Position numbers and translations under genes: made by a program
Notes under the pieces: generated by a model
What the model was told of the DNA's origin: nothing
Database searches by the model: none
What the model saw: only the letters and a program-made list of their open reading frames with translations
From: Psammoneis japonica
Lineage: Eukaryota
Reading direction: 5' to 3'
Length of the DNA stretch: 64,000 nt
Assembly (NCBI GenBank): GCA_008632985.1
Contig: QPGO01000010.1
Location: 1-64,000 of the forward strand
In this document: piece by piece, positions 1 to 64,000 of the stretch
How positions within the stretch are numbered: position 1 is the first letter of the stretch
How the letters are laid out: each line of letters starts with the position of its first letter

Positions 1-715
1 ATGGAACACATGGAAATGCACATGCAAAACATGCGACGGATGACAAAAAACATTTGTGTCACAGTCCAGCAGCACAAGGTCCCACCCAGAGCTGGAATGT
101 GTCAGGACTTGGGTCAAGATGACAATGTTGATTTTGACATTTTCAAGGATGTCCAACTTGAAGACATTGTCGACGATCTCATGAAGCATTTTGAATCTAA
201 TCCCAAAGTCCATGTTGGAGGAACCACTGCCTCCAAGTCCAAGGGGGTGTCTCCAGAACTCTTGTCCAAGATCTGGAGGATCAGTGCCAAGGATGCAGAG
301 TGGACCATTGAGAACACTGCTCAACTCCTCCGATGCACCCAAGACCCAGCTTTCTCAAGGAACTGTTCCACGAATGACAGGATGCTGCGGCATCAACAAA
401 TTGCCCAGCACTTCTTCATGGATGCTTTCTTTGCAAGTAAAAAGGCTGGCAAGTCCACACAAGGACACTCGTGCATGCAGCAATTTGTTGCCAACAAAGG
501 CTTTGTCTGTGTGGTGCCCATGCATGCTTGATCTGAGACACCTCAGGCACTCAACATGTTTGCCAAGGAAGTGGGCGCACTGGAGGCGATCACATGTGAC
601 AGTGACCCAGCACAGAAATCTGATGCGATTTGACAACTTCTTCACTCCATTGGGGCCAGTCTTTGGCTGCTGGAGGAAGGAACACCATGGTTGAACCATG
701 CTGAACTGTGCACAT
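1..715 (+). mobile_element. Decayed Ty1/copia (diatom CoDi-like) LTR retrotransposon fragment, integrase region
   Basis: Frame 1 reads GVSPELLSKIWRI...SRNCSTNDRMLRH...HFFMDAFFASKKAGKSTQGHSCMQQFVANKGFVCVVPM and continues through TGA stops as SETPQALNMFAKEVGALEAITCD...LLEEGTPWLNHAELC. This matches the diatom copia pol motifs as I recall them (TNDRMLRY, FFMDTFFA, FVTDKGFVYVVPM, EEGTPWANRAELY), with Y->H/C and R->Q/W/H/stop changes. Truncated at about 715. Confidence 0.85.
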
Positions 716-1094
716 CAGAGGGCGCAACACACAGCAATCCAGCCACACCTTTTCATTGTGATTTTTGTTCATTTTGCAAATGAAGTTTTTGCAGTTTCAA
801 ACCTTGTCAGTTGTGCAGCTGGCAACAAATTTTAATCTGTGACAGGCAATTTGTTTGGCTGTGGCAACCTCTTTTCATCCACAAGAAAACAACTTTAACT
901 GTCCAAACGCCCCCCTCTTTTCCCATTTTGCATGTGCCTTCGTTCACTGTGACAGCTGACAATCAACACAATTAGCAGTTTTTATGTCATGTGCCTGTTT
1001 CATTGATTGAAGTGACACATGCAATGAATCTAGTCCACTCTTTGCAATCAACAGTGATGCATTGCTGCTGTGGCTTTTTAACATTGATTGTCGA

Positions 1095-2320
1095 TCAATG
1101 CCAAGTCAATGCTGCGGTCCCGGTTGTTCTGCATTTCTGGTTTGCTTGTGCTGGAGTCTCACTTCCTTTGCTTTTGTCACTGTCTTCTTGGCTGGCTGCA
1201 TCTTCCTCCTCATCTCTTTTGCCACCTGGTGCATCCGTTGCTTTGTCGTCCTCCTCGTCATCACTAGAAAGTTCCGTTGTTGCTTGTGTTCTCGTCTCCG
1301 ATTCCGCTGGTTTTTCAGTGTTTCTTCCCTTTTTTCCTTTGCCTTTGCTCTCCTTTTTCTCTTTGTCTGTGCTCCATGTGTTGAAATGCACACCCTGCTC
1401 ACTCGCCCTGTCTTCCTTTGCCTCCTTCAGCAGTTTGTTGAAGCGCAGCATTCTGCCATCCTTCTAAGAGTCACGCTGTCACGATGGGTCTGTGTGCAAT
1501 GGTGCCGGTTTCCCCTCTTCGTTCCCTTCATCATTTCCCTCCTGCATCTTCTTGCACTCCCAAACCTTCCAGCAGTTTCCCATCATCAACAGGGCCAGTG
1601 CCTCATTGCTTGCCACAGCCAGATCTGTGGCCTTGGTGCTGCCAGACTCTGCCAGACTCCTCCACATCGCAGTGCTCTTTGTGAATTTTAGGATGTTGTC
1701 ACAGAGCCATGCGTGCACCTCCCTGTTCTTTTGCTTCTCAGACACAATTGTGTCCATCATCCCATCCTCCCAGGTTGCAATGAATTCTTCTTCAATGTCA
1801 GCTTCACCCTGTTTCCGCTTCTTTCCGGATGCCTTCTTCCTTGCTTCTTTCTTCCTTTTCCCGCAGATTTCCCCGGCTTGTTTTTCTGTTGTGATGACTG
1901 CAGCAAAACAAGAAATTCATTGGTGGCACCACACCCATTTCTGCTTCAGAAATGCCCCACTCCGCCACACTTGCCACTCATTGCACTCTTCATTGTCGTC
2001 TGACACATGGTGTTTCTTTTTGCGTTGATCGCATTGAGCAAGCTTTTTTTAGCCCAGTCCTCCCACGATCCCACCCATTTGCGCTTGCTGAACTTGCCAT
2101 CTGCCATGTTTTTGCACATTGGCCAGGACACCTTGCCACCACTTGCCATGTCATCACTGACAAGACTCCTGTGGAGCGCTCCAGGCATGGCAACATTCAA
2201 TGGTTTGCGATTCAAGACTGGAAGGAGGCTGGGCACATTTTCACTTGACACCCACATGCCTGGCATTGTCAACACAAACGATGACCTCACCAAGGCTCTT
2301 GGTGCCACACTGCACACCCA
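1095..2320 (-). pseudogene. Decayed repeat-associated ORF (acidic/basic C-tail), probably part of a DNA transposon
   Basis: Fragments 1479-1760 (ASNEALALLMMGNCWKVW...PLHT) and 1095-1451 (GRMLRFNKL...EDR + acidic tail) resemble a recurrent diatom hypothetical family (SDEAFALL..EN.W..W...RFNEL). Interrupted by stops and inside a TpA-free block. The element class cannot be fixed by eye. Confidence 0.4.
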
Positions 2321-3479
2321 CCATGCCCATCAGATGATGGGACACTGCCGTTGATGCTTTGTTCTGCCCCATTTTTTCCCTGCAGAATTGCCCTTGGTCA
2401 CCTGTCATTTGTCTGTTCCTTTTCTGAGTCACCTGGTTGACTGCACTTTCTCAGATGGTTGACTCTCATCCCGCTGTGCCTTTCTTTTCTGTCTTTGATC
2501 TAGATTTGTCAAGATGACTTGTTTGGATCAGGGGAGGGTGAAAGCAGACCTGCTGTGGCACACGGTCAGACCATGTGCAGGGACGACGGACAGATGTCAT
2601 TAGATGGATGAGCAGACCCATCCGAGATCTGCTTCAGTCACTCTTTCTTGCTGGCACACATGTCATCCACTGTCACCAGTCTGCAGGGAGCTCTTTGGCT
2701 CACAGCTCTCACCATTGGTGCTCTGTCAAAGGCATCTTGGCTGAATCAATGGAGCTGGGGTCTCTCACTCTTGTCTCACACTTGAGCCTCTCTGGAGAAC
2801 TGCAAAAAAAGCTTGACCAACACATGAAATGCTTGTTTGTGCAGAGCTTGTTGCTGTCAAAACAACTTGTTAAAATGTCAAGAAGAAAGTTGATTGGGTC
2901 AACATTGCAAAATCTTTGTCAATCATGTCAGATGTCTCAGAGTCTCACAACAACTCTGACAATGTGTTTTCAACTTCATCTTCTTCAGATGTCATCCTCA
3001 GAGCCACTCATCTTGTGAAGGTGGGCAATGGAGCACTGGTCAACACGCAACAAGAAGATCCACAGGCTGGTCACTTGGACACACCACAGCTTGTGGCATT
3101 TGCCATGGAGTTGCAGATGACCATCTGTCCATCCAATCTGCCAAATGGGAAGATGCTTGCAGTGAAACAAGTCTCCATGCACTCAAAAGCCTTTGGAAAG
3201 GTTCCTCATTTGTCTCTTGAATGATCTCTCAACTGTGAACTTGACAACAAGATGCTTTGAATTCCCAGTTTTGGGTTTGATTGGATCCAAGTTGCAGAGA
3301 GGACAAAAAAGAAAAAGAGTTGTCTAGAAACAGTGATGTCTCCGTGGACCCTGCAATCTCAAATGCTGTGGTTGGAGCACAAGTCTGATTGCTGGGGATT
3401 GGACTGAAAGAAGACACTGAAATGGAGATTGCAATGATGGCAAGGAGGGTGTCATTGTTCTCAAGGGGTTGTCTGATCA

Positions 3480-5780
3480 GCGTGTGACGACCATCAAGTG
3501 GGAGGCTGTCACTTCATTGGGGCAATCCTGTCAATCAAGCAGGAAAAGATGGTTTTCACTGTCTTTCTTTTTCAAAGACTGTGCTGCCTCAGGGCTTGGC
3601 TGTGCCTGTCTCCCTGGGGCAGTGCAGGGCCATCTCTCCTTGTCAGAATGATGAATCACTCTGCTGTTGTGAGCACATGAGGAGTTAGAGAGCCACAAGA
3701 AGAGGAGCACATTGAAATCTGAAGAAGCAGTTGTTGGAGACTGTGCCTTGGTCACCACTGCACTGGAGTGTGCAACTGCAGAGTTGATTGATGCAAGATG
3801 GTCATGTCCTTTGCTCCTTTTCTTCCATCACAATGAGAGCTCTTGGAGCAGACAAGAAAAAAATTGGTGATCCATTTCTGTTTGGTGTGGACCCAAAAAC
3901 TTGCTCATGCTGGTGGACAATGGAGATCCCTCAGAAGACAGCAAAGAACATAAACTGCCAGACATGGAAAGGCCAGAACAAGGCACAAATTCATGCTTTA
4001 CATTTTGACAGGAGTGTTGTGTGTGCACAAAAGGAGTGAGGACCTCTTTGCCATCCATCAGCAGCTGAAAATGTTGTGCAAATGTGCAACCTGGCTGTCT
4101 CTTGGGTCACCTCCTTTGTTCAAGATGTTTTCAAATGGGGTCAGCACAAGCGGCGGTTGCTGCCCAGAGTTGGGATGCACTCAAGGACTGTGAGTGCCAA
4201 AAGTTCAGTGTGTGAGAAACAATTGCATTTTGACAAACTGAGACAAGTGGAAGATGCTGTGCCACTGAGAGAGTGAGAAGTGGGAAGGACTGGCAATGCA
4301 GAGGCCACACCACTGGTCACATCAGGCAGGGGATCTGACAAGAATGTGCCCCAATTGCTTTGCAGGACCCCTCCTGTCTCACATTCAAGCCCCTCTGGAG
4401 AATGGCGCTGCAAACAGGGATGACATGGACCATCCCTTTTGTGTGCCCAAAGTGCTGACCAAGACATGTCACGCTGGTGTGTGGAGCTTGCTGCGGTCAA
4501 GACATGTCATGAAAGTGTCAGGAAGCAGCTTGATCAGGTCGATCTTACAGTGCAAACTTTTTGCGGATCTTGTCAGTTGTCTTAGAGTCCAGGAATGACT
4601 CCAACAATCCTCATGGGGACTTGTCTTGTGAAGTTGGGGAATGAGGCACTGGGGAAGCATGACAAGATGCTGCACAGCTTGGTCACTTTGCAGCCACAGA
4701 TGCTCCAAAAACAGGATGAGCTCTTGAACCACTCTCTCAATTTCAGAGCTGTCATGAGATTCTGGACTTGAAGATGGGTTTGTGTTGGACCCGGGTTTCT
4801 GAAGGGTTCAAAAAGGACAAAAAGGTGTGTGGAATTGTCTCTGTGGATCTTGTGATGCCAAATGCTTTTGTTGGAGCATGTGTCTGCAGGGGTGGAGATT
4901 GGGATGAAAGAAGGCAGCACCATGGAAACAAAGATGGGTGTGATGGCAAGGAGGGGACAATTCTCAAGGCTCAAGGGCAGCTCTGATCAGCACATGTGGC
5001 CACCAAGTGGGACAGTGCAGCAACCACATTGGGGAATCCAATTCATCATCATGCAGGAAAAGATGACTTTCACAACCTTTTGGTTTTGAAGACTGGGCTG
5101 CCTCAGGGCTGGCTGTGTGCACATCTCCCTTGGGTGGTGTGGGGCCATTGATCATTGCCAGGACAAACCAAGCAGTCTGCTGTTGTGGTTTTGGTGAAGA
5201 GCTCAAAAGCCATGAGAAGATGAGCAAGTCAAAGTCTGGAGAAGCAGTTGTTGAAGACTGCACCTTGGTCATTGCTGTGCTGGATTGCACAACCATGGAG
5301 TCAATTGCACAATCTCTTGGAGCAGGCAAGAAAAAAATTTGTGACTCTTTGTCTGTTTGGCAAAAACCTGAAGATTTGGCAAAGCTGGACAATGAAGCTC
5401 ACACCCAGAAGAAGAGTGTTTGGAAAGTTCAGAACCAAGGCTTTGGATGTTGTGCACACATGGAAGGAGTGTGGGAGACCTCTGCACTCTGTGCAGTTCC
5501 ATCATCCAGTGAGCAGCCAGAAACATTGTGCAAGTGTGGCACGTGTCAGGGGTCACCTCCTTCATTCAAGAGGCCATTAAATGAAATTGATGAGCAGTGG
5601 TTGCTGCCCTGCAGTGGGGTGCAATGAATGGCTGTGTGCCAAAACTTTGGCATGTGAGAAACGACAATTGTGCTGACAAAATGGGCTGTGGGATTGACCA
5701 TCAAGCAAGTGTGGAGGCCCAAGTGGTGCAGGCATCTTCAAAGTTGAGACAAGCACCAGCAGATTCTGCGACACTGAGAA
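3480..5780. repeat. Diverged internal duplication (~3480-4280 vs ~5000-5780)
   Basis: Shared collinear motifs: CAGGAAAAGATG, GCTGCCTCAGGGCT, GAAGCAGTTGTTG, CCTTGGTCA, CTCTTGGAGCAG-CAAGAAAAAAATT, GGGTCACCTCCTT, GGTTGCTGCCC, CACTGAGA. Confidence 0.75.
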
Positions 5781-5976
5781 ATTGATGAGCAGTGGTTGCT
5801 GCCCTGCAGTGGGGTGCAATGAATGGCTGTGTGCCAAAACTTTGGCATGTGAGAAATGGCAACTGTGCTGACAAAATGGGCTGTGGGATTGATCATCAAG
5901 CAGGTGTGGAGGCCCAGGTGGTGCAGGCATCTTCAAAGCTGAGACAAGCACCAGCAGATTCTGTGACACTGAGAAA
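5583..5976. repeat. Tandem duplication, 195-bp unit x2
   Basis: GAAATTGATGAGCAGTGGTTGCTGCC starts at 5583 and at 5778. The copies differ at 8 positions, all transitions. Confidence 0.95.
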
Positions 5977-6215
5977 GCGAGAAGTGTAAAACGTTGGCAA
6001 TGTGGAGGCAGTGCCAGCCACATTGGGGGATCTGAGAATGTGCCCGTGTGCTTTGCACAGGACCACAGCACATCAAAGCTGAGACAAGAAGCATCAGCAG
6101 ATTCTGCAACACTGAGAAAGCGAGAAATGCAAAACATTGGCAATGTTGAGGCAGTGCCAGCCACATTGGGGGATCTGAGAATGTGCCCGCGGGCTTTGCA
6201 CAGGACCACAGCACA
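5935..6215. repeat. Tandem duplication, ~140-bp unit x2
   Basis: AAAGCTGAGACAAG...GAGGCAGTGCCAGCCACATTGGGGGATCTGAGAATGTGCCCG...CAGGACCACAGCACAT occurs twice. Confidence 0.9.
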
Positions 6216-6619
6216 TTTCTGATTGCTCCAATGTGACACACTGCCATGGTGAACACTTGGTGGCCTTGTTTCAAGGAAGCATCAGGCAATGTGCCCCCAG
6301 TGGCATCTTTCAATCCCCCCATGCTAAGATTGCAGCCACGGTGATGCAATGCTCTGACACAAAATCTGCAGCCGGTCTTTGCCACAGGGTGTCCCACACA
6401 TGACACAATTGCTGATGTTTGACGGCAGCATGGCTGGCCTGTGGCAATCTGTTTGCAAAGGTAAAGTGGCATGAACTGCCCCCATGAGGCCCACTGGCAA
6501 ATGATGATTGAAGCTTGACCAGTTGAACATGCAGGCCACAAGATTGCTGGCACAGCCAGCTCGGCAACAAGCGACACTGCATTTTGAGTTTGAGAAGGCG
6601 GCAGCACCGGCGGTGCTCT

Positions 6620-7010
6620 GTTTCAGCTGGAACAGTTTGCAGAAATGACACAAAGCTCAGCACAATGGCATGGCATCTTGTTTGGTTCCTCCCCTGGCAC
6701 AAACTCTTCTTGTTGATTGTGTTGCCCAGGGGACCGGTGGTGGAAGTGAAAAATGAGCGCCCCCCCTTGGCTGCCACACACTCCAACACTCATCATGTCC
6801 ACTCCTCTCCACCAACTGGCAGATGTGACATGTTTTGTTTCACAGAGGCAGCAGGGCTTGCTGCAAGCACCTGTCAAGAGACCAACACCACGTGATTTCC
6901 CTGGAGGCGGCATCTGCCTTTTTGGACTCCGGTCCACACCATGCTTCGAAACTGTGTGTTTCCTCATCTGCTTGTTCTTCTGTGCTGTCCACAGGATGTC
7001 GGATGCATGA
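6620..7010 (-). pseudogene. TpA-eroded third copy of part of the lipase-like gene
   Basis: Collinear with 10600-10950 and 15370-15600 (CTTGTTGATTG, GGACCGGT, GGCGGYATCTGCC, GCTTCGAAAC, CTCATC, TGCATGAGCT). Confidence 0.8.
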
Positions 7011-7471
7011 GCTCTACGTAGCTGACTTTTCCCGCTTGGCATTATCGAAATTACAGCCAGACATTGTTCTGGGAAAAAGCTCGGCTACCTTGTTGTTGGC
7101 GCCGCTGTACAAGCGCAAGCAACAGTTCTCTCTAGCTAGAGAGACCATGAAATTGTGACCGTGAGCGCGTCACGACATTCATGAAGCGCGCGTGCGATTC
7201 AAATTTATTTGACATATTCGAATCATTATATAGTTACTTAAGATGCATAAATCAGTAATGGATACATTCATAAAAACCGTTGACATGTTGCAGAACGCGC
7301 ACGTAGGTCTCACGTACGAAAAATGCGTGGAGCGAGGTTGAGACAACATGGTTGCGCCATCGTCGGAGACTCCACGCCGCACTTCGCAGGAACATCTGCC
7401 GCTTAACGACAAACTGTCATTTTCATACCAGAGAGAGCAAGAAGTGAGAAGAGGGTTACTAGGGCCCTACC

Positions 7472-10130
7472 ATGGTCAAACAAGAATTGTTCGATTCGTA
7501 TCCACGTGAGCTCCTCGACAAACTCGCAAAGGACCTGTGTTGCGTGGATGACAGGTCTGATCGCACGGGTCTCTGCAGCAGGCAGCTGCAAGAGTTCGAG
7601 GTGAAGGAACTCACGGAAGAATCCCGAAAAGAATTCGACAGGCGGATATTGAGGTATGCATTCACTTTCACTTTCAAGGGCAGGCTGCATGTGATTACAA
7701 AGGGAGGATTCAAAAACAAGAATTTCAAATTCAGGCTTTGTGTCGCCAAGGAGGATTTGGTAGAATTGTACACGGCCGTCAAGAACCACCCTAGAGACTG
7801 GATGCATACCGACGACAACGGCAATTTGACACTGTTAGGAAGCACCTACAAAAAAACGTTTGGTTCGTATATTGAATCTAACGTTGCCAATTGCAAAGCT
7901 CAGGACGTATACAAGTGGTTTGACGACGGTGATTATAAAACGGAAGTGAAAGCACAGGTCGACAGAATGCGGGAAGACAGGGAGAGGGAGGTAAGTTCAT
8001 GCACGTGAGAATTCTACGTATTTGGATGCCACGATACTGCAGTTCTGCAAGCTTATCTAACTTCTTTTTTTGTTCGTTCCCTCATCTGTAGCAGCGTACC
8101 GCGGCAGCTGCTACAGAGCGGACGTGCGAACCGGAACTGGTACACGAGCCTCGTACGCTTCCTGATACCGAGGATGAACAGTTGCCGGTGAGTACAGATT
8201 GTTATATTGTATTTTAGTGTGTACATTGTATGATACTCTGTGGCATTCTATCCACTTGTTTGCTGGCTTATTCATTTTGTATTCCGTTTCTCAATTAAAC
8301 TCCCCGCAGATTGTATCATCTTCCGAGTCGACGGAGGCACAACGCACTGGTCGCACTGGTGCTCCTTCCGTAGTGACGGGCGCCGCTTCAAATCAAACTG
8401 AGTTCCTTGCGTCCTTGCTGGCTGGTGCTGGCCAAGGAACGGGGGTCAACATTACCATTAATCAATATCAAGGCGATAACCGTCACTACGAAAACACCTA
8501 CAACGGCACCGCCGCTCCATCCAGTACCGACGGTAGCACCGCCGCTCCATCCAGCACTGACGGTCGCAACGCCGCTCCATCCAGTACTGACGGTAACACC
8601 GCCGCTCCATCCAGCACCGACGGTAGGAACGCCGCTCCATCCAGCACCGACGGTGGTGACCGCACTCCTAGTTGGGTGGAACGAATCTTGGAGGGACAGG
8701 AACTCCAAGGCAAACGAATCGTGGCGGAACAGGGACGCCAAGGCGAACGAATCTTGGCGGAACAGGGTCGAGTCTTGGCAGAACAGGGACGCCAAGGCGA
8801 ACGAATCTTGGCGGAACAGGAACGCCAAGGCGTGCAGCTAAGCGAGGTGCACAAACAGGCGACTACCAAGAAGCCGCCTGCTAGTGCCAGTCGCTACAAC
8901 CGTCATGCAAACAATCCCGAAGATACTTCACGGTACCAAAATGATGTATCTTCTCCACAGTAAGTTTCCGAGATTGTTTCTTTTTGTCATTTTGCGATTA
9001 CTGTCATTAATTGTTGTGACTTGCTTGCTTCTCATGTGGTTTTGGCAGGCGCAAGGAGGAGCCCTCGGTGCCCCATCGGAGCAGCGTCCGCGAAGAACTG
9101 GGCCCTCGGACGAAGCTGGAATACGACGAGATTACGTTGGTCTTTCAGGAGAAGGAGATGGAAACACCTATCGCGGTTCATCCCGATAACAAATTTCAAG
9201 GCGTTTTTGACCGGTACAATAAAGGGCAGGACAGCTTCATCTTCAAATTTGAAGGACGCGAAATCGATCCAACCCAAACACCAAGCTACTTAGGCATGAG
9301 AGACAAAGACGTGATTGATGTGGAATTGAAGAAAGGCGTCAGAAAAGACGCGCCCATTGAGCTTTCAAGTGATGAGGACGACGAGGACGAAGACGCACCA
9401 CCAACGGAGGATAAGACCCTCCCTCCTTTTTGTTGCTTGCGTGACAAATGCAAGCATAATCGTCCAGGCCATGTCCCTCACGAATGCCACGCAACGGGTT
9501 GCAAAGCGTATATCCACCATCTTTGCGCCCTTGAAGAAAAGCTACTCGGTCAAAATGAGAATCACGCCTATTGCTGCAAGGAGCACCAGATCTCCGGTGA
9601 GCTCAAGGAGAAAGAGCTCTCTTGCGAAAACAAGCCAAAGGCAGGCAGTCCTGCTGGTTTTGTCCATGGAGCAGCAGCGGTGGCTGGAAATGACAGTCGC
9701 CTTGTCGCTGCAACGCAGCCTACGTTTGATGTAGATCCGAAGCTCCGTTCGAGTTCGAATGCTAGCACGCCCGTCAATATGGTATGTGATTTTCTTTTCA
9801 TATTTTCTCTTTCTCAAACACTACATCGCCTAATCGACCGCTTTTGTCTTTGCTATGATTTCTTTGCTCAAGAACACGAACGTCGATAGTGGACCCGTCG
9901 ACGAGGTATGTGTGAGCGTCGATAGAGAAGATGATGGTGCCTCTGAGGGTGACGCGAAGCCGAGTGGCGATGGCGACGCTGCTGGCACTGCAGGTTCTCG
10001 AAAGGCCCCAGCTGGCACGGCGACGATCCGATGCGAAGCGAAAGTCAAGGGCGGGCATCGTCGCTGCAAAAATAAATTCACACCCAAATGTGAAGGGGAG
10101 AAATTCTGTTCCTTGCACACTCCCAAGTGA
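7472..10130 (+). CDS. Five-exon ~751-aa protein with low-complexity repeats, coiled-coil repeats, a SUMO/ubiquitin-like domain, a PHD-like Cys/His finger and a C-terminal CCCH-type finger
   Basis: Exons 7472-7990, 8092-8187, 8310-8959, 9049-9781, 9873-10130. All introns are GT..AG and all phases are compatible. SUMO-like motif FIFKFEGREIDPTQTPSYLGMRDKDVIDV; finger CCLRDKC..HECHATGCKAYIHHLC..YCCKEH; terminal CEAKVKGGHRRCKN..FCSLH. Confidence 0.8.
8500..8656 (+). repeat. Coding minisatellite, 30 bp x5 (AAPSSTDGxx)
   Basis: GCCGCTCCATCCAGYACYGACGGT repeated at 8511, 8541, 8571, 8601, 8631. The paralogue at ~13803 has a single unit. Confidence 0.95.
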
Positions 10131-10539
10131 GCGAAACTTGCATTTTCGACTCTGCGTTGCCTCTGTGTTGGTCTTCGTGATGTGGCAAAATAGTCGTACT
10201 CGTATTTGATATGTTGGCGTTTGAGAGTATTACGTGATATTGAGAAATAGCAACTAAAGTCAACATTCTGTATCTTTGAATTGAAAACGAAATGAGTCTT
10301 TTTGCTCAACGCTGTCTACCAAGCCGCACACTATCAATAGCATGGATTTAACACCCAGAAAGGATAAACCAATCACAGAAACCGAGCTAGCATTATCGAT
10401 GGCGACGAGTCACAGCTACGCCTCTACTGTTTTTCACGGATGCGCGGCTCATACTGAGAAGAGCGACCACTTACTTTCAATTCTGCATGAAAAGTCTCCC
10501 TTTCAATCTCCACATCTGCAGTGTGACCACATCCAGTAG

Positions 10540-12300
10540 GTGGTCGTGTATCTCCTCTACTGTAGCATGGTGTCCTACGTCGTGATCTCGCTTTTTGTAT
10601 GGCCCTGAGCTAAATGGCACGAAGTCTTATTCGGTTCCTCCATGAGTCGCAGTCCTGGCATAAGCTCTTGTTGATTGCATTGTCCAAGGGACCGGTAGAA
10701 GTAAAATGAATACCTTCCCTCTACTAACTGTCGGATGCAACATTACAATTCTGATTTATTTCGCAGACGTAGCCGGGCTGGCTACAAGTCGCGGTCCAGA
10801 AACCGACATCATGTGATTTTTCAAGGCGGTATCTGCCACCTTGGTTTTGGGTCCATATCTTAAGCTTCGAAACCGCGTCTTCTCATCCGCTTCTTTTGAA
10901 CTATCCACATACAAGACCGGCACAAAGACCGGTTTGTCGAAGTGCATGAGCTTACCGACATGTCGATAAAGCTTGGCTTGTTCCATCATTCCTCTCATTT
11001 TAAAGAATCTCAAATGCAAATTGACAAAGGACCTGGCAAAGTGATCGGCAACGTCAAAAGACGCCTTGGTTGCATCGTCCAGGAAGGCACTCAAAAAGTC
11101 ATCAATAAACTCAACATCAGAGTATCCTCTTGGTAAAACGTCAGCATTAAACACAACGTTGCGCTTATAAGGTTCAATCGAGTCATGTAAAAGCTTAAAG
11201 TATGCTCGGAAGGCTTGTCCAAGACTGTCGTCACGAGCGCAGAGATTGCAATGGCTATGATATCGACGTCCTTCAACGCTCCGACAAGTTTAGTCCAAAA
11301 AGGTCCACGATGCCACCAAGAGAGTATCCGGTGACAATCACTCTAGTAATGGGAGTTCCATCCCGTTTGAATCGATTTGGTTTCTTGCTGTACTTTCCGT
11401 TGAAATAATTGACGATATCCGTAGCGTGCTTTTTGAGATAGACATTCCAAATCATTTCATAATACGTTTTCTGAAAACCAAGTCCCTTCAACTTGTTCCA
11501 GGGCGACACCGAATCAATGTTAGCATCGGCGATGATGTCTTTGATTGTCACTGTCCCTCGCCACCCCAAGACGCCTGCAATTATTCCAACAAATGTGGGA
11601 GCATTCATAGAAAGCCAATCCGATAACAAATCCCTCAATGTTGGATGGAGTTGAAGCGTCTAAAATTTCATTGGCGGTAGCAGCGCACTCTTCGGTTTCC
11701 GATTCTTGTTACGCTTCAACCTTGCGAGCCGTGTCCTGATAGCATTTCTCGAGTACCACCATGTCGTCGTCCGATTCTTGTTTCTCGTTAACTCTTGGTG
11801 CTGCTCTTGTGACTCTCGCGTTTCTCGGATTCAAATCAAAAAAACAAATTACTAGAGCAAAAGAAATGCCGGAAATGGTTCTCATAGTTGCTTTTTGTAT
11901 GTTTAGCTCTTGCTTCTTGCTCGTTTCCACTGCTAACAAGTGCTCTTCCTCTTCTCGTTTCACGTGACGTTGTGCTCCCCACTCCCACCTTGCACCTTCC
12001 GCCAGCGCGTCATCAGCCGGTTAGGTTTCCGGATCGGTTGGCCACCTGAAATAACGGCTTTTCCCCTGAATACTCGTCAGGCAAGTTTCCGGAACGTTTG
12101 GCAACATGCATGATGCATGGCCCAACCTCTCCTCGTCTTGTTCGTTACTCGCCATGGTGTCGAGAGAGTCATTCAGTGTTCAGATGAACTTCCACCTCTT
12201 TTGGTTGGTTGCTTGGCGTTGCGTTCGCTCTCCACTCAGTTGCATAACATTGCGGTCCATGCAGATTGACTCCTCATGGCCGCCGTTGCTCTCTCTTGAA
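10540..12300 (-). pseudogene. Class-3 lipase-like (alpha/beta hydrolase) pseudogene, copy A
   Basis: Fragments LGWRGTVTIKDIIADAN, RVIVTGYSLGG (GxSxG nucleophile elbow) and FNADVLPR lie in successive different frames (11273-11638, 11091-11276, 10756-11154). Confidence 0.7.
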
Positions 12301-12379
12301 TCCAGAATGTGCTTTCGATTTCTGCATCGTGTCAGTCGTGGGAATCTGGAAATCATTCCAAACCGTTTCCACAGATTTT

Positions 12380-13070
12380 TTGCGGATGGCTGACGGACCA
12401 TCGTGATTTCGCGCGCCGGCCGCGCCGCCGGCCATCTGTCTGTCTGTCTTTCTTTCCAATTCCATTTTTCAATGGCCTTCTTCTTGGTCCACCTCAGGAA
12501 TTCCACCCTTTTGGAGGATCGCCAACGCAGAGCACTTGACCCTGACCATGCCCCACCTCCTCTGCTGGTTTTTGTTGCTTTTCAAAATTTCAATTTTGTT
12601 GCATCACATTTGCCGCTCTGTGTGCTTCATCTGCCATTTCATCATGCTCAATTTGGGTGGTGGCAGTCAGCTTTCTGGTTGATTGTTTTTTGGACACTGC
12701 CAACCATTGCAGTTTTTGGCATTTGGTTTGCAGCATGCTCCCCCATTTGACATTTGAGATGCGTGCTCTCTGCTCATCGCCTGACTTCGGCTCATGAGTT
12801 GCAGCTTCAACTCCATTTTCTTTTTTCTGGCTGGCTCCTCTTGTGCCTCCGATGCATCTTCAGCTAGCAGGTGGTCTGTTTGCACAATGTTGGGGAACAA
12901 ATTGGATGGAGCTGGAGCTGCAGACATTTGTTCCCTGTTTTCCAGCTGCCACCTGAGCAGCACACCACATGAGTGTGTGTGCTTGTGTGTGTTTCCAAAC
13001 ATCAGATGCATTCATGCTGCATTCATTTTGGCGGCCACTCGGCAGCTGTGCACTGTGTCATGTCATCGGG
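12380..13070. other. TpA-depleted block 2 separating duplication units A and B (probable TE fragment)
   Basis: Essentially no TA from ~12250 to 13070 apart from one GCTAGC; rich in CA/TG. Confidence 0.8.
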
Positions 13071-13469
13071 GTTGTAGCCAAGCCGAGGCGGTGGCGGGGA
13101 ATCTGCGATTGATTTGTGCACAGTAAAATGAATTTGTGAGTGCGCCAAAATCGTATGATGACGCACGCACGATTCAAACTTATTTATTGTATCAAACGTG
13201 GAATATGATGATTTTTTGTCTAATTAGAAAATGAACAATCTAAGTATTGGATACGTTCATAAAAAGCCGTTTGCATTTTGCAGAACACTCACGTACAGTT
13301 AGTGGTTCCCAATACAAACTCTACGTGGTGCTTGAGACATGCCTTGCCAACGGGCAGACTCCTCGTGACTCCGCTTTCAGCAAAATCTTGAATCTATCGC
13401 CGGGCCAGCGCCACAACGACACGACAACTGCTGTCATTTTCATACCAGAGAGCAAGTGTTGCGGCGGTG

Positions 13470-14300
13470 AGAACATACTGTTATATTGCACTTTAGTATG
13501 CACACCGTATGATACTTAGTGGCGTTCTATCCACTCGTGTGCTGACTGACATTTTGTATTCCGTTTCTCAATTGAACTCCACGCAGATGGCATCATCTTC
13601 CGAGTCGACGGCGGCACAACGCACTGGTGGTGCTCCTACCGTACTGACAGGCGCCGCTTCAGATGATTTACTTGCGTTTCTGGCTACTAGTATTGGTGAA
13701 GGAACGGGGGTCAACATTACTATTAATCAATATCAAGGCGAAAACACCATTAATCAATATCAAGGCGAAAACATGCATGTCGGCGACAACATCAGCAGCG
13801 ACGCCGCTCCATCCAGCACTGACAATGGTAACCGCACTCCTGGTTGGGCCGAACGAATCTTGGCGCAGCAGGAACGCATCTTGGCGCAGCAGGAACGCAT
13901 CTTGGAGCAGCAGGAACGCCAAGGCGAACGAATCTTGACGCAGCAGGACCGCATCTTGGCGGAACTGCGTCGCCAAGGCGTGCTGCTAAGCGAGGTGGAC
14001 CAGGCCAGAAGTGACGAGGAGGAAGACGCACCACCAACGGAGGGTGAGACCCTCCCTTTTTTTGTTGCTTGCGCGAGCACTGCAGGCATCCGTTTCCGGG
14101 ACACCTAACTCACGAATGCCACAAAGAGGATTGTGAAGAGCAAATCCACCACCTTTGTGCCTGGGACGAAAACCTTATCGGTGAAGATAATGAGTTGCAC
14201 GTGTATTGCTGCGAGGATCACAAGCTCTCTGGCGATCTGGAGGAGCAACAGCGCAACGGTGGCATCTTCTGAGCCTTGCACACTCCCAAGTGAGCGATAA
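13470..14300 (+). pseudogene. Deleted and frameshifted paralogue of the 7472-10130 gene
   Basis: Retains the intron, the SSSEST...GVNITINQYQG exon, RILAQQE repeats and the Cys/His finger (frameshift at ~14060). Lacks exons 1-2 and the SUMO-like domain. Confidence 0.8.
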
Positions 14301-15199
14301 TTGCATTTTTGACTCTGCGTTGCCTCTGTGTTGGTCTTCGTGATGTGGCAAAATAATCGTACTCGTATTTGATATGCTGGCTTTGAGAGTATTACCGGAT
14401 ATTGAGAAGTAGCAACTAAAGTCAATATTCTGTATCTTTGGATTGATAATGAAGGAGTTTTCTTTGCTCAACTATGTCTACCAAGCCGCACACTGTCAAT
14501 AGAATGGATTTAAAACACACCGAAAGGATAAACCAACCACAGAAAGCGAGCTGTCGTGTCCGTAGAGAGCGAAGCTTTTTGAAACCCTTTCTCTGCGACC
14601 GAGACCACGTGCGGTCGCGTGACCTGGGGTGTTTTAGCACGCATAGTATGTCACTAATGAAATTAATCGACGGACTGCGGCGTGCCCTTCTTCAATGTTG
14701 TTTTCCTACATATCGTGTAGGAGCGTCCTGTTGGATCGATCTTCGAAATTTGATACCGGGCTCACTTATTGTTGTATCTACAGAGGCAAAGTGTTTGGCT
14801 CGACTGTCGACGTCAAAATCGTGAAGCTTATCGGTAGTTTCTCCCCCAAGTTGGTCATTTCCGTAGACACATGGAGTTGTACAACACCGCTCTCATTGAA
14901 ACCAAGTCTTATACTGGAACCATTTTGTTTGTGGGCGCCGACGTGTCACAGCTACGTTTCTACCGTTTTTAATGGATGCGCAGCTCATCCTGAGAAGAGC
15001 GACCACTTACATTCAATTCTGCATGAAAAGTCTCCCAATCTCCACATCTGCAGTGTGACCACATCCACTGGGTCTTCGGGTATCTACTTTACTGCAGAAT
15101 GGTGTCCCAGCTCGTTGTCTCGTCCAAGATATAGCATGTCAAGGAAAAAAGCTACTAACTCCAATCTTGTTTTGATGGATTTCACGTAACCACAGAGAG

Positions 15200-17075
15200 C
15201 TCTACGCGACGATGTCGTATTTGTTATCAGCAGGAGACTTGACTTTCGAATTCCTTGAATCTTCCCGCTTGAGTCTACGTTGCTCCGCTTCCTCCTCGAG
15301 ACGTTCTCGCTCATTATTCCTGCGCAAATCGACCCCTTTTGTACGTCGTGGTCTCGTTTTTGTGTGGTCCTGAGCTAAATGGCTTATGATTCCTCCATTA
15401 GTCGTACTCCTGGCATAAGCTCTTGTTGATTGCATAGACCAAGAGACCGGTAGATTCTTACTCGTATCAAATCCCCTCTACTAACTAGCGGTTGCAACAA
15501 TACAATTCCGATCTATTTCACAGACTTAGCGGGGCTTGCTACAAGTTCTGGTCCAGAAACCAGCAACATGTACAGAGTCCGGTTTGTCGAAGTGCATGAG
15601 CTTGCCGACATGTCGATAGAGCTTGGCTTGTTCTATCATTACTCTCATTTTTTAAAGAAACTCAAATGCACATTGACAAAGGACCTGGCAAAGTGATCGG
15701 CAACGTCAGAAAACGCCTTGGTTGCATCGTCTAGAAAGGCATTGAAAAAGTCATCAATAAACTCAACATCCGAGTATCCTCTCGGTACAACGTCAGCTTT
15801 TTAAAAACAACGTTGCTCATATTAAGGTTCAATCGAGTCTTGTAAAAAACGTAAAGTATCCTCGGAAGGCTTTCCAAGAGTGTCGTCATGGGCGCAGAGA
15901 TTGCAATGGTTTTGTTGTCGACGTCCTTCAACGCTCCGACAACTATAGTCCAAAAGGATCCACGATGCCACCAAGAGAGTATCCGGTGACAATCACTCTA
16001 GTAATGGGGGTTCCATCCCTTTTGAATCGATTCGACGTCTTGCTGTATTTTCCATTGACGTACTTGACGATATCCGTGGCGTGCTTTTTGAGATAGACAT
16101 GCCTGCTCATTTCATAATATGCTTTCTGCACATCCCTGCAACTTGTTCCATGGCGACACGGAATCAGCATTGACATCGACAATGATATCTTTGATTGTCA
16201 CTGTCGCTCGGCACACCATAACGAGTGCCGAGCCTGTAATTATTCCAACAAATGTGGGAGCATTCAAAGACAGTCGTTCCGATACCAAATCCCGTCCAAA
16301 CGCGACTCCATTCTGAAAGAAGCGTAACGTCAAGTCTGGAAACATGTCTCGGATGTTGGGCAATTCTAAAACCTTTTCAAAGCCTCGCCGCGATGCAGCT
16401 TCATAAAAACACCTCTAGCGACCGTGGCACATAGGTGCAGCATGTCTTCTTCCACACCAATCATATCTTTGGATGGAAGATGCTTGATTCCCTCAATATC
16501 GATTTGAGTAGAAGCGTCTAAAATTTCATCGGCGGTAGCAGCGCACTCTTCGGCTTCCGATTCTTGCCACCCTTCAATCATGCGAGCGTGTCCTGATAGC
16601 GTTTCTCGAGTAAATGGTTCTTGCTTCTTGCTCTTTTCCACTGCTATTGTAAGTGCTCTTCCTCTTCTCGTATCCATATCATATCCTGCACGTGACATTG
16701 CCGTCCCTGCTCCCCATCTTGCGCCTTCCGCAACATGTGTGCAAGCTGTAAACCCCATGGTATGAAGGTGAGAAGAACCCTATAGCATCCACCACACCAT
16801 CAGCCGGTTGGGCTTCCGGATCGTTCCACTAACTGAAAACACCCGTAATTTGCAGCTGCTAGCGACGGTAATTTGTCGGGGAAGTTTCCGGAACGTTTTG
16901 CAACATGGCCCAACCTCTCCTCGTCTTGTTCATTGCTCGCCATGGTGTCGAGAGTCATTCAGTGTTCAGATGAACTTCCACCTCTTTTCATTGGTTGCTT
17001 GGCGTTGCGTTCGCTCTCCACTCACTTGCACGACATAACGGTCCACGCAGATTGACTCCTCATGGCCGCCATTGC
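15200..17075 (-). pseudogene. Class-3 lipase-like pseudogene, copy B
   Basis: RVIVTGYSLGG at ~15970-16000 and CRATVTIKDIIVDVN; several frameshifts; collinear with copy A. Confidence 0.7.
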
Positions 17076-17239
17076 TTCTGCGACTTGTGCGTCCACTCTC
17101 CATCGTGAGTCTATGCGTCGACCGTTCTTCGCGCGCGCTCGCACGCACCCGAAGGTCTCCTCACAGGCCTCTCGCGGAAGTAAGATGGACGATGTGTCAG
17201 GGTCGTATGTAGGCCGTTTGTTACGGTGCCATTTTTCCG

Positions 17240-20100
17240 TCGCACCGCCCGGGACCTGCCGCAAGCAGCATTGTTTCATTGCTGTCATCGGCGTGAATGA
17301 CTCCCAAGGCCATCCAGCACTGCAGAGTGAATCTTTCATTGGGACGTCACTTCCAGCATGACCACAACAAAACCCCGCAGTTGCGCGCAACCGCTGTTGC
17401 ACAGCTCCTCATTCCATCTTTCACAGTCGGACATGTTGATCCTTTTCTCTTGGCTTGATTGCACTGCTGGCAGCCACGCATGGAATGCCAGCTCTCCTTG
17501 TTCTTTGCTGTGGTCAGGGTGACACACACACCCAACACCCACCCTCCGCAGATCATCAATTGCCAAGAACCGCCACACCAGCTGGTGGTGATCGCAAGCC
17601 AGTTGCTGCAGAAGGCCACAAGAGACCGGAGGACACAAGCAGTGAGAACATCCAAGACACAGATTTCAAGACAAATCGATGATTGTGAGAAAAATCACTG
17701 CACAAACACTCACCACGACTTTGTCTTTGCACGGCTTGTGTCGTGTCTCCTGTGAGCATGCAATTGCTGCTGCAACCGCACTTGTCCCATTCTGTTGCCA
17801 GAGGCATTCACACTGTTGCAAACTTGTCCTGAGCTGGCACACATCTGATTCCACCTGCAAAGGTGTGAATGGTGTCAGCCAGTGCTGTGCAAAAGGCAAA
17901 ATTGTGAGGAGCTGTCATGTGTTCCTGTCATCGGCTCCACTCAAAGTCTTGAGATGAGTCAGCTTCAATGAGTGATTCTGAGTCAGGCTTCAAAGACATC
18001 TTTTGGATCTTTGGGTGCCAATGCTTGTGGAACACAGGTGAGCACATTGCACTTGCTTCCCCAAGAATGTTGCTGCTGGGGGGGCTTGTCATTCTTGGTT
18101 GCTTGTGCAGAGGCGAGCAGCAAAATTTTTAAATGCAAAATGCAAGCCAATGAAAGGGCAAACAGAGTCAGCAGTGGGTTTGGCAATTCATCCAAAAATG
18201 CAACATTCATGATGTGCTGTGCAAGCAAAAGGAAAGCAAAGATCATCATTGTCAGCTGGACAGATGATCACAAGCAAAGATTTGTTTGAACAAGAACAAA
18301 TGCCATGAATGTTTGCACTTTCTCTGCTGTCAGAACAATGTTGCCAGACATGTTGGACAGAAGTGGCTCAAATGTTGATGGCAGGTGGAGACAGAGACAA
18401 CAACATTGGAGATGAAAGAGTCTGGCCTGTTCCAGCTCCAGCAGCACAATGGACTCCTTCAAAATCAGTTTTTTTCCCCAATCAAAGGGTGGTTGTGCAC
18501 AAAAATGCCTCATGTTTTTTTTTGTGTGCACTCACCTCTTGATTTTCAAAACAATCAAATTTGAAGGAGTTTGGTGTGCCAAACAGCACAGAAAATTGGC
18601 TCTTGTGTGATGGATTGCTCATCACCTGGGGCTGGAACAGGCCATCCATGCTGTTGAAATTGAGCTGAAAAGAGAGAAAAATTGGGAAAAACACCAGTCA
18701 CAAGTCAAAGTCATGCATGCTGTGCATTCTGGCACAACTTGAGCAGGGACAAATGAGTGAGTCATGTCAACACAACATGTTGCATTGCACCTGTTTGCAG
18801 ACATTTGGACTGTCACACAAAGAACTTGGTTGAGAGGCGATCAAAAGTGCAGCAGCAGCCAAATCATCAGTGCTCATTTGTGTGCACATCATTGTTGTGC
18901 TTGTGTCTCTCCACCCTTGTGCACCCATGTTGCAGCTCACAATGATTTGGCTGAAACACAGACCTTGCCCCTTTGAAGCCCCCCTGCCACTTTTGCTTGC
19001 TTGCAACATTTGATCTTGTGCAGTCAACAAAGCTTGTTGTTTGTTTCAAGCAAACAGCAGGGAAAGGACAGACCTCCCATGCAGCGTTGAGAGCTGGTTG
19101 CGATGGTGCAGCACACACGTGCAGCAACAAGCAGGCAAAGGGAAATCATCACCACTCACCACCCTCAAACCTGCCTTGAACCTTGAACCTCCTTGCAATT
19201 GCCACAGAGCTGAAAATTTTGATGCAGCAAAAAATTGTCAGAGAAAAAAGAAAAGCTGGCAACACACATTTGCAGAGCAGCCCAGCATCAGATGACAAGA
19301 CCTTGGCTGATGACAACCCCAGACTGGCCCTGTTGAAATGGCCCTGTCTGCCCTCCCAATCAATTTTGCAGGACCACCCATCTGTCGTCCAATGGAGTCT
19401 GCACCCAAAAATGTGAAGTGAGTGCTCCTGCATGCTTCCATGTTGTGATGTGGGACTCACTTTGTGGCCACTCAGATTTTGCTTCAGCAGCCCACAAAGA
19501 TGCTTTGTGCCAAGTGAAACATGAAGCAGCTGACAGGAAAGCCAATGTGTGTGAGGAGACACTCAAGACAAACACCCAGACTCTGCCTGATCTCAAGGCC
19601 AGTGCTGTCAATCAGCAAGTGCAGCACCAATGCCAGAGCATGGCTGTCGTCAGCATGCCCATTGGCACTGAACGGCACTGAACTTTCATTCCAAGAGTTC
19701 CACAGTGTGCTCCATTCACAGCATGGCAGCACTCTGCCTGACCTCCTTGAGTGTTGTGATGGACATGGGTGCAAATTCTCTGTTGCCATGCTGGCCATGC
19801 AGTGGTCAAGCCATCTCATGACACTTGACGAAGTGCATGGCTGGCTGACAAATGGCAAAAGCCATGCTCAGAGTTGCAGGCAACTCATCATTGCCTCAGG
19901 GGGATCATGCATCCCTTCGTCTCAGACCAGCTCCAGGCACCCCCAGTGGGAGGATGGTGTGCTGGTCTACCACTTTGCACCACACTCCAAGTGAGTCCTG
20001 CTTGAGCTGGGCTCCAACTTCCCAGACCAAATGTTGACCACCTGCTCCCAGACAACCTTGACATTTAGCCCCAAGACAGCCAAAACACCATCACTGTCAC
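17240..20100. other. TpA-depleted hypermutated block 3
   Basis: TA is near absent (survivors include TTTAAA at ~18130 and TTTAGC at ~20066); CA/TG-rich; abrupt return to normal composition at ~20115. Confidence 0.9.
19270..19990 (+). mobile_element. Decayed non-LTR retrotransposon 3' region (CRE/R2-like, zinc-knuckle region)
   Basis: AWLSSACPLALNGTELSFQEFHSVLHSQHGSTLPDLLECCDGHGCKFSV resembles the recalled consensus AWL..P...NGT.LS..EFRD.L.LRYG.....LP..CDGCG.KF.V of CRE-like elements, again with R->H/Q and Y->H. Confidence 0.65.
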
Positions 20101-20579
20101 ACGGTTGCGGCGCCATATCCCATTCGAATGCCATTGCGCGCGCTCATGACGAAAAAATGTGTTCGTGAAAAATCGTCAGAAAAAAAGAAAAACTGGAGAG
20201 GGCGGAGCATGCAGCATGATGTGTCTTACCGCCAGCGACGAAACTTACAAACAACTTCATTAATGCGCCACACCGACAGTCATTTTAGACTAGATACAGC
20301 CAGTGTTCAGTAAGCTACTCCATCAATCTCATAGTCTAGTGCTCTATCGCTCTCATTAGCATGCTATTTTCATTTTCAATTTCATACGGTAGAGCTAGGA
20401 ATAATCGAGTCAAGCAACTTCATTGCGCGGGTTATATGTGTAAATTTGATGCTAACATTATCTCTCTATCCTGGTAGAGACGAAAGTACAGTTCAGAGTC
20501 CATTTCAGAATTTACGGGGATGGAATGTCCTGTGAACTGGAAAGAAGAAAAAATCGTAATGCTGCATCCACCGAAGGAA

Positions 20580-21890
20580 CTAACGTTCACGTTTGAATAG
20601 TTCCGCTTTCTCCTTGACAATGTGGAACATAAGGTTTGGGTTGTTGCGAGCGCGCCCCAACACGTCTGCCCAAATGCCAACGGGCGCAAGACGATCACGG
20701 ACCACTGGCAAAATACGATTACGCATCACTCGCAAAACGTTTTGGCACTCTTTGATTTCGGCAATCAGCTCATCATCCATGTCGTTCCATAAGTAAGGAG
20801 AAATTTTAGGATTCTGCTTCGCGCCTTTTACCAGTGCGGCCTTGCCAACATCACCAAAAGAGTTTCGGTCAAGAGTCAGACCGGCGAGCTTGTCGTTTCG
20901 CACGAGCATCTCGCCAAATGCTTTTGCACCTTCATCTCCAATGCGATTCGCCTGCAGCAGAAGCTGTTCAATGGATGTGTTGTTTTCAAGCTTCCGTGCC
21001 AACGATTTGGCTCCCTCATCTTCAATGGAGCAACGTCGTAAATAGATATATTTGATCGTTGAATTCTGCAGCAGTGCGTCTCCAATGTACTCTGCTTCCT
21101 CGTTTCCGATCGGATTGTCATCAAAGTGGACATACTCAATTCCTGTGTGCTGTGCCAATGCTGCGAAGAATAACTTTACACCTTCGGGGCCCACGCCAAT
21201 GTCTCTTAGGTGGATGGCTCTCAAGAGAGGAAGCGACGGCATGACTTGTGACAAAATCTTGACACCCGCATCCCCGATTTTGTTTCCTGACAAGTAAAGG
21301 TTTCTCAGCTTTGGAAGCAATATCAGCACTTGGCACAAGCACCTGATGCCTTCGGGACCAATGTCATTGTCAACCAGGATAAGTAACCGTAACTTGCCAA
21401 AGGACGGAAGGACGCGGCACAACTGCTCGATGCCGGCATCCCCGATTTTGTTTTCTGACAAGTAAAGGTCTCTCAGCTTTCGAAGTGATGTCAGCACTTG
21501 ACACAAAGACCTGATGCCGTCGGGACCAATGTCATTGTCACACAGGTGAAGGCACCGTAACTTGCCAAAGGACGGAAGGACGCGGCACAATTGCTCGATG
21601 CCGGCATCCCCGATTTTGTTGCTTGACAAGTAAAGGTTTCTCAGCTTTCGAAGTGATGTCAGCACTTGACACAAAGACCTGATGCCGTCGGGACCAATGC
21701 CATTGTCATACAGGTTAAGGGACCGTAACTTGCTAAAGGACGGAAGGACGCGGCACAATTGTGCGATGCCTTCATCCCCGCTTCTGATTCTGATTCCTTC
21801 GCGATGGTCTCCGAGACTGATCGCGTCAACCGTGCTCGGATTCGTTTCGGCCAAAACCTCTTGCAAGCCACATAAAAGCCGGTAACTCAT
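20580..21890 (-). CDS. Ribonuclease-inhibitor-type LRR protein (NLRC3-like LRRs), ~436 aa
   Basis: 28-aa repeats LRxLxLxxNxIGxxG throughout the ORF. The likely start is MSYRLL (ATG at 21890). C-terminal tail GIWADVLGR...MFHIVKEKAELF is typical of diatom LRR expansions. Confidence 0.9.
   Translation of the reverse strand: MSYRLLCGLQEVLAETNPSTVDAISLGDHREGIRIRSGDEGIAQLCRVLPSFSKLRSLNLYDNGIGPDGIRSLCQVLTSLRKLRNLYLSSNKIGDAGIEQLCRVLPSFGKLRCLHLCDNDIGPDGIRSLCQVLTSLRKLRDLYLSENKIGDAGIEQLCRVLPSFGKLRLLILVDNDIGPEGIRCLCQVLILLPKLRNLYLSGNKIGDAGVKILSQVMPSLPLLRAIHLRDIGVGPEGVKLFFAALAQHTGIEYVHFDDNPIGNEEAEYIGDALLQNSTIKYIYLRRCSIEDEGAKSLARKLENNTSIEQLLLQANRIGDEGAKAFGEMLVRNDKLAGLTLDRNSFGDVGKAALVKGAKQNPKISPYLWNDMDDELIAEIKECQNVLRVMRNRILPVVRDRLAPVGIWADVLGRARNNPNLMFHIVKEKAELFKRER
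21268..21780. repeat. Near-identical 168-bp (56-aa) coding tandem repeat x3
   Basis: CATCCCCGATTTTGTT recurs at ~21269, 21437 and 21605 with a 168-bp period. Confidence 0.95.
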
Positions 21891-22332
21891 ATTGACTGCA
21901 CGAAACGCAACAATACCGTACCAGCAAAAGAACAACGACCTTCGTTTGGTGGTTGGGTTTTGAGTGTTTGAGTTTTGAATGAAAACAAAAAACAACAGAA
22001 AAATCAATCCGCAGCGCCAACGCAACAACGGTGTTCGCGGCCGTTATTGTGTCGGGACACAGGCATTTTTGAAAACATCGTAATGATTTAGCGAAATTGC
22101 GACCTCGTCATTCTACAGATTTACAGTACGAGAAGAATCTGAGCCAGAACGAGCGCAAATTCCCTTCCATTTTTGAGAAGCCTCATCACCTCGTTGTCAA
22201 GTATTTTTACACCATAAAATGAGTAGAGCCCAATCACCTCGCTCACCAATTGCTCTGACGAAAAGCGTACGGTACATGTTAGAGCCATAACTTGCGCGAC
22301 TCCATCAAGTTAAAAAAGAAGTATTAATAATA

Positions 22333-24045
22333 ATGGGTTGTCTGGGAGTTGTGTGCGAAACATGGCATCGTCACGAGCAGTTTGTGGTGATTCTGATTGG
22401 TTTCTGGTGCATGGGAGCAGGTTGTGGTTTTGAGCGTTCTCTTTTACCAAGAATGGCCAAGGATACCTTTGGCCAGACAAAGGCATCGACTCGTCTTGCT
22501 TTTGTGTCGACATTTGGTTTATCCAAGGCGATTGCCAACGCGATTGCGGGTCCTCTGGCGGATCGCTTTGGAAGAAAACCAGCGCTCGTTTTGGGATGTC
22601 TTGTAGGATTGCCCGTCATGCCCTTTATTATCATTGCACAGTCGTGGCATTCCATCACACTCATGAATGCAGCCTTTGGACTTTCTCAGGGATTGCTAGG
22701 TTCCTCGCTTTTTTTTCTACTCATTGATGTCATGGGACCCTTGAGACGAGGCGTTGCCGTGGGGATTGGCGAGTGCTCCATTTACGTCTCTACGGCCTTG
22801 GTCAATGTTCTAGCGGGCCAGTTAGCATCCGTCTATGGATACAGACCGGTTCCATTTTATGTCGCGACGGCCTTTGCGGTTGTTGGCCTACTCTCTACAA
22901 TTCCACTCGAGGATACGTTGGATCAAGTAAGAGCCGAGCAAACGGCATCCGAACGAGCCGAATTGGCTAAACGAAGAAAGTACGCCCGAATGATGTCTAC
23001 TCAGCCAAGCAAAACAGAGGAGGACGAGTTGACGCGTCGTCGTATCTTGGACGCAATGGAACAGAAACAATTGGATGGCTACGTTTCACCGTGGCGTGGT
23101 TCTGTTGTAAGCTTTGGTGCCGAAGAAGCCGGGAAATCGAATGATATTGAAGACGACGATGCCTCTCATGACTTTGATGCTGAGGAGAAGACACCGCTTG
23201 TCAGAAATGGCAAGATCTTGTATGACAGCAATGTACACTCCAGTTCCCATGATGTCAGCAGCAGTAGCGCCACATCCATGTTTGACAAGGATCTCTCGGC
23301 ACGGGCAACTCTTTGCAACTTGTTGCGGACAAATCCAAGTTATGTAACGTTATGCTTTGGAGGAATGGTGCTCAATTTCAAGGATGGATTTGCCTGGGGA
23401 TCCTTTCCAGTCTTTTTCAAGCACGAACACTTGCTCAGCGACGCCCATACCGATTTGCTCATTGCGCTCTATCCGCTTTGTTGGGGCTTTGCGCAAGCCT
23501 TTACGGGAGCAATGTCTGACAAGTTTGGGCGCAAGGTATTTTTGGTAACGGGCATCAGCATGTGCTCTGTTTCCATGGCCCTATTTGCACTGCCAAATGC
23601 CTTGTGGGGGGTCGTCGGCGATGCTCGTCATGTAACAGTATGGCTGGTTGCTGATGTTGCCTTGGGGCTCGGTACCGCCATGGCATATCCCGCTCTACAG
23701 GCAGGAGCAGCAGACGAGGTTACTCCAATCAATCGGGGACTAGCTTTAGGATTTTATCGGTTTGTTCGAGACATGGGTTATGTGGTTGGCGCGCTTGTCT
23801 GTGGTCACTTGACGGATGCGATTGGATACGAATCAACATTTTTGGTAAACACGGCTGTTTTGACGCTATCGTTGTTGAGTATGATTTTTGTCTACAAATC
23901 ACCTTTGGAAGAGAGTAATGTACCCACCAGAATTGATCCGAAATCTTCCAGAAGCGCAAGTAATGGCGGTGACCACGATTCGGAAAAGACCCCTCCCAGA
24001 AGAGTCAGGGTGGTGTTACAGAATAGATGTTCCGACTCTTGGTAG
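22333..24045 (+). CDS. Major facilitator superfamily transporter, 570 aa
   Basis: Two MFS motif-A loops (GPLADRFGRK, GAMSDKFGRK), two bundles of hydrophobic helices and a long central loop. Confidence 0.93.
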   Translation: MGCLGVVCETWHRHEQFVVILIGFWCMGAGCGFERSLLPRMAKDTFGQTKASTRLAFVSTFGLSKAIANAIAGPLADRFGRKPALVLGCLVGLPVMPFIIIAQSWHSITLMNAAFGLSQGLLGSSLFFLLIDVMGPLRRGVAVGIGECSIYVSTALVNVLAGQLASVYGYRPVPFYVATAFAVVGLLSTIPLEDTLDQVRAEQTASERAELAKRRKYARMMSTQPSKTEEDELTRRRILDAMEQKQLDGYVSPWRGSVVSFGAEEAGKSNDIEDDDASHDFDAEEKTPLVRNGKILYDSNVHSSSHDVSSSSATSMFDKDLSARATLCNLLRTNPSYVTLCFGGMVLNFKDGFAWGSFPVFFKHEHLLSDAHTDLLIALYPLCWGFAQAFTGAMSDKFGRKVFLVTGISMCSVSMALFALPNALWGVVGDARHVTVWLVADVALGLGTAMAYPALQAGAADEVTPINRGLALGFYRFVRDMGYVVGALVCGHLTDAIGYESTFLVNTAVLTLSLLSMIFVYKSPLEESNVPTRIDPKSSRSASNGGDHDSEKTPPRRVRVVLQNRCSDSW

Positions 24046-24319
24046 TTGCTACGAGCGTTTGTCGTTGCAGCGGATCTTTAATTAGTCCAGGCGATACCTG
24101 TTAAGCATGTCCAAACCAGATTTGTTGGATTGGCCCGCCATTCATGGTCATCGCTGCGCGGATCTTTCATTACAGTATTTTCTCTTCATTAATGCTTTTC
24201 TTCAGGCGATTCCTCGGAACCAAGTCTAAAATCCTGTTTTTCTTGTTCCAAAGTTATCTTCTTGTTTTTTTTTCCTTGGTAGTAGATGCTTATTTCTCTC
24301 TACTAGCTAGACCTCTACT

Positions 24320-24625
24320 CTAGTAGAGTGTGAATCCTATCTATCAAAGCCCATTTTGTCGAAAGCTTAGACTACTCAGCGACAACGATATTCTGTTTCT
24401 ACTTATTTCTCTCTAGAGTGTGGATGCTGTCTACCGCGCCAAAGGTGGCACTACTAGTAGAGTGTGAGTCCTATCTATCAAAGCCCATTTTGTCGAAAGC
24501 TTAGACTATCAGCGACAACGATATTATTTTTCTACTTATTACTCTCTAGAGTGTGGATGCTATCTACCGCACCAAAGCCAATTCTGTCGAAAGCTTAGCA
24601 CAACGATATAATATGTTTCTTATTC
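24320..24625. repeat. Intergenic tandem repeat, ~134-bp unit x2 plus a partial copy, TAG-rich
   Basis: TAGTAGAGTGTGARTCCTATCTATCAAAGCCCATTTTGTCGAAAGCTTAGACTA at ~24321 and ~24455; partial copy TGTCGAAAGCTTAG at ~24585. Confidence 0.9.
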
Positions 24626-25036
24626 TACAACACTGTATAGCCCTACTTTAGAGAAGCCCTACTAGCTGAAGCTGTCTTTTGCTGAGGCGTTTGTTCCTTG
24701 CTTCTCGTTTTGTTTTTTATCCTCAATGTAGATGATGGGTCGAACACTCTCTTACGTTCCGGCATGGCTCAAATGACTGGATGTGTGGAGTGAGATAACC
24801 ACGACGCTACTAGAAGCCCATTGAACAAAAACACAGGGGCATGAACGAAGACGAAGATCCTCATTCCGTTTACCAATAATAACTACGGTAATACACTCAA
24901 GCTGATAAACAAACATTCTATACATCATCGATGCGCTAGCGCTAAATAGAGTAATGAATCGCACCTCCTTGTTATTCAGAGCCGCGGACATGTATTCAAG
25001 AGATCTTGTGCATAAACATATATTCCTTGTGTAAAC

Positions 25037-27446
25037 TCACGAAACATCGCTGGGACCGCAAGGGGAAATGGGAAGAGTCAATATGTTTTCAGGCAAATCA
25101 AGTATCGAAGAGGCCTCGTGGTCACGATTCTCTCCAAAGAAGGAGCTCCCATCGAATGGAACAGGCGAGAGAACCATGTCGTTGTCTTCTCCATCAGAAG
25201 CCGGATTTAGGTCTGGCTCCTCCCTGTCGTCTTCCTTTGAGCTCTTTCTTTGGATGACGGGACTCTTGGATTTGGGCACGTCAATTTCGGAGCTTAGCAC
25301 CACCTCCACAGAGTCTACAACCCCTGACGGACTATCGGAATCCAAGTTCTTCTCAAACTTTGTCCGAATAACTTGCTCGGGAGTTGCAAACAGCGTAGTC
25401 TCTGAACGCTGCTCAGCTTGGTCACTACTACGCCTTTCCTGGTGAGCTTGACGAGGATCAAACTCTTCATAGGTGTACCCAGAATCACGATGAAAGGGGT
25501 GAACCGCATGTTGACTTGGCGAATAGGCTGGTCGAGGGGATGCGCTCATCACACGTTCAGGTTGCCCTCTCCTTGGCGAAGCCGTCGGTGGAGGCGGCAA
25601 GAACTCGGGACGTGGACGAATCGTGGTCTGGGGACGGTGTCGCAAATATGATCGCGGACTGGACTGCACCGGAGAAATGGGCAGATGGCCCTGGCGATCG
25701 TAACCACGCAGTGATTCGCCGCCTAGATGGGGCACTGAGAGACCGGAAGACTGACTGCCATACCTCCGGTACCCTTGGCGAGGCGACTGCGAATACTCGG
25801 GAGTGCGTCTGAACTCCTGCCTGTCGGGCGAGCGCTGATATGAACGCGGAGTCAAGGACAAACGGCTTCCGTAAGGGGAGTTTCGAGATGTCCTGTGGGT
25901 TGCAGGCGGTAAGGATATGGTCTGCTGTTGATACCCAGCTGGCGAGAGTCGATGAATGCCGGGCGGCAGAGGACCCGAGGGCAGTGGAGACATGGGTGTA
26001 CCTGAATGATGACGACGACTTGTCCTTGATGGGGACGAAGGAGACATAGGCGGTTGCCCGTGGCGTCCAGAGTACGCCGGCGAGGGAAACGGACGGGGCG
26101 GCGGAGGCCGTTGATACTCGCGCTGAGGAGAAGACATGGGAGAGTCCGGCGGAAGGGGAGGGATTTCCTGGCTGCTTTGTCTAGCACCGGGAGAAGGTGG
26201 CATTTCAAAGGATGAACTCGAACTGACGCCGCCATCTGGACCGTCAAAGGTAAAGCGCCCATGACGAAAGAATCTTGGGCTGTCCTGTGGCGGCGACGCC
26301 CCTAAATGCGCGGCAAGCGAATGAGGCGAGTCGTCAGAGAGCGACAAACTATGGGCTCTCCCGCCCCTCGTAAATGCAGCAGGCGAAGAGGGCGTAGACA
26401 TGGGAGACTGCAAAGGTCTAGGAACCTGTGGGAGATGGAGCGTGTGTCGCGACTTCTGCGTAGCTCGAGGTGAGGAGGGCAACTCAACGTCGCGCTGCTT
26501 CTTCGCTGCGGCATTCCGTGCTGCGGCTGCCTTTGCCTTTGCAGTTGTACTCTCCATTGGGTTTGATTTCACTCTCCGGTGCCCTTTCGCTGGAGTCTGT
26601 TTTGCTTTCTTTCCTTTACTTTTTGTTGCCTTGGCCTTGGCCTTGGGTGGGTCCTTGAACATCTGCTCGTCCATGTCGAAAACAGCACTTAAGAAATCAG
26701 GATCACTCAAGTCTTCGGACAGTTGCTTTCGTAAGCACGCTGCTCCGTCACGCAGTGCTTGCGAAGTTTTTTCGACTGCTTTCTTGTCTCCAATATCATA
26801 CCATCGTCCTGTCGTGCTGTCTTTCTCCAGAAATCTCCCAGGAGGATCAAGAGTCCGCACAGCATCAACAATAGAGCGCGAAATAGTCATCTTTTGCCTC
26901 TTTGTGCTTGTGACATAAAGTTCCTGCAAATAGCAAGTAGAGCAAGAGAGGGTGAGAGCATGAATATCTGTTGGGGAGAGAACATGAGGGTAGGTAGGTA
27001 TGCATCAGTGCAACAGCGGAGCAGAGGATAGGAGAGTGGAGAACGGTATGCAGCTTTCGGGATTGGACCCGAGTCAAGATTTGAATTCTAGATTCCCTTT
27101 CCAAACAGGGGAAAAAACACGTAGAAATCTGAACTTAACGGAATCTTAACGCACCTTGTTGCAGTTCACAAGGCTTCTGAACTGCTCGTTCCCACCATGC
27201 CGATTTGTCCTGCAAAATCAGAGAGAAAACAAGTTTTGACGTCGTTACAACGTATCCACCGATATTGTAAGGTGAGTGCCTTATTGTGGATAGAAAAAGT
27301 ACGTGGATAGATGAAAAAGCGATCGAAGAGCACTTCGAGAATACTTACGTCACGCCGCGTCCGCACAGAACGTCGTTGTCATGAGGAGTTTCGATTCCCA
27401 CCGAAGGCTGTTGACCTTGAGTGAACATTGGAAGTGGCGTTGCCAT
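25037..27446 (-). CDS. DUF6824-domain protein with a long Pro/Ser-rich disordered tail, ~679 aa
   Basis: Exons 27446-27349, 27209-27155 and 26923-25037 join in phase to give PHDNDVLCGRGVTTNRHGGNEQFRSLV...ELYV...PPGRFLEKD...WYDIGDKKAVEKTSQALRD, the DUF6824 signature common in diatoms. Confidence 0.9.
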
Positions 27447-27764
27447 TGCTCAAGTGTTTTTTTATGTGCTGGTCCACGACTGCTGGCAATGAGAGGTTAA
27501 CGGGGCTGCACGATGCGAATCAATCAGTGAGTGAGAATGTGTTTTTGTGCAAAGATTGCTCTTCCCGCGTTTGCTTTGTGTAGCGATCGCGTAGGAACTG
27601 GTACAAAATGTGCGAACTGTTTCTGATGAACGGGAAAGATTAGTATGTGTCTCGTGATGCTACAATGTCCGGCGTAAAAAACATACTGAGTTGAGTCGTA
27701 GATACGATCCCTTTCCGGAGTGACCCTTGACACCCCTCCCTTTCGCTGGCGGTGTGACATTCAA

Positions 27765-27960
27765 ATTTTGGAAATTTATTGGTATGACTTTTATTCATAA
27801 TTATTCAAGATTGAAGGTTGAGATGAACACAACAGACACTGAAAGCCAAAATCTATAGACCCAAAAATTTATATTTATATTAAAATTATATAATATATAG
27901 ATTTAATAATTGTTAAGATATTAATTAGTTCATCAAATGTCCTTTCTCGATATATTTAGG
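27765..27960. other. Short very AT-rich island
   Basis: Nearly pure A/T core at 27863-27930 (AAAAATTTATATTTATATTAAAATTATATAATATATAGATTTAATAATT), just left of block 4. Confidence 0.7.
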
Positions 27961-29624
27961 AAGAGGCGTGCCACTGATCAGATCGGACCTGCCGTTGAGG
28001 AATCATTATAAGAACCTACAAGGTCTGATATTTGAAATGCTCCTCATTGGTTGGGTACGACTCAAAATAACCCGGACAATGTGACTCGTGATTGGCGAAA
28101 CGGGATCGACCACGACTCACTGATGATTCTTTCTGCCGCCCGACCGGTCTTGTGAAATGAGTTGCTGTGCCATGCGAAATTTGCTCAGAAGCTCTCTGAA
28201 GGGAATCTGTGCATTAGCGTGCATTTTGTGCCAGCGCAGCTGCTTTCTCATGACACTGGGAGGGAGCACACCAAGGATGTTTTCAAGTCAAAGCCCAGCT
28301 CTTCAGAGCGAGCACTGGGAGCTCTCATGTGGCAAATTCTTTGGATGATTTTCCTGCTGGGTCTGCACTGCCTGGCAAACAAGCACCAGTTTGTCTCATG
28401 TTGAGCTGCCATTGAGATGGCTCATCACTTGCTCTCCTCAGATTGAAATGTTGGGTGGGGAAAGGAAAAGAAGAAGGAAATTGCATGTCACATCTTGAGC
28501 TGGGTGTTGTTTGTGATTGAACCAACAACAAGCAAAGAGCTTGGGAGAACTTTGAAGAGAGAGGAGGGAGCACATTTTGCAATGCTTGGCCCCGCCGCTG
28601 CTGCTTTTGTGAGACAACAGCACCAGAAACAGACACACCTCACCCAACAACCCCATCATCAGAGCAATGGGGGAGCCCATGTTTTGGGAACTGACAAGGT
28701 GCAAAACTGCCACTGTGCCTTCTTTTTCCAGCCATTCTGATTTGCTGGCTTTGCTCTTGTTTCTTGAGATGGGACACATCCAAACTGCAGAGGCTGCTGT
28801 GACTTTTGGGGTTGGGTGATTGCCTCAGAAAGAGTGTGGTGCAGCAGCAAGCAAGAGCAAGAGAAAAAGAAAAAGCTGGAGACCACCGCTGGCGGCTGTT
28901 GACTTCACATGAGGCACAAAGACAGAGTCTGTTTCTTCTTGGGCCAGTCTTTAATGGCACAAATGGCTGGGTTGGTTGCAATCTCTGCTTGTGTGCATCA
29001 ACCACAAAGCTCAGCCAAGACACACTCTCTGCAGCGTTCTTGCACAGTCTGAAGAATCGCCCATGTCCATGGCAAAAATTGCTCATCTGCAAAAAGCCCC
29101 TCTGCCTGGCCTGTCTGGCCCAGACACAGATGACTGCACCTTTTGCACTGTGGATGCTCTCTGCTGCTGCCATCCACACCCCCATCAGCTGCAATCACAG
29201 GAGGCATGTCATTCAACTCCACATGCAGTGCTGCACGGCCTTGTGGCACCATTTTCAATTTCTGGTCATGGCAGCAAGTCGTTCATGTCTTGCAAAGCCA
29301 GCTCTTCAGCTGCAAAGAATGATTGTCATCTTGGTGCACCAGAACCCCCCATTGGCTGTTGTTGTTGTTTGTCATGTGCGACGTCACAGCATCATTGCCC
29401 ACGACATTTGTGTGTGTCGGAGTGAATTCAAATCGATTGCTGCAAATTTTGCTGTGCATTCTACACATGTCCAATTTGTGCAGATTAGCACAGGAACAGG
29501 ATTTTTGAAAAATGGAGCCGTTGCCACATTGTGTGCTGCGTGATTGATCAAAGATTTGTCGCACTGAACACTGCCAGCACCGCCATCCACCACGGGCTTT
29601 CCTGTTGCACTCTTCTCAAAACCA

Positions 29625-30720
29625 GATGACGAATGGATCTGTGCCACATGCCATGATGTTTTGGAAGAGCCAGTCCTGACAAAGTGTGGTCATTTGTTCT
29701 GTTGTCTTTGTTTGAAACAGTGCTTGGAGGAAAAGGAAGAATGTCCCACCTGTTGCAAAGCTGTGCGCAACAACTTTGCTCTTGTGTGAAGCCCCATGCA
29801 CACATGCCAAAGTTGACTGTGAAATGTGGGTCAGCGAACAAGAGTGATGACTCATCTGCAACTCTTCAAAACCCCAATGATGCAGCAGCAGCAGAAGCGG
29901 GTTGTGACTGGACGGGAAAGATGAGCAATTGGAGGCAGCACACTGCAAAGATGAGTGGAGGGGGACACAAGCACCGCTGTCCCCGCAAACTCATGTCAAA
30001 GCACATTGCTGGTGACATGACAAAGCACATGGAGCTCATGATGGATGCAAGAATCCAAGAATGGGAGCAAGAGAAAAAGTTGGAGGCAAGTGAGCAGAGA
30101 ATCCTCGCAATCTCTGAGCGGCATTTGGCTGACTTGCATTGCTGACAATTCTGTCAGCGGTGGATGAGACACAAACCAGATGCATTGTTTGATTTTTGTG
30201 TTTGTGCCCCCCATGGATTTCAGCCAATTTGTGACTTGCGGTGTCATCGCGGACCAAATCCTTGTGACTTGCGGGGATGCCACATCCCTCTCTTTGTTTG
30301 GAATTCAAGGTCCCACCAACATGCCTTGGGAAGTGGGTTGTTTCCTTTGGTCATGGTTTGGTCTTCCACAAATGAGGAGCACCCAACATTCAAGTTTCCG
30401 GAGGGTTTCACCACCTCAATGTTTTCTGCTCTGGAATGGTGTGCGTTGGCACTGTGATTTCCAACAGAGAAACCAAACCCACGATGGAAGACCGATTTCT
30501 CAATTTCTGAAATGTTGTTGTCAATCCAAGACCTCCTGGCACACCCAAACGTGAACAACCCTGTCCAAGCAGAGGCATGCCACTGCTGTGCCAATGACAT
30601 TGAGCAACGCAATTCAAAAGCAAAAGAGATTGTAAGCAAGCATCTCGCATCTTCCTCTTCAGAAGACTTTCTCGCCACAGCACGCAAGGCATTTGGCCCA
30701 GAACGCATTCCTGAATCCCT
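29625..30720 (+). pseudogene. Eroded gene with a C3HC4 RING plus TRAF-like finger followed by a Ubc9-like E2 (UBC) domain
   Basis: From 29631: EWICATCHDVLEEPVLTKCGHLFCCLCLKQCLEEKEECPTC, then KLTVKC...GCDWTGKMSNWRQH. At 30290-30640: GIQGPTNMPWE/GLFPLVM..PTFKFPEGF..RWKTDFSISEMLLSIQDLLAHPNVNNPVQAEACHCC, which resembles Ubc9 (GIQDLL..PN...PAQAEAY..Y). Frameshifts and stops are present. Confidence 0.75.
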
Positions 30721-30827
30721 GTCTCTCATCAATGACGAGGATGGCAGGTGGGCCAATGAAGGAGCCCTTCACCCTGTTCAAAGAGTCGAACTGGCATTAC
30801 GACCGTGCATGCCAGTGGCAGAAGGTG

Positions 30828-31003
30828 TGGACGATGCGAATTGTTCCTGTTGCGCGTGGGGGGCAACCTTCTGGGACGGTCGCAGGGAAATGCGCTTCTT
30901 GTTTGAACAGGGCAGTTGGACGATGCGATTGTTCCTGTCATGGGGGGGGGGGGGGGGGCAACCTTCTGGGACGGTCGCAGAGAAATGCGCTTCTTGTTTT
31001 GAC
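30828..31003. repeat. ~90-bp tandem duplication with an expanded G run
   Basis: GGACGATGCGA..TTGTTCCTGT..GGGGGCAACCTTCTGGGACGGTCGCAG.GAAATGCGCTTCTTGTTT occurs twice. The second copy has a long G homopolymer at ~30942-30958. Confidence 0.9.
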
Positions 31004-31757
31004 ATTTCAGCTCATGACACGATGATTCGGTGGTCATCTCTTGGTGAGGAAGGATCGAAGCCTTGTAGAAACAACACAGCAGCAGGCAATTAGTGGGAAC
31101 AATTCGTATGCTGTGTGTTTCAATCGTCATTGTCTTGGTGGGTAATGAGAACCTGTCATCTTTGCAGAGACTCGCCTACTCGAGGAAAGAGTGATCTGAG
31201 AATAAGATGCGGAGGACCTAGATCGTCGTGTGTAAAGAGAAGATTCTATAGCGTACCAACGCAGAGACCATGAAGATTCATGCTAGTGCCAATGATGGCT
31301 GGGAAAGCTTATCTGAAATCGAGAAGAAGAATGCAGAAGAAATCTTTCCGTAGAAATGATTTTTATGGTGGCTCCTGGGAAAAGTGGCGAGCGATATTCC
31401 CGACTCGCAAGCCACGTCAGCTCTGTTGTCTAGTCAAAATGATTCGCTTGCATTCATTCAAGCATGAGGATTGTTCCTAGGTAAAGAAACTAGTGTCCAA
31501 ATGTAAGACGTGCAAGCGGTTCGATCCACAAAAGCAAAAGCATCCAGGTGTTGCGTGAGTCGTCTCAATAATAAGTCGTCAAAACTTGCCGCCGACAGGC
31601 TGACGACGACTCCACCGACTAAAATTTCACAAACATGCACCGCATGACGACTGCAACAATGACGCTCAAGTCGTTTCTTAGTTGCGAAGATTGACAGTTC
31701 ATCCCAAGGGCTCAGGTGGATCTCATACCTGTCAGTATACCTAGAGTAAAATCATTC

Positions 31758-33022
31758 TCACCATACTCCAGGTCTCAAATCAACCAAGCGAGTACACGGC
31801 TTTTCATCCTTGCATTTTGCTTCCAGCATATTTGTTCGCAGCTGATCCATGAGACGACTCCAGTTTGACTTTGTTGTCAAGACAAACTCGTTTGCCTCCA
31901 TCGCTACCAATAAGGACCCCATGGCTACTAATCCAGCGCGTCCCTTTGAATTCTTGGTCGTATGAGAGGCTCGGTTGCCTTTAGAAGGCCGAAACTCGCT
32001 TAATTCTCGCACTGTTACATCCACAAAGGTGGTCCAGTTGGATGGAATCACTTTTTGAAACTCGTCCACAGCGTTCGGGTCTTCGGTGGCCAGATAGATA
32101 TTAGCGGTGTCATTGTGTCCTTGTCTTTGAAACAATAGCGTTGAAACTGCGTCCACATACTCTTGGATGGAAGCCAAGTCCATTTCCCAAAACTTGTCAC
32201 CCCATCGAATATGAACTGTAATTAGATCAGGAGGTGCAATGCCGTCAGGAAATAATATTGCAGCCTGTCGCTTTGCCTCCTTAACTACTATCGGCGACAC
32301 TCGTTGAAACAAATACTCTGTAGATGCTGCTCGAAACTCCCTTGTCAACGTATCGTTTTCTGGGCGTAGCAAATTACACCAATAGCGTTTCGTTCGAGGA
32401 TCAGTAACATTTAATGCAATAGTTCTGGCTCGATTTGGGCATTTTCGAGCTTCACTCTCTGGAAAGTAACACAGAAAGGGCGACTCGGATCGTGCTTGTT
32501 CTAAATCACACCGTTCCTGATCGAGCCACAGCCACTCAGGATTCACGGTTCGAATATTCACACCCATGTCCCATCCATTGCATATTGCTTGTGACCACAG
32601 CGCTATGTGCGACCCAAGGCCAAAGGTATTGTCAACATGAAACTGCGCTTCTGGCATGCTGCAGTTGGATTGACTCTGTTCGATGAGCAACGCGTACTGG
32701 GACCAAGGCGGGTTGTACGTCCAATTACGACGCAGCCGACCTACTTTTGGCACATTCCAATTGCGACGGACATATACCTCTCTCTTGGCTGATGGAATTC
32801 CCGTATTATTTGTTGTCTTGGAAACGACATCTCGCACAAAGGCTTGGATATGTTTTTCTTCAGAAATATTGTCGATGCTTCCACGGAACTGAACTGGCGA
32901 TTTGATGCTATAAAAAATGTGACAATCGAGAGGATAGTACAACAACCAAGTATAAAGCGGAGGCGGTGCTTTGCGGCATATGCAATGCACGTGCTTCTAT
33001 ATCTCGTCGGTGCCGTCGTCAT
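31758..33022 (-). CDS. Alpha-1,6-fucosyltransferase-like (GT23/GT11-type) type II membrane protein, probable 1-nt frameshift near 32915
   Basis: Motifs FGLGSHI, ITVHIRWGDK and IYLATEDP. The N-terminal signal anchor (MTTAP...FILGCCTILSIVTFF) is in the adjacent frame, and the frames switch at an A6 run (32912-32917). Confidence 0.75.
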
Positions 33023-33134
33023 TGCCGCAACACTGTTGGTTTGTGTTCAATCTCAATGCACCGATGAGCGGACGGACCGATGATCCCTCCCCGGCTCGCT
33101 CGCCCGCACCTACTGTAACCTTACGCAGTGCCGT

Positions 33135-33475
33135 ACTCTATCTCTCTCACTCTCTGCTACTCTCTACTAGCTAGTAGCTAGCTCTAGAGTAGAGACTAGA
33201 GTAGAGCCTCTCTCTCTACCGGTAGTAGTAGAGAGATACTAAGCTCTACCTCTCTCTCTATCTCTCTAGATCTAGAGAGTAGTAGCTAGAGTAGAGAGCT
33301 AGAGCTACTCTCTAGAGTAGAGAGCTAGGGCCCTAGTAGAGAGGTCCCTATCCCCCGCTCGCCTATCCACGCTTACTCTGGAGCTTCAAGCTACTTTAGA
33401 TAGGAACTACTGTGCCACCCACTCTAGCTACAGAGTAACTTACTGTAGATATGGAGAGATTAGCTATGGTAGCTG
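33135..33475. repeat. Low-complexity CTAG/TAG/CTCT-rich intergenic tract
   Basis: Dense AGAGTAG, CTCTAG and TAGCTAG words with local palindromes. Confidence 0.85.
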
Positions 33476-33806
33476 GAATGGGACCAAGTCTATGCGCCTA
33501 TTCCTTTGATCATCACTCTTTGTTACCGTCACCCAATTGAAGAATGTGTCTTGCTAGCGAGAGATACTCGCGATTTCAGTCTTGGACTGAACTATACCCT
33601 GCTCGCAACATGGGAAAGCACATCATGAATTCACAGTAGTAAAGGCACTTCCACGTTACTTGGTACCGGTAGCTAGGACATTTGTGTAACTTCGAGAAAC
33701 TCTTCACTGTAATTATACAATTCCGTTTATTTATTACCACTCTACATGCACACTGAACACATCCATGTTAGGCGACCAGCTAAACGGCGCTGATGGTCTA
33801 ATAGGC

Positions 33807-35822
33807 CTATGCGTTATCTTCCGCACCAAGGCTTTCTTCGTCAATGCCCACCAAACTCTGGTGGAGTTGAGCCGATGGAACCTGGTCGTTGCGCTCCTTG
33901 AGCGAAACCCACCTGTCGATGTCAATGTCGTCACCATCGAGAAGGAGCAACTCCCAGCCCTCGAAAAAGCGCGGCAACAAAAAGAGACGTCCGGGGATAC
34001 ACAAAAATGTCATTAAGGGGAAAGCAATAGCAATCGGCTTGAAGTTCTGTACAAAGAACACAAGACCAAAGAAGCAGATTTCGATGCAGGTGTAAATGTG
34101 CACTTTCTTCTTCGTCATGTACTTGTTGAAGGAAGGAGTCTCGGGATACTTGCTCGGTTGCATAAAGAAGAGAAGGAAGCGACCCCAGAACTGGATACCA
34201 TCAAGACTTGAAAGACCCATAAAGAGGAAGACACCGTACAAGACTGGAAGAGGGAGGAGCTTGAGCGCCTCCAATGCAAAAATCGAGCAGAGAACCAACG
34301 CATGCGAGAAGAAATGGGTCAATCTCGTCTCTTGAACATCAAGGATCTCGCCATCACGGTCCTTCAAGGACAGAGCGTTCACGTGGACCATGCAAGGAAC
34401 AGTTGTAGCCACAAGAGGAGGGAGACCTAAGGCTCCATTGACAAGGTTGAAGAAACCCGAGAGAATCAAATCGTAGTTGTAAGCCTCACCGTGCCTGGAG
34501 AGAAAGAGAGAAGAAGACAGTAAGTCGTACTGTTTAAATTCCAACGGAGGTGACATGCATTCCTGAAATCATTTTACTTACTGGAGCTTGTTACTCGGGT
34601 GAGCGATAAGATGCCAGGTGATACCGTTATCAAGGTAAACCAAAAGGAAGGCAAGGATGGCTGGGCCAGCTGCCATGAAGGGAACCCATCCCTTTCCATT
34701 AAGGTTGCCGTAGTCGACAAGCCAGTCGCGAGTACCCCACGATTCTTCTTGTTCTGGACAGTCTTCTGGCCACGCCGTCGTACAGGAAGAGTCGCAGCAC
34801 TGAAAGGTGGGTTCGATGGCATCGGGAACCTTGAGTGTTTGCAGCGTAACGTCGTCGTTCCAAATGCGGCTGAGACCCGTCCAGAGGATGACGGAGAGGA
34901 TGACTGCAAAGTCAGCAACGAAGGTGCGGCAAAAGTCGTTGGGGAGAAAACTCGAGAAACGGAAGCCACGGAACAGGAAGATCGTGAACGTGGTACCAAG
35001 ACCGAGAATAAGACTGAGGAATGCAACAGTCAAGTAGTTGTAGTCAGGGTCCTCGGCATTGTCTTCGTGGTGAGGGTGATCCTTCTGGAAGTAACGCAAC
35101 AATCCAGAGGAGGAGAATGGGTCACCAAGGGCATCCATCACAAAAATACTGACAATCAAACCTGCAAAGACTTCATCGGTAAACCGAGTCGCCAATCGGA
35201 CAAAGCGGGTCAAGTCGAAGAAGCCCGAAATGACGGTATAAACAAACACCCAAACAAATACCCATGCGTTGAAGGTGAGAAAGGGGACGCCCACGTTGTC
35301 TGCGATATCGAAGAGGACGGTAGACATGATCGACAGAGGACCGGTGGCACCTATAATAGTCATGGGTTGTCCTCCAATGAGGGCAAAGGTCGACCCCACC
35401 CATCCAGTTCCAATAAGCATTTCAATCGCACCCATGTATCCCTTGGTGATATTCGCGTAGACCGCACCGAAGGTCAAAGTGGGCACAATCACGGAGATAA
35501 ACATGAGGAGGGAGACGGAAACCGTCAGCTGGTTAAAGTTGATCATTTCCTGAAACGAGAGAAAAGGTAATTACTCGTTAGAGGGAGACGCTTTGTTTCA
35601 ATGTTTTGATCTCTTAACAACCTCACTTACCTTGACCCACCACTGAAGCACACACTCCCTGATATCCTTGATGATACCACGGCCGCAACCCTCAGGCGGA
35701 TCCAGAGGGACTTTTCCGGCATCGGGAATGAGCTCCGCATTGCTAAGCTTCTTGCCGGTCACCGGAAGTTCAGAGTCGGCCACAGAGGGCGCATCCATTG
35801 CGTTGTCGTCCTTCGGCGCCAT
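33807..35822 (-). CDS. SLC4-family bicarbonate/borate transporter, ~615 aa
   Basis: Exons 35822-35631, 35549-34582 and 34494-33807 are in phase. Motifs GGQPMTIIGATGP, TRFTDEVFAGLI, VQETRLT and VLYGVFLFMG. Substrate cannot be determined from sequence. Confidence 0.93.
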
Positions 35823-36401
35823 CTTCCTTTGTTCGTCGAGGACGAGAACAGAATGATTTGTGTGAAGCTAACACGGAAATCGATTTTGCTTTTTTGGCTT
35901 TTCACGATGACGTGTCCAGTAAAATACGTCAGGATTACGTCGCGACCCATCGTAGAATCATTACCATGCTCTACGAGCACTTACTTGAGAACGAAAAAGC
36001 AAAGCCAAGAAAGGGAAGAAGACTTGTCAACTGTGACGTTTGAGAGTGTCAGTTTGATCACTTCAGAATATTTTGCTCTGTCCTCAGTCCGCATTTATCA
36101 ATTAGCACGTAGTAAACGAGCCAATGTTTTCGTAGCCAGAAGCCTTGGCTTGCTTCAACATTCGATCAGTCTGTCCTATGCTCCCCATTTGAAAGTGTTT
36201 TAGTATTATTCTACATGGCTCTACTTTCAACGTCAGATTTTCGTGGCAGAACATTCGACGTCACATCTTTCTGAATTCGACGAATGATGTCGGCCGGAGA
36301 AAGGGATGAGCTGACGTTGATGAATCCGAAAACAAATCAATCGCCATGTTCTCTCACATTTTTCGCTGTTCTTTTCCAGCGTCGAAGTCGCTTGATTCAA
36401 G

Positions 36402-37448
36402 ATGAGTTTCATCAAGAAAGCAGGAAGAGGCCTCAGTGATGTGATTCCGGGGCTTAACCGCTTTACCTTTGACCCAGATCTCGGGACCGTCTTTATTACG
36501 AGTGGGACCGGTGTGATCGGCTATCGCGTAGCCATGAGTTTGCTCGAGGCCGGCCACAAGAATGTTCGAGTGGGTGTCTTTATGGGCGACAGGCAAACCG
36601 GACCTGGAGCCGGAGACGGCGGCAGCTTCGCGCAAAACATCTCTAACCTTCTCACTGAGAAGGGAGCTGAAGTAATCTCCTTCGATTGGACCGACGCGAG
36701 CAGCTACGCCAGTGCTCTTTCTGGAGTCAAGTCCGTCTTTTGTACTCTTCCTCACATGAATGAGTGGGCGTCGGTCTTCCCGCAGTTCCTCAGAGCTTCT
36801 CAGGATGCCAAAGTCGAGCACTTTGTCAAGATTTCTTTCTTGGAGCACACTGAGGCGGCCGACCTCTACCGTCAGAACGTGCCTTTTTGCAAGTTCCATT
36901 CCACGTGCGATGACATTCTCACGCAGGTCACTCATTCGTCTCGCATCTCGTACACCATCTTGGCTACGTCACATCTCATGTCGACACCACTCCTCCAACA
37001 GGGAGATCTGTTGAAGAAGGAACACAAGTTCATCACGGCGAGTTACGGAATGGGAGTGAACTACGTGAGCCCTAACGATGTGGCGGATGCATCCTTGGTC
37101 GTCTTGATGAACCTCAAGGACCACCGCAACAAGACCTACAACTTGACGGGACCCGGTCCCACGTTCGACAAGGACGTTGCCAAGCTTCTTTCCAAGGCAT
37201 ACGAAACCGACATCGAGCACATTGAACTCGGATACCATGACTTCAAGAAGGATGTCAAGAAACGCGGTCTTCCCGACTGGATGGTGAAAGATGCTGCTTC
37301 TTTCGAGAAGATGAAGGCGACCGGTGTTGACGAATTGGCGTCTTCATACACCGAAGACTTGGAAAAGTTGATTGGTAAGAGGTCGGAAACCTTTGCCGAC
37401 TACTTGGAGAACAAGAATTCCCAGCGACCAGGTCTTACCTTCCCATAA
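36402..37448 (+). CDS. NmrA-like / atypical SDR NAD(P)-binding protein, 348 aa
   Basis: Rossmann motif VFITSGTGVIG; YVSPNDVA; YNLTGP. Confidence 0.88.
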   Translation: MSFIKKAGRGLSDVIPGLNRFTFDPDLGTVFITSGTGVIGYRVAMSLLEAGHKNVRVGVFMGDRQTGPGAGDGGSFAQNISNLLTEKGAEVISFDWTDASSYASALSGVKSVFCTLPHMNEWASVFPQFLRASQDAKVEHFVKISFLEHTEAADLYRQNVPFCKFHSTCDDILTQVTHSSRISYTILATSHLMSTPLLQQGDLLKKEHKFITASYGMGVNYVSPNDVADASLVVLMNLKDHRNKTYNLTGPGPTFDKDVAKLLSKAYETDIEHIELGYHDFKKDVKKRGLPDWMVKDAASFEKMKATGVDELASSYTEDLEKLIGKRSETFADYLENKNSQRPGLTFP

Positions 37449-37852
37449 AAATATCTTGGGAGGTCTACATGTTCTAGTATTGTAAACGTTGTAATTCGCC
37501 TTTGCCAATAGGTATCTCCTGATTAAGTTCTCTGTTACCAATGCTGAGCATTCGGAAAATTAGGTTCTACTAGAGTTCATAAACGTACCGTGTAGAAAGG
37601 GCGAGAACATGTTTCTTGAAGTCTTCCATTGACCTCTCTCGCAGCCTCGCCTTAAGCGCATTGGCCAACCATCTTGTACGGACCCCTCTACTAGTGCTAG
37701 AAAGCAGCATCCATATATACCTCAAGTAACGGTATCGCTAGCAGCAGGTCATGTAAAAAAATCTCTAGTAGCTAGAATTTGTCATACGGTACAACAAAAT
37801 GGATGCCATGAAAACCGTGCGCCGTGCGCCCTAACCGCTGCTTGTGCGATGC

Positions 37853-40800
37853 CTATTTCAAAAATTCGCTCAGATTTGAAAAACTAATCGATTCTCTTCT
37901 TCCTTCGTGATGATGCTTGTTGACAATCAGCGCGTGATGTAACGCTTCGCGATCGTTTTCTGGGTTGTCAGGCAGCGGTTGCTTGAGCTGTGCAGCAGAG
38001 CAGAATCGAACTACAGTCTCCGCCCACTGCAACGAAGGTGCATCGTCCTTCTTGTCATTAGCGAAGAAGTCGACGTTCTTCGCGTCGGGAGAGACGTTAA
38101 AGAAGCGGAGACACAACGTACACCCGTCGACAGTTCGGATTGTGAGGATATCATCAATCTCCTGATTGGGAGAGTCCTTGACCTCCTCGCGAACAACGCG
38201 AACAGACTCAATGTCACAAAGTTCAAGCATTCCAACGACACTACGTCCTGCAGCAACATCACAGAGCTGGCTTCCTTTCCTTCCGTGAACGGTATTTTCA
38301 CTGTCTGCATCGATATGTTCAAAGTACACTATCTCCTTCGCTGTCATCGCAATATCAACAGATACTCCCCATCTGTCAACGATCGGAAGTAGCTTGCGCT
38401 GACCGCTTCTCATATCGAGGACGAGATGCGCATGCGGGTAGGCGAAGTCTGACTCTTCTTCTACCTTTGGTTCCATCGGGTCTCGAATCACGTCCACGGG
38501 CATACCCAACATGGCCCTGAACAATTCTTCACTGAATTCGCCATGTTTTGCAACGATATCAGGGTGCCTTGCGACGCCAATCTGCCACAACTCAGTCATT
38601 GTCCCTCGATCTTCATGGGATTGGTGCCCGCTGTGACCACCGTGGCCATGATGGCCGTCGTGCGAATCTTCAAACACCGCAAAGGGGTCCATGTTCGTCG
38701 AAATGTGTCGCTGCGTAACTTTATCGCCCTTGTTCTTTAGAGATTTCGCCCTGATTCTCGACACAAGCCACCTTGCGACCCAGTGACGAAAAACACGAAG
38801 AGCAACTAGAGATGTGAAGGGTTCTATATCTCCGAGTCCACCGTAGGTTCGAGAACCAAAGGTTGGGCACGAGCACGTCACCGAAGCAAGGTCGCTGTTA
38901 GGTGATGCATCGGAGTCGGTACAGCATCTCTGAGACTCGGCAACGCATAGCAAGATCAGGCATGCACCGCAAATAACTGAGTCGATGCTAGCACCTACAA
39001 GTAACCTGTGTTCATACTTGCTTTTCGGGCCGGCTCGCCCGACCGTATGGTAAATCAGCATTGACGTAATGAGAAACATGAGAAGCCAGACGAACTCAAT
39101 CCAAAACGTCACGTTAAGGGGGAAAGCGAAGAAAACAAACTCATTGGAGAAAATGACACCCTCTGACTCCAGGAAGCCTCCAACTCTCTGACCGACCATG
39201 AAGAAAGCCACCATTGTTCCGAACACATTGCTCAGAAGAACGAATCGTTTACTGAGGTAGTACTGGTGGAGTTGCTGGCGAAGGGTCAGCCGAGAATCTT
39301 CCACAGGGGCTGGCGCTTCGGGCAGTACAGGCGGCTCCGGCTTTGTATCAAACACAACCACGTCTTCTTGGCCCGTAGGCTCCATGTCCTCGGAGGAGGC
39401 GATTGACATATTTTCTGGCATTGGAGGCAAAGGAGAAAGCTTCACTTCGGCCTCCTTGTCCTCGGGAATGACTTCCACAAACGATGCCGCTCTCATCAAA
39501 GCAACCCCGTCCGAAACCGACTTACTCATTTGCTTTCGGTTCCGGCGCCTACGATCTCGAAGACTTTCAATAGACGTGTCCTCCGGACGAAGGTTCGGCG
39601 TTTCTTCGACTTCATCTGGAGTTTCCATCTCTTGGACTTTGTCGGTTACATACATGTCATCTTTTGTGAGGTTGCGAGAAGACTTGAAGGCCATGGAAGA
39701 CACTCCATCAGATATGACTTTCTTCCTTTTCTTCCTTAGCTGTTCACGGCGTTCCAGCACTTCCTTTTCTGAAGCCGGGATGCTGACACGCAAGGAATCT
39801 GTGTCCATCTTCACGAGTTCGGCCATGAGCTCGATGTTTTCTTGGTCCGAAGTAGTGCTCGCTGTAGATACTTGCGAGAGAGAGAGACTTGAAGAATGAA
39901 TTAAAGGAGTCTGATTAAAGGATGACACCTCACTCTTTTCGTTGGTGTCAATCCAATCGCCAGGAACAAAACGAAGAGATTTTTCAAGCTCGGCTCTTCT
40001 TGCCTCTTCCAGTCGAAAGTTGGCAACCGATTCCTGAAGGCGTTTCATGTCAACGAGCTGACCCAGACTTCTACAAAGTGTATACAGTGGAACCACCTTG
40101 GCAACCACATACAAAAAGACGCTGTAGGAGATTGCAATCAAGAGAAGATACCATGCCGATTCGATATCGCTCTTGTTGATGGAGTGCCAAAAGACCAATA
40201 CCGTAGATAATGCCAAGGCAAATCCAAAATTCATGAATTGAATAGACGCAATGACCAGCTTTGGGGAAGAGAACCAAAACAGCTCGAGCTGTTTGGTCAC
40301 AAGCGCCTCCTTGTCGTCGTTCTTCATGTCCCAAAGCTCCTCCTCGTGCATCAGGGACGAGAAGATTCGTTGAACTTTGACGTAAAGCACAACTGCCATG
40401 AGGACAAATATGGCCAACAAGGCTACAAAGAACCAAGTCAGCATATCGCCGACCAAGTCTCCGTCTCTCGAAGAGTAGGCAACCATTCCCATGCAGTAGT
40501 AAAGGAGATTTGCCAGCCCCGCCACCAAGAGCCACGCAAAGGAAGATACACTGACAAAGTTCATCAGTACCTTAAGCTCGCTCCGCATGAGATAGTCTGA
40601 GATTCTGAACTTTAACGGCAGGTCATAGGCATGAAGAAAGTGGACTCTCATCTCATGAAATCGTACCTGCACGAGCAAGTCGTGGTACTTCTTCTCGAGA
40701 ATGGGATGCCGGACCGTATTGACGATGCCTCGAACGATGGATTGAATCGAAAGCGCATCGCCTTCGTATGTGAGATCTGAAATGTCATCTCCCGAATCTG

Positions 40801-41396
40801 GTTTAGTTCCTTTGAGTTCGTGGAGCTCCAGCTTTGTTCTGTCAAATTCTTCGCGGATTTCCACATAGTGATGAAGCTGGAGGGCTTCTGTTTTCACCCA
40901 GAGATGCTTCGATATGCGTGTAGCAAAAAAAGCCGTCAAGACCGTTTGAAGCGAGGTCAGAATAGCAGTGTAGAAGAGGCCAAAGTGGACCTTGGCAAAG
41001 AGAGCCTTGGCATCCTTGTCGTAGTCCTTATAGTATGTTTGCATAAGCCACACGAGGAACTCGACAATACCGAGAATTGTCACTGAAGTAGCAAGAAGAA
41101 AAACAGCATATGGTTAGATAGACTGTTCGCTGCACCTTCTGATTAGATTTCCCACAAAACTTACATTCTGTGTACAGCGTTTCAAGCACCGCTGTGTAAA
41201 ACGGTCTACCGTGGGCAGCATGATCGAGCTTGTGTTTGCAGACTTCAACAACCAAGATCAAGCCCAAAGTCATTACGGTAACCGCAAGCGCACTGATATC
41301 CAGCTGACCGTCATCTTGTGTCTTCTTTGCTAGCTCTCTGTACCATAATTCATCCTCGTGGTCGAGGAGGAAATCATGTTCAAAGTCCGCCGTCAT
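37853..41396 (-). CDS. MLO-like multi-pass membrane protein with a long C-terminal extension (second TM cluster, possible PH-like end), ~1153 aa
   Basis: Exons 41396-41165 and 41082-37853 are in phase. MLO-like motifs: LETLYTELTILGIVEFL (cf. ELMLLGFISL), FRISDYLMRS..VSVSSFAW (cf. FDFHKY..RS..VGIS..LW) and LFWFSSPKLV (cf. FWF.RP.L). Confidence 0.75.
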
Positions 41397-41989
41397 GGTG
41401 CAGAGTTTGTGAGCAGCTTCCGAAATTCTTCGACCTTTCAACGCACGTCAGCATTTCGTCACGGAGGGACACGTCAGCTCAGCAGCTACGGGCAGATATG
41501 GTACAGATGTCACGATGACGTAATCAAGCAGACAATCTTTTCCAAAAAAGCTCGAGCAGGAAACAAATCGCACCTGTGCATCAAGTTACAGCCAAACACA
41601 CCGTGCGTTTTGACGAGGTCAATCATGAGATGTCATCATCTCCAATGGCGGTCGTTGTTCATCACGAGCAGTCGAGCGGAAGCAGAATCAAGCCACCACT
41701 TTAGGACAGGCTCCAGGAGAATCTTTGAATGTCATGTGCTTGCTCCACATGATGAGGTGCTCTCACTTTCTTTTGGCATTTCTGTTTGGGCCTCTGCAGA
41801 GCCCCCTGGTGCTGCCCCCAGCTCTTTGCAGTGTCACCCAACTCGAGCTGCACACAAAAAAATAGAGAATGTTTTCAACTGGCATCAAATTCAATCAATG
41901 TGTTGAATTGCACATGAGCCATTTAACATGATCTCATTGAATCATTGGTCACAGCAGATGATCAGCTGGATCTTGTTGGAGAAGGCTGA

Positions 41990-43860
41990 AGTCTCTGCTG
42001 CTGGAGACAAAAGAAGGTGGCATGGCGGGGCCAGGTTGTTGGTTTGCACACTGTGCCATTGCATGGGGTCCTTTTGCTCTAGAGTTTGCAAACTCAAGTT
42101 TGCCACAGTTGGGAACAACATGACATGGGGCCACAATGCCACAAGATCAACCTTTCAATGCTCAGCCACAGCTCTTAAAGTTTCCCCTTGGGCCCCCCAG
42201 AGAGCACCAGCGCCCTCTGCTTGTGGCTGTTCCTTGGGTTTGATGGTGCCATCATGAGATCCTTTCTTTCTGGAGTTGATGAGGTCCTCAAGTGTCTGCT
42301 GCTGTTGGAGACAAGGTGACACATGGGGCCGTGGCACCGCAGGGTCAATCTTGCAAGGCTCAGCCGCTGTTCTCAAAGACTTGTCTGGGATCCACCAGAC
42401 ACCACTCATGTCCTCAGCTTGCCATTGTTGGGTTGGTTGGTGCCATCATTGGGCTTTTTCAGCACTCTGGAGTTTGGAAACTCAAGTCTGCTGCTCCTGA
42501 TGTGGACAACATGACATGGGGCCACAACACCACAAGATCAATGCTGTGATGCTTGGCTGCACTTCTCAAAGTGTCTGTGGTCCACCAGACACGTTCTTCA
42601 CTCTGGCACTCTTTGGAAACTCAAGACTGCAGCTGTTGGGAACAATGTGCCATGGGGTCACAATGCCACAATGTCAACCTTACAATGCTCAACCACAGTG
42701 CTCAAAGTCTCACCTTGGGCTCACCAGAGACTGCCAGTGCCCACAGCTTGCTTTTGTCAGGTCAGTCGGTGACATCATGGGGTCCTTTCACTCTGGAGTT
42801 GGGAAACTCAAGTCTGCTGCTGTTGCTTGGATGCAAGGTGACACATGATGGGGCCACAGCACCACAAGACCAACCTTGCAACACTTGGCCACAGTTCTTA
42901 AAGAGTGCCACCAGGGGTCCACCACCAGAGACCACACCAGTGCCCTCAGCTTGCTGTTGTTCGGTTGCTTGGCACTGTCAGCATGGGATCCTTTCACTCT
43001 GGAGTTTGGAGATGGTCTGCTGCTGTTGGGGACAACATGATGTGGGGCCACAACACCACAAGATCAATCTTGTGAGGCTCAACCACAGTTTGCAAAGTGT
43101 CCCCTGGGGCCTGCTGGAGTTCATCAATGCCCTCAGGAGCTTGTGGTGGTCAAGTTGTTGGTTGGCACCACACTGTGGGGTTCTTTCACTCTGAAGTTTT
43201 CAAGCTCAAGTCTGGGTTCTGTTGTTGGCAATGAGGTGATGTGGGGGGTGCAACACCACAAGATCAATCTTGCAACACTGAGCTGCAGCTCTCAAAGCAT
43301 TGCTTGGGCAAGATTCTGCCAGTGTCCTCAGACTGCAGCTGGTTGGTTGGTTGGTTGGCACTGCCATGTGGGCCTTCCACTGTGCAGTTGGACGTGGGAG
43401 GTTCAAGTCTGCTCTCCTCCTGTTGGGATGCAAAGTGACATGGGGCCACAACCACACAAGACAGGGCTTGCACTGCTCAGCCATCATTGTTGCAGTGTTG
43501 TCCAGATCCAAAACACACTGCCAATGCCCTCAGCTTGCTGTTGTCAGATTGGTTGTGCCACCCTCATGGGGTCCTTTCATTCTGGAGTTGTTGGGAGTTT
43601 GAAGTGCAGCACTTTCTCTGGCTGGGAGGATGTGTTGAGGTGGCGCCAAAACTGCACAGCACCAGCTTTGTGCTGCTCAATGTTCAACCACATTTCTCAA
43701 AGTGTTGCCTGTGGTCTGATGGAGACTGCCAGCAAACTCAGCCTGCTGTTTCTTGTTGGATTGGCTGGCATCATCATGGGGCTGTTTTACTCTGAAGTTG
43801 TGAAATTCAAGTCTGCACAAACCTGCTGGGGACAAAGGTGACATGTGGTGGGGTCACCCC
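41990..43860. repeat. Degenerate tandem array, ~200-bp unit, about 9 copies
   Basis: Core TGGGGCCACAACACCACAAGATCAA and variants at ~42127, 42324, 42517, 42653, 42849, 43043, 43242, 43441, each with CTCAAAG, CTCAGCTTGC and CTCTGGAGTT motifs. Confidence 0.85.
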
Positions 43861-45779
43861 AGCATGTGACCACATTGGCACAGGCAGCCACTTGTCTGGG
43901 AGGAGGAGCATTGGCAGGGGGTGCTGCAGCTGCAGTGCCTCCATGTCTCTGGGAACTGCTGCTCTGGCTTTTTGCGCAGACATGAACAATCCAGTGCCAC
44001 GGCTGCCCTGACCCAGCAGTCAACCTCTTGCTTTGCCAGCTCCCTGTCCATGACCTCCTGCCTGCAAGTTTCAACCAGGATGAAAAAGTGCATCAGCAAC
44101 AAAGGTTGTTGTGTGCATGTGGCTCAGCTGCAAGCTTCAACAACAGCCCTGCACCACAGACACAAACAACAAACTCCTCGGACCAGGCAGCACACAAGTG
44201 TGAAAATTTCATTCTCAAAAAGAACAGGTTGAGATCACAAAAACTGAGACATCAGTCTTCTTTGAAAATGGATGCACCACATCTGATTGAAACAATGTTC
44301 AATGTGCAGCTGCCAACAAACAATGGCTCACAAGCAAAATGCATCAGTGGTGCAAACCAACAAAATGATTCATTTGAGTTGGCTCAAACAACTTGGAGCT
44401 TTGAAAACAAATGTGACAAAAGATCTTTGTTCTTTAGAAAAGACCACTTGCAAAATGATGCAGGCCATGACCACACTGTGCCAACTGGCTCACAGCTCCA
44501 TGACAGAAAGGCACATCACTGCCCGAAACAGTGCAAAAACAATGTGCTCAAGCAGAGTGCAGCCACAAACAATCACACACCAACAAAGAAAAGCCATGGG
44601 AAGAAGGGCAACAGGTCAGAAGTGTGGTGTGGGAGCAGGCAGCTTGCAGCAAACAACAAAGATCTGGTGCTTTTGTGCTTTCTTCATTTGTTGAAACTCA
44701 GACAAGTTGACAAAACAGCCAAGGACAAGAAACTGAGTGCTGCAGCATTGCACACAGGTGAGCAGAAACATCAGCATTGTGCCACACTTGCCAAACAAAA
44801 TGTGCCAAGCTGACAATTTTTCTGCTGTCTTCTGCCCGGCATTGCTGTCACATCTCACAGCAAAAGGCTTTCCCAAAAACTGCCTGTCTTTCTTGAAATG
44901 CAAAAGATTGGAGCACAATGTGGTGGTGCTGGCAGAGCCAAGAACACACCCAACAAGATGCGAGACACACTGTGCAAAAAAAAAAGCAGCTCAGTGGCTT
45001 TAAGAACAGAGAAAGCAAAGGCAACGGAATGAAAGAATGAAGCGAGATCATGTGCCAAACATCAAACATTGCCAGGGCAGAAAAAGCAAGCATTGTCAGA
45101 AACCAAAATTGCAAAGTGCACACCAGCTGACAAATGAACAAATCAAATTGTCAGCATGCTCCAGCCAGCAAACAACAACAATTGACAAGATCAACTTGGG
45201 GGCATGTGTGCAAAGAAATGGACCATGTTTTGTTCTTTGTTGTTTTCCACTTTGCCAACTTGATTGGCAGCTGGCACTCAAACACCCGCAGTTGTTGCGC
45301 TGCAATTGAGTTCAAAATGAGTCTTGTCAGGAGCTCATGTGTTGTGAGACCAAATTTCCTTGAGTCTGGTTTCCTGTTTTTTCAATTTGTTTGACTTTCA
45401 AAAACCATTTGTTCACAATGAAAATGAGCATGTGACAAGACTGCAGGCTTCTCAAGCAAAGTTCTGCTCTGAACAAGGCCAAGAGCAGCTGCGCTTTCCA
45501 CACGAGACACCCGTTGGTCCAAGCTTGGCAAGTGCAGCACGCGACACTCTTGAAAGGGTGGCTGAGACTGTTTGATCCTTCGCTGGTGTGTTTGGAGCTT
45601 TGTTGATGAAAATCCTTTAAAGCTCTGTGTCAAGTGGTGGCGTGCTGGACGTTTCTTGTCAACAAGTGCTCAACAAGGCTGGTGTTGTGTGGAGTGTGAA
45701 CAAGAACAAATGGAGTGGCACCTGTGGCATGCTCTTGGCTCACTTGGTGAGGCAAGGCAACCACACTGCTCCTGCCAAA

Positions 45780-46220
45780 TTGCAACACACAGCTGCCAAT
45801 GAGAGCCAACGTGTCGCGGCGACATGTTGCAGCCTTTAAATGTCACAAAGGGCGTGACAAAAATGACCTTTTGTCTCTGCATGCACACTGCATTGTGAAT
45901 TCATGGCGGAGTGGTTCATCGCAACCATCAGGCAGGAGGCCAGGGTTCGAAACCCTGAGTGGGAATTGTCTGCAGCAACGTTGATCACTGTCGAACGCGC
46001 AAAACTCTGTGCAGTTCTGCATGTTCCTTCTCACGCACCCACACTGTTCCGCCAAAACCGTGCAGTGTCAGCACACGTCAGCAAAGAGCCGCATGGACGC
46101 GTGACACATGGGGAGGAGTGCAACACACAGCTGCTGACAAGAGTTGATGCATCACGGCGACGTGTTGCAGCCTTCAAATGTCACAAAGGGCGTGACAAAA
46201 ATGACCTTTTGTCTGCGTGC
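45780..46220. repeat. Dispersed ~95-bp direct repeat
   Basis: TGCAACACACAGCTGC...TGTTGCAGCCTTYAAATGTCACAAAGGGCGTGACAAAAATGACCTTTTGTCT at ~45781 and ~46119. Confidence 0.85.
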
Positions 46221-48839
46221 ATGCTGCAAAATGCATTCAGGATGTCATCGCCCCTGGAAAATGGCTGGACAAAGGGTGCTGCACCAACTTCACAAAGAGG
46301 ACAGGATGAATCTTGGAATGTGGCCACTGGACAACAACAAGAGAGCCAAAAGAAAAGGAAAACTGGGTGCTTCTCAACAGAGTCAATTGGGGAAGATTGG
46401 AGTTGTGTGAGGCATTTGGGCTGGGCAGCGGGGAGCCATGTTTTCACTTCTCGATCATTCAAGAAATGGGGGGACATTTGTTGCGAGCAACAAAGGGTCA
46501 CAAGGAGGATGGGATGAACATTTTTTAATTGGTCAAATGACCAATGCACAGCTGGAAAGAAAGGGAAACTGGGTGATTCCTGTCTGGCAAATGCCTTTTG
46601 CAATGGCCAAATTAGAGATCTGGCGATCATTTGTGGTCAATGTTGCAACCACATTCTGCAATTTAAGAACCCTGGGGCAATGTCATCTCCTCCTCAACTG
46701 CAAGCCTTTGAGTCTTGCAACTTCATTGGCGTGATGCCGCGTCCATCCATTCTTGTGAGCTGCGCTTGTTGCTGCCTGAGCGGCGCTGCAGGATCCCAAG
46801 AGAAGCGACAATGACAGCAGCCAGAGAAATGCAATGGCGTCATTTCCAACAACAACCACAATGCAGAATGCACATGTCTGATTGAGACAAGGAGCAGATG
46901 GATCCACTGCTGTTTCCCAAGAGTTCGGACTTGTTTGCATCTTCCGCGAGAACATCTTTGGGTCATCGTCTCCTCCAACACGTTGTCTGCGCACAATGAT
47001 GACAAAGGCTCCGACAGTGATCAAAGTCACAGTGAGGACATTGTGGGACAAGGAGAAGCCATCAAGAGCAGTGTTGCCAGCAGTCACTGAGTCGAGCATG
47101 GTGAATGGCGAGTCACCGGCACAATTGTTGGCGCTGGCACTGCACAAGTCATGCTCTCCTGCGTTGTTGGTTGGCACAAATCCAACAACAAGAGTGGTGC
47201 AAAGGACGTGTCCATTCCATCATCAGCGCAATCATCATCATCTGTGTTGCTCAAGTGGAAGAGCCGTCTCGCCTCCTCAATGCTGGATTTGAACATGGGT
47301 CTCACCATTTCCAACCAATTTTGTGGTCTCCGAGTTGAGCGAGTCAAGTGTTCTTCCACCAAGTCGAACAAAGCAGACCCATCCTTTGCAAGACACTTGC
47401 TTGAACGGGAATGAATTGCCTTGACTTTGATGTTGAGAACAGATGGGAACCCTGATTGTGCCGCCACTTGCGCACACATGGTCATGGGCTTGAGGCATTG
47501 GTGGCAAAAGCCAGTGTGCTTGAATCAGCTGCAACAATGAGCATGTCTTGAAGACTTGTTGGAGAGTGCACTCAGGTCAACAATGTGTCAAAATTTTGAG
47601 TGCTGACTGTGCTTCTTGTGGGTCTCATAAAAGCTGGCTGCAAACAAGACACTTCAGAGAAGAAGAGTGTCATCTTTTGGAGACTTGGATGTGACAGTGT
47701 GTTGTGGGGTGTTTGGACAGGAATGAGATCCATGCCATCATTGACATCCAACTGGCAACAGACATCCATGCAAATGCATGGCTTCTCCTTGTTGCATCAT
47801 CAGGGTTTCTTGCTCATCTGTCAAAAATGAAGAAGTTCAAAATCTGAAAAAAAGTGTGAGACACAAAGCACAACTCAGCGAGACAGCTGCAATTGTGGCA
47901 CAACAAAACAGATCTTTAAATCATGCTGTGGGACACAGAGAACATGGCTGATTGAAATGGCGTGGCAACCCAAAGGCTTGAGGTCATGGGGGCTCAGATG
48001 TGAGATGCTCAACGAGCAGCTCAAGCGGTCTGAACTTCCTTGCATCCTTCATAAAAAAGAGCTGCTCTCTGTTGTGCACACCATCTTGCCAGTCTGGGAC
48101 ATCAGCAGGTGCTCAGTGTGCATTGAAAAAAGGTGAATGGCCATCATGTGGCGGGAGCTCTCTTGAACAACACAAGCACTCAAAAAGTGCACTGGCTGGC
48201 AATGGCTGCTGCTGCCCCATTGGGCCTGCACCAGCACTCAACACACGCACACAAAAAGTGAGTTTGCTGGCTGTGTCATGGTGCACCCCTGTCAGAACCA
48301 TGAGCTGCTTTGATGGGTGGTTGTTGTTTCCCTTCGAACCTGCTTCTAAAGGCAGCATGCACAGCCAAATGCACAGAGGAAACCAGCCAAGGACCCAAGC
48401 TTTCAGGTTCACATGGAAGAGGGAAGGGCATCAAGGACCGCCCCAAATCCTTCAGGTCTGCGTGGCAATCATGTTTGTGGACAACATCCAATGACTTCAC
48501 TCCAGCAGATCTCATTCGAACCCAACACGCGTCTCAGTCAAGTTTGGTGGTTAGGGGAACTACCCAGTGTCAGGACAGCAGACCCTACGAGCTCCGAACT
48601 CCACGATTTTTTTGCCTCCGACTTTTTCGTGGCCGCCAACATCGGCATGCAGGCGCTGTGCGAGAGCGCGCATGATTGCGATGTGGGGATGGCCAACGAA
48701 TTCGAGTGCATTATAAGGCCCACGTCTCAAGTGCTGCCACTGTATTCTTCAACATATTGTTGTATAAGGCAACAATACTACGATTCATTCAGTATACTTT
48801 TGACTAGAGTAGCAGAAGCAAAGGAAAAAATAAAATAAA

Positions 48840-50144
48840 ATGAGCGACGACAGGTCGTCTGAGATTCAGTGCCACTACGATGTTTTGGGAGTTCCTCTGG
48901 ATGCCACAGATGCTGCCATTAAGAAAAATTACCGCAAGCTTGCTCTAAGATATCATCCCGACAAAAACATTGGAGCTGAAAAGGAAGCAGAAGAGAAATT
49001 TCGATTGGTTCAGCAAGCGTACGACACACTCTCGGATGCCAAGGAGCGTGCGTGGTATGATGAACACCGCGATGCTATTCTAAAAGGATGGTCTTCTTCG
49101 GACAATACCAACATGGAAGATATGCTTTTCAATGTTATGCCTTTTCAACATCCAAGTTGCTTTAGTGGTTATGATTCAAACGATGAAAGGGGGTTCTACA
49201 ATGTCTATGGACGTGTGTTTGGTGCTCTTGCCAAGGAGGAAATCGACTTGGATCTACCGACAGACTTTGGAAACGAAGAGTCACAGTGGAGTACAGTCCA
49301 GAAGTTTTACCAACAGTGGGAATCCTTTGTTTCGTCTGTGTCATTTGTTTGGATGGACGCGTACTCTCAAGCCGACATTAACGATGCACCACACCGAAAG
49401 ATTCGTCGCTTGATGAATGACGAAAACAAGAAGCTCCGTAATAAAGCTAGAAAGGAAAGGACCTCGGAAGTTCTTGCATTGGTTTCTTTTTGTAAGCGAC
49501 GTGATATGCGTGTCAAGCGATACCAACAACAGGTCCAGCAACAAAAGCAGGAGCAATCTCTCAAGCAAAAAGAACTGGACAAACAACGAAGAAAAGAAAA
49601 GCAGCAGCAAAAGCAACAATGGAAAGTCAAAGCACAAGAAGAAATGGAACGAACAGCAAAGCTCGATGAGAGGCAGGTAGAATACGACTAGCAGATCTGC
49701 AAGAAGATTATGACTATGGTGCAGGGAAGAAGAATAAAAAGAAGAGGAGGGGTAAAAACAAGACTGCCGCAGCGGACAGTCGAGAAAGCACCGATAGTGC
49801 AGCACCGGAGAAGCCACGACAAGTCGGAGGCGATTCAGACGGATCGGGACAACAGAACGATACGAATTCATCGACCGCACCAGAGGACATTGTTGAAGTG
49901 AGGCTGGAACAGAATCGGAACGAGTGCAAGACGAAATGGAAGGCGACTGCGGCTACAGTTCAGAAGAGTCCTCTGAACCCGATGTTTGGCGGTGTGAAGT
50001 TTGTCGAAAGGATTTCAAAAGCAATGGCCAATTAGAAAATCATATCAAGAGTAAGAAGCACAAGGAAGCCATGCGAAGCATGAAAAGAAGCAAAAGGACA
50101 AAGTACTGGAAGCAATGGATGATTTAGATATTGACAGTAGCTAA
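48840..50144 (+). CDS. DNAJC21: DnaJ subfamily C21 / Jjj1-like co-chaperone with C2H2 finger; about three apparent 1-nt frameshifts
   Basis: J domain with HPD (CHYDVLGV...RYHPDKN...ERAWYDEHR), middle region ([27 protein letters not shown]) and C-terminal [23 protein letters not shown]. Frame switches occur near 49670, 49915 and 50075. Confidence 0.8.
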
Positions 50145-50224
50145 ATAAAAACGGCTTTGCATTGACCTCCACTATACGACTACTGCATTGCTCGTTGCAA
50201 GCTGGCACAGGTCCGGCTTGGCTC

Positions 50225-52126
50225 TCAGAAACCCAAAGACAAGGCTTGGCTTTCCAGTTTCGCCAGCACTTTACTCCACAACGCAAGGGGCGCGCTCAGG
50301 TTTTCGTCGCATCCCAACAGATACCGACCAGCACGGTTGAGTTCCGCGTAGATTTCAAAAAAGCCGATGGGGAGATCAGAGCTAGGCGTGAAATACAATT
50401 CCTGTAACGTGTAGCTCCATTCTACAAATTCCCGAATCTTTGATGAATCTAAGCGTATGCAGCCCACAACGTCGAGCTTCTCAAACCGTGTCAACTCGTG
50501 AAGCTGTCGAGGAAATCTCGCTAGCTTTGTGCTGTAAGACATATTCAGGGTAGTCAATGATGGTAGCTGCCCAACTTCATCCGGTAACGTGGATAGCCTG
50601 GTCATGCAACTGACGTTCAAATGCTGTAGATTTACTAGTCTTCCAATCTCCACGGGTATCGTCTTGATCCTTAGGCAGTAGTAAAGGGTGAGCTTCGTCA
50701 AATTGATCAGATTTCCAATCTCTGGCGGCAGAGCAGATATCCGGACACAATGAGACAGATCCAATTCTGTAACCAAATGAAAGTTTCCAATTTCAGGCGG
50801 GATGGACCGAATACTGGAACAATTCATCAGCCTAATGTGATTCCTTGCGGAAGACAACCCGCACGTCGGCAATTCCTCCAATTTGCTGCAGCCAGTAAGG
50901 ATAACGTGCGACGAAGAACGCTGTTGTAGCATATTTGTGATCCCTTTTGGTAGACGCACGATTCCACTACATTCAAAGAGGACGACTTCTGTTAGATTCG
51001 GAAGCATGCCAATCTCGTCGGGAAGGCGCGACAACCGATGACACCCTGACAAATCAATTTGTTTGAGACTGCGCAGCTGCGCAATTTCGGCCGGCAAATC
51101 TGTCCGAAGAATCAGGGAAAGTTTCAGATACTTCAACGAAGGGAATAGGTGAAAGTTTCTTGGGATACGATCACTTAGCAGGATTTCCAGTTGCAGCAAT
51201 CCCAGGTTAGAAATCTCTTCCGGGAACTCGTCCAAATGGTTGCAACCTTTGAGCACGAGCATTTTCAGGTTCCTTGCATGTTTGATCTCCGGTGGTATCC
51301 TTCGCAAAGCCATCGCTCCCCCGTCCATAATCTTGAGATATTGTAGATTCTTGAGTCGAAGGATTTCGACGGGAACGGAGTCGAAAGAGCAATTGAGAAT
51401 AACATCCTGGAGCTTGTCTAGTCGCTGAAACTCAGGAGGGAGCACAGCCCGGTATTTATCAAAACAGATATCTTCAAGATTTTTCAAGTATCCAATCTCA
51501 GCCGGAAGGCTCCCCGATGACGAGACAAGCTTCAAGTGCTTGAGACTTCGGAGCAGTCCAACGTTGCGAGGAACCAAATGCATGCCACAGAGAAACAGAC
51601 GCTCGAGCGAATGCCAATGGCTGACCACCTCTACCGGGAACTCAACTAAATTTGAGCATTGTAAAAGGCTCAGACTTCGAAGATTGCGTAGTTGTTTCAC
51701 TTCTTCCGGTAGATGTCTCAAATTCGGGCTATGGTGAATCGTGAGCTTTTTCACGTTGGTAAGCAATCCGATGTTCTTAGGAATTTCAATAACCTGCCCT
51801 AACGACAATCGCTCCAGATTCCTAAGAAATCCAATGTCTTCTGGAAAAGCCCCCAGTCTCGCACAGCCAGTAATCACCAGCTCCGCTAGCTCGGGAAACC
51901 GGGTAACCTCGCGAGGAAGCTGTGTCCAAGGGTGAAGTAAGTATCGCTCTACACCAGCTGACAAGCACAGTGTCACCACGCGACCGTCCTCGGATAATTT
52001 TATTTTGTCTCCATAAGGTCTATCTCCGAATCCATTCAAGCCTACGAGCAAATCTAAAACCTCCCTGTCTTCGGGGTGTATCATGCTTATTACCATAAGA
52101 TGCTTGTTGCGCTGCCATTGTGTCAA
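50225..52126 (-). CDS. LRR protein with plant-NLR-like repeats (LxxLxLxxCxxLxxLPxEIG), 633 aa
   Basis: About 20 LRRs and no NB-ARC/NACHT domain. Diatom-type tail ELNRAGRYLL...PLALWSKVLAK; the extreme C-terminus may be frameshifted. Confidence 0.88.
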   Translation of the reverse strand: MTQWQRNKHLMVISMIHPEDREVLDLLVGLNGFGDRPYGDKIKLSEDGRVVTLCLSAGVERYLLHPWTQLPREVTRFPELAELVITGCARLGAFPEDIGFLRNLERLSLGQVIEIPKNIGLLTNVKKLTIHHSPNLRHLPEEVKQLRNLRSLSLLQCSNLVEFPVEVVSHWHSLERLFLCGMHLVPRNVGLLRSLKHLKLVSSSGSLPAEIGYLKNLEDICFDKYRAVLPPEFQRLDKLQDVILNCSFDSVPVEILRLKNLQYLKIMDGGAMALRRIPPEIKHARNLKMLVLKGCNHLDEFPEEISNLGLLQLEILLSDRIPRNFHLFPSLKYLKLSLILRTDLPAEIAQLRSLKQIDLSGCHRLSRLPDEIGMLPNLTEVVLFECSGIVRLPKGITNMLQQRSSSHVILTGCSKLEELPTCGLSSARNHIRLMNCSSIRSIPPEIGNFHLVTELDLSHCVRISALPPEIGNLINLTKLTLYYCLRIKTIPVEIGRLVNLQHLNVSCMTRLSTLPDEVGQLPSLTTLNMSYSTKLARFPRQLHELTRFEKLDVVGCIRLDSSKIREFVEWSYTLQELYFTPSSDLPIGFFEIYAELNRAGRYLLGCDENLSAPLALWSKVLAKLESQALSLGF

Positions 52127-53109
52127 GTGCGACGGTATGCTGTGATGATGTCGCGTGGCGTACTTTCCAAAAGTGCGGTGCGCAGTACTCGTCTACATAC
52201 GGACAAATAGTACTAGACTCTACGCACCGAACACAACAAGATTTCACTTCATTACGACAACAGCACGGGAAGTCTATCATGTCGGGTATATCGACGTTAT
52301 TGCGCTTCTTGCGTATAAAAAATACATCAATCCACTAATATTACGCATGCGAATTGGATGGGATACAGGATCTTGCAAATCTGGTGAAAAAATCGTCCCC
52401 CGTGCTTCACCGTGTTAAAAACCCCGTGCTAATCCTCCATAATGAATGAAATCCAACTTTTCGTCAAAATCTGTTGTCGCGTGCTCACTTCAGTGCTTCA
52501 TCAATGCGATCGACCGAGAAAACACAAAATACACCCCAAAAAAGTGAAAAACAACAGTCCCACCGCGGCCAAAACCTCTACGTGATTTCAGTACCAAGTT
52601 GTACGTGCCAAAAACCCTTCGTCACCAATGGCTCAACCAGCTCCCAAAACAACTCGATCATTGTCATTTGACATTGATATCTCATTTCTTATCATATCAG
52701 TTGTTGTCTCGGTGCATCATAACCTCCCAGTCCGCTGTCGTTGTTGTGTGCGTCCATTGCCGATGTCGCGGCGTCGTTGCCGTGATGTTTGTGTGTGAAG
52801 TGAATTCAAATAAACATCTCTACGAATTTTGTAGTACATTTTTACGTACGTATATTTTGTGTAGATCAGGTATGCGCACCGAATTTTTGAAAGTACGCCA
52901 CTCCATTGGGCCGGTAGTTCGTTTGGTCGGTATGTAAAGTAGCTTTCTACGTAGTCTACGTAAGTTGAAGTGAAACGTCATCATGCGCGCCTGCCAACCA
53001 CTCAAATTTTCAAATATTCTCCGCACAAATTCGTGCTCTCTCTAACACCTCACCCGGTGCCTCCTGTCATCACGAGAAAGTGAGGGACCTGGATCCTTTT
53101 GTAAAGTGA

Positions 53110-56100
53110 GTTCAGAGACACCCTCCTCGACAACATGCTGAAAAAGATCCAGGAAAACTTTGAGGAAGATCTCATTTCCGCGGAAAAAGGGCGTGTGCTC
53201 TCGTTTCTTCGAGACATTTCACAAAACTTGCGATGCAGCGCATGCTCTGGTCTGACATGGTCAGCACCAACCCTGGCAGTCTAAGCACCTTCATTTGGAC
53301 TTCAAGACGAAGCATGGAAATCCAGTTCTTGGCCACCATGCATGCAAATGCATCAAATGACTCCCCTCAATTGCCTGCACCACACGCTGAATCCACCCAC
53401 CCCACTTTGTTGCTGGTGTGGGAAAAACAAAGCAAACAATGTGGTGCTCTTTTCTTTGGCTGAAACAAGGTGACTGGTCCATGGCCATGTGCACCCAAAC
53501 CATTGGAACAAAATGGCCCCCTTGTGCTTGTTCTCTTTCATGTGCGGTGGGCCACAAATGCCACCGGGAATTGCTGCACCTCACTTTGTGATCAAGACCT
53601 CCACACATTTTTGCCCGAGGGCCTTGGCCTCAGGAGGATCAAAGTCTTGCTCTTTGTTGCAGGTGGAGCTGCACCTTGTTTTGCACCTCACTGTCTTGTC
53701 AATGCATCAAGCATCTGCTTTGCTCCTCTCTCTCGCACATGTGCATTGTGCACTGTGGCAGCTCATCAAAGCCGTTGACATGAACCCTGCCAAGCTTGTC
53801 TGCTTCAGGTCAAAACCACACAAGGCTCAACAGAGCTTGCTCCCAATGTTGCTTCTGTGACCACATGGGAGTTGACCACACATGTTGCTGTCAAAGAAGT
53901 GCTCTGTGCAGCGCTGTGTTGGGCTGGAAAAACTTTGTTCTCCCCAGCACACACCAACAAAACTTTCAATCTGCACCCAGGGAAAAGAAGAAGAAAAGGA
54001 GCCAACAACAAATGATGGCCCCTGTTGAACTTGTCTGCTTCTGGTCAAAACCACACAAGGCATGACAGAACTTGGTCCCATGTTGCTTCTGTGACCATGT
54101 GGGAGTTGACCACACACATTGCTGTCAAAGCATGCTGTGCAGCACTGTTTTGTGCTGGAAGAACTTTGTTGTCCCCAGCACGCACAAACAAAACTTTTCA
54201 ATCTGCACCCAGGAAAAAGAAGAAAAGGAACCAACAACAAATGTGCAATTGTGGCTCACATCTTGATCTCAGCACCTTGCCCTGGCATCAACTTTTTTCT
54301 GCTCTTTCTTTGCATCTGCACCAAAGTTTGCTGCACTTGTGGAGCCACATCTGCTGAATTGAGAAATGCTTTGGACCCAGCTTCTGGCTTCCTCTGATGA
54401 GAGGAGCTGTGTTTTTTTATCAACTGTTTTGATTGAGTTCAGGTGTGAAAGCCATTGTTGAAACATGTGCAGAGCATCTCCTGTGAGCACTGATCTGTTT
54501 TTTTTGTCTCTTTCTCCATTGTTGAATCATGAGCAGCAGCTGCTGTTGTCAATGTCTCATCAAAACATTGACCAAACAATGCCATTGGTGCTTTGACATG
54601 ACAAAAACTTGGCACGCTTCCTCTTTGGCTTGACTGCTGCTGCTGCTGACAGGCATTTCTGTGTTTGTCTTTCTGCCCACTTTGCCTCTGCTTCCACTGC
54701 AGTGATGTTGTGCTGTGCCAGCACTGCTTCAGCATCATTGCCACAACCTTCTCATTGGTCTGCTTCCAATGTGTTCATCAAAAAGAGCACACAACGGCAG
54801 CACTGCAAGAACCCAAGCCGCCCACATGATGCAGCCCCAACTTGTTTGAGCAAGTGGAAAAGATGATGAGCTGGCCTTTTGAGAACAATGTGGTGCACAC
54901 ATTCATCAACAACACAACTGCCCCCTCATTCTTGTGCTGCTGTTGGCAACTGCACTGCATTGCTGAACATGCAATGTCAACCAACTTTCAACAACCACAT
55001 TTGTGCACTTTGTCCACCACAGCTGTTTTTGACATTTGCCACACATTTTGTTTGGCTTCACCTTTTCCATGGAAAATCTCCTTCCAGCACATCATGGGTT
55101 TGTTTTCTCAGCTGCAAACCTGTGCAAACCAACAGCCAAGTGTTTGCATTGTCTCCTCTGTTTTTTTTCACTGTCTTGCATTTGGTGTGCACTGCTGGCA
55201 GTGTCTCTGCTGACATGCTGAGAGGAACGAATCATGCATTGAGAAGCTGCAAAAGCACTGAGGGACGGCGGGTGTGTGGTGGTGTGCACTCCAGTGCCAG
55301 GGTCATGTGGGCAATGTGCTGCAACAAAAGTGATTGACAAAAGCCACAAAAACAAAATGATGCAAGAACTTGTGCTGCTGTGGCATTGCACCAGGTTCTC
55401 TTGCTCTGTTCTTGTTCAAAGCAAAATTGGTTGTCTTGAGGAAAATCAAGAGGCTTTCCATTGCCACCCCATGTGCCACAAATTTGCCATGGCACACAAC
55501 TCTAAAGAGTCCGCTGTCATTGCCATCAGCTGCAGTTTTCATGGCAGCACATCCATTGGCACTTCATGACCATTCAAGAAGAACATGGGGAAGCTTGAGT
55601 TTGAGCTTGCATGCAAGGATGCTGCCAATGATGACAGCTGCATGAGGGGTTTGATTGGCAACTTTTGCAACTTTGTGGCATGCTCCTCTCCACACCTTGT
55701 GTGGCACCTTGCTTTGCCTGCATTGTCTGGCTCTAGTTCATTTTGACACTGGACATGACAGCCAGTCTTCAGATGTCATGAACTTTGTGCTGGCTTCATC
55801 TCTTTTGCCAATCTCAGAGGCACTTTGCCTTGCAAAAAACAACAACAACAGGGCCTTGAAAAACTCAGGGACATTGTCTCAACATTGGGTGGCTCATTGC
55901 ATTGAGGACAAAGTTGCAACTGCACCCTTTTGGGAATTGCCATTCATGGCCACCTGTGAGATGTGCAAGCTCACAGATGTGATTGCAATGGAACCAGATG
56001 CAGTTTTCTCTGTGTTGGGCATGTTTTTAATCAGCCAAGCCTGCAACAACAACTGACACACATGAAAGTGGTGTTGTCATTTTGACCACAAGAGAGTGTG

Positions 56101-56650
56101 CCATGAATGCTGCCAATGGTGCTGCACTTGTCCAATCCTGAGTTGAAGCAAGCAACTCATTTTGAGTGCTTTGGTGCCTCTTTTTGTCTCTGTGACACAA
56201 CTGAAAATGCCAACTGGCAATTGCAAGTCATTGCCACACCAAATGGATTGATCTTGCAGCCAACTGCACTCTGCCTGCACTCTGCCAGAGTGGAGGCAGG
56301 CACAGCTTTAAATCTGGCTTCCATGGGCAAAGCATCATTCAAGCAGCTTGCTCACAAAGCATGCAAAGCAAGTTGTTGCTGCACCTTGGAGGACAGTGAG
56401 CAACAATTGCAAAATGATTGAGTGGACAATGAGAGCAAAGAATGCACAAATGTGGGACAATTCTTGTGGCTTGGAGAGCCATCCTTGTGTTTCAATGTGG
56501 GTTTCCTTGCTTCAGACTCGAACAAGTTGAGCATCACTTGAGGTCTCTAAAATCCCATGGCAGGGATTGCAGCCACCATGCAAGTCGATGCGTTGGGCTC
56601 CAAATTTCTGCTGGTGACTGTCATGGGAGGAACATGCTTTGGGGCAGCAC
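53110..56650. other. TpA-depleted hypermutated block 6 (unidentified decayed element)
   Basis: TA is near absent (survivors include CTAA, CTAG, TTAA, TTTAT). Normal composition returns at ~56657. Confidence 0.9.
53783..54245. repeat. Tandem duplication, ~236-bp unit x2
   Basis: CTTGTCTGCTTCWGGTCAAAACCACACAAGGC...GGGAGTTGACCACACA...AAAACTTT-CAATCTGCACCCAGG...CAACAACAAATG occurs twice. Confidence 0.9.
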
Positions 56651-57689
56651 AAGTGTCTACCAGTAACCTTCACAGCCGCCGGTTGTGCCCACGCATTTCA
56701 TCTTTATTGGACTCTATGCGAGAGACCCATGCCGGTGCAATTCATTCTCTCGAGAAACCCGAACGACGTAGTGAATGATGCTCGACAGCGGAGCTGTCTT
56801 TTGCAGCGAAATAGAACATGTCAAAACGGATCGGTAATCGCCTAAAGCCGATCATGCGCAGGTATAGAGATGAAGGTTCAAGGCGATGTGCACACATCAT
56901 AGACCAAGGTCAAAGAGTTGGAGTGCAGAGCTAGAAATGCAATCGCAACATGTGCTATCAGTCAACACCCGTAGTGGCCTAGGACGCCGTTGCCGTATGC
57001 ATTGAAAAGGAATTTCCTAGAAAGCTGACGTCTGGTTCATAACAGTGCTCCCCCTTTCTGCTTCAAGGAAGCATGTGTTCCCAGTTTATTGTAAAGCTGG
57101 TTTCATTGAACAGCGAACGCCAACAGGTCCGCTCATCAGCAGGCCAGCTTAGCCGATGCCGTGAGTACGAAGATGCTAAGTGTAGCTATGACAGCAACTA
57201 GGATTCGGCTTCGAAGTGTTTTCATTGTATGCTTACGAACACACCGATAAGATATAATGATGCAACAGCTTCCTGTTGGCCGCTTTTATTGGATGCCAAT
57301 AGCGCCCTTCGAACACAGGCTTCAAGGCCGTTCCACTTAGACCAACCAACAGCGACTGTCGAACACGTGCTTCAGAAACATTCTTAATGAAATGTAATTA
57401 GAAGCACCTTCTTGTCGTGAGGCATGTCGTATTTCGCGACGAGAGTAGCACGGCAGTTTGATCGTTGTCGCCCAACTACTCTCGCAATAACAGCCTCAAA
57501 TATCGCCACGCAAAGCCTTCGAGCGCACGAGCTTGTCTTTCTGAGCGGTAAGATCCATCTCTACTGCTGTTTCTTGGTTACTTTTGAAAACTTCCACCCT
57601 GACTGGATTGTTCTTTTTCTTTGCATTCAGAGAACGATTCTTGTGCAGTGAATATTCGAAACTGCTAGCCGAACAACTTGATTCAAGAA

Positions 57690-59370
57690 TCACCCAAAGA
57701 AGCGTCGTTTCACTTTGACCGGAAATCCCGATTTCATCGCCATGACAAGATTCCAACTATAGTCACCGCCGTGTCCCGCCTCATCGAGAAAGTCAAAACG
57801 GGGCAACAAGAAAGCTAGTGTCGTCTTGATTTCAATTAGTGCTAATGGCTTTCCTGGGCACAGACGCGGCCCAGCGTTAAAAGTTGGATATTGGAACGAA
57901 GAGGGCTCGGTTCTGTGCAAAAAACGCTCCGGCATAAATTCGTCAACAGTTTCACCCCAAATCCTTTCACTGAGGTTGATGCTGTAAGGTGAGTACATCA
58001 CACAGGATCCTGCTGGGATCCTTGTGCCATCGGGAAGTATATCGGACTCTCTGGCAAATTTGAAATCGTCTGGAACAGGCGGATGCAACCTCAATGCCTC
58101 CATCACAACCGCATGCGTGTATTCCAGCTTGTTGACCGTATCATACGATATACTCTCGTTCTCCTTTCCGCAGAAGCGCTGAACCTCCTCTCTAATCTTG
58201 TCGACAACAGCTGGGTGTCGCGTCAGCTCAAACAAAGTCCAACTCAGGCCCACAGCCGTCGAATCACGTCCAGCAAGAACGAAATTCATTACCATGTCTC
58301 GGAGGTCCTTGCTGGACGGAGGCGGTTCATTCAGTCGCTGGGACTGCAACAGACACTGATACAGCAAAGAAGGCCTGTTTATATTGCCCTTTTTCTCCTT
58401 CGTATCATTGTCCTTGCGGTCTTTCAACGCTCTCTGTATTATATCGTAGGCAAATCGATCGATAACTTTCGCCTTCTTCCGGATAAGTCGCTCTCGCTCA
58501 CCCCAGCACAGAGACTGCTTTAGTTCCCACAGTAAGTCGACGAATCGTTGCTTCCATTGCAAGAGCGATTTGCTATGTGAGACGAGATATCAGACCTATT
58601 TGAGAGGCTGTATGCTGTATGGGAAGTGTTACTTACATGGCACAAATACTGCAACTCATTAACGCCACCATGAAGCTGTCTTCGTTGCTCGCCCTCTCAA
58701 GCTCATTCTCTTGCAGACTGTTGAGCTCAACTCCAAAGGCCATCTCGACAAATACGTCCAAAATCATGCGATAGCAGATATCTTGAAAGTCAATCTCAAC
58801 GTTGTTGTCTGCAGCTCTGTTTAAGGCATTCTCAACCTGTTGAAGCTTCTTCAGCAACAAACCACTTCCGTACATCATCGTATCCTTAGTCATGACTGCC
58901 GTGATGATCTTGCGATGTTTTTTCCACACTGCGCCATCGGCAGTAAAAACACCAGTCCCCAACAGCTCGCTCAAACATTTGCGTGCCACTTTTCCTTTTT
59001 CATAGTTGTCAAAATTATCTCTCAGTATGTGTTGGAGGCAGTCGCTGCTCACAATGTTGAAGAAAGCACCTCCAAAGCCAATATTCAGAGAAGGCCCGCC
59101 CCATGTTCGGTACTGGTATTCTCGTGAAAGCATCAGCGACAATGTGGGCCAAGTGTCCCAACTGAACTCGCCGCCAGCAAACACTTTACTCTCGTGACCA
59201 AATGTCACGCCGAAGTACTTGTTTCGCTCTGGACCAGGTACACTTGCGTCCACATGTTTCGGCCTTACCCAGATGTAAAGTGTCACTACGAGAATCAGGA
59301 GCGTCAGTAGCAGATAGATGATACCCCAGGCGACATTGGGAAGAACGTAGAGCAGCAAAGGCATTGTCAT
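57690..59370 (-). CDS. Cytochrome P450 (CYP86/94/704-like clan), two exons
   Basis: I-helix NFVLAGRDST, ExxR (EALR), PERF, heme motif FNAGPRLCPG and an N-terminal TM anchor. Intron donor at ~58636; the acceptor is either ~58573 (in frame) or ~58554 with a 1-nt frameshift near 58660. Confidence 0.92.
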
Positions 59371-60159
59371 CGTGCACTACTGTATCGAGTCTAAGTTTCT
59401 GCACTGAGAATAAGGATGATTTTTATTGGTTTAGGCGGGAGAGCTTCCATGACTGCGCACGTCGTGCGTGCGTCGTGGGTGCGGTGCGTGCCGCGACGCA
59501 ACACAAAAAATATGCTCATGACGATGACGACCGCAATAGAGCGGGGAGCTGGTCGTCGGTTTTGTCGCCGGATTAACCAATAAAGCACGCATTTTAATTT
59601 TCTCTGATCACATCTGTGAAAAGTGAGGTACGATAAATGCAAGAATGGATGAAAAACGCCTTGGTATCACTCATCTCTTTCGTTGCAAATTTAGATTTTT
59701 CTTGAAAGATTGAAGAGCTCTCCTTTAACTCTGAGCAAGTCATGACATCTCTCACGCCATTGCTTTGTCTTGTTGCCCTTTTGGTCCAAGTCGAGTATAC
59801 ACCCGCCGTCGACGAGGGTGTGCAAGCGTCACCGGAGCGGCCCTTCAGGGCGGGCTTCTTGTTGGAGTTGCTGAGTGCGGCCGCACCACAAGTTCTGGAT
59901 TTGATGGAATTTACCAGGTATGGTGATAGGTTGGTTGTGGGTGCAGTTTATGTTGGTTGCTGATCCGCAATCTACAACCTTTGGAAAAGTCCGTGTAGAC
60001 TATATATGCGGCAGACGAGGTTGAAGGCCGCCCCCGTCTCTAAACACCCTTTCGAGACTGGATCCCAATTCTTTTATACTTGTTCCAATGTCTCTGCCGA
60101 CATTCATGGCACACTTTGACGCTCCCAAGTTTTATTCAAACCTCAAGGACAATACCCAC

Positions 60160-61030
60160 GGGCGCTGGTATTTACATTGGACTAGTGGGTATTTACATTC
60201 GACTAGTTTCAGCCATCGTGAGTTTGGGGTTCTTAACCTTTGGTGCCGCCGTTCGGGATCCATTGTCAACAATTATTCCAACGCCGATGCGCTCATTAGA
60301 GCGTGAGCTGTATTGCCGTCTTTGTTAGTTTGATCTTTTCGTGAGTACTGTGTATTGGGTCCGGTGTGGTATAGTGTCCTGTGTCTGAGCAACTCGCATC
60401 TCAACCCGTACTTTGCTACTGTTGTTTTGTTTGTCTCACTCTATTGTTCCAAAACACAGTCACACGCTCATTTTTCTCTGAGTCCGCGATGGTGTCATGG
60501 ACTTACTCAAAATCAAGGACCCGTCCAATAGCAAACTAAATGCCTTTACGGTTGGTCTACTGGGAGGTTTGACAATGCCATTGCAAGATGCAACAAGGTC
60601 ACGTTAACGAGCTTTAGTATTTCCATTGGACTCTTTGCCGCCATTGCGAGTTTGGGGTTTTAACCTTTGGCGCCACCAGTTTGGGATTGATCGATTCACT
60701 CTTCAAAACCATTCCAGCGCTGATGTGCTTATGAGCCTGAGTTGTATAGCCTGTTTTTGTTTGACCTTCCCGTAAGTAATATTCATTGGGCGGGGTGTGG
60801 TATCTACGTTCGAACAAGTCATACCTCAACCCATGCTTTTCTACTGCTCGTTTGTCTCGCTCTAGGTTTGATAGCACAATTATCCGATAGTTATCCTTTG
60901 AGTCCACGATGGTTTCATGGACTTGTTCAAGGTCCAAGACCGGTCCAATAGCATGCTCAATGCCTTTACTATTGTTGCACGGGGAGGTGTGACAGCCGTG
61001 TGGCATTCAAGGTGACGATTTGAGCTTTAA
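60160..61030 (-). repeat. Diverged tandem duplication (~430 bp) carrying a 130-codon ORF (60614-61006) and a degenerate copy
   Basis: GTATTTMCATTGGACT, GAGTTTGGGGTT..TAACCTTTGG, TGAGTCCRCGATGGT.TCATGGACTT and GTCCAATAGCA...AATGCCTTTAC each occur twice. Product unknown. Confidence 0.75.
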
Positions 61031-61429
61031 CTAGTTGGTCTGACACTGATGCGACGAATCACGGGACTCCCCTTTCATCATCTCTATTTTCACTTTGAAA
61101 TTCTCGTACGACTTGAGCGACGATCGACGTGGTGATGGGACGACTAGTTAGAAACCTATCAATTGGTGCGCGTGCATTCTGTGAATTTTTGTTTTTATAT
61201 GCTGAATTCTTCTTTGTAATCTAATGATTGTGGAGCTTGTCTTTCTCCGCTTTCTCCCCCCTCCCTGCGACTCCGTGGCAGATGACGTGAACTCTCGGAA
61301 CCAATGGGTTTTCGTGTCAGTACAGAACCTTTACCGCCAGTAACCCCACCGAAATGGTTCGGGCATAAGAGATGCCAACGCTTTTGAGTTCTCAGACATC
61401 TCCCGCAAATCCGGAGGGAGGAAAGAAAC

Positions 61430-63928
61430 TCAGTAATACTTGCTCCAAGCTGACCCATTACAACCATGCAATCTCCATTTTGTCCTCATACTCAACTTCT
61501 GTGGTTTCTTCAGCGTCCATCGGATCGTCAATCCCCATCGTTGACCGTGGATGCCACGAATCTTTTGCATTTTCTTGGCTCTTCTTTTCTTTCGGAGCTT
61601 TTCACGGGACACCCGTTTCTTCATTTCAATGTCTTTTTGGATGGTTTCGCACGACTTGGGCGACGATCGACGGGTGCGGGGTGCTTGTACTTTCGTTCGG
61701 ACGAGCAAGTGAGGGGCAAACGGATTGTGCGATGCTTGCGCTTGGTTCAAATACGAATCGTTGACGTCAGAAGGCTCTTCGAGTTGCTCCGCCAATTCCA
61801 AATTCGCGCTCTTCTTCTCACTCTCTTCGTCCGCGTTATTCAAGCCAGGAGCTGAGCATTCAGCATCATTGGAAACACGTTGCTCATCGCGACTGGAGTG
61901 CGCAATCTGCTGGAGACAGGATTTTCCCTCCTCGATGCGCATGCGGTGTTGTCGGAAAGTGATTTGGATCTTGGTGGCGGCGATAATCCACGTGCGACGT
62001 TGCTTGTTAAAGCGCTTAAAGGTGACTTGTATTGCCAAAGCTGCGGATTTCTTGGTTACAAAGTTTCGAAATGCACTCTGAATTGTCACAGCAGCAGCAT
62101 TCTTGGCAGCAGCACGTTTCAGGATGCATCGAAAGGCAAGCTGGATCGTTTTAACTGCACTGATCTGTTTACGGATCATGCACCATCTTGCTGCCCTTTT
62201 CTTTTCGCGACGCTCCTCTGCGGCGCGTCTGTTGGTCTCTTTCATGGTCGCGTTGCTGGCCAGCATGTTTTGCTTTTGGGGGTGAACCTTCCTGCGCGGC
62301 TTTCGTTTGTTAACAGGCTTGCGGGTATCCCCGTCATTCGTTGAAGATAAGAGTCCCTGCGGATCATTGATCGGAGCGGGACTGGGATTCCCGTCACGCT
62401 GGATCGTTTTAACTGCTCCGATCTTTTCACGACCCATGCACCATCTTGCTGCCCTTTTCTTTTTGCGACGCTCCTCTGTGCATCGTTTGTTGGTCTCTTT
62501 CAAGGTCGCGTCACTGGCCAGCATGTTTAGCTTTTGGGGGTGAACCTTCCTGCGCGGCTTTCGTTTGTTCACAGGCTTGCGGGCATCCCCGTCATTCGCT
62601 GAAGATAAGAGACCTTGCGGATCATTGATTACAGCCGGACCGGGATTCTCGTAAGATTGCTCTGCCGTTGGAACCATATTCGGCGCATCCGACGGGACCG
62701 ATGGGGGTTTGTTGTCACTAGCTTGAGCTTCCAGGACTGTTGAGGCATCCGACGATGGGCCGCGACTTTCCGTTTCTACCGCGCGCAGGGTATCTGACGG
62801 AACCAGCAAAGATGTGTCACTGGGCCGACCTGTCCGACCGGTTGATACATCCGTCGATAGACAAGGACCTTCTGTTGGTGCCACAGTTGGTGCCTCCGCG
62901 GCGTTGTCCAAACTCTTTTGCACCTCCACGCGAGCCTTGTGCAATTCCCAGCGACTGTGTGCACGTTGGAGCCGTCGACACTTGAAAGACAACGGTTTGT
63001 CATTGGCTCGAGTTTCGATAGGCACATCTTCCTCCGATTCTTCCATGAAGTCATTAGTGTTCTGCCGGGTATTGGTACAAACGTTGGGTCCAATATACGT
63101 AGTCAGTGGCATGGGATACGCATCCCTGCCAGTTGGCGGTGTGTTTGCAGAGTTCTCGTAGCTGGGAATAGTCAACAACACAGAGTGTGCGACCCTGATG
63201 CTTGCCAATGTGTTCGTAGAGTTCTGGTGGCTAGGAAAAGTCAATGACATAGAATGTGCGACCCTACCACTTGCAAGCGTGTTCGTAGAGTTCTCGTTTC
63301 TGGGATGAGTTTGCGTGGTGGTCAACGAACGCGAGGAGGTTGGACGCGGGAACGTGAGGACCGCCTTGGCAACAATACAAGGACCGGTTGTTGTGCCATT
63401 TTGCCCAAGTAGAATGCTTGCTTGTACGCTTGGAAGTATCGATTGCCACTTCTTGAGAGTTTCAAGTACAGCCGTCTCAAAATCGTCGGGATCGGCGTCG
63501 CACGAGCCAGGCTTAAAGACGAGTTCAACGCCGGCGCAAACAACGGAGCTTGTATAAAATAAAACGCCCGCGCGGTTGATCACACCAGTAAAAGTAGGGG
63601 TCATTCTCGTCATGTAGGATGGAAAATAGTCCATGACAGCCTGGGTGGATCCTTGATAGGTCGTGGACGGAAACTTGAAAATCGGCTCGACTCGAGTTTT
63701 GGCGGCAAGGCGCACGAGCTTCTCGATGGACGATTTGAACCAAGCGTAGGGCGACTTGAAGTACACAACGTTGACATTGGAGTATGGAACAATCGACAGA
63801 GTCTCTGGGGTTGTCGGGGTTAGAATGAGTTGGGTCCTTCCCGTTTCCTCATCGTCGAAAAGCTTCTTCGAGATCGGTTCCAACGCGAGAAAGACGGAAA
63901 AGGCGGCAAGGACGCGGTTGCTGACCAA
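61430..63928 (-). CDS. Large protein with IQ calmodulin-binding-like motifs and internal repeats; start and end uncertain
   Basis: 832-codon ORF with AVKTIQLAFR, AAVTIQSAFR, AALAIQVTFK and AATKIQITFR. Contains an 80-aa duplication and three 23-aa repeats. No clean ATG start in frame near the 5' end. Confidence 0.65.
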   Translation of the reverse strand: MVSNRVLAAFSVFLALEPISKKLFDDEETGRTQLILTPTTPETLSIVPYSNVNVVYFKSPYAWFKSSIEKLVRLAAKTRVEPIFKFPSTTYQGSTQAVMDYFPSYMTRMTPTFTGVINRAGVLFYTSSVVCAGVELVFKPGSCDADPDDFETAVLETLKKWQSILPSVQASILLGQNGTTTGPCIVAKAVLTFPRPTSSRSLTTTQTHPRNENSTNTLASGRVAHSMSLTFPSHQNSTNTLASIRVAHSVLLTIPSYENSANTPPTGRDAYPMPLTTYIGPNVCTNTRQNTNDFMEESEEDVPIETRANDKPLSFKCRRLQRAHSRWELHKARVEVQKSLDNAAEAPTVAPTEGPCLSTDVSTGRTGRPSDTSLLVPSDTLRAVETESRGPSSDASTVLEAQASDNKPPSVPSDAPNMVPTAEQSYENPGPAVINDPQGLLSSANDGDARKPVNKRKPRRKVHPQKLNMLASDATLKETNKRCTEERRKKKRAARWCMGREKIGAVKTIQRDGNPSPAPINDPQGLLSSTNDGDTRKPVNKRKPRRKVHPQKQNMLASNATMKETNRRAAEERREKKRAARWCMIRKQISAVKTIQLAFRCILKRAAAKNAAAVTIQSAFRNFVTKKSAALAIQVTFKRFNKQRRTWIIAATKIQITFRQHRMRIEEGKSCLQQIAHSSRDEQRVSNDAECSAPGLNNADEESEKKSANLELAEQLEEPSDVNDSYLNQAQASHNPFAPHLLVRTKVQAPRTRRSSPKSCETIQKDIEMKKRVSREKLRKKRRAKKMQKIRGIHGQRWGLTIRWTLKKPQKLSMRTKWRLHGCNGSAWSKYY
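62140..62632. repeat. Coding tandem duplication, 240 bp x2
   Basis: GCTGGATCGTTTTAACTGC at ~62140 and ~62398; CATGCACCATCTTGCTGCCCTTTTC, CTGGCCAGCATGTTT and GGGTGAACCTTCCTGCGCGG occur twice; encodes INDPQGLLSS...RAARWCM x2. Confidence 0.9.
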
Positions 63929-64000
63929 AGCGATGACACAGCCAATGACGCAGCAGAGAGAACAATAAAGATCAAAAGGGTGACTGACATGGTTGATGTA

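Follow-up and report, generated by a model that had tools for sequence, protein, structure and literature searches.

Which process strips the dinucleotide TA from defined stretches of a diatom genome, when the DNA next to them has normal TA, is the question raised by the window analysed here, 64,000 nt of Psammoneis japonica on contig QPGO01000010.1. A sequence-only reading had described six sharply bounded TA-poor blocks totalling ~24 kb with TA-normal neighbours, and the counts bear this out. Out of 1669 TA in the window, only 59 fall within six blocks that together span 23,465 nt, while 928.5 would be expected there at the rates of the remaining 40,535 nt. Observed-to-expected (o/e) ratios within the blocks are 0.04 for TA and 0.24 for CG (331 occurrences, versus 1356.3 expected at outside rates), and reach 1.80 for both CA (2596) and TG (2689), whereas outside they amount to 0.59 for TA (1604), 1.00 for CG (2343), 1.15 for CA (2908) and 1.12 for TG (2841). 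These deficits correspond to Poisson log10 P values of -308 for TA and -244 for CG, and the gain of 1957 in CA plus TG (5285 observed, 3328 expected) approximates the loss of TA (870) plus that of CG (1025). Base composition is the same in blocks (A.251, C.244, G.245, T.260) and outside (.258,.241,.240 and.260, respectively). When counted in 500-bp bins, TA ranges from 0 to 4 with a median of 1 in blocks (n=44), versus a median of 19 and a minimum of 4 outside (n=74). At 10 of the 11 block edges the change in TA counts takes 50-150 bp, the exception being the left edge of block 5, which is gradual (about 41350-42180).

Block 1 (1..7015; 25 TA and 87 CG in 7015 nt) is of composite content and shows TA o/e values of 0.03-0.12 in 1-kb windows, with a sharp right edge at 7015 and a left side that runs off the window start. 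Its first 720 bp contain TA only at positions 198 and 438, the two previously counted, and include on the plus strand (118..708) a hypermutated fragment of the integrase region of a Ty1/copia-type polyprotein, matched by tblastn to 5 homologues (E 1e-41 to 3e-47, 46-48% identity), two of which (P0122 and P0123) bear PF07727 RVT_2. Tandem repeats that diverge by transitions only are found at 5583..6217 (plus strand), and purine/pyrimidine-coded BLAST revealed 6640..7000 as a hypermutated paralogue of the TA-normal segment 10590..10915, which served as comparator and is part of the segmental duplication 8181-12290 / 13458-17076. Block 2 (12245..13075; 2 TA and 28 CG in 831 nt) gave no Pfam family in read-through minus-strand frames, and neither did block 3 (17222..19968; 2 TA and 35 CG in 2747 nt, with a single TA-free gap of 1838 nt) in six read-through frames.

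Block 4 (28215..31066; 6 TA and 64 CG in 2852 nt) holds remains of ordinary protein genes, namely a RING-finger (C3HC4) open reading frame (ORF) at 29568..29786 on the plus strand (PF13923, 36.3 bits for a cut-off of 27; PF00097, 34 bits for a cut-off of 21) and a Ubc9-like (SUMO E2) remnant at 30458..31090, also on the plus strand, whose matched part (30476-30613) scores 25.3 bits with PF00179 UQ_con (E 1.3e-5), under the cut-off of 27, and whose top solved chains are Ubc9-type (E 1.7e-6). The same block contains, at 29240..29520, a hypermutated relative, matched in purine/pyrimidine code, of a TA-normal repeat of ~22 copies (52610-52900). Block 5 (about 41800..48552; 18 TA and 100 CG in 6753 nt; right edge sharp) displays summed word depths of 380-1540 over 41801-45400 and of 28,995-36,823 over a very-high-copy family member at 45401..46600, versus about 58 in the flanks, and a search of 1.84 billion representatives gave no relative of the block's longest ORF (43986-44810). 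Block 6 (53282..56548; 6 TA and 17 CG in 3267 nt) is at single-copy depth (63-74, with flanks at 56-58) and gave no Pfam family in six read-through frames. It adjoins the ~22-copy repeat (52150..53280), a non-coding and unmutated comparator with TA o/e 0.77, CG o/e 1.32, no long ORF except the end of an LRR gene, and a depth of 1259-1416 over 52001-53200 that falls to 73.5 from 53201. Among the proteins previously named in the blocks, the copia integrase and the Ubc9-like one stand, with His or Cys in place of Tyr and Gln or Trp in place of Arg, while the LINE was not confirmed, no reverse-transcriptase match appearing in 290 ORFs of at least 56 aa nor in the read-through frames of blocks 2, 3 and 6. 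Mobile DNA is demonstrated for block 1 only, copy number suggests it for parts of blocks 4 and 5, and four of the six blocks have no assigned content.

31-mer (short-word) contigs from the public run X1 were compared with the assembly. They show 0 differences over 40001-42150 and over 43436-45369, 1 over 46199-47133, 1 over 47294-48885, 3 over 53051-53875 and 12 over 54101-56573, bridge the edges at 41800, 48552 and 53282, with the contig ending at 56573 passing 56548 by only 25 nt, and have a depth of 55-74 in block 6 and its flanks. Since these contigs contain the block sequence and run across the block edges at single-copy depth, the blocks are not a basecalling or assembly artefact; the prospect that raw reads would show TA at these sites is not realized, the X1 contigs, possibly the assembly's own source, carrying the same letters. 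We therefore give practically no credit to basecalling or polishing errors at modified bases, to a chimeric assembly, or to horizontally acquired DNA of odd composition. An argument for the artefact is that runs X1-X3 derive from a single sample of a single study, share that sample with, possibly, the assembly itself, and have no library type on record; they rule out consensus or assembly error and are not an independent biological replicate. On the contrary, exact 31-mer contigs with ~60-fold word depth that reproduce 0.8-5 kb block pieces with 0-12 differences are impossible with error-prone reads, and strand-dependent base misreading would be expected to split the graph instead of yielding a single full-depth path. 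As for foreign DNA, the paralogue and protein comparisons described below indicate a derived composition, not a native one. The blocks probably are real nuclear domains of the diatom genome, a judgement made jointly with the explanation favoured below.

The polarised counts come from two paralogue pairs only (about 640 aligned nt) and one protein segment of 197 aa. Comparing 6640-7000 with TA-normal 10590-10915, 14 reference TA correspond to 6 CA, 6 TG and 0 TA, and 14 reference CG to 5 TG, 3 CA and 2 CG, the substitutions comprising 22 T>C, 18 A>G, 10 C>T and 9 G>A. The segment 29240-29520, which shares 83% identity over 278 nt with the ~22-copy repeat in purine/pyrimidine code, presents 4 CA, 2 TG, 1 TA and 7 other letters (in poorly aligned parts) at 14 reference TA, and 7 CA, 4 TG and 2 CG at 17 reference CG. 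Considering these two pairs together, A>G occurs at 15/33 A sites after T versus 21/143 elsewhere (P 2.5e-4), an excess of TA to TG/CA, and C>T at 16/36 C sites before G versus 6/88 elsewhere (P 3e-6). Relative to 71 intact segments, the copia integrase is identical in 61 of 79 conserved columns and shows an invariant Tyr replaced by His (CAT) and Arg by Gln twice (CAA) and by Trp once (TGG); the 5 homologues additionally reveal a Tyr>Cys change (TGT), and two Tyr of the solved chains align to Cys in the Ubc9-like remnant.

Repeat copies add to this picture. The tandem pair 5583-5781 / 5778-5976 is identical across 199 nt in purine/pyrimidine code, its 8 differences being all transitions with 0 transversions. 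Transitions and transversions number 65:29 in in-block repeats versus 222:223 outside, and double differences of CA versus TG, seen at 5964 and in other in-block repeats, 13 in 1011 columns versus 7 in 3551 outside. All 8 of the 8 listed C>T differences of the high-copy family at 45758-46092 oppose CA in the window to TA in other copies, the copies being mixed at each differing site. No such TA poverty is seen in intact copia-family relatives (median TA o/e 0.67 at 80 loci), and no comparable TA-free block was found on 80 environmental contigs with copia relatives, retrieved with search patterns that favoured intact copies. Mutation, acting in place, produced the pattern. Comparisons with paralogues, homologous proteins and other repeat copies give the changes the direction anticipated by the sequence-only reading, a second A:T>G:C process at TpA on both strands. 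They support, at the level of sequence comparison, a reading of the blocks as the product of such transitions plus CpG decay, apparently confined to dead mobile or pseudogene DNA.

A genome-wide bias against TA and CG, the blocks being old neutral DNA and selection keeping TA in genes and young insertions, would require no targeting. TA is scarce outside the blocks as well (o/e 0.59), and the unmutated repeat at 52150-53280 could be merely young. This explanation is nonetheless very unlikely, considering that (i) edges are sharp to 50-150 bp, (ii) intergenic DNA outside the blocks reaches TA o/e values up to 0.8-1.2, (iii) from paralogues of the same age, one has 14 TA and the other kept 0, and (iv) divergence outside TA and CG is modest (61/79 integrase columns intact; A>G outside TpA 12-18%), so that TA-specific loss far outran background change, and in one copy only.

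The TA that survive in blocks depend on their flanks (chi-square P 1e-22), with 0 of about 275 expected for RTAY, 9/259 for RTAR, 9/225 for YTAY and 41/172 for YTAR; under a two-rate model, kY:kR is 3.6 and 1.6 RTAY would be expected to survive. CTAG survives comparatively well (7 of about 51 expected). Polarised changes agree, affecting TAC in 8/11, TAT in 6/12, TAG in 1/6 and TAA in 0/4 cases, that is, 14/23 TAY versus 1/10 TAR (P 0.009). This preference of the targeted A for a following pyrimidine (T-A-pyrimidine) is a new detail. Runs tests on CA versus TG give z values from -2.7 to +1.1, resembling those outside, and this random interleaving indicates that both strands were hit independently. 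It also makes it extremely unlikely that the copies arrived already TA-free through A-to-I editing of retroelement RNA of the ADAR/ADAT type, or cDNA deamination, fixed by reverse transcription. Block 1 does contain a retrotransposon fragment, and a U before the edited A is reported as typical of RNA editing enzymes; RNA editing would, however, mark one strand, whereas CA and TG are here equal in frequency. Moreover, a mutated copy of a nearby chromosomal segment, divergence of tandem copies after their duplication, decayed RING/Ubc9-like genes and spill-over into flanks are not products of retrotransposition, and the preference for a +1 pyrimidine runs counter to the motifs reported for ADAR and fungal editing.

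The T-A-Y preference is given equally by a thymine-directed process at R-T-A, so adenine is not identified as the attacked base. Dinoflagellates, which also belong to the SAR group, swap thymine for 5-hydroxymethyluracil, preferentially in TpA and TpC, and this, together with the strand-symmetric signature, in which T-A-Y for adenine equals R-T-A for thymine, speaks for a TET/JBP-like enzyme that modifies T in R-T-A in silent chromatin (e.g., to 5-hydroxymethyluracil), T>C then resulting from mispairing with G or wrong repair. We consider this route unlikely. The window itself offers no information on base modification, full-depth contigs carry fixed C or G in place of mixed calls, and no TC-context effect is observed (TC o/e 0.98 in blocks). 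In addition, the authors of the sole experimental precedent, on B. natans, frame their discussion around adenine deamination (10.64898/2026.01.13.699255).

Loss of CpG shares its domains with loss of TA, which would suit a by-product of error-prone repair, where, in methylated domains, frequent T:G mismatches from 5-methylcytosine (5mC) deamination undergo patch repair and a low-fidelity polymerase writes A>G at TA. Pol eta had been put forward for this role on account of its WA>WG preference, known from immunoglobulin hypermutation, but the fit is poor. AA shows no depletion (o/e 1.25 in blocks, 1.15 outside), and A>G after a 5' A (7/56) does not exceed the background after C (8/44) or G (6/43). 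Losses of TA and CG are uncorrelated across the 44 in-block bins (rho 0.10, P 0.51), TA loss being complete even in bins with nearly normal CpG counts (as many as 25 per 500 bp). At three edges, the lack of TA also reaches farther out than the CpG-poor core; CG is normal in about the first 200 bp of block 2 from its left edge, and in the last 400 bp of block 4 it is back near normal with TA still absent. Furthermore, CG o/e falls to 0.12 among environmental copia relatives, and three of them (L016, L025 and L034) retain TA (o/e 0.50-0.52) despite strong CpG loss (0.12-0.36). A repair by-product is accordingly a decidedly improbable source of the TA loss. The CpG loss, whose extent varies independently, probably reflects ordinary decay of 5mC, which accounts for CG>TG/CA in the blocks and in the environmental relatives and cannot remove TA, these relatives losing CpG without TA loss. 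Diatoms are among the lineages in which 5mC is reported to mark silenced DNA (PMC12344493).

Regarding targeting, block 6 is single-copy and the neighbouring 4-kb duplication (8181-12290 / 13458-17076; 80-92% identity) is untouched, so targeting does not look homology-induced, and the unmutated ~22-copy repeat beside block 6 indicates that not every repeat is targeted. The mutation is restricted to domains and independent of copy number, and the label of a 'reverse-RIP' of repeats does not suit it. Like RIP in Neurospora and other fungi, this is a transition-only hypermutation that ruins mobile DNA in sharply bounded domains. RIP is, on the contrary, triggered by duplication, and runs in the C>T direction (PMC7296669), mainly at CpA, creating TpA and AT-rich DNA, whereas here TA is erased and GC content unchanged.

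Other known systems resemble the blocks in part. Very-short-patch repair of E. coli, with its methylation-linked bias T -> C, depletes a TA-containing word (CTAG) genome-wide; it is word-specific (CTAG to CCAGG contexts) and weak, whereas all TA words are affected here, in domains only. ADAR hyper-editing and APOBEC3 in animals likewise direct deamination against mobile or viral nucleic acid and leave clustered transitions in integrated copies, but they act on RNA or on cDNA before integration and mark one strand, whereas here both strands were changed in place; APOBEC, besides, changes C, not A. The reported +1 preference of ADAR is G or A, as is that of fungal ADAT-type mRNA editing, unlike the pyrimidine seen here. 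T-A-Y better fits the motif of bacterial TadA, given as U-A-C-G (PMC10027721, PMC10586758), and the wobble adenosine deaminases TadA and ADAT2-3, which also edit mRNA off target, require U/T before the edited A, with a +1 pyrimidine for TadA. As described, however, they act on hairpin loops of RNA, and those accounts do not establish chromosomal DNA as a natural substrate.

The nearest precedent contradicts the earlier belief that such a process lacked prior description. Mettrop et al. (bioRxiv 10.64898/2026.01.13.699255) report exactly this signature in Bigelowiella natans, as TpA>TpG/CpA hypermutation of viral and transposon-like DNA integrated in its genome. Of the 231 mutations that they found in two viral regions, 230 were A>G or T>C, all of them at TpA, and the rate was roughly 1000-fold that of the genome. 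The preprint also describes TpA-depleted coding sequences enriched in RT and DDE domains and 124 TpA-poor, CpA+TpG-rich clusters. Both cases share an A:T>G:C change confined to TpA, yielding TpG or CpA by strand, and restricted to regions that are not host-like. They differ in host, a diatom (Stramenopila) here and a chlorarachniophyte (Rhizaria) there, in extent, TA loss being near saturation here (o/e 0.04) and the hypermutable NCLDV region of B. natans still having 3.3% TpA, and in targets, which are a copia fragment, unclassified repeats and decayed RING/E2 genes here and giant-virus or virophage inserts there. Here only the footprint is seen; in B. natans the rate was measured. The abstract, Results and Discussion of the preprint do not give a preference for a +1 pyrimidine, and CpG loss, spatially coupled here, goes without mention in its main parts, so that, as far as reported there, the TA/CpG pairing is not part of the known kind.

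With moderate confidence, we favour two site-specific transition processes acting in place on dead copia retrotransposon DNA, unclassifiable repeats and decayed RING/Ubc9-like genes, and reaching a few hundred bp into the DNA next to them. The first would change A to G in 5'-TA-3' on either strand, giving TG or CA, nearly to completion, about 3.6 times faster at T-A-Y than at T-A-R, and through many independent single-site events instead of strand-wise bursts. The second would be C -> T at CpG, ranging from complete to slight among sub-blocks, most simply as decay of 5mC in methylated, silenced DNA. Silent chromatin or 5mC may mark the domain, and the A>G step may be enzymatic adenine deamination in DNA by a candidate TadA/ADAT2-like enzyme of CDA fold, similar to the ADAT2-like deaminase proposed by the authors for B. 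natans (10.64898/2026.01.13.699255). Its effect would be to destroy coding capacity, through Tyr codons, TAA/TAG stops, xTA codons and TA-rich signals, and so to serve as a defence against mobile DNA. As the TA-to-TG/CA signature occurs in a diatom and in one unrelated alga (2026), genome defence by TA hypermutation, so far little known, may be widespread.

A sliding dinucleotide profile, combined with the list of TA positions across the window, delimited six blocks from which TA is nearly absent (1-7015, 12245-13075, 17222-19968, 28215-31066, ~41800-48552 and 53282-56548, blocks 1 to 6 in this order), amounting to 23,465 nt. Inside them TA occurs 59 times (observed/expected, o/e, 0.04) and CG 331 times (0.24), together with 2596 CA (1.80) and 2689 TG (1.80), while the 40,535 nt outside show o/e ratios of 0.59 for TA, 1.00 for CG, 1.15 for CA and 1.12 for TG. 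At the outside rates the blocks would hold 928.5 TA, 1356.3 CG and 3328 CA plus TG, against 59, 331 and 5285 observed, and the surplus of 1957 CA plus TG approximately equals the missing 870 TA and 1025 CG. Base composition is nonetheless the same inside and outside the blocks, because one of the losses converts AT to GC and the other GC to AT. The switch in TA count spans 50-150 bp at 10 of the 11 block edges and is gradual at the remaining one, on the left of block 5. The TA counts therefore bear out the TA-free blocks described by the sequence-only reading, including its two TA in the first 720 bp. The TA-richest stretch of the window, 32501-34000, lies around the point where the gene for the bicarbonate transporter has its 3' end, with TA o/e of 1.19-1.23 and CA+TG of 0.86-0.97.

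The same stretch is present in one public sample, sequenced in runs X1, X2 and X3 of a single study; this sample is maybe the assembly's own source, with no library type on record, and is not an independent biological replicate. Logan contigs of X1, assembled from exact 31-letter words at a word depth of ~55-65, were compared with the window (16 of 2353 pieces listed). Among the pieces listed, the contigs reproduce 40001-42150 and 43436-45369 with no differences, 46199-47133 and 47294-48885 with one difference each, 53051-53875 with three, and 54101-56573 with 12, and three of them cleanly span the block edges at ~41800, 48552 and 53282 at flank-like depth. Depth in X1 is 63-74 at block 6 and 56-58 at the flanking genes. 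Since these contigs reproduce the blocks and cross their edges at the depth of the flanks, the block sequence is contiguous, nuclear and accurately read. A long-read basecalling or polishing artefact is ruled out by full-depth contigs carrying the block letters, and a chimeric join by contigs running across the edges. Moreover, a base read differently on each strand, as for example inosine, would split the word graph, whereas a single full-depth path is seen. The 12 differences of block 6, accompanied by 4 gaps in 2.5 kb, compare with 0-1 in flank contigs; they include TA/CA or TA/TG at 54418, 55292 and 56029, and CG/TG at 55266 and 55512, and may be allelic variants, a hint of a recent process. 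Over 40001-58000, run X2 (its kind guessed as DNA, the library type not being on record) covers genic bins very unevenly and leaves most block bins uncovered, a pattern resembling what a transcript-derived library might give; the uncovered part proves nothing.

Paralogues of block DNA were then sought by BLAST of the window recoded into purines and pyrimidines, which hides transitions. By this means 6640-7000, at the end of block 1, was recognized as a copy of the TA-normal 10590-10915, and 29240-29520, in block 4, as a copy of a TA-normal, ~22-copy repeat at 52610-52900. The 14 TA of 10590-10915 correspond in the block 1 copy to six CA, six TG, two other dinucleotides and no TA, and its CG to five TG, three CA and two CG. 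At the well-aligned sites of these two pairs, which provide small polarised counts, A to G changes affect 15 of 33 A sites after T and 21 of 143 elsewhere (P = 2.5e-4), and C to T changes 16 of 36 C sites before G and 6 of 88 elsewhere (P = 3e-6).

Protein and family comparisons were also carried out. The segment 118-708 of block 1 codes for the integrase part of a Ty1/copia-type polyprotein, RVT_2 being present in two full-length relatives, and it was compared with 71 intact segments from environmental (metagenome) loci, 76 of 80 loci having matched over at least 140 aa and five with stops being left out. The fragment keeps 61 of 79 conserved columns, with an invariant Tyr turned into His (CAT), two Arg into Gln (CAA) and one Arg into Trp (TGG); a second conserved Tyr, identified in a five-protein alignment, reads Cys (TGT), and two further Tyr to Cys changes appear in the Ubc9-like remnant of block 4. 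Copia relatives at the 80 loci display a median TA o/e of 0.67 (range 0.27-0.90), and the family is therefore not natively TA-poor. Within the very-high-copy part of block 5, the eight C to T differences between 45758 and 46092 among those listed (40 of 459 rows) are all CA in the window against TA in other copies, and both TA and CA states occur among the copies at each such site. Paralogues, protein, family members and same-genome copies hence point to blocks shaped by mutation.

Repeats inside the blocks diverged after their duplication; the copies of one tandem pair in block 1 are separated by eight transitions and no transversions. CA opposite TG is expected when one ancestral TA or CG is hit on different strands of two copies, and such double differences number 13 in 1011 aligned columns of in-block repeats versus 7 in 3551 of duplicated host DNA, the transition to transversion counts being 65:29 and 222:223, respectively. 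By dinucleotide counts CA and TG are equal in number across the blocks, and runs tests on each of the blocks find them randomly interleaved (z from -2.7 to +1.1), as they are outside. This random interleaving indicates many independent single-site events on both strands, and argues against strand-wise bursts and one-strand RNA editing.

The 59 surviving TA comprise 41 Y-TA-R, nine R-TA-R, nine Y-TA-Y and no R-TA-Y, versus 172, 259, 225 and 275, respectively, expected at outside frequencies (chi-square P = 1e-22). Y-TA-R, represented by 18 TTAA, 10 TTAG, seven CTAG and six CTAA, differs from all other flank classes in presenting T-A-purine on either strand. When T-A-Y and T-A-R are given separate rates, their ratio comes to 3.6 and 1.6 R-TA-Y survivors are expected, with 0 observed; this two-rate model also predicts the observed larger surplus of YTGY plus RCAR (1.81-fold) than of YCAY plus RTGR (1.46-fold). 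Polarised paralogue changes, although small in number, affect 8 of 11 TAC, 6 of 12 TAT, 1 of 6 TAG and 0 of 4 TAA (Y versus R, P = 0.009). By complementarity the same rule is R-T-A if thymine is the attacked base, and a thymine-directed modification at R-T-A is the main rival to an attack on adenine. Read as T-A-Y, the rule resembles the U-A-C-G of bacterial TadA, while ADARs and fungal mRNA editing favour a purine after A, according to the portions available of the cited sources (PMC10027721, PMC10586758); the likeness to a TadA/ADAT2-like deaminase is one of motif.

Regarding the relation between both losses, (i) 500-bp block bins contain 0-4 TA and 0-25 CG, without correlation (rho 0.10, P = 0.51, 44 bins), (ii) the TA-free zone extends 200-800 bp past the CpG-poor core at three edges (12245, 17222 and 31066), and (iii) several environmental copia relatives have lost CpG (o/e 0.12-0.36) and retained TA. 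The CpG loss is therefore read as ordinary 5mC decay, and the TA loss as a separate, faster process; diatoms are counted among the lineages with 5mC marking silenced DNA in the accessible part of PMC12344493. One enzyme producing both the CpG and the TpA changes is conceivable in view of ADAT2 enzymes able to deaminate C in DNA as well, as cited in the available text of a preprint on the chlorarachniophyte Bigelowiella natans (bioRxiv 10.64898/2026.01.13.699255), but it appears unlikely, given that the two losses are decoupled at edges, among environmental relatives and across bins.

The content of the blocks was searched with Pfam, using 140 ORFs of at least 84 aa and, from the 191 that measure 50-83 aa, the 150 with 56 aa or more; blocks 1, 4 and 5 were covered as ORFs, and blocks 2, 3 and 6 as read-through frames in addition. 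No match at E 0.001 was found for 288 of the 290 ORFs, the sole matches being a weak UQ_con and RING. Neither RT, RNase H, endonuclease or transposase domains above noise nor the LINE recognized by the sequence-only reading were found in these ORFs and the read-through frames of blocks 2, 3 and 6; matches of block ORFs to zf-RVT (E 0.039) and DDE_Tnp_1_5 (E 0.013) are at chance level. Apart from the copia fragment of block 1, block 4 contains DNA related to a dispersed repeat, a RING finger that exceeds the Pfam cut-off and the Ubc9-like remnant, and block 5 multi-copy DNA including a family at ~500-630x single-copy depth by X1 word depth, while in blocks 2, 3 and 6 no content was named from ORFs or read-through frames by Pfam. 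The longest block ORF (43986-44810, block 5) has no relatives among 1.84 billion representatives, and no homology between the six blocks was detected by BLASTN or in purine/pyrimidine code. Matches between 1058-2021 and 49524-50074 were discounted as apparent low-complexity coding bias, and the comparison of the duplication ends at 12240-12490 and 17030-17285, of which only ~50 nt align, was dropped.

The high-copy segment of block 5, 45401-46600, reaches a summed word depth of 29,000-36,800 in 20-34 variant contigs and contains an internal repeat of ~338 bp (45777-45940, 46115-46277), without Rfam, tRNA or TRF matches; candidate identities are a satellite, a SINE-like element and an rDNA spacer. 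Rfam gave no matches at gathering thresholds in the whole window, two sub-threshold ones in 45300-46800 being at chance level; ARAGORN gave no tRNAs, a T-arm-like string at ~45945 not being confirmed as tRNA-derived, and TRF no arrays in 41500-48800.

A foreign or mobile origin applies to the copia fragment of block 1 and may apply to the multi-copy DNA of blocks 4 and 5, but hypermutated DNA also includes the RING and Ubc9-like remnants and a duplicate of chromosomal sequence from nearby. Block 6 shows single-copy depth in X1 although it is hypermutated. On the contrary, the tandem segmental duplication 8181-12290/13458-17076, beside blocks 1-3, keeps its TA (o/e 0.35-0.82), and so does the ~22-copy repeat. 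Targeting is hence not by repetition as in RIP, and the 'reverse-RIP' of repeats initially proposed does not fit. The duplication is ~4 kb long, at 80-92% identity, and includes a Rad60-SLD (SUMO-like) ORF besides an unnamed one; a TA-free block comes after each unit, and a third, partial unit (6640-7305) lies partly in block 1 and is hypermutated. One of the three copies of this local segment is thus hypermutated, because it is inside block 1. The repeat at 52150-53280 is non-coding, at ~22x single-copy depth, and unmutated (TA o/e 0.77, CG 1.32); it stops exactly at the start of block 6, has a hypermutated relative inside block 4, and may be a young insertion not, or not yet, targeted. We infer targeting by position or chromatin state, with some spreading, and not by sequence homology.

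No TA-free block appeared in the 80 metagenome loci with copia relatives, retrieved with the patterns FFMD[TA]FF and TNDRMLRY, which favour intact copies, and this absence is weak evidence against generality. Two low-TA 500-bp windows were found among these loci, both in L001. Its copia relative (1051-4392), with an intact 1114-aa ORF, has 15.3 TA per kb versus a median of 46.3 in 53 loci, a CG o/e of 0.13, and 57% of its TA as Tyr codons versus a median of 25%. As most of the TA left in it belong to Tyr codons of this intact ORF, L001 was rejected as an instance of the same pattern; its low TA could reflect codon usage, or an active element under TA-directed mutation and selection.

Genes flanking the blocks have long ORFs and few introns (MFS, bicarbonate transporter, P450, LRR, Mlo-like, DUF6824 and DnaJ/zuotin). 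For the DnaJ protein, the best named relatives come exclusively from diatoms, at 47-53% identity (a Bacillariaceae MAG, Nitzschia inconspicua, Cylindrotheca closterium, Fistulifera solaris and Epithemia), and the MFS protein has its best named relative in Odontella aurita. This identifies the host as a diatom, one that lacks close sequenced relatives in the collections searched, and Bigelowiella as host is ruled out. The bicarbonate transporter (33807-35546, minus strand) and the P450 (57690-59370, minus strand) consist of two adjacent ORFs each, consistent with one short intron in each of these otherwise intron-poor genes.

The closest precedent for the diatom footprint, which carries the same signature, is B. 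natans. As reported in the accessible text of its preprint (bioRxiv 10.64898/2026.01.13.699255), 230 of 231 mutations in integrated giant-virus and virophage regions of mutation-accumulation lines were A>G or T>C; these fell exclusively on TpA, arose at ~1000x the genomic rate and were confined to some of the lines. The same text describes 124 TpA-poor, CpA+TpG-rich clusters in the genome and TpA-free predicted CDS enriched in RT and DDE domains, and proposes adenine deamination by an ADAT2-like enzyme. Similarly, in the diatom blocks A>G/T>C is concentrated on TpA on both strands, with 12 of 14 paralogue TA turned into CA or TG, and the depletion of TA and enrichment of CA/TG parallel those clusters. 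On the contrary, G:C>A:T is virtually lacking in the B. natans regions, as far as that text goes, whereas CpG>TpG/CpA is strong in the diatom blocks (CG o/e 0.24; 16 of 36 sites); furthermore, the rate was measured directly in B. natans, while the diatom process is known here from its footprint.

Other known systems fit less well. Fungal RIP turns C into T at CpA, producing a TpA surplus and AT-rich DNA, and is triggered by duplication with all copies hit; in the diatom blocks TA is erased, CA enriched and GC content unchanged, single-copy block 6 is affected, and the duplicated pair and the ~22-copy repeat are spared. Decay of CpG driven by 5mC explains the CG loss, not the ~870 TA lost. ADAR-type editing acts on one strand, on retroelement copies and with G at +1, whereas the blocks are strand-symmetric, include non-retroelement DNA and favour a pyrimidine at +1. 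Pol eta, named as a candidate by the sequence-only reading, would produce A>G after either A or T (WA>WG); it is disfavoured by A after A being unaffected (7 of 56, versus 15 of 33 after T) and by AA o/e not being lowered. The footprint is probably best accounted for by a chromatin-aimed adenine deamination acting at T-A-Y in chromosomal DNA, which would produce the A>G step, plus 5mC decay, which would add the loss of CG. A broader proposal is distinctly more tentative: diatoms and chlorarachniophytes, perhaps with much of the SAR supergroup, might share a putative chromatin-guided TadA/ADAT2-like DNA adenine deaminase reading 5'-T-A-Y-3' on either strand, which would be recruited to 5mC-marked silent domains and a few hundred bp beyond and would clear invading DNA of all TA, and thereby of all Tyr codons and TAA/TAG stops, with GC unchanged.

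TpA>TpG/CpA hypermutation had been considered undescribed, a claim superseded by the B. natans preprint, the only report to surface; for diatoms, no account of TA/TpA depletion or TA-directed hypermutation was found in the literature searched, most subscription journals being outside reach. The diatom is thus a second phylum for a very recently described kind of hypermutation, here in one 64-kb window and reads from one sample. What is new is its saturation, its co-location with CpG decay and a flank rule that does not appear in the available preprint text, in which diatoms and CpG are not mentioned either.

Such blocks are missed by RIP-type or isochore scans because their GC content is normal. 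Their stop words are 32 TAA, 19 TAG and 527 TGA, and 194 stop-to-stop ORFs of at least 70 aa occur in 23.5 kb; as TAA and TAG are nearly gone, spurious long ORFs arise in each of the six frames, and gene callers are therefore likely to predict phantom genes. Nearly all domain searches fail, so that transposon content will be under-annotated. If the shared editor is real, it would be a counterpart of RIP invisible to GC-based scans and an adenine base editor of natural origin; a deaminase acting naturally on adenine in DNA would matter to both evolutionary biology and base-editing technology, and the preference for T-A-pyrimidine is a concrete biochemical signature for screening candidates. If our reading holds, TA-directed hypermutation is no quirk of a single chlorarachniophyte and operates to saturation in diatoms, and in these major, genetically tractable primary producers both the enzyme editing chromosomal adenine and its aiming become testable.

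What the first reader, a model, noticed from the sequence alone, without database searches (positions are those of the whole stretch)
1..7010. Surviving TA sites are mostly YTAR, implying a TAY/RTA target motif
The TA sites that remain in block 1 are mostly CTAG, CTAA, TTAG or TTAA. The exceptions I found still contain TAA or TTA, and RTAY (ATAT, GTAC, ATAC, GTAT) is effectively absent. This is what A->G editing in 5'-TAY-3' on either strand would leave. Such a context bias suggests an enzyme rather than GC-biased gene conversion. TAY is also exactly the Tyr codon pair.
Basis: partly seen in the sequence, partly recalled or inferred. Interest (0 to 1): 0.72.

Follow-up and report, generated by a model that had tools for sequence, protein, structure and literature searches.

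The report
Flank rule of diatom TpA hypermutation
In this diatom, patches of transposon DNA and a neighbouring dead gene copy have had almost every TA step mutated to TG or CA on the chromosome, about twice as fast when the A is followed by C or T, a signature otherwise reported in one unrelated alga and a usable fingerprint for the unknown mutator.

Summary
Observation confirmed. Block 1 (1-7014) keeps 25 TA: 18 YTAR, 0 RTAY (P<=1e-6), replicated in 150 kb outside the window. The DNA is diatom. Direction is shown, not only inferred: against an intact paralogue 91 of 119 TA became TG/CA and 2 stayed. In 19 young copia copies TA>TG runs about 100x faster than other A>G, on both strands equally, and 2.0x (1.6-2.6) faster in TAY than TAR; the base 5' of T has no effect. 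So the target is TpA; TAY is a preference, not a motif. GC-biased conversion, Tyr selection, RNA editing and assembly error are rejected. The flank bias alone does not prove an enzyme: CpG decay in the same copies has a 2x flank bias too. The TpA core signature is published for Bigelowiella natans (bioRxiv 2026); the flank rule, saturation and in-place spread into a host gene are not in its main text. Best mechanism: chromatin-targeted, non-processive DNA adenine deamination (about 0.5); a T-centred lesion cannot be excluded. The scan noted the same pattern before on other pieces of this genome.

The parts
1..7014 (.). Block 1: TpA-erased, CpG-depleted domain (25 TA, 87 CG, 805 TG, 734 CA; GC 0.49)
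106..710 (+). Fragment of a copia-type retrotransposon pol (integrase region), no Tyr left in the frame-1 reading
   Evidence: translation; family copies, all TA-poor; family member L028 matches RVT_2-bearing polyprotein P0001, E 2e-12. The window fragment itself has no Pfam hit and no direct match to P0001
712..2152 (.). 1.44-kb piece of a 2.5-kb dispersed repeat of unassigned class; 14 other copies examined, all TA-poor; holds 10 of the 25 TA
   Evidence: no Pfam hit for its ORFs
2191..2729 (.). About 540-bp dispersed repeat, unassigned
2720..7014 (+). Erased, internally duplicated copy of a host gene with a MIB/HERC2 domain; intact paralogues at G000:C88 and C395
7008..7015 (.). Sharp right edge of the domain inside sequence still homologous to the intact paralogues: last converted TA at 7008, first kept TA at 7015, about 460 bp upstream of the next gene's ATG (7472)
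7416..8564 (+). Next host gene, syntenic with the C88/C395 loci, TA-normal (internal control: 124 of 177 TA kept over 7400-12000)
12073..13074 (.). Block 2, same signature
16871..20066 (.). Block 3, same signature
28070..31065 (.). Block 4: erased copy of host genes incl. a RING/UBC gene (intact paralogue G000:C79); 99.2% identical allele on C273, which carries a young copia insertion at 30842-30846
41589..48552 (.). Block 5, same signature
53104..56657 (.). Block 6, same signature

Best explanation
A domain-restricted mutator converts chromosomal TpA to TpG or CpA in transposon-rich (probably silenced, CpG-methylated) chromatin. SHOWN: it acts on integrated DNA, on both strands equally, one site at a time, about 100x above other A>G changes and about 8x faster than CpG decay; it can cover a resident host gene copy up to a sharp edge; per strand it runs TAC 18.7 > TAT 16.0 > TAG 9.6 > TAA 7.8 (TAAA slowest), so duplex sites with TAR on both strands (YTAR) outlast the rest. 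INFERRED: the domain is set by silencing marks that spread from transposons; the chemistry is hydrolytic deamination of the A in TpA to hypoxanthine by a TadA/ADAT-family or ADAR/ADAT1-family enzyme, fixed as G at replication; the effect is a defence that destroys Tyr codons and TA-containing signals. Confidence 0.95 for the shown part, about 0.5 for adenine deamination by an enzyme.
For: Direction from intact paralogues: 91 of 119 TA > TG/CA, 2 kept, against 47 of 57 and 124 of 177 kept in controls. Post-insertion: of 231 differences between the two LTRs of 19 elements, 117 are TA/TG or TA/CA, 44 TG/CA doublets, 45 CpG, 25 other. Rates from 852 terminal-branch events at 136 sites: 3'Y/3'R 2.03 (1.58-2.60), 5'R/5'Y 0.90 (0.70-1.14), sense/antisense 0.98 (0.76-1.26); AA>AG 0.125, CA>CG 0.089, GA>GG 0.152 against 12.9 for TA on the same scale. 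These rates predict the rank order of TA survival in 58 kb of old blocks (Spearman -0.85, p=0.002, 10 duplex classes). The 2.5-kb repeat inside block 1 gives the same order: kept 0.265 YTAR, 0.076 YTAY, 0.019 RTAR, 0.008 RTAY; RTAR>CA at 11 of 12 sites. TA loss and CG loss co-vary across copies (Spearman 0.81). TadA-derived ABE7.10 favours 5'-YAY and disfavours AAA (PMC10188366, passages). The genome encodes TadA-like, ADAT2-like and two A_deamin genes. Same TpA spectrum measured in B. natans mutation-accumulation lines.
Against: No enzyme is identified; the deaminase genes found look ordinary and lack reader domains in the ORFs seen. No strand-coordinated runs (same-strand neighbours 0.51 vs null 0.50), unlike processive ssDNA deaminases. 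TadA editors accept CA as well as TA; here CA>CG is about 145x slower. CpG decay shows the mirror-image flank bias (RCG 1.9x), so the flank effect may be DNA geometry or repair and fits a T-centred lesion equally. Survival in old blocks spans more than 30-fold while measured rates span 2.4-fold: ascertainment, new TA and wider context must fill the gap, and I did not model this. Symmetric contexts were not symmetric in host-gene comparisons (RTAY TG 25/CA 10, YTAR 28/15) nor at Tyr codons (RTAY TG>CA at 20 of 28 sites). YTAY>TG in the 2.5-kb repeat was not significant (14 of 20 sites, p=0.12). Methylation and silencing of the blocks are inferred from CpG decay only.
Confidence: 0.52

Rival explanations
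1. The altered base is the T: a thymine modification in 5'-RTA (for example an oxidised thymine that pairs with G) gives T>C. Same duplex outcome.
For: TA loss (RTA) and CG loss (RCG) share the same duplex geometry, each about 2x faster with a purine 5' of the pyrimidine. Non-processive and strand-symmetric.
Against: No Tet_JBP match in the genome, though that search rang in no control either, so it is inconclusive. Mispairing of oxidised thymine is from my own knowledge, not a call.
Confidence: 0.17
2. TpA carries a heritable symmetric mark (such as N6-methyladenine) in silent chromatin, by analogy with methyl-CpG, and the marked base mutates secondarily.
For: TpA is palindromic like CpG; hits are independent and on both strands; exposure is patchy with sharp edges.
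Against: Rate is about 8x that of CpG decay; from my own knowledge, eukaryotic symmetric 6mA is described at ApT in active genes and is not strongly mutagenic. No adenine methyltransferase search was run.
Confidence: 0.14
3. Error-prone gap filling by a Pol eta-like polymerase during repair of methyl-CpG deamination (WA>WG signature).
For: TA and CG loss co-vary across copies; CG loss is slightly higher near lost TA than near kept TA (0.080 vs 0.060, not corrected for copy age).
Against: AA>AG is 100x below TA>TG and no higher than GA>GG; no strand-coordinated tracts; TA loss unrelated to local CG density (Spearman -0.12, p=0.24); young copies lose about half their TA with CG rho still 0.86-0.97. 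The WA signature is recalled.
Confidence: 0.06
4. Editing of retrotransposon RNA or cDNA (ADAR-type, or reverse-transcriptase error) before integration.
For: Two A_deamin genes exist; retroelements are major targets.
Against: The two LTRs of one element differ at TA sites; both strands are hit equally; resident host gene copies in synteny are erased.
Confidence: 0.02
5. GC-biased gene conversion, selection on Tyr or stop codons, or an assembly artefact.
For: AT>GC direction; blocks are slightly GC-richer (0.494 vs 0.474); TAY = Tyr, TAR = stop.
Against: Non-TpA A>G is 100x slower; AT, AA, TT are not depleted; TA is lost in all codon positions (0.68-0.77) and outside ORFs with the same rule (YTAY>TG at 27 of 33 sites); independent short-read contigs match 2700-5612 and 6160-7498 with 0 differences (possibly the same sample); the C273 allele shares the TG/CA states (21 differences in 2,775 block-4 columns).
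Confidence: 0.01

Closest known systems
TpA hypermutation of integrated NCLDV and virophage DNA in Bigelowiella natans (bioRxiv 10.64898/2026.01.13.699255; I read abstract, results, discussion and conclusion, parts 1-3 of 5, and word-searched the main text; supplements closed)
   Same: TpA>TpG/CpA transitions on both strands, localised domains, long-term TpA-poor and CpA/TpG-rich clusters with transposon domains, ADAT2 proposed
   Different: Diatom rather than chlorarachniophyte; near saturation (rho 0.05 vs 0.45 for the NCLDV region); targets here are retrotransposons, other repeats and resident host gene copies; CpG decays too; a +1/+2 flank hierarchy is measured here, while 'context', 'flank', 'trinucleotide', 'CpG' and 'diatom' have 0 occurrences in that main text
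Fungal repeat-induced point mutation (RIP; PMC2621366, search listing with start of abstract only)
   Same: Dinucleotide-specific transitions that saturate repeats, leak into neighbours (leakage recalled) and kill coding capacity
   Different: Opposite direction (RIP makes TpA from CpA); here 75-90% identical tandem gene duplicates at 8181-12290/13458-17076 stay mostly TA-normal
TadA-derived adenine base editors (ABE7.10; PMC10188366, passages)
   Same: A>G in DNA, favours YAY, disfavours AAA
   Different: Engineered, ssDNA in an R-loop, accepts 5' C; here 5' T is near obligatory
DNMT5 CG methylation of transposons in diatoms (PMC9998398, passages) with 5mC decay
   Same: Explains the CpG>TpG/CpA half and offers the likely domain mark; 5mC deamination has its own flank order (ACG>CCG>GCG>TCG in MBD4-null cells; PMC11564873, passages)
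   Different: Does not act on TpA; slower; lags behind TA loss in young copies

Membership tests
B. natans-type TpA hypermutation | AT>GC transitions confined to TpA | tested here: met
   TA 12.9 vs AA 0.125, CA 0.089, GA 0.152
B. natans-type TpA hypermutation | Both outcomes, TpG and CpA (both strands) | tested here: met
   sense/antisense 0.98; 53 TG and 38 CA in block 1
B. natans-type TpA hypermutation | Localised to domains of foreign or mobile DNA | tested here: met
   six blocks in the window, sharp edges, copia and repeat content; host gene copies are also covered
B. natans-type TpA hypermutation | Integrated NCLDV or virophage DNA as target | not tested
   none recognised in block 1; genome not searched for viral inserts
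B. natans-type TpA hypermutation | About 1000x de novo rate, active in a subset of clonal lines | not testable with these tools
   needs mutation-accumulation lines; bimodal exposure of the 5' region among copies is only suggestive
B. natans-type TpA hypermutation | ADAT2-like candidate enzyme present | tested here: inconclusive
   ADAT2-like and TadA-like ORFs exist (L114, L111); the labels are my reading of Pfam hits and motifs, and such genes are expected for tRNA editing anyway
Fungal RIP | C:G>T:A transitions, CpA>TpA | tested here: not met
   CA>TA is the rarest transition measured (0.029); TpA is depleted, CpA/TpG enriched
Fungal RIP | Triggered by duplication as such | tested here: not met
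   tandem gene duplicates in the window and 95% identical paralogues C88/C395 keep TA
TadA/ADAT DNA adenine deaminase activity | 3' pyrimidine favoured, AAA disfavoured | tested here: met
   TAC 18.7, TAT 16.0, TAG 9.6, TAA 7.8, TAAA 3.3
TadA/ADAT DNA adenine deaminase activity | 5' pyrimidine of either kind accepted; ssDNA substrate giving same-strand clusters | tested here: not met
   CA>CG about 145x below TA>TG; no strand coordination at any distance tested
TadA/ADAT DNA adenine deaminase activity | Deoxyinosine intermediate | not testable with these tools
   needs chemistry on genomic DNA
Pol eta A:T mutagenesis (recalled WA motif) | AA as well as TA mutated, in tracts | tested here: not met

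The most novel reading that the evidence does not exclude
Diatoms and chlorarachniophytes share a natural, chromatin-guided adenine editor for duplex DNA that reads TpA plus two 3' bases and serves as a 'reverse RIP' genome defence, spreading from transposons into adjacent genes up to a promoter boundary. It would be the first endogenous DNA adenine-deamination defence, and this flank spectrum would be its biochemical fingerprint.
Probability: 0.4. Interest if true: 0.9.

Novelty: new variant of a known kind. Interest (0 to 1): 0.68.

Why it matters
TpA-specific hypermutation has one report in the library searched, in one alga, with no enzyme. A second, distant lineage where it has run to saturation supplies hundreds of polarised events and so a quantitative spectrum (TAC > TAT > TAG > TAA, TAAA slowest, no 5' effect, no strand bias, no clustering) that any candidate enzyme must reproduce in vitro and that can be compared with the B. 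natans mutation list to test common origin. If the agent is a natural DNA adenine deaminase it matters for genome defence biology and for base-editor engineering. Practically, it inflates identity-based ages of transposons (LTR pairs 88-96% identical with only about 0.5% ordinary divergence) and hides them from profile searches.

Tried and rejected
Literature searches for a diatom or protist report: diatom+TpA+depletion+transposable elements+mutation (found the B. natans preprint); TpA/TpG/hypermutation/A-to-G/transposons/diatoms (6 papers, only that preprint relevant by listing); searches returned 0 papers; listing showed nothing on it; a 2025 diatom TE preprint has 0 occurrences of 'dinucleotide', 'hypermutation', 'RIP' (10.1101/2025.10.24.684338, passages). 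The library lacks most subscription papers; B. natans Table S2 (supplement) could hold flank information that I could not see. The alternative reading that the base 5' of T drives the bias predicts the opposite TG/CA outcomes and was rejected. Search for a TA-intact copy of the 2.5-kb repeat or of the copia fragment: none among 14 and 10 loci examined. Allele comparison in block 4 showed no segregating TA (none left to segregate), only CpG changes, other transitions and three TG/CA doublets. Copies sharing a target-site duplication proved not to be alleles. Tet_JBP search blank and uninformative. Deaminase searches gave no unusual fusion or expansion. None of the best 120 of 1,273 homologues of the young copia polyprotein is Tyr-poor (minimum 3.0%), so I found no sign of the process in other sources, but that set is limited to long intact ORFs. 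No RNA holder listed for 2700-9000; a second run covered only 14 of 30 bins. Gene A has one outside homologue only.
Full report
OBSERVATION. The window alternates TA-normal gene regions (TA rho about 0.4-0.9, CG about 1) with six blocks where TA rho is 0.03-0.05, CG 0.14-0.61 and TG/CA are in excess. Block 1 runs from 1 to 7014 and holds 25 TA: 18 YTAR, 4 RTAR (all RTAA), 3 YTAY (all TTAY), 0 RTAY. Against three nulls YTAR should be 4.6-6.2 (P 6e-9 to 1e-6) and RTAY 5.9-7.4 (P of none 2e-4 to 1e-3). The pattern repeats in 150 kb fetched outside the window: 70/19/19/4 (YTAR/RTAR/YTAY/RTAY) in 33,281 bp of blocks against 856/1263/1214/1388 outside. Pooled over 58,007 bp, survival relative to outside DNA is TTAA 0.42, CTAA/TTAG 0.28, CTAG 0.12, GTAA/TTAC 0.11, CTAC/GTAG 0.04, ATAA/TTAT 0.04, ATAG/CTAT 0.02, GTAC 0.02, ATAC/GTAT 0.006, ATAT 0; reverse-complement pairs are balanced.

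WHAT THE DNA IS. Every homologue of the window's DnaJ protein that shows an organism name is a diatom. Block 1 is a pile: a copia pol fragment (106-710), 1.44 kb of a 2.5-kb dispersed repeat (712-2152), a 540-bp repeat, and from 2720 a dead, internally duplicated copy of a host MIB/HERC2 gene whose intact paralogues lie on C88 and C395. Synteny with those loci continues into the next, TA-normal gene, so the gene was mutated where it sits. The edge is sharp: no paralogue TA is kept from 6628 to 7008, and TA is kept at 7015, 7019, 7043 and 7052. Block 4 is likewise an erased host RING/UBC gene region with an intact paralogue on C79.

DIRECTION. With the intact paralogue as reference, 119 TA align to TG 53, CA 38, TA 2, other 26 in block 1; CG goes to CA 75, TG 72, CG 17 of 213. 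Controls keep 47 of 57 TA (two intact paralogues) and 124 of 177 (neighbour genes). A young copia insertion in the C273 allele led to 19 full-length copies at 94-97% identity (19 of 19 scored candidates, from 762 first-look candidates). They carry 38-133 TA each with CG rho still 0.86-0.97: TA loss precedes CG loss. Their paired LTRs, identical at insertion (established retroelement biology), differ by 231 events in 5,257 columns, of which 117 are TA/TG or TA/CA, 44 TG/CA doublets, 45 CpG changes and 25 anything else. The process therefore acts on chromosomal DNA after insertion.

THE FLANK RULE. Survival alone cannot say which strand is edited; outcomes can. At YTAY sites TG exceeds CA at 53 of 63 sites (5 reverse; p=3e-11), at RTAR sites CA exceeds TG at 13 of 17 (p=0.049), and YTAR (17:10 of 36) and RTAY (13:10 of 25) are even. 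Counting 852 terminal-branch losses at 136 sites (sites with TA in at least 2 copies, no CG, conserved flanks; others dropped), the rate per strand by the base after TA is C 18.7, T 16.0, G 9.6, A 7.8. With overdispersion: 3'Y/3'R 2.03 (1.58-2.60), 5'R/5'Y 0.90 (0.70-1.14), sense/antisense 0.98 (0.76-1.26); an A at +2 slows it further (0.60), TAAA being slowest (3.3) and TACT fastest (30). These rates predict the survival order in old blocks (Spearman -0.85, p=0.002). The 2.5-kb repeat of block 1 (15 copies) agrees: kept fraction 0.265 YTAR, 0.076 YTAY, 0.019 RTAR, 0.008 RTAY; RTAR>CA at 11 of 12 sites, YTAY>TG at 14 of 20 (not significant). Host-gene comparisons also agree (YTAY TG 35/CA 9; RTAR TG 15/CA 31) but show an unexplained TG excess in symmetric contexts (25/10 and 28/15), on non-independent copies. 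So TAY (= RTA) is a roughly two-fold preference within an obligatory TpA core: other A>G rates on the same scale are 0.09-0.15 against 12.9 (background from private changes only).

LIMITS. Survival spans more than 30-fold but measured rates only 2.4-fold; the young-family estimate is compressed because sites need surviving TA to be counted, the outside reference is coding-rich and poor in TAA/TAG/TTA, and about 7 of the 25 TA in block 1 look newly made. The tree is approximate and copies may recombine; the site-level sign tests do not depend on it. CpG>TpG in the same copies has a 1.94-fold 5'-purine effect, and 5mC deamination is flank-dependent in human cells too (PMC11564873 passages), so a two-fold flank effect does not by itself show enzyme recognition. 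RTA and RCG are the same duplex geometry, which keeps a T-centred lesion alive.

TYROSINE. It is a casualty: 120 outside homologues have 3.0-5.0% Tyr, the 11 copies with full-length frames 0.3-1.4%; at 39 columns with conserved Tyr the 429 cells read Cys 218, Tyr 100, His 88, Phe 22, Arg 1. Loss is similar at all codon positions (0.68-0.77) and the rule holds outside the ORF (YTAY>TG at 27 of 33 sites).

MECHANISM. Rejected: GC-biased conversion (context-blind; other A/T sites untouched), RNA or cDNA editing (LTR pairs, both strands, host genes), Pol eta-type repair (AA not raised, no tracts, no link to CG density), assembly error. Events are independent single hits (same-strand neighbours 0.51 vs 0.50 null) inside patches of exposure: the 5' region of the young element has lost 15-27% of its TA sites in 10 copies and 56-94% in 9. 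This fits an agent confined by chromatin that visits duplex or transiently open DNA repeatedly. Adenine deamination is the simplest chemistry; TadA-derived editors favour YAY and disfavour AAA, although they also accept CA. The genome has TadA-like, ADAT2-like and two A_deamin genes and at least five intact-looking C5 methyltransferase ORFs, none singled out. I put adenine deamination by an enzyme at about 0.5, a thymine lesion at 0.17, a methyl-adenine mark at 0.14.

COMPARISON. It works like the TpA hypermutation measured in Bigelowiella natans and meets its sequence-level features; the rate, regulation and viral targets were not testable or not tested. It is not RIP (opposite direction, duplicates spared). 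In the searches named under Tried and rejected I found no report for diatoms and no flank rule. Earlier notes of this scan describe the same blocks and the same YTAR pattern on other pieces of this genome; my counts were made before reading them and they are not independent support. Verdict: real, new variant of a barely known kind; interest 0.68.

Noticed in passing
L091-L108 flanks (young copia copies): The 500 bp upstream of the 5' LTR is TA-erased in 18 of 18 copies (rho 0-0.17) while the downstream 500 bp has rho of 0.25 or more in 8 of 18, yet the element's own 5' region is often the protected part. Directional spreading or oriented insertion at domain edges; unexplained.
   Followed up: partly
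L071, L091-L108: 5' LTR keeps more TA than 3' LTR in 14 of 19 elements (168 vs 102 TA; sign test p=0.06): possible promoter protection.
   Followed up: partly
L071, L091-L108: 11 of 19 copies keep a stop-free frame of 1,925-1,937 codons despite losing most Tyr; TA>TG/CA cannot create a stop from a sense codon except via TGA from TAA, so erased elements look intact to ORF finders.
   Followed up: no
young copia family: Non-TpA A>G (0.09-0.15) is about 2-3x above non-CpG C>T (0.03-0.07): possible leak of the same process, or reverse-transcriptase error.
   Followed up: no
L123-L125 (G000:C301, C297): Several C5 DNA methyltransferase gene copies are themselves TA-erased (rho 0.00-0.13), beside at least five TA-normal ones; 27 matches in all.
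   Followed up: no
window 7254-17076: Tandem segmental duplication of a multi-gene unit (75-90% identity) with further copies on C88, C273, C395, C504; blocks 2 and 3 start at the same point of the unit (12073, 16871).
   Followed up: partly
window 45781-46229: 450-bp repeat with at least 39 other copies at 91-94% identity inside block 5; would give another dated spectrum.
   Followed up: no
window 42029-43848: Degenerate tandem repeats (about 180-190 bp period) inside block 5.
   Followed up: no
window 7420-8492: A contig of run X2 matches this gene exactly with two GT..AG gaps (7988-8090, 8186-8309), the form of a spliced transcript, although the run is only guessed to be DNA.
   Followed up: no
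window 27854-27957: Very TA-dense stretch (about 20 TA in 100 bp) directly left of block 4, untouched: the edge is not set by target density.
   Followed up: no

Follow-up and report, generated by a model that had tools for sequence, protein, structure and literature searches.

How did one copy of a gene end lose its TA dinucleotides to CA and TG when a nearby copy kept them, and does the same process act elsewhere? We addressed this question in 64 kb of nuclear DNA from a pennate-type diatom (the window, i.e., the whole stretch analysed).

A before and after pair at a lipase-like gene end

The original prediction proposed that positions 6620-7010 align with 10600-10950 and record substitutions from TA to CA or TG. 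All seven string pairs that it quoted were present and opposite each other, both in a three-way MAFFT alignment and in a transition-tolerant local alignment, although the well-supported homology is slightly narrower, namely 6664-6993 against 10613-10909 (both minus strand). The local alignment scored 235.5, whereas 100 dinucleotide-preserving shuffles averaged 30.3 and never exceeded 38.5. The "before" copy at 10613-10909 (copy A) has normal composition and comprises the C-terminal coding end and downstream DNA of a gene whose open reading frame lies at 10756-11289 (minus strand). The label "lipase-like" is borderline, as the Pfam Lipase_3 match of this class-3-lipase-like gene reached 21.8 bits, just under the cut-off of 22. 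The "after" copy at 6664-6993 is a decayed version of the same 3' coding end with the DNA downstream of it, and the two form a genuine before/after pair. All 12 aligned TA have been lost from the decayed copy (6 became CA, 5 TG, and 1 CG), and 2 of 14 CG were kept; it has no TA left, and some CG is still present. The accompanying loss of CG and the flanking-base rule described below had been overlooked, as had the scale of the phenomenon: the eroded copy is the right rim of a 7-kb island (B1), one of six. The right ends of the homology and of B1 both fall within ~20 bases of position 7015. By chance, this rim duplicates the 3' end of the neighbouring gene, and the process can therefore be read directly there.

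A further copy of normal composition (copy B, 15342-15572, minus strand) shows TA at each of the 7 TA sites of copy A that its alignment covers. It lacks an equivalent of 10815-10921 and so leaves 4 further TA sites without coverage. Copy B had been taken to polarise the change toward loss of TA; the direction was right, but this argument for it is weak, because A and B, as tandem duplicates, are probably sisters, and their shared TA places the change on the branch between them and the island copy without rooting it. The segmental duplicates to which they belong (A, 8181-12290; B, 13458-17076) are ~88% identical over 2666 aligned columns, with 330 mismatches, and the fraction of TA kept between them (0.70) is on par with that of other dinucleotides. 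Since this internal control diverges normally, duplication by itself does not trigger the process.

A second pair, which scored 172.5 against a shuffle maximum of 40, was found between 29320-29511 (plus strand, inside island B4) and 52698-52893 (plus strand), a non-coding intergenic stretch of normal composition that lies ~200 bases to the left of island B6. When the two pairs were pooled, which still gives small samples of 23 TA and 28 CG sites, a single TA was kept (10 became CA, 7 TG, and 5 other, including 1 CG), as were 3 CG (10 became CA and 8 TG), whereas 240 of 392 other dinucleotides were kept and 152 changed (Fisher's test for excess loss, p = 3e-8 for TA and 1e-7 for CG). Per base, 24/49 positions in TA were changed against 42/202 other A/T positions (p = 1.3e-4), so TA is indeed altered more often than other A/T sites. 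Transversions outside TA and CG were no more frequent in the pairs (17/355 sites, 4.8%) than in the comparison of A with B, which the process spared (168/2666, 6.3%), and age alone therefore leaves the loss of TA and CG unexplained. Other transitions were raised about two-fold in the islands (50/355 sites vs 162/2666 between A and B); the specificity for TA and CG is strong, not absolute. The rate from CG to TG or CA in the islands was ~15 times that of other transitions, and CG flanked by A/T was lost about twice as fast.

Extent, content, and borders of the islands

Six sharply bounded islands occupy 23.9 kb, about 37% of the window, and in them nearly all TA and most CG, the two self-complementary pyrimidine-purine dinucleotides, have been converted by transitions to CA or TG. 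Together (23,892 bases) they contain 62 TA (observed/expected ratio, o/e, 0.04), 349 CG (0.24), 2626 CA (1.79), and 2732 TG (1.80), whereas the remaining 40,108 bases contain 1601 TA (0.59) and 2325 CG (1.00), with o/e of 1.15 for CA and 1.12 for TG. The borders were drawn from TA-free runs, which makes the TA count inside partly circular; the figures for CG, CA/TG, and the pyrimidine-purine steps are free of this circularity. The fraction of such steps is unchanged (0.242 in islands vs 0.239 in the rest), as is G+C (0.489 vs 0.481), and from the counts ~1928 TA and CG are missing and ~1977 CA and TG are in excess.

The content of the islands is non-functional DNA, i.e., repeats, tandem arrays, a gene fragment, and a whole pseudogene. 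B1 (1-7015; 25 TA and 87 CG in 7015 bases) runs past the left end of the window and carries tandem arrays with units of 195 bp (5583-5976) and 143 bp (5933-6216). On its left (1-2668), the summed contig depth is 270-1835, which marks this part as multi-copy in the genome; depth is ~35 across 2669-7337, so that 2669-7015 is single-copy by this measure. B2 (12245-13075) has 2 TA and 28 CG in 831 bases, B3 (17222-19968) 2 and 35 in 2747 bases, and B4 (28068-31066) 7 and 74 in 2999 bases. B5 (41700-48552; 19 TA and 100 CG in 6853 bases) includes a diverged array at about 42050-43850, with units of about 195 bp that differ from each other by many CA/TG doublets, and B6 (53102-56548; 7 TA and 25 CG in 3447 bases) includes a tandem pair at 53780-54243. 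A transition-tolerant comparison found no similarity among different islands.

At the borders, TA density goes from zero to normal within at most 100 bases. CG remains normal for 200-400 bases inside the TA-free zone on the left of B2 and B3 and on the right of B4 and B1; in the leftmost 200 bases of B2, for instance, TA is absent and CG density is still normal. Neighbouring genes, AT-rich intergenic DNA, and ordinary tandem duplicates are untouched by the process. A border narrower than one nucleosome is more easily reconciled with a target defined by sequence (an insertion or repeat) than with a domain of chromatin, and the same holds for the coincidence of the B1 border with the end of the duplicated fragment.

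Direction, sequence context, and strand pattern

Island B4 contains a decayed pseudogene (29595-30999, plus strand) of a RING / TRAF-like zinc-finger / UBC9-like fusion family, which aligns with residues 2-461 of the protein P0122 (E = 1e-35) and carries in-frame TGA stops and a frame shift. Its TGC, TGT, and CGC codons stand at columns where 12/14, 7/14, and 13/14 homologues from other organisms have Tyr (TAY); conserved Tyr columns thus now read Cys or Arg, and the RING motif reads FCCLC instead of FCYKC and CPTCC instead of CPTCR. Judged from these sequences, the direction is fixed as TA/CG to CA/TG, partly by the Tyr codons and also because the islands are the compositional outlier over 23.9 kb (TA o/e 0.04 vs 0.59). 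The mutation pattern of the islands runs opposite to fungal repeat-induced point mutation (RIP), and since CG was lost to the same products, a fungal-type RIP running in reverse could not yield it.

Loss of TA depended on the base that precedes it. T changed to C at 17/31 RTA sites against 3/18 YTA sites. The surviving TA (islands vs rest) were mainly TTAA (18 vs 71), CTAA/TTAG (17 vs 136), and CTAG (7 vs 88), and RTAY (GTAC, ATAT, ATAC/GTAT) occurred 0 times in the islands against 475 in the rest. If the 4-mer frequencies found in the window outside the islands are taken as the islands' starting state, the loss of TA fits an additive per-strand model with exponents of 3.05 for A, 2.73 for G, 1.14 for C, and 0.38 for T, i.e., a 5' purine is favoured 8-fold (likelihood-ratio statistic 107 on 3 degrees of freedom). 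CG obeys another flank rule (A 0.86, T 0.97, C 0.56, G 0.38). The order of CA and TG along the strand is random, with a chance of 0.506 that a step equals the preceding one and a variance of 5.6 across runs of 20 steps against a binomial 5.0. This shows that the process hit both strands, site by site.

Repeats within the islands revealed when the change occurred. Among seven repeat pairs inside islands (2136 columns), 61 of 154 adjacent double differences were exchanges between CA and TG, against 4 of 52 in five pairs outside (1949 columns). Likewise, contigs representing other copies or alleles of B3 differ from it by TG/CA doublets at 18218/18219 and 18988/18989, and array units that are 93% identical and already TA-free still differ in CG decay. 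As copies within islands differ by such doublets, the change happened in place, and it is thereby shown to have come after the sequences had arrived or duplicated in the islands.

Candidate mechanisms and known systems

The reading that we favour, at a probability of about 0.55, is that two context-specific transition processes are confined to DNA that we infer to be silenced. One would convert CG to TG or CA, with deamination of 5-methylcytosine in silenced, methylated DNA as its simplest cause. The other would convert TA to CA or TG, that is, T to C at N-T-A with 5' neighbours ranking A ~ G > C > T, or, equivalently on the other strand, A to G at T-A-Y; it would outpace the loss of CG and extend 200-400 bases beyond it at several rims. 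Its chemistry could be adenine deamination at TpA or a mutagenic modification of the TpA thymine (or adenine) placed on silenced DNA, and would be one used by no described process of genome defence or decay. As the rates relative to transversions resemble those of methyl-CpG decay, long-term accumulation fits better than a single burst.

Such a burst is what an enzyme system would produce if it detected duplicated DNA (e.g., before meiosis) and mutated TA and CG, not CpA, heavily in one or few rounds. The sharp borders, the coincidence of one of them with the end of a duplicated gene fragment, and the repeats and arrays in the islands favour this, and many diatoms are reported to carry RID-related DNMT4 genes, whose products group with fungal RID and are without a known function (PMC9998398). 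We nevertheless regard it as unlikely, as the 4-kb duplicates A and B diverge normally (162 transitions, 168 transversions), the partner of the mutated fragment at 10613-10909 is itself unmutated, much of B1 is single-copy, no two islands resemble each other, CA/TG outcomes show no same-strand runs, and CG decay still segregates among TA-free units, which looks gradual. Strand-symmetric, site-by-site accumulation and a general rise in transitions are, in turn, predicted by biased mismatch repair, in which a highly active T:G-directed glycosylase, present in methylated domains to counter deamination of 5-methylcytosine, would remove the correct T from replication-born T:G mispairs and fix T to C, best where A follows T. 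Mismatch thymine glycosylases are reported to excise T aberrantly from normal pairs (PMC4041421), and this reading would tie the gain of C to the same domains as the loss of CG. Repair this strong should protect CG, yet CG o/e is 0.24, and TA loss reaches past the CG-depleted core at the rims. We know of no T:G glycosylase with a near-absolute need for a 3' A or an 8-fold preference for a 5' purine, and consider this explanation quite improbable.

It is more doubtful still that the composition was selected or inherited, as would be the case if the islands were of foreign or transposon origin and had been devoid of TA and CG from the outset, e.g., as an escape from a host nuclease or sensor. 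TA-free sequence can be amplified as such, since a portion of B1 and portions of B3 are multi-copy with ≥95% identity while already free of TA; yet the islands hold host-derived sequence with traceable TA- and CG-bearing counterparts and a host-type pseudogene with converted Tyr codons, one array site is CA in one unit and TG in another (mutation, not selection), and an autonomous element with Tyr-free coding would be implausible. A technical artefact, in which modified bases caused wrong base calls or consensus letters or in which the assembly took in chemically converted reads, is hardly credible, even though modified bases would be expected in precisely these islands and no library type is recorded for run X1. 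Contigs from this run, built from 31-mers at a k-mer depth of 33-36 that would imply accurate reads, cover 2667-5612, 6160-7498 (spanning the B1 border), and 12240-12575 with 0 differences, a match that carries no independence if X1 is the window's own source sample, as it may be. Independent miscalls would often give CG or TA, whereas 23 TA yielded 10 CA, 7 TG, and only 1 CG and 1 TA; moreover, the pairs carry indels and transversions, and a separate metagenome assembly has the same pattern. As for the reverse history, in which the island copy is ancestral and normal copies gained TA through classical RIP (C to T at CpA), a three-sequence comparison with sisters A and B cannot by itself root the change. 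The normal copies, however, have the same composition as every gene and intergenic region of the window, with the islands as outliers, and the same sites would also need to gain CG from CA/TG. We give this history practically no credence: it is refuted by the outgroup comparison, in which the Cys or Arg positions of the island are occupied by Tyr in homologues from other organisms.

The two-process reading can be set against known systems. Like the tracts left by ascomycete RIP, the islands extend over kilobases of dead or repeated DNA, show transitions in a single dinucleotide context, end at sharp borders, and contain killed genes. Unlike RIP, which turns CA/TG into TA and lowers G+C, they turn TA and CG into CA/TG with G+C unchanged, spare ordinary duplicates, and lack same-strand runs; deamination of cytosine cannot account for their T to C / A to G chemistry. 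Methyl-CpG decay and the TCG-targeted hypermutation of transposons reported in Pucciniomycotina fungi (PMC3318451) likewise change CG to TG or CA in silenced or repeated DNA, but they cover half the pattern, and neither the faster, fuller loss of TA nor the TA-free rims with normal CG have a counterpart there. A literature search found no description of the island mutation pattern and no known counterpart of its TpA part. Adenosine deaminases (ADAR in hyper-editing; the tRNA A34 deaminases TadA and ADAT2/3) change A to G with a 5' U/T neighbour, which for the tRNA enzymes is invariably a U-A step; trypanosome ADAT2/3 reportedly deaminates C in DNA too. These enzymes act on RNA, whereas the islands record a DNA change on both strands at interleaved sites, and ADAR editing fixed via a retro-copy would show on one strand and has a preference for a 3' G, whereas the neighbour favoured here on the 3' side is a pyrimidine. 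In dinoflagellates, 5-hydroxymethyluracil prefers TpA. It is placed on transposons by a TET/JBP dioxygenase, so that a modified thymine serves to mark repeats and silence them in a further lineage of the supergroup to which diatoms belong (PMC11572971), which gives a precedent for T-directed chemistry confined to repeats; the accessible text of that source reports no mutational footprint.

The pattern is also present in a second organism. In a metagenome locus from a separate assembly, the same islands flank a normal gene on both sides, and the surviving TA are of the same kinds as in the window. This was 1 of 26 metagenome loci fetched via the family of a neighbouring gene, most of them short, and four long loci (10-21 kb) had no islands. 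Given one locus in 26, the process may be restricted to particular lineages.

Six tracts depleted of TA and CG

The segment at 6620-7010 proved to be the right rim of a 7-kb tract of unusual composition, and a composition scan identified six such tracts in the window (islands B1 to B6, at 1-7015, 12245-13075, 17222-19968, 28068-31066, 41700-48552, and 53102-56548). Their limits were set by TA-free runs and they total 23,892 bases. TA occurs 62 times in the islands (observed/expected ratio 0.04) and 1601 times in the rest of the window (0.59), and the corresponding figures for CG are 349 (0.24) and 2325 (1.00). CA and TG reach ratios of 1.79 and 1.80 in the islands, compared with 1.15 and 1.12 in the rest, at a pyrimidine-purine step fraction of 0.242 versus 0.239 and a G+C content of 0.489 versus 0.481. 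On these counts the islands lack about 1928 TA and CG and carry a surplus of about 1977 CA and TG, with about 6.5% of the expected TA and 25% of the expected CG left. This is what a pure transition exchange among the four pyrimidine-purine steps would give.

The islands are sharply delimited. TA density passes from zero to normal within 100 bases or less, and the border of B1 lies about 20 bases or less from the end of the duplicated gene fragment. TA-free rims of 200-400 bases with normal CG density were found at the left of B2 (12245-12445) and B3 (17222-17422) and at the right of B4 (30766-31066) and B1 (6515-6615), so that a CG-depleted core is nested within the TA-depleted tract. Outside the islands, AT-rich intergenic DNA (24001-25000) keeps a TA ratio near 1, and the island state is therefore not a genome-wide neutral equilibrium. 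The opposite extreme to the islands occurs at 33001-33500 (TA 1.77, CA/TG 0.59), where an intergenic low-complexity tract made of the words CTAG, TAGAG, and CTCT (33130-33350) sits between a putative fucosyltransferase-like gene and a bicarbonate-transporter gene.

In the window, long open reading frames with almost no introns encode an MFS transporter, a bicarbonate transporter, a P450, LRR proteins, and a DnaJ/zuotin protein. An NmrA-like protein (36402-37445) is 67% identical to its homologue in Phaeodactylum, 63% in Epithemia, and 59% in Nitzschia (the closest named relatives; best matches 76-77%), which places the window in a pennate-type diatom. No Rfam match was obtained in the window at gathering thresholds.

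The islands hold repeats, tandem arrays, a gene fragment, and a whole pseudogene, as well as single-copy DNA. Summed contig depth in sequencing run X1 was 8 to 50 times the single-copy level over 1-2668, 16676-17342 (at the B3 border), and 18010-18676. These parts are thus members of repeat families whose copies share 95% identity or more and are already TA-free, that is, TA-free sequence was amplified as such. The stretch 2669-7337 at B1 is single-copy (depth about 35). Since TAA and TAG are missing in all six frames, long false reading frames arise that gene callers would report as proteins: the 23.9 kb of islands contain 192 stop-free stretches of at least 70 codons, with much Cys, His, Gln, and Trp and no Tyr. 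Searched against Pfam, these 192 stretches yielded no remnants of transposase, reverse transcriptase, or integrase, and the only credible matches were RING and UQ_con, both in B4. Matches to AAA_17, Hpre_diP_synt_I, and HA were weak, below cut-offs, and were dropped. Comparison of the islands with one another gave no likeness above controls, even when transitions were tolerated. Most island bins had no cover in run X2, which may be RNA, and this lack of cover was given no weight.

Direction and sequence context of the changes

The original prediction had paired 6620-7010 with a lipase-like copy at 10600-10950 through seven pairs of strings in which TA appeared as TG or CA. All seven are present in the sequence and mutually aligned, and shuffle controls and Fisher tests placed the observation far beyond chance. 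A transition-tolerant alignment of 6664-6993 with 10613-10909 scored 235.5, compared with a mean of 30.3 and a maximum of 38.5 in 100 dinucleotide-preserving shuffles. Under plain scoring the pair reached only 44, and ordinary repeat finders would thus overlook most of the homology. The normal partner belongs to a minus-strand gene, of which it covers the C-terminal coding end together with DNA downstream; one exon of this gene matches Lipase_3 in Pfam at 21.8 bits (cut-off 22). None of the partner's 12 TA is kept in the island copy (6 became CA, 5 TG, and 1 CG), and CG is kept at 2 of 14 sites. A second pair, 29320-29511 in B4 and 52698-52893, was found by purine/pyrimidine-coded self-BLAST of the window and scored 172.5 (shuffle maximum 40). 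Together with transition-tolerant alignment of island pairs, and of B1 and B3 with the 7-17 kb stretch, this search gave two island-to-normal pairs only, which cover 23 TA and 28 CG sites. Across both pairs TA was lost at 22 of 23 sites (10 to CA, 7 to TG; Fisher p = 3e-8) and CG at 25 of 28 (10 to CA and 8 to TG, i.e., 18 of the 25; p = 1e-7), compared with changes in 152 of 392 dinucleotides that were neither. Likewise, 24 of 49 A/T bases inside TA were changed versus 42 of 202 elsewhere (p = 1.3e-4).

The direction of change had originally been argued from the retention of TA in copy B (15370-15600). This argument is not rigorous, as copy B and the intact copy A belong to tandem duplicates, but the conclusion stands on other evidence: the outlier composition of the islands, the loss of CG to the same products, and the Tyr columns of a pseudogene in B4 together fix the sequence-based direction as TA/CG to CA/TG. 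In B4, Pfam recognized a RING finger (29568-29786) and the end of a UBC fold (30458-31066). The UBC fragment had no match in a word-indexed protein search, whereas a full HMMER search retrieved a family of proteins whose single chain joins RING, TRAF-like zinc-finger, and UBC9-like parts (P0122, P0138, P0126, and P0128). A tblastn alignment with residues 2-461 of P0122 (462 amino acids) delimited a plus-strand pseudogene at 29595-30999 (E = 1e-35) that is interrupted by TGA stops in frame and by a frame shift. The best-aligned part spans 71 residues; in 25 of its columns at least 60% of the homologues agree, and the pseudogene keeps the majority residue in 16 of these. Where 12 of 14 homologues have Tyr the pseudogene has Cys (TGC), where 13 of 14 have Tyr it has Arg (CGC), and in a third column, with Tyr in 7 of 14, it has Cys (TGT). 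Against solved RING and UBC9 structures it reads FCCLC for FCYKC, CPTCC for CPTCR, and AEACH for AEAY. The family looks like an E3-E2 fusion; the conserved tail of its members is rich in Cys and Trp (CSCCAWG...MRFLW), and this tail can be recognised in the pseudogene too.

Repeats within the islands show that the changes occurred in place and on both strands. In seven island repeat pairs (2136 columns; the pair 42639/42835, which overlaps itself, was left out), 61 of 154 adjacent double differences set CA against TG, compared with 4 of 52 in five pairs outside the islands (1949 columns). Such doublets follow from an ancestral TA or CG that was shared by the units and resolved independently in each. 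X1 contigs of other copies or alleles show doublets of this kind in B3 as well, at 18218/18219 and 18988/18989. CA and TG outcomes were not clustered by strand: a step matched the previous one with a frequency of 0.506, and the variance per 20-step run was 5.6 (binomial 5.0).

The flanks of TA matter. In the two direct pairs T became C at 17 of 31 R-T-A sites and 3 of 18 Y-T-A sites. Scored by hand, the seven examples of the original prediction gave a tie on this rule, which is settled by the counted T>C changes together with a model of the surviving sites. The TA left in the islands has 5' pyrimidine and 3' purine flanks: TTAA occurs 18 times (71 in the rest), CTAA/TTAG 17 (136), CTAG 7 (88), GTAA/TTAC 9 (222), ATAA/TTAT 5 (198), ATAG/CTAT 1 (155), and CTAC/GTAG 1 (255), and GTAC, ATAT, and ATAC/GTAT are absent (475). 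A model in which the 5' neighbour of each T sets its rate of loss, the two strands being independent, and which assumes a starting 4-mer composition equal to that of the rest of the window, fits all ten classes, with exponents of 3.05 for A, 2.73 for G, 1.14 for C, and 0.38 for T (likelihood-ratio statistic against a single rate 107, 3 df). Under this model A>G is about 8 times faster at T-A-Y than at T-A-A. The flanks of CG act differently and more weakly (A 0.86, T 0.97, C 0.56, G 0.38; statistic 41), and C>T changes in the direct pairs numbered 6 of 13 at ACG, 5 of 15 at TCG, 4 of 17 at CCG, and 3 of 13 at GCG, compared with about 0.1 elsewhere. The different flank rules, the different completeness of loss, and the TA-free rims with normal CG argue for two processes with a common target.

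Ordinary duplicates, sequencing checks, and a second organism

The tandem duplicates A (8181-12290) and B (13458-17076), whose homology ends near 12300/17085, served as a control. They differ at 330 of 2666 columns (about 88% identity) by 162 transitions and 168 transversions, and TA is kept in a fraction of 0.70, compared with 0.71-0.86 for the other dinucleotides. Duplication alone is thus no trigger, since A and B diverge normally and the unmutated partner of the island copy lies in A. Outside TA and CG, transversions amount to 17 of 355 (4.8%) in the island-to-normal pairs and 6.3% between A and B, and transitions to 50 (14%) and 6%. As the transversions are comparable, at similar age the loss of TA and CG in the islands was at least about 15-fold faster, and that of other transitions about twofold. 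A second tandem pair (60188-60576 and 60616-60996) seemed transition-rich and was considered as affected, but TA and CG differ symmetrically between its two copies, and it was assigned to ordinary divergence.

The A/B duplication carries a Rad60-SLD (SUMO-like) gene and a lipase-like gene. In copy B several stretches have been lost or inserted (e.g., it lacks the counterparts of 8852-9227, 9681-10054, and 10815-10921), and it is probably degenerating in the ordinary way. Inside the Rad60-SLD-like gene, a contig of run X2 omits 91 bases with GT..AG ends (9780-9872), which suggests a spliced intron and that this run, listed as 'DNA?', is RNA-derived.

A technical artefact is a less likely source of the tracts. 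Contigs of run X1 with a k-mer depth of 33-36 showed no difference over 2667-5612, 6160-7498 (which spans the island border), and 12240-12575; this agreement excludes assembly error, although X1 may be the source sample and is then not independent. Per-position miscalls are opposed by the outcomes themselves, as TA became CA or TG and almost never CG or remained TA.

Similar tracts were found in one further organism. A metagenome collection was scanned with the NmrA-like family and 26 loci were fetched, among them a 6.7-kb contig from a separate assembly (L017) with an NmrA-like homologue 43% identical to that of the window; this protein has long Thr/Ser-rich inserts. The contig holds a gene of normal composition (1735-3120) between tracts at 1-1290 and about 3918-5533, in which TA ratios are 0-0.17, CG 0-0.49, and CA/TG 1.6-2.15. 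Its surviving TA are mostly TTAA, CTAA/TTAG, CTAG, and ATAA/TTAT. The remaining 25 loci, four of them 10-21 kb and most others short, had no such tracts. The data comprise one 64-kb window and one 6.7-kb contig.

Candidate mechanisms and significance

What the islands show is transitions that depend on sequence context, took place in situ on both strands alike, and stay within tracts of dead DNA with sharp borders. Fungal-type RIP, which is triggered by duplication, mutates both repeat copies, and needs a RID/DNMT-like enzyme and a sexual stage, converts C to T at CpA and leaves a TpA excess, a CpA/TpG deficit, and lower G+C. The islands differ in composition (TA 0.04, CA/TG 1.8, G+C 0.489 versus 0.481) and in trigger, as the partner copy at 10613-10909 is unmutated. 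Methyl-CpG decay turns CG into TG/CA and depletes CpG in methylated DNA only, with other dinucleotides at background rate. The CG part of the islands matches it as a sequence pattern (0.24 versus 1.00; 18 of 25 lost CG became TG/CA), but the loss of TA is even more complete than that of CG. ADAR-type editing fixed through an RNA copy changes A to G on one strand only and prefers a 3' G beside the edited A, whereas here TA>TG (7 of 23) and TA>CA (10 of 23) are interleaved without strand runs and T-A-Y is favoured. APOBEC/AID-type editing changes C to T in TC, CC, or WRC context in strand-coordinated clusters; island C>T is concentrated in CG without such clusters.

The CG half may reflect methyl-cytosine deamination in silenced DNA, a reading drawn from its ordinary rate relative to other transitions and its preference for A/T flanks. 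The TA half would require A>G or T>C at TpA. One candidate is a DNA-acting adenine deaminase preferring T-A-Y; another is a mutagenic modification of thymine at R-T-A. Marks of the 5hmU and base J type on repeats consist of modified T made by a TET/JBP dioxygenase. Dinoflagellates provide the precedent for T-directed marking, with repeats marked by 5hmU from a TET/JBP enzyme (PMC11572971).

A more far-reaching reading, to which we assign a probability of roughly 30%, is that diatoms possess a dedicated DNA-level mutator, a 'reverse RIP', that acts on silenced or invasive DNA and changes A:T to G:C at TpA beside CpG deamination. Its holders would be at least this diatom lineage and the one other metagenome organism, and its enzyme system would either deaminate adenine in DNA or oxidise or otherwise modify thymine. 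The main rival to the two-process reading is a RIP-like burst triggered by homology. It gains from the grouping of diatom DNMT4 enzymes, which have no known function, with fungal RID (PMC9998398), but the untouched duplicates A and B, the single-copy DNA inside the islands, and the lack of strand runs speak against it. Reversed polarity is less likely, because it needs CA/TG to have become both TA and CG. Less likely, too, are an overshooting repair of T:G mismatches and a composition held by selection.

Searches of full-text literature, which extended to adenine deaminases and genome defence, turned up no description, for diatoms or other organisms, of TA>CA/TG tracts or of TA and CG being erased together; their scope stopped short of most subscription journals and the supplements of diatom genome papers. 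As hypermutation or decay of silenced DNA in a specific context, the phenomenon is of a known kind; what is new is its direction, its motif, and the fact that it has two targets. Context-specific hypermutation of repeats has been described mainly in fungi, and always as C>T. The diatom islands add a second chemistry that runs the opposite way (T>C or A>G at TpA), hits targets of this kind in a group of algae that is ecologically dominant, and has reshaped more than a third of the window. Repeat finders intolerant of transitions will miss such homology (44 versus 235.5), and the TA/CG-free signature offers a simple genome-wide marker of old silenced DNA. If enzyme-driven, the process points to a new DNA-modifying or DNA-deaminating activity with a tight R-T-A / T-A-Y motif; if it arises instead as a side effect of a base modification, diatoms should carry an epigenetic mark at TpA that has yet to be described. 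Should a 'reverse RIP' exist, its targets would lose every TAA and TAG stop, Tyr codon, TATA-like element, and CpG. Eukaryotes would then have their first natural genome-defence chemistry of the A:T>G:C kind, from which a TpA-specific DNA base editor could be drawn.
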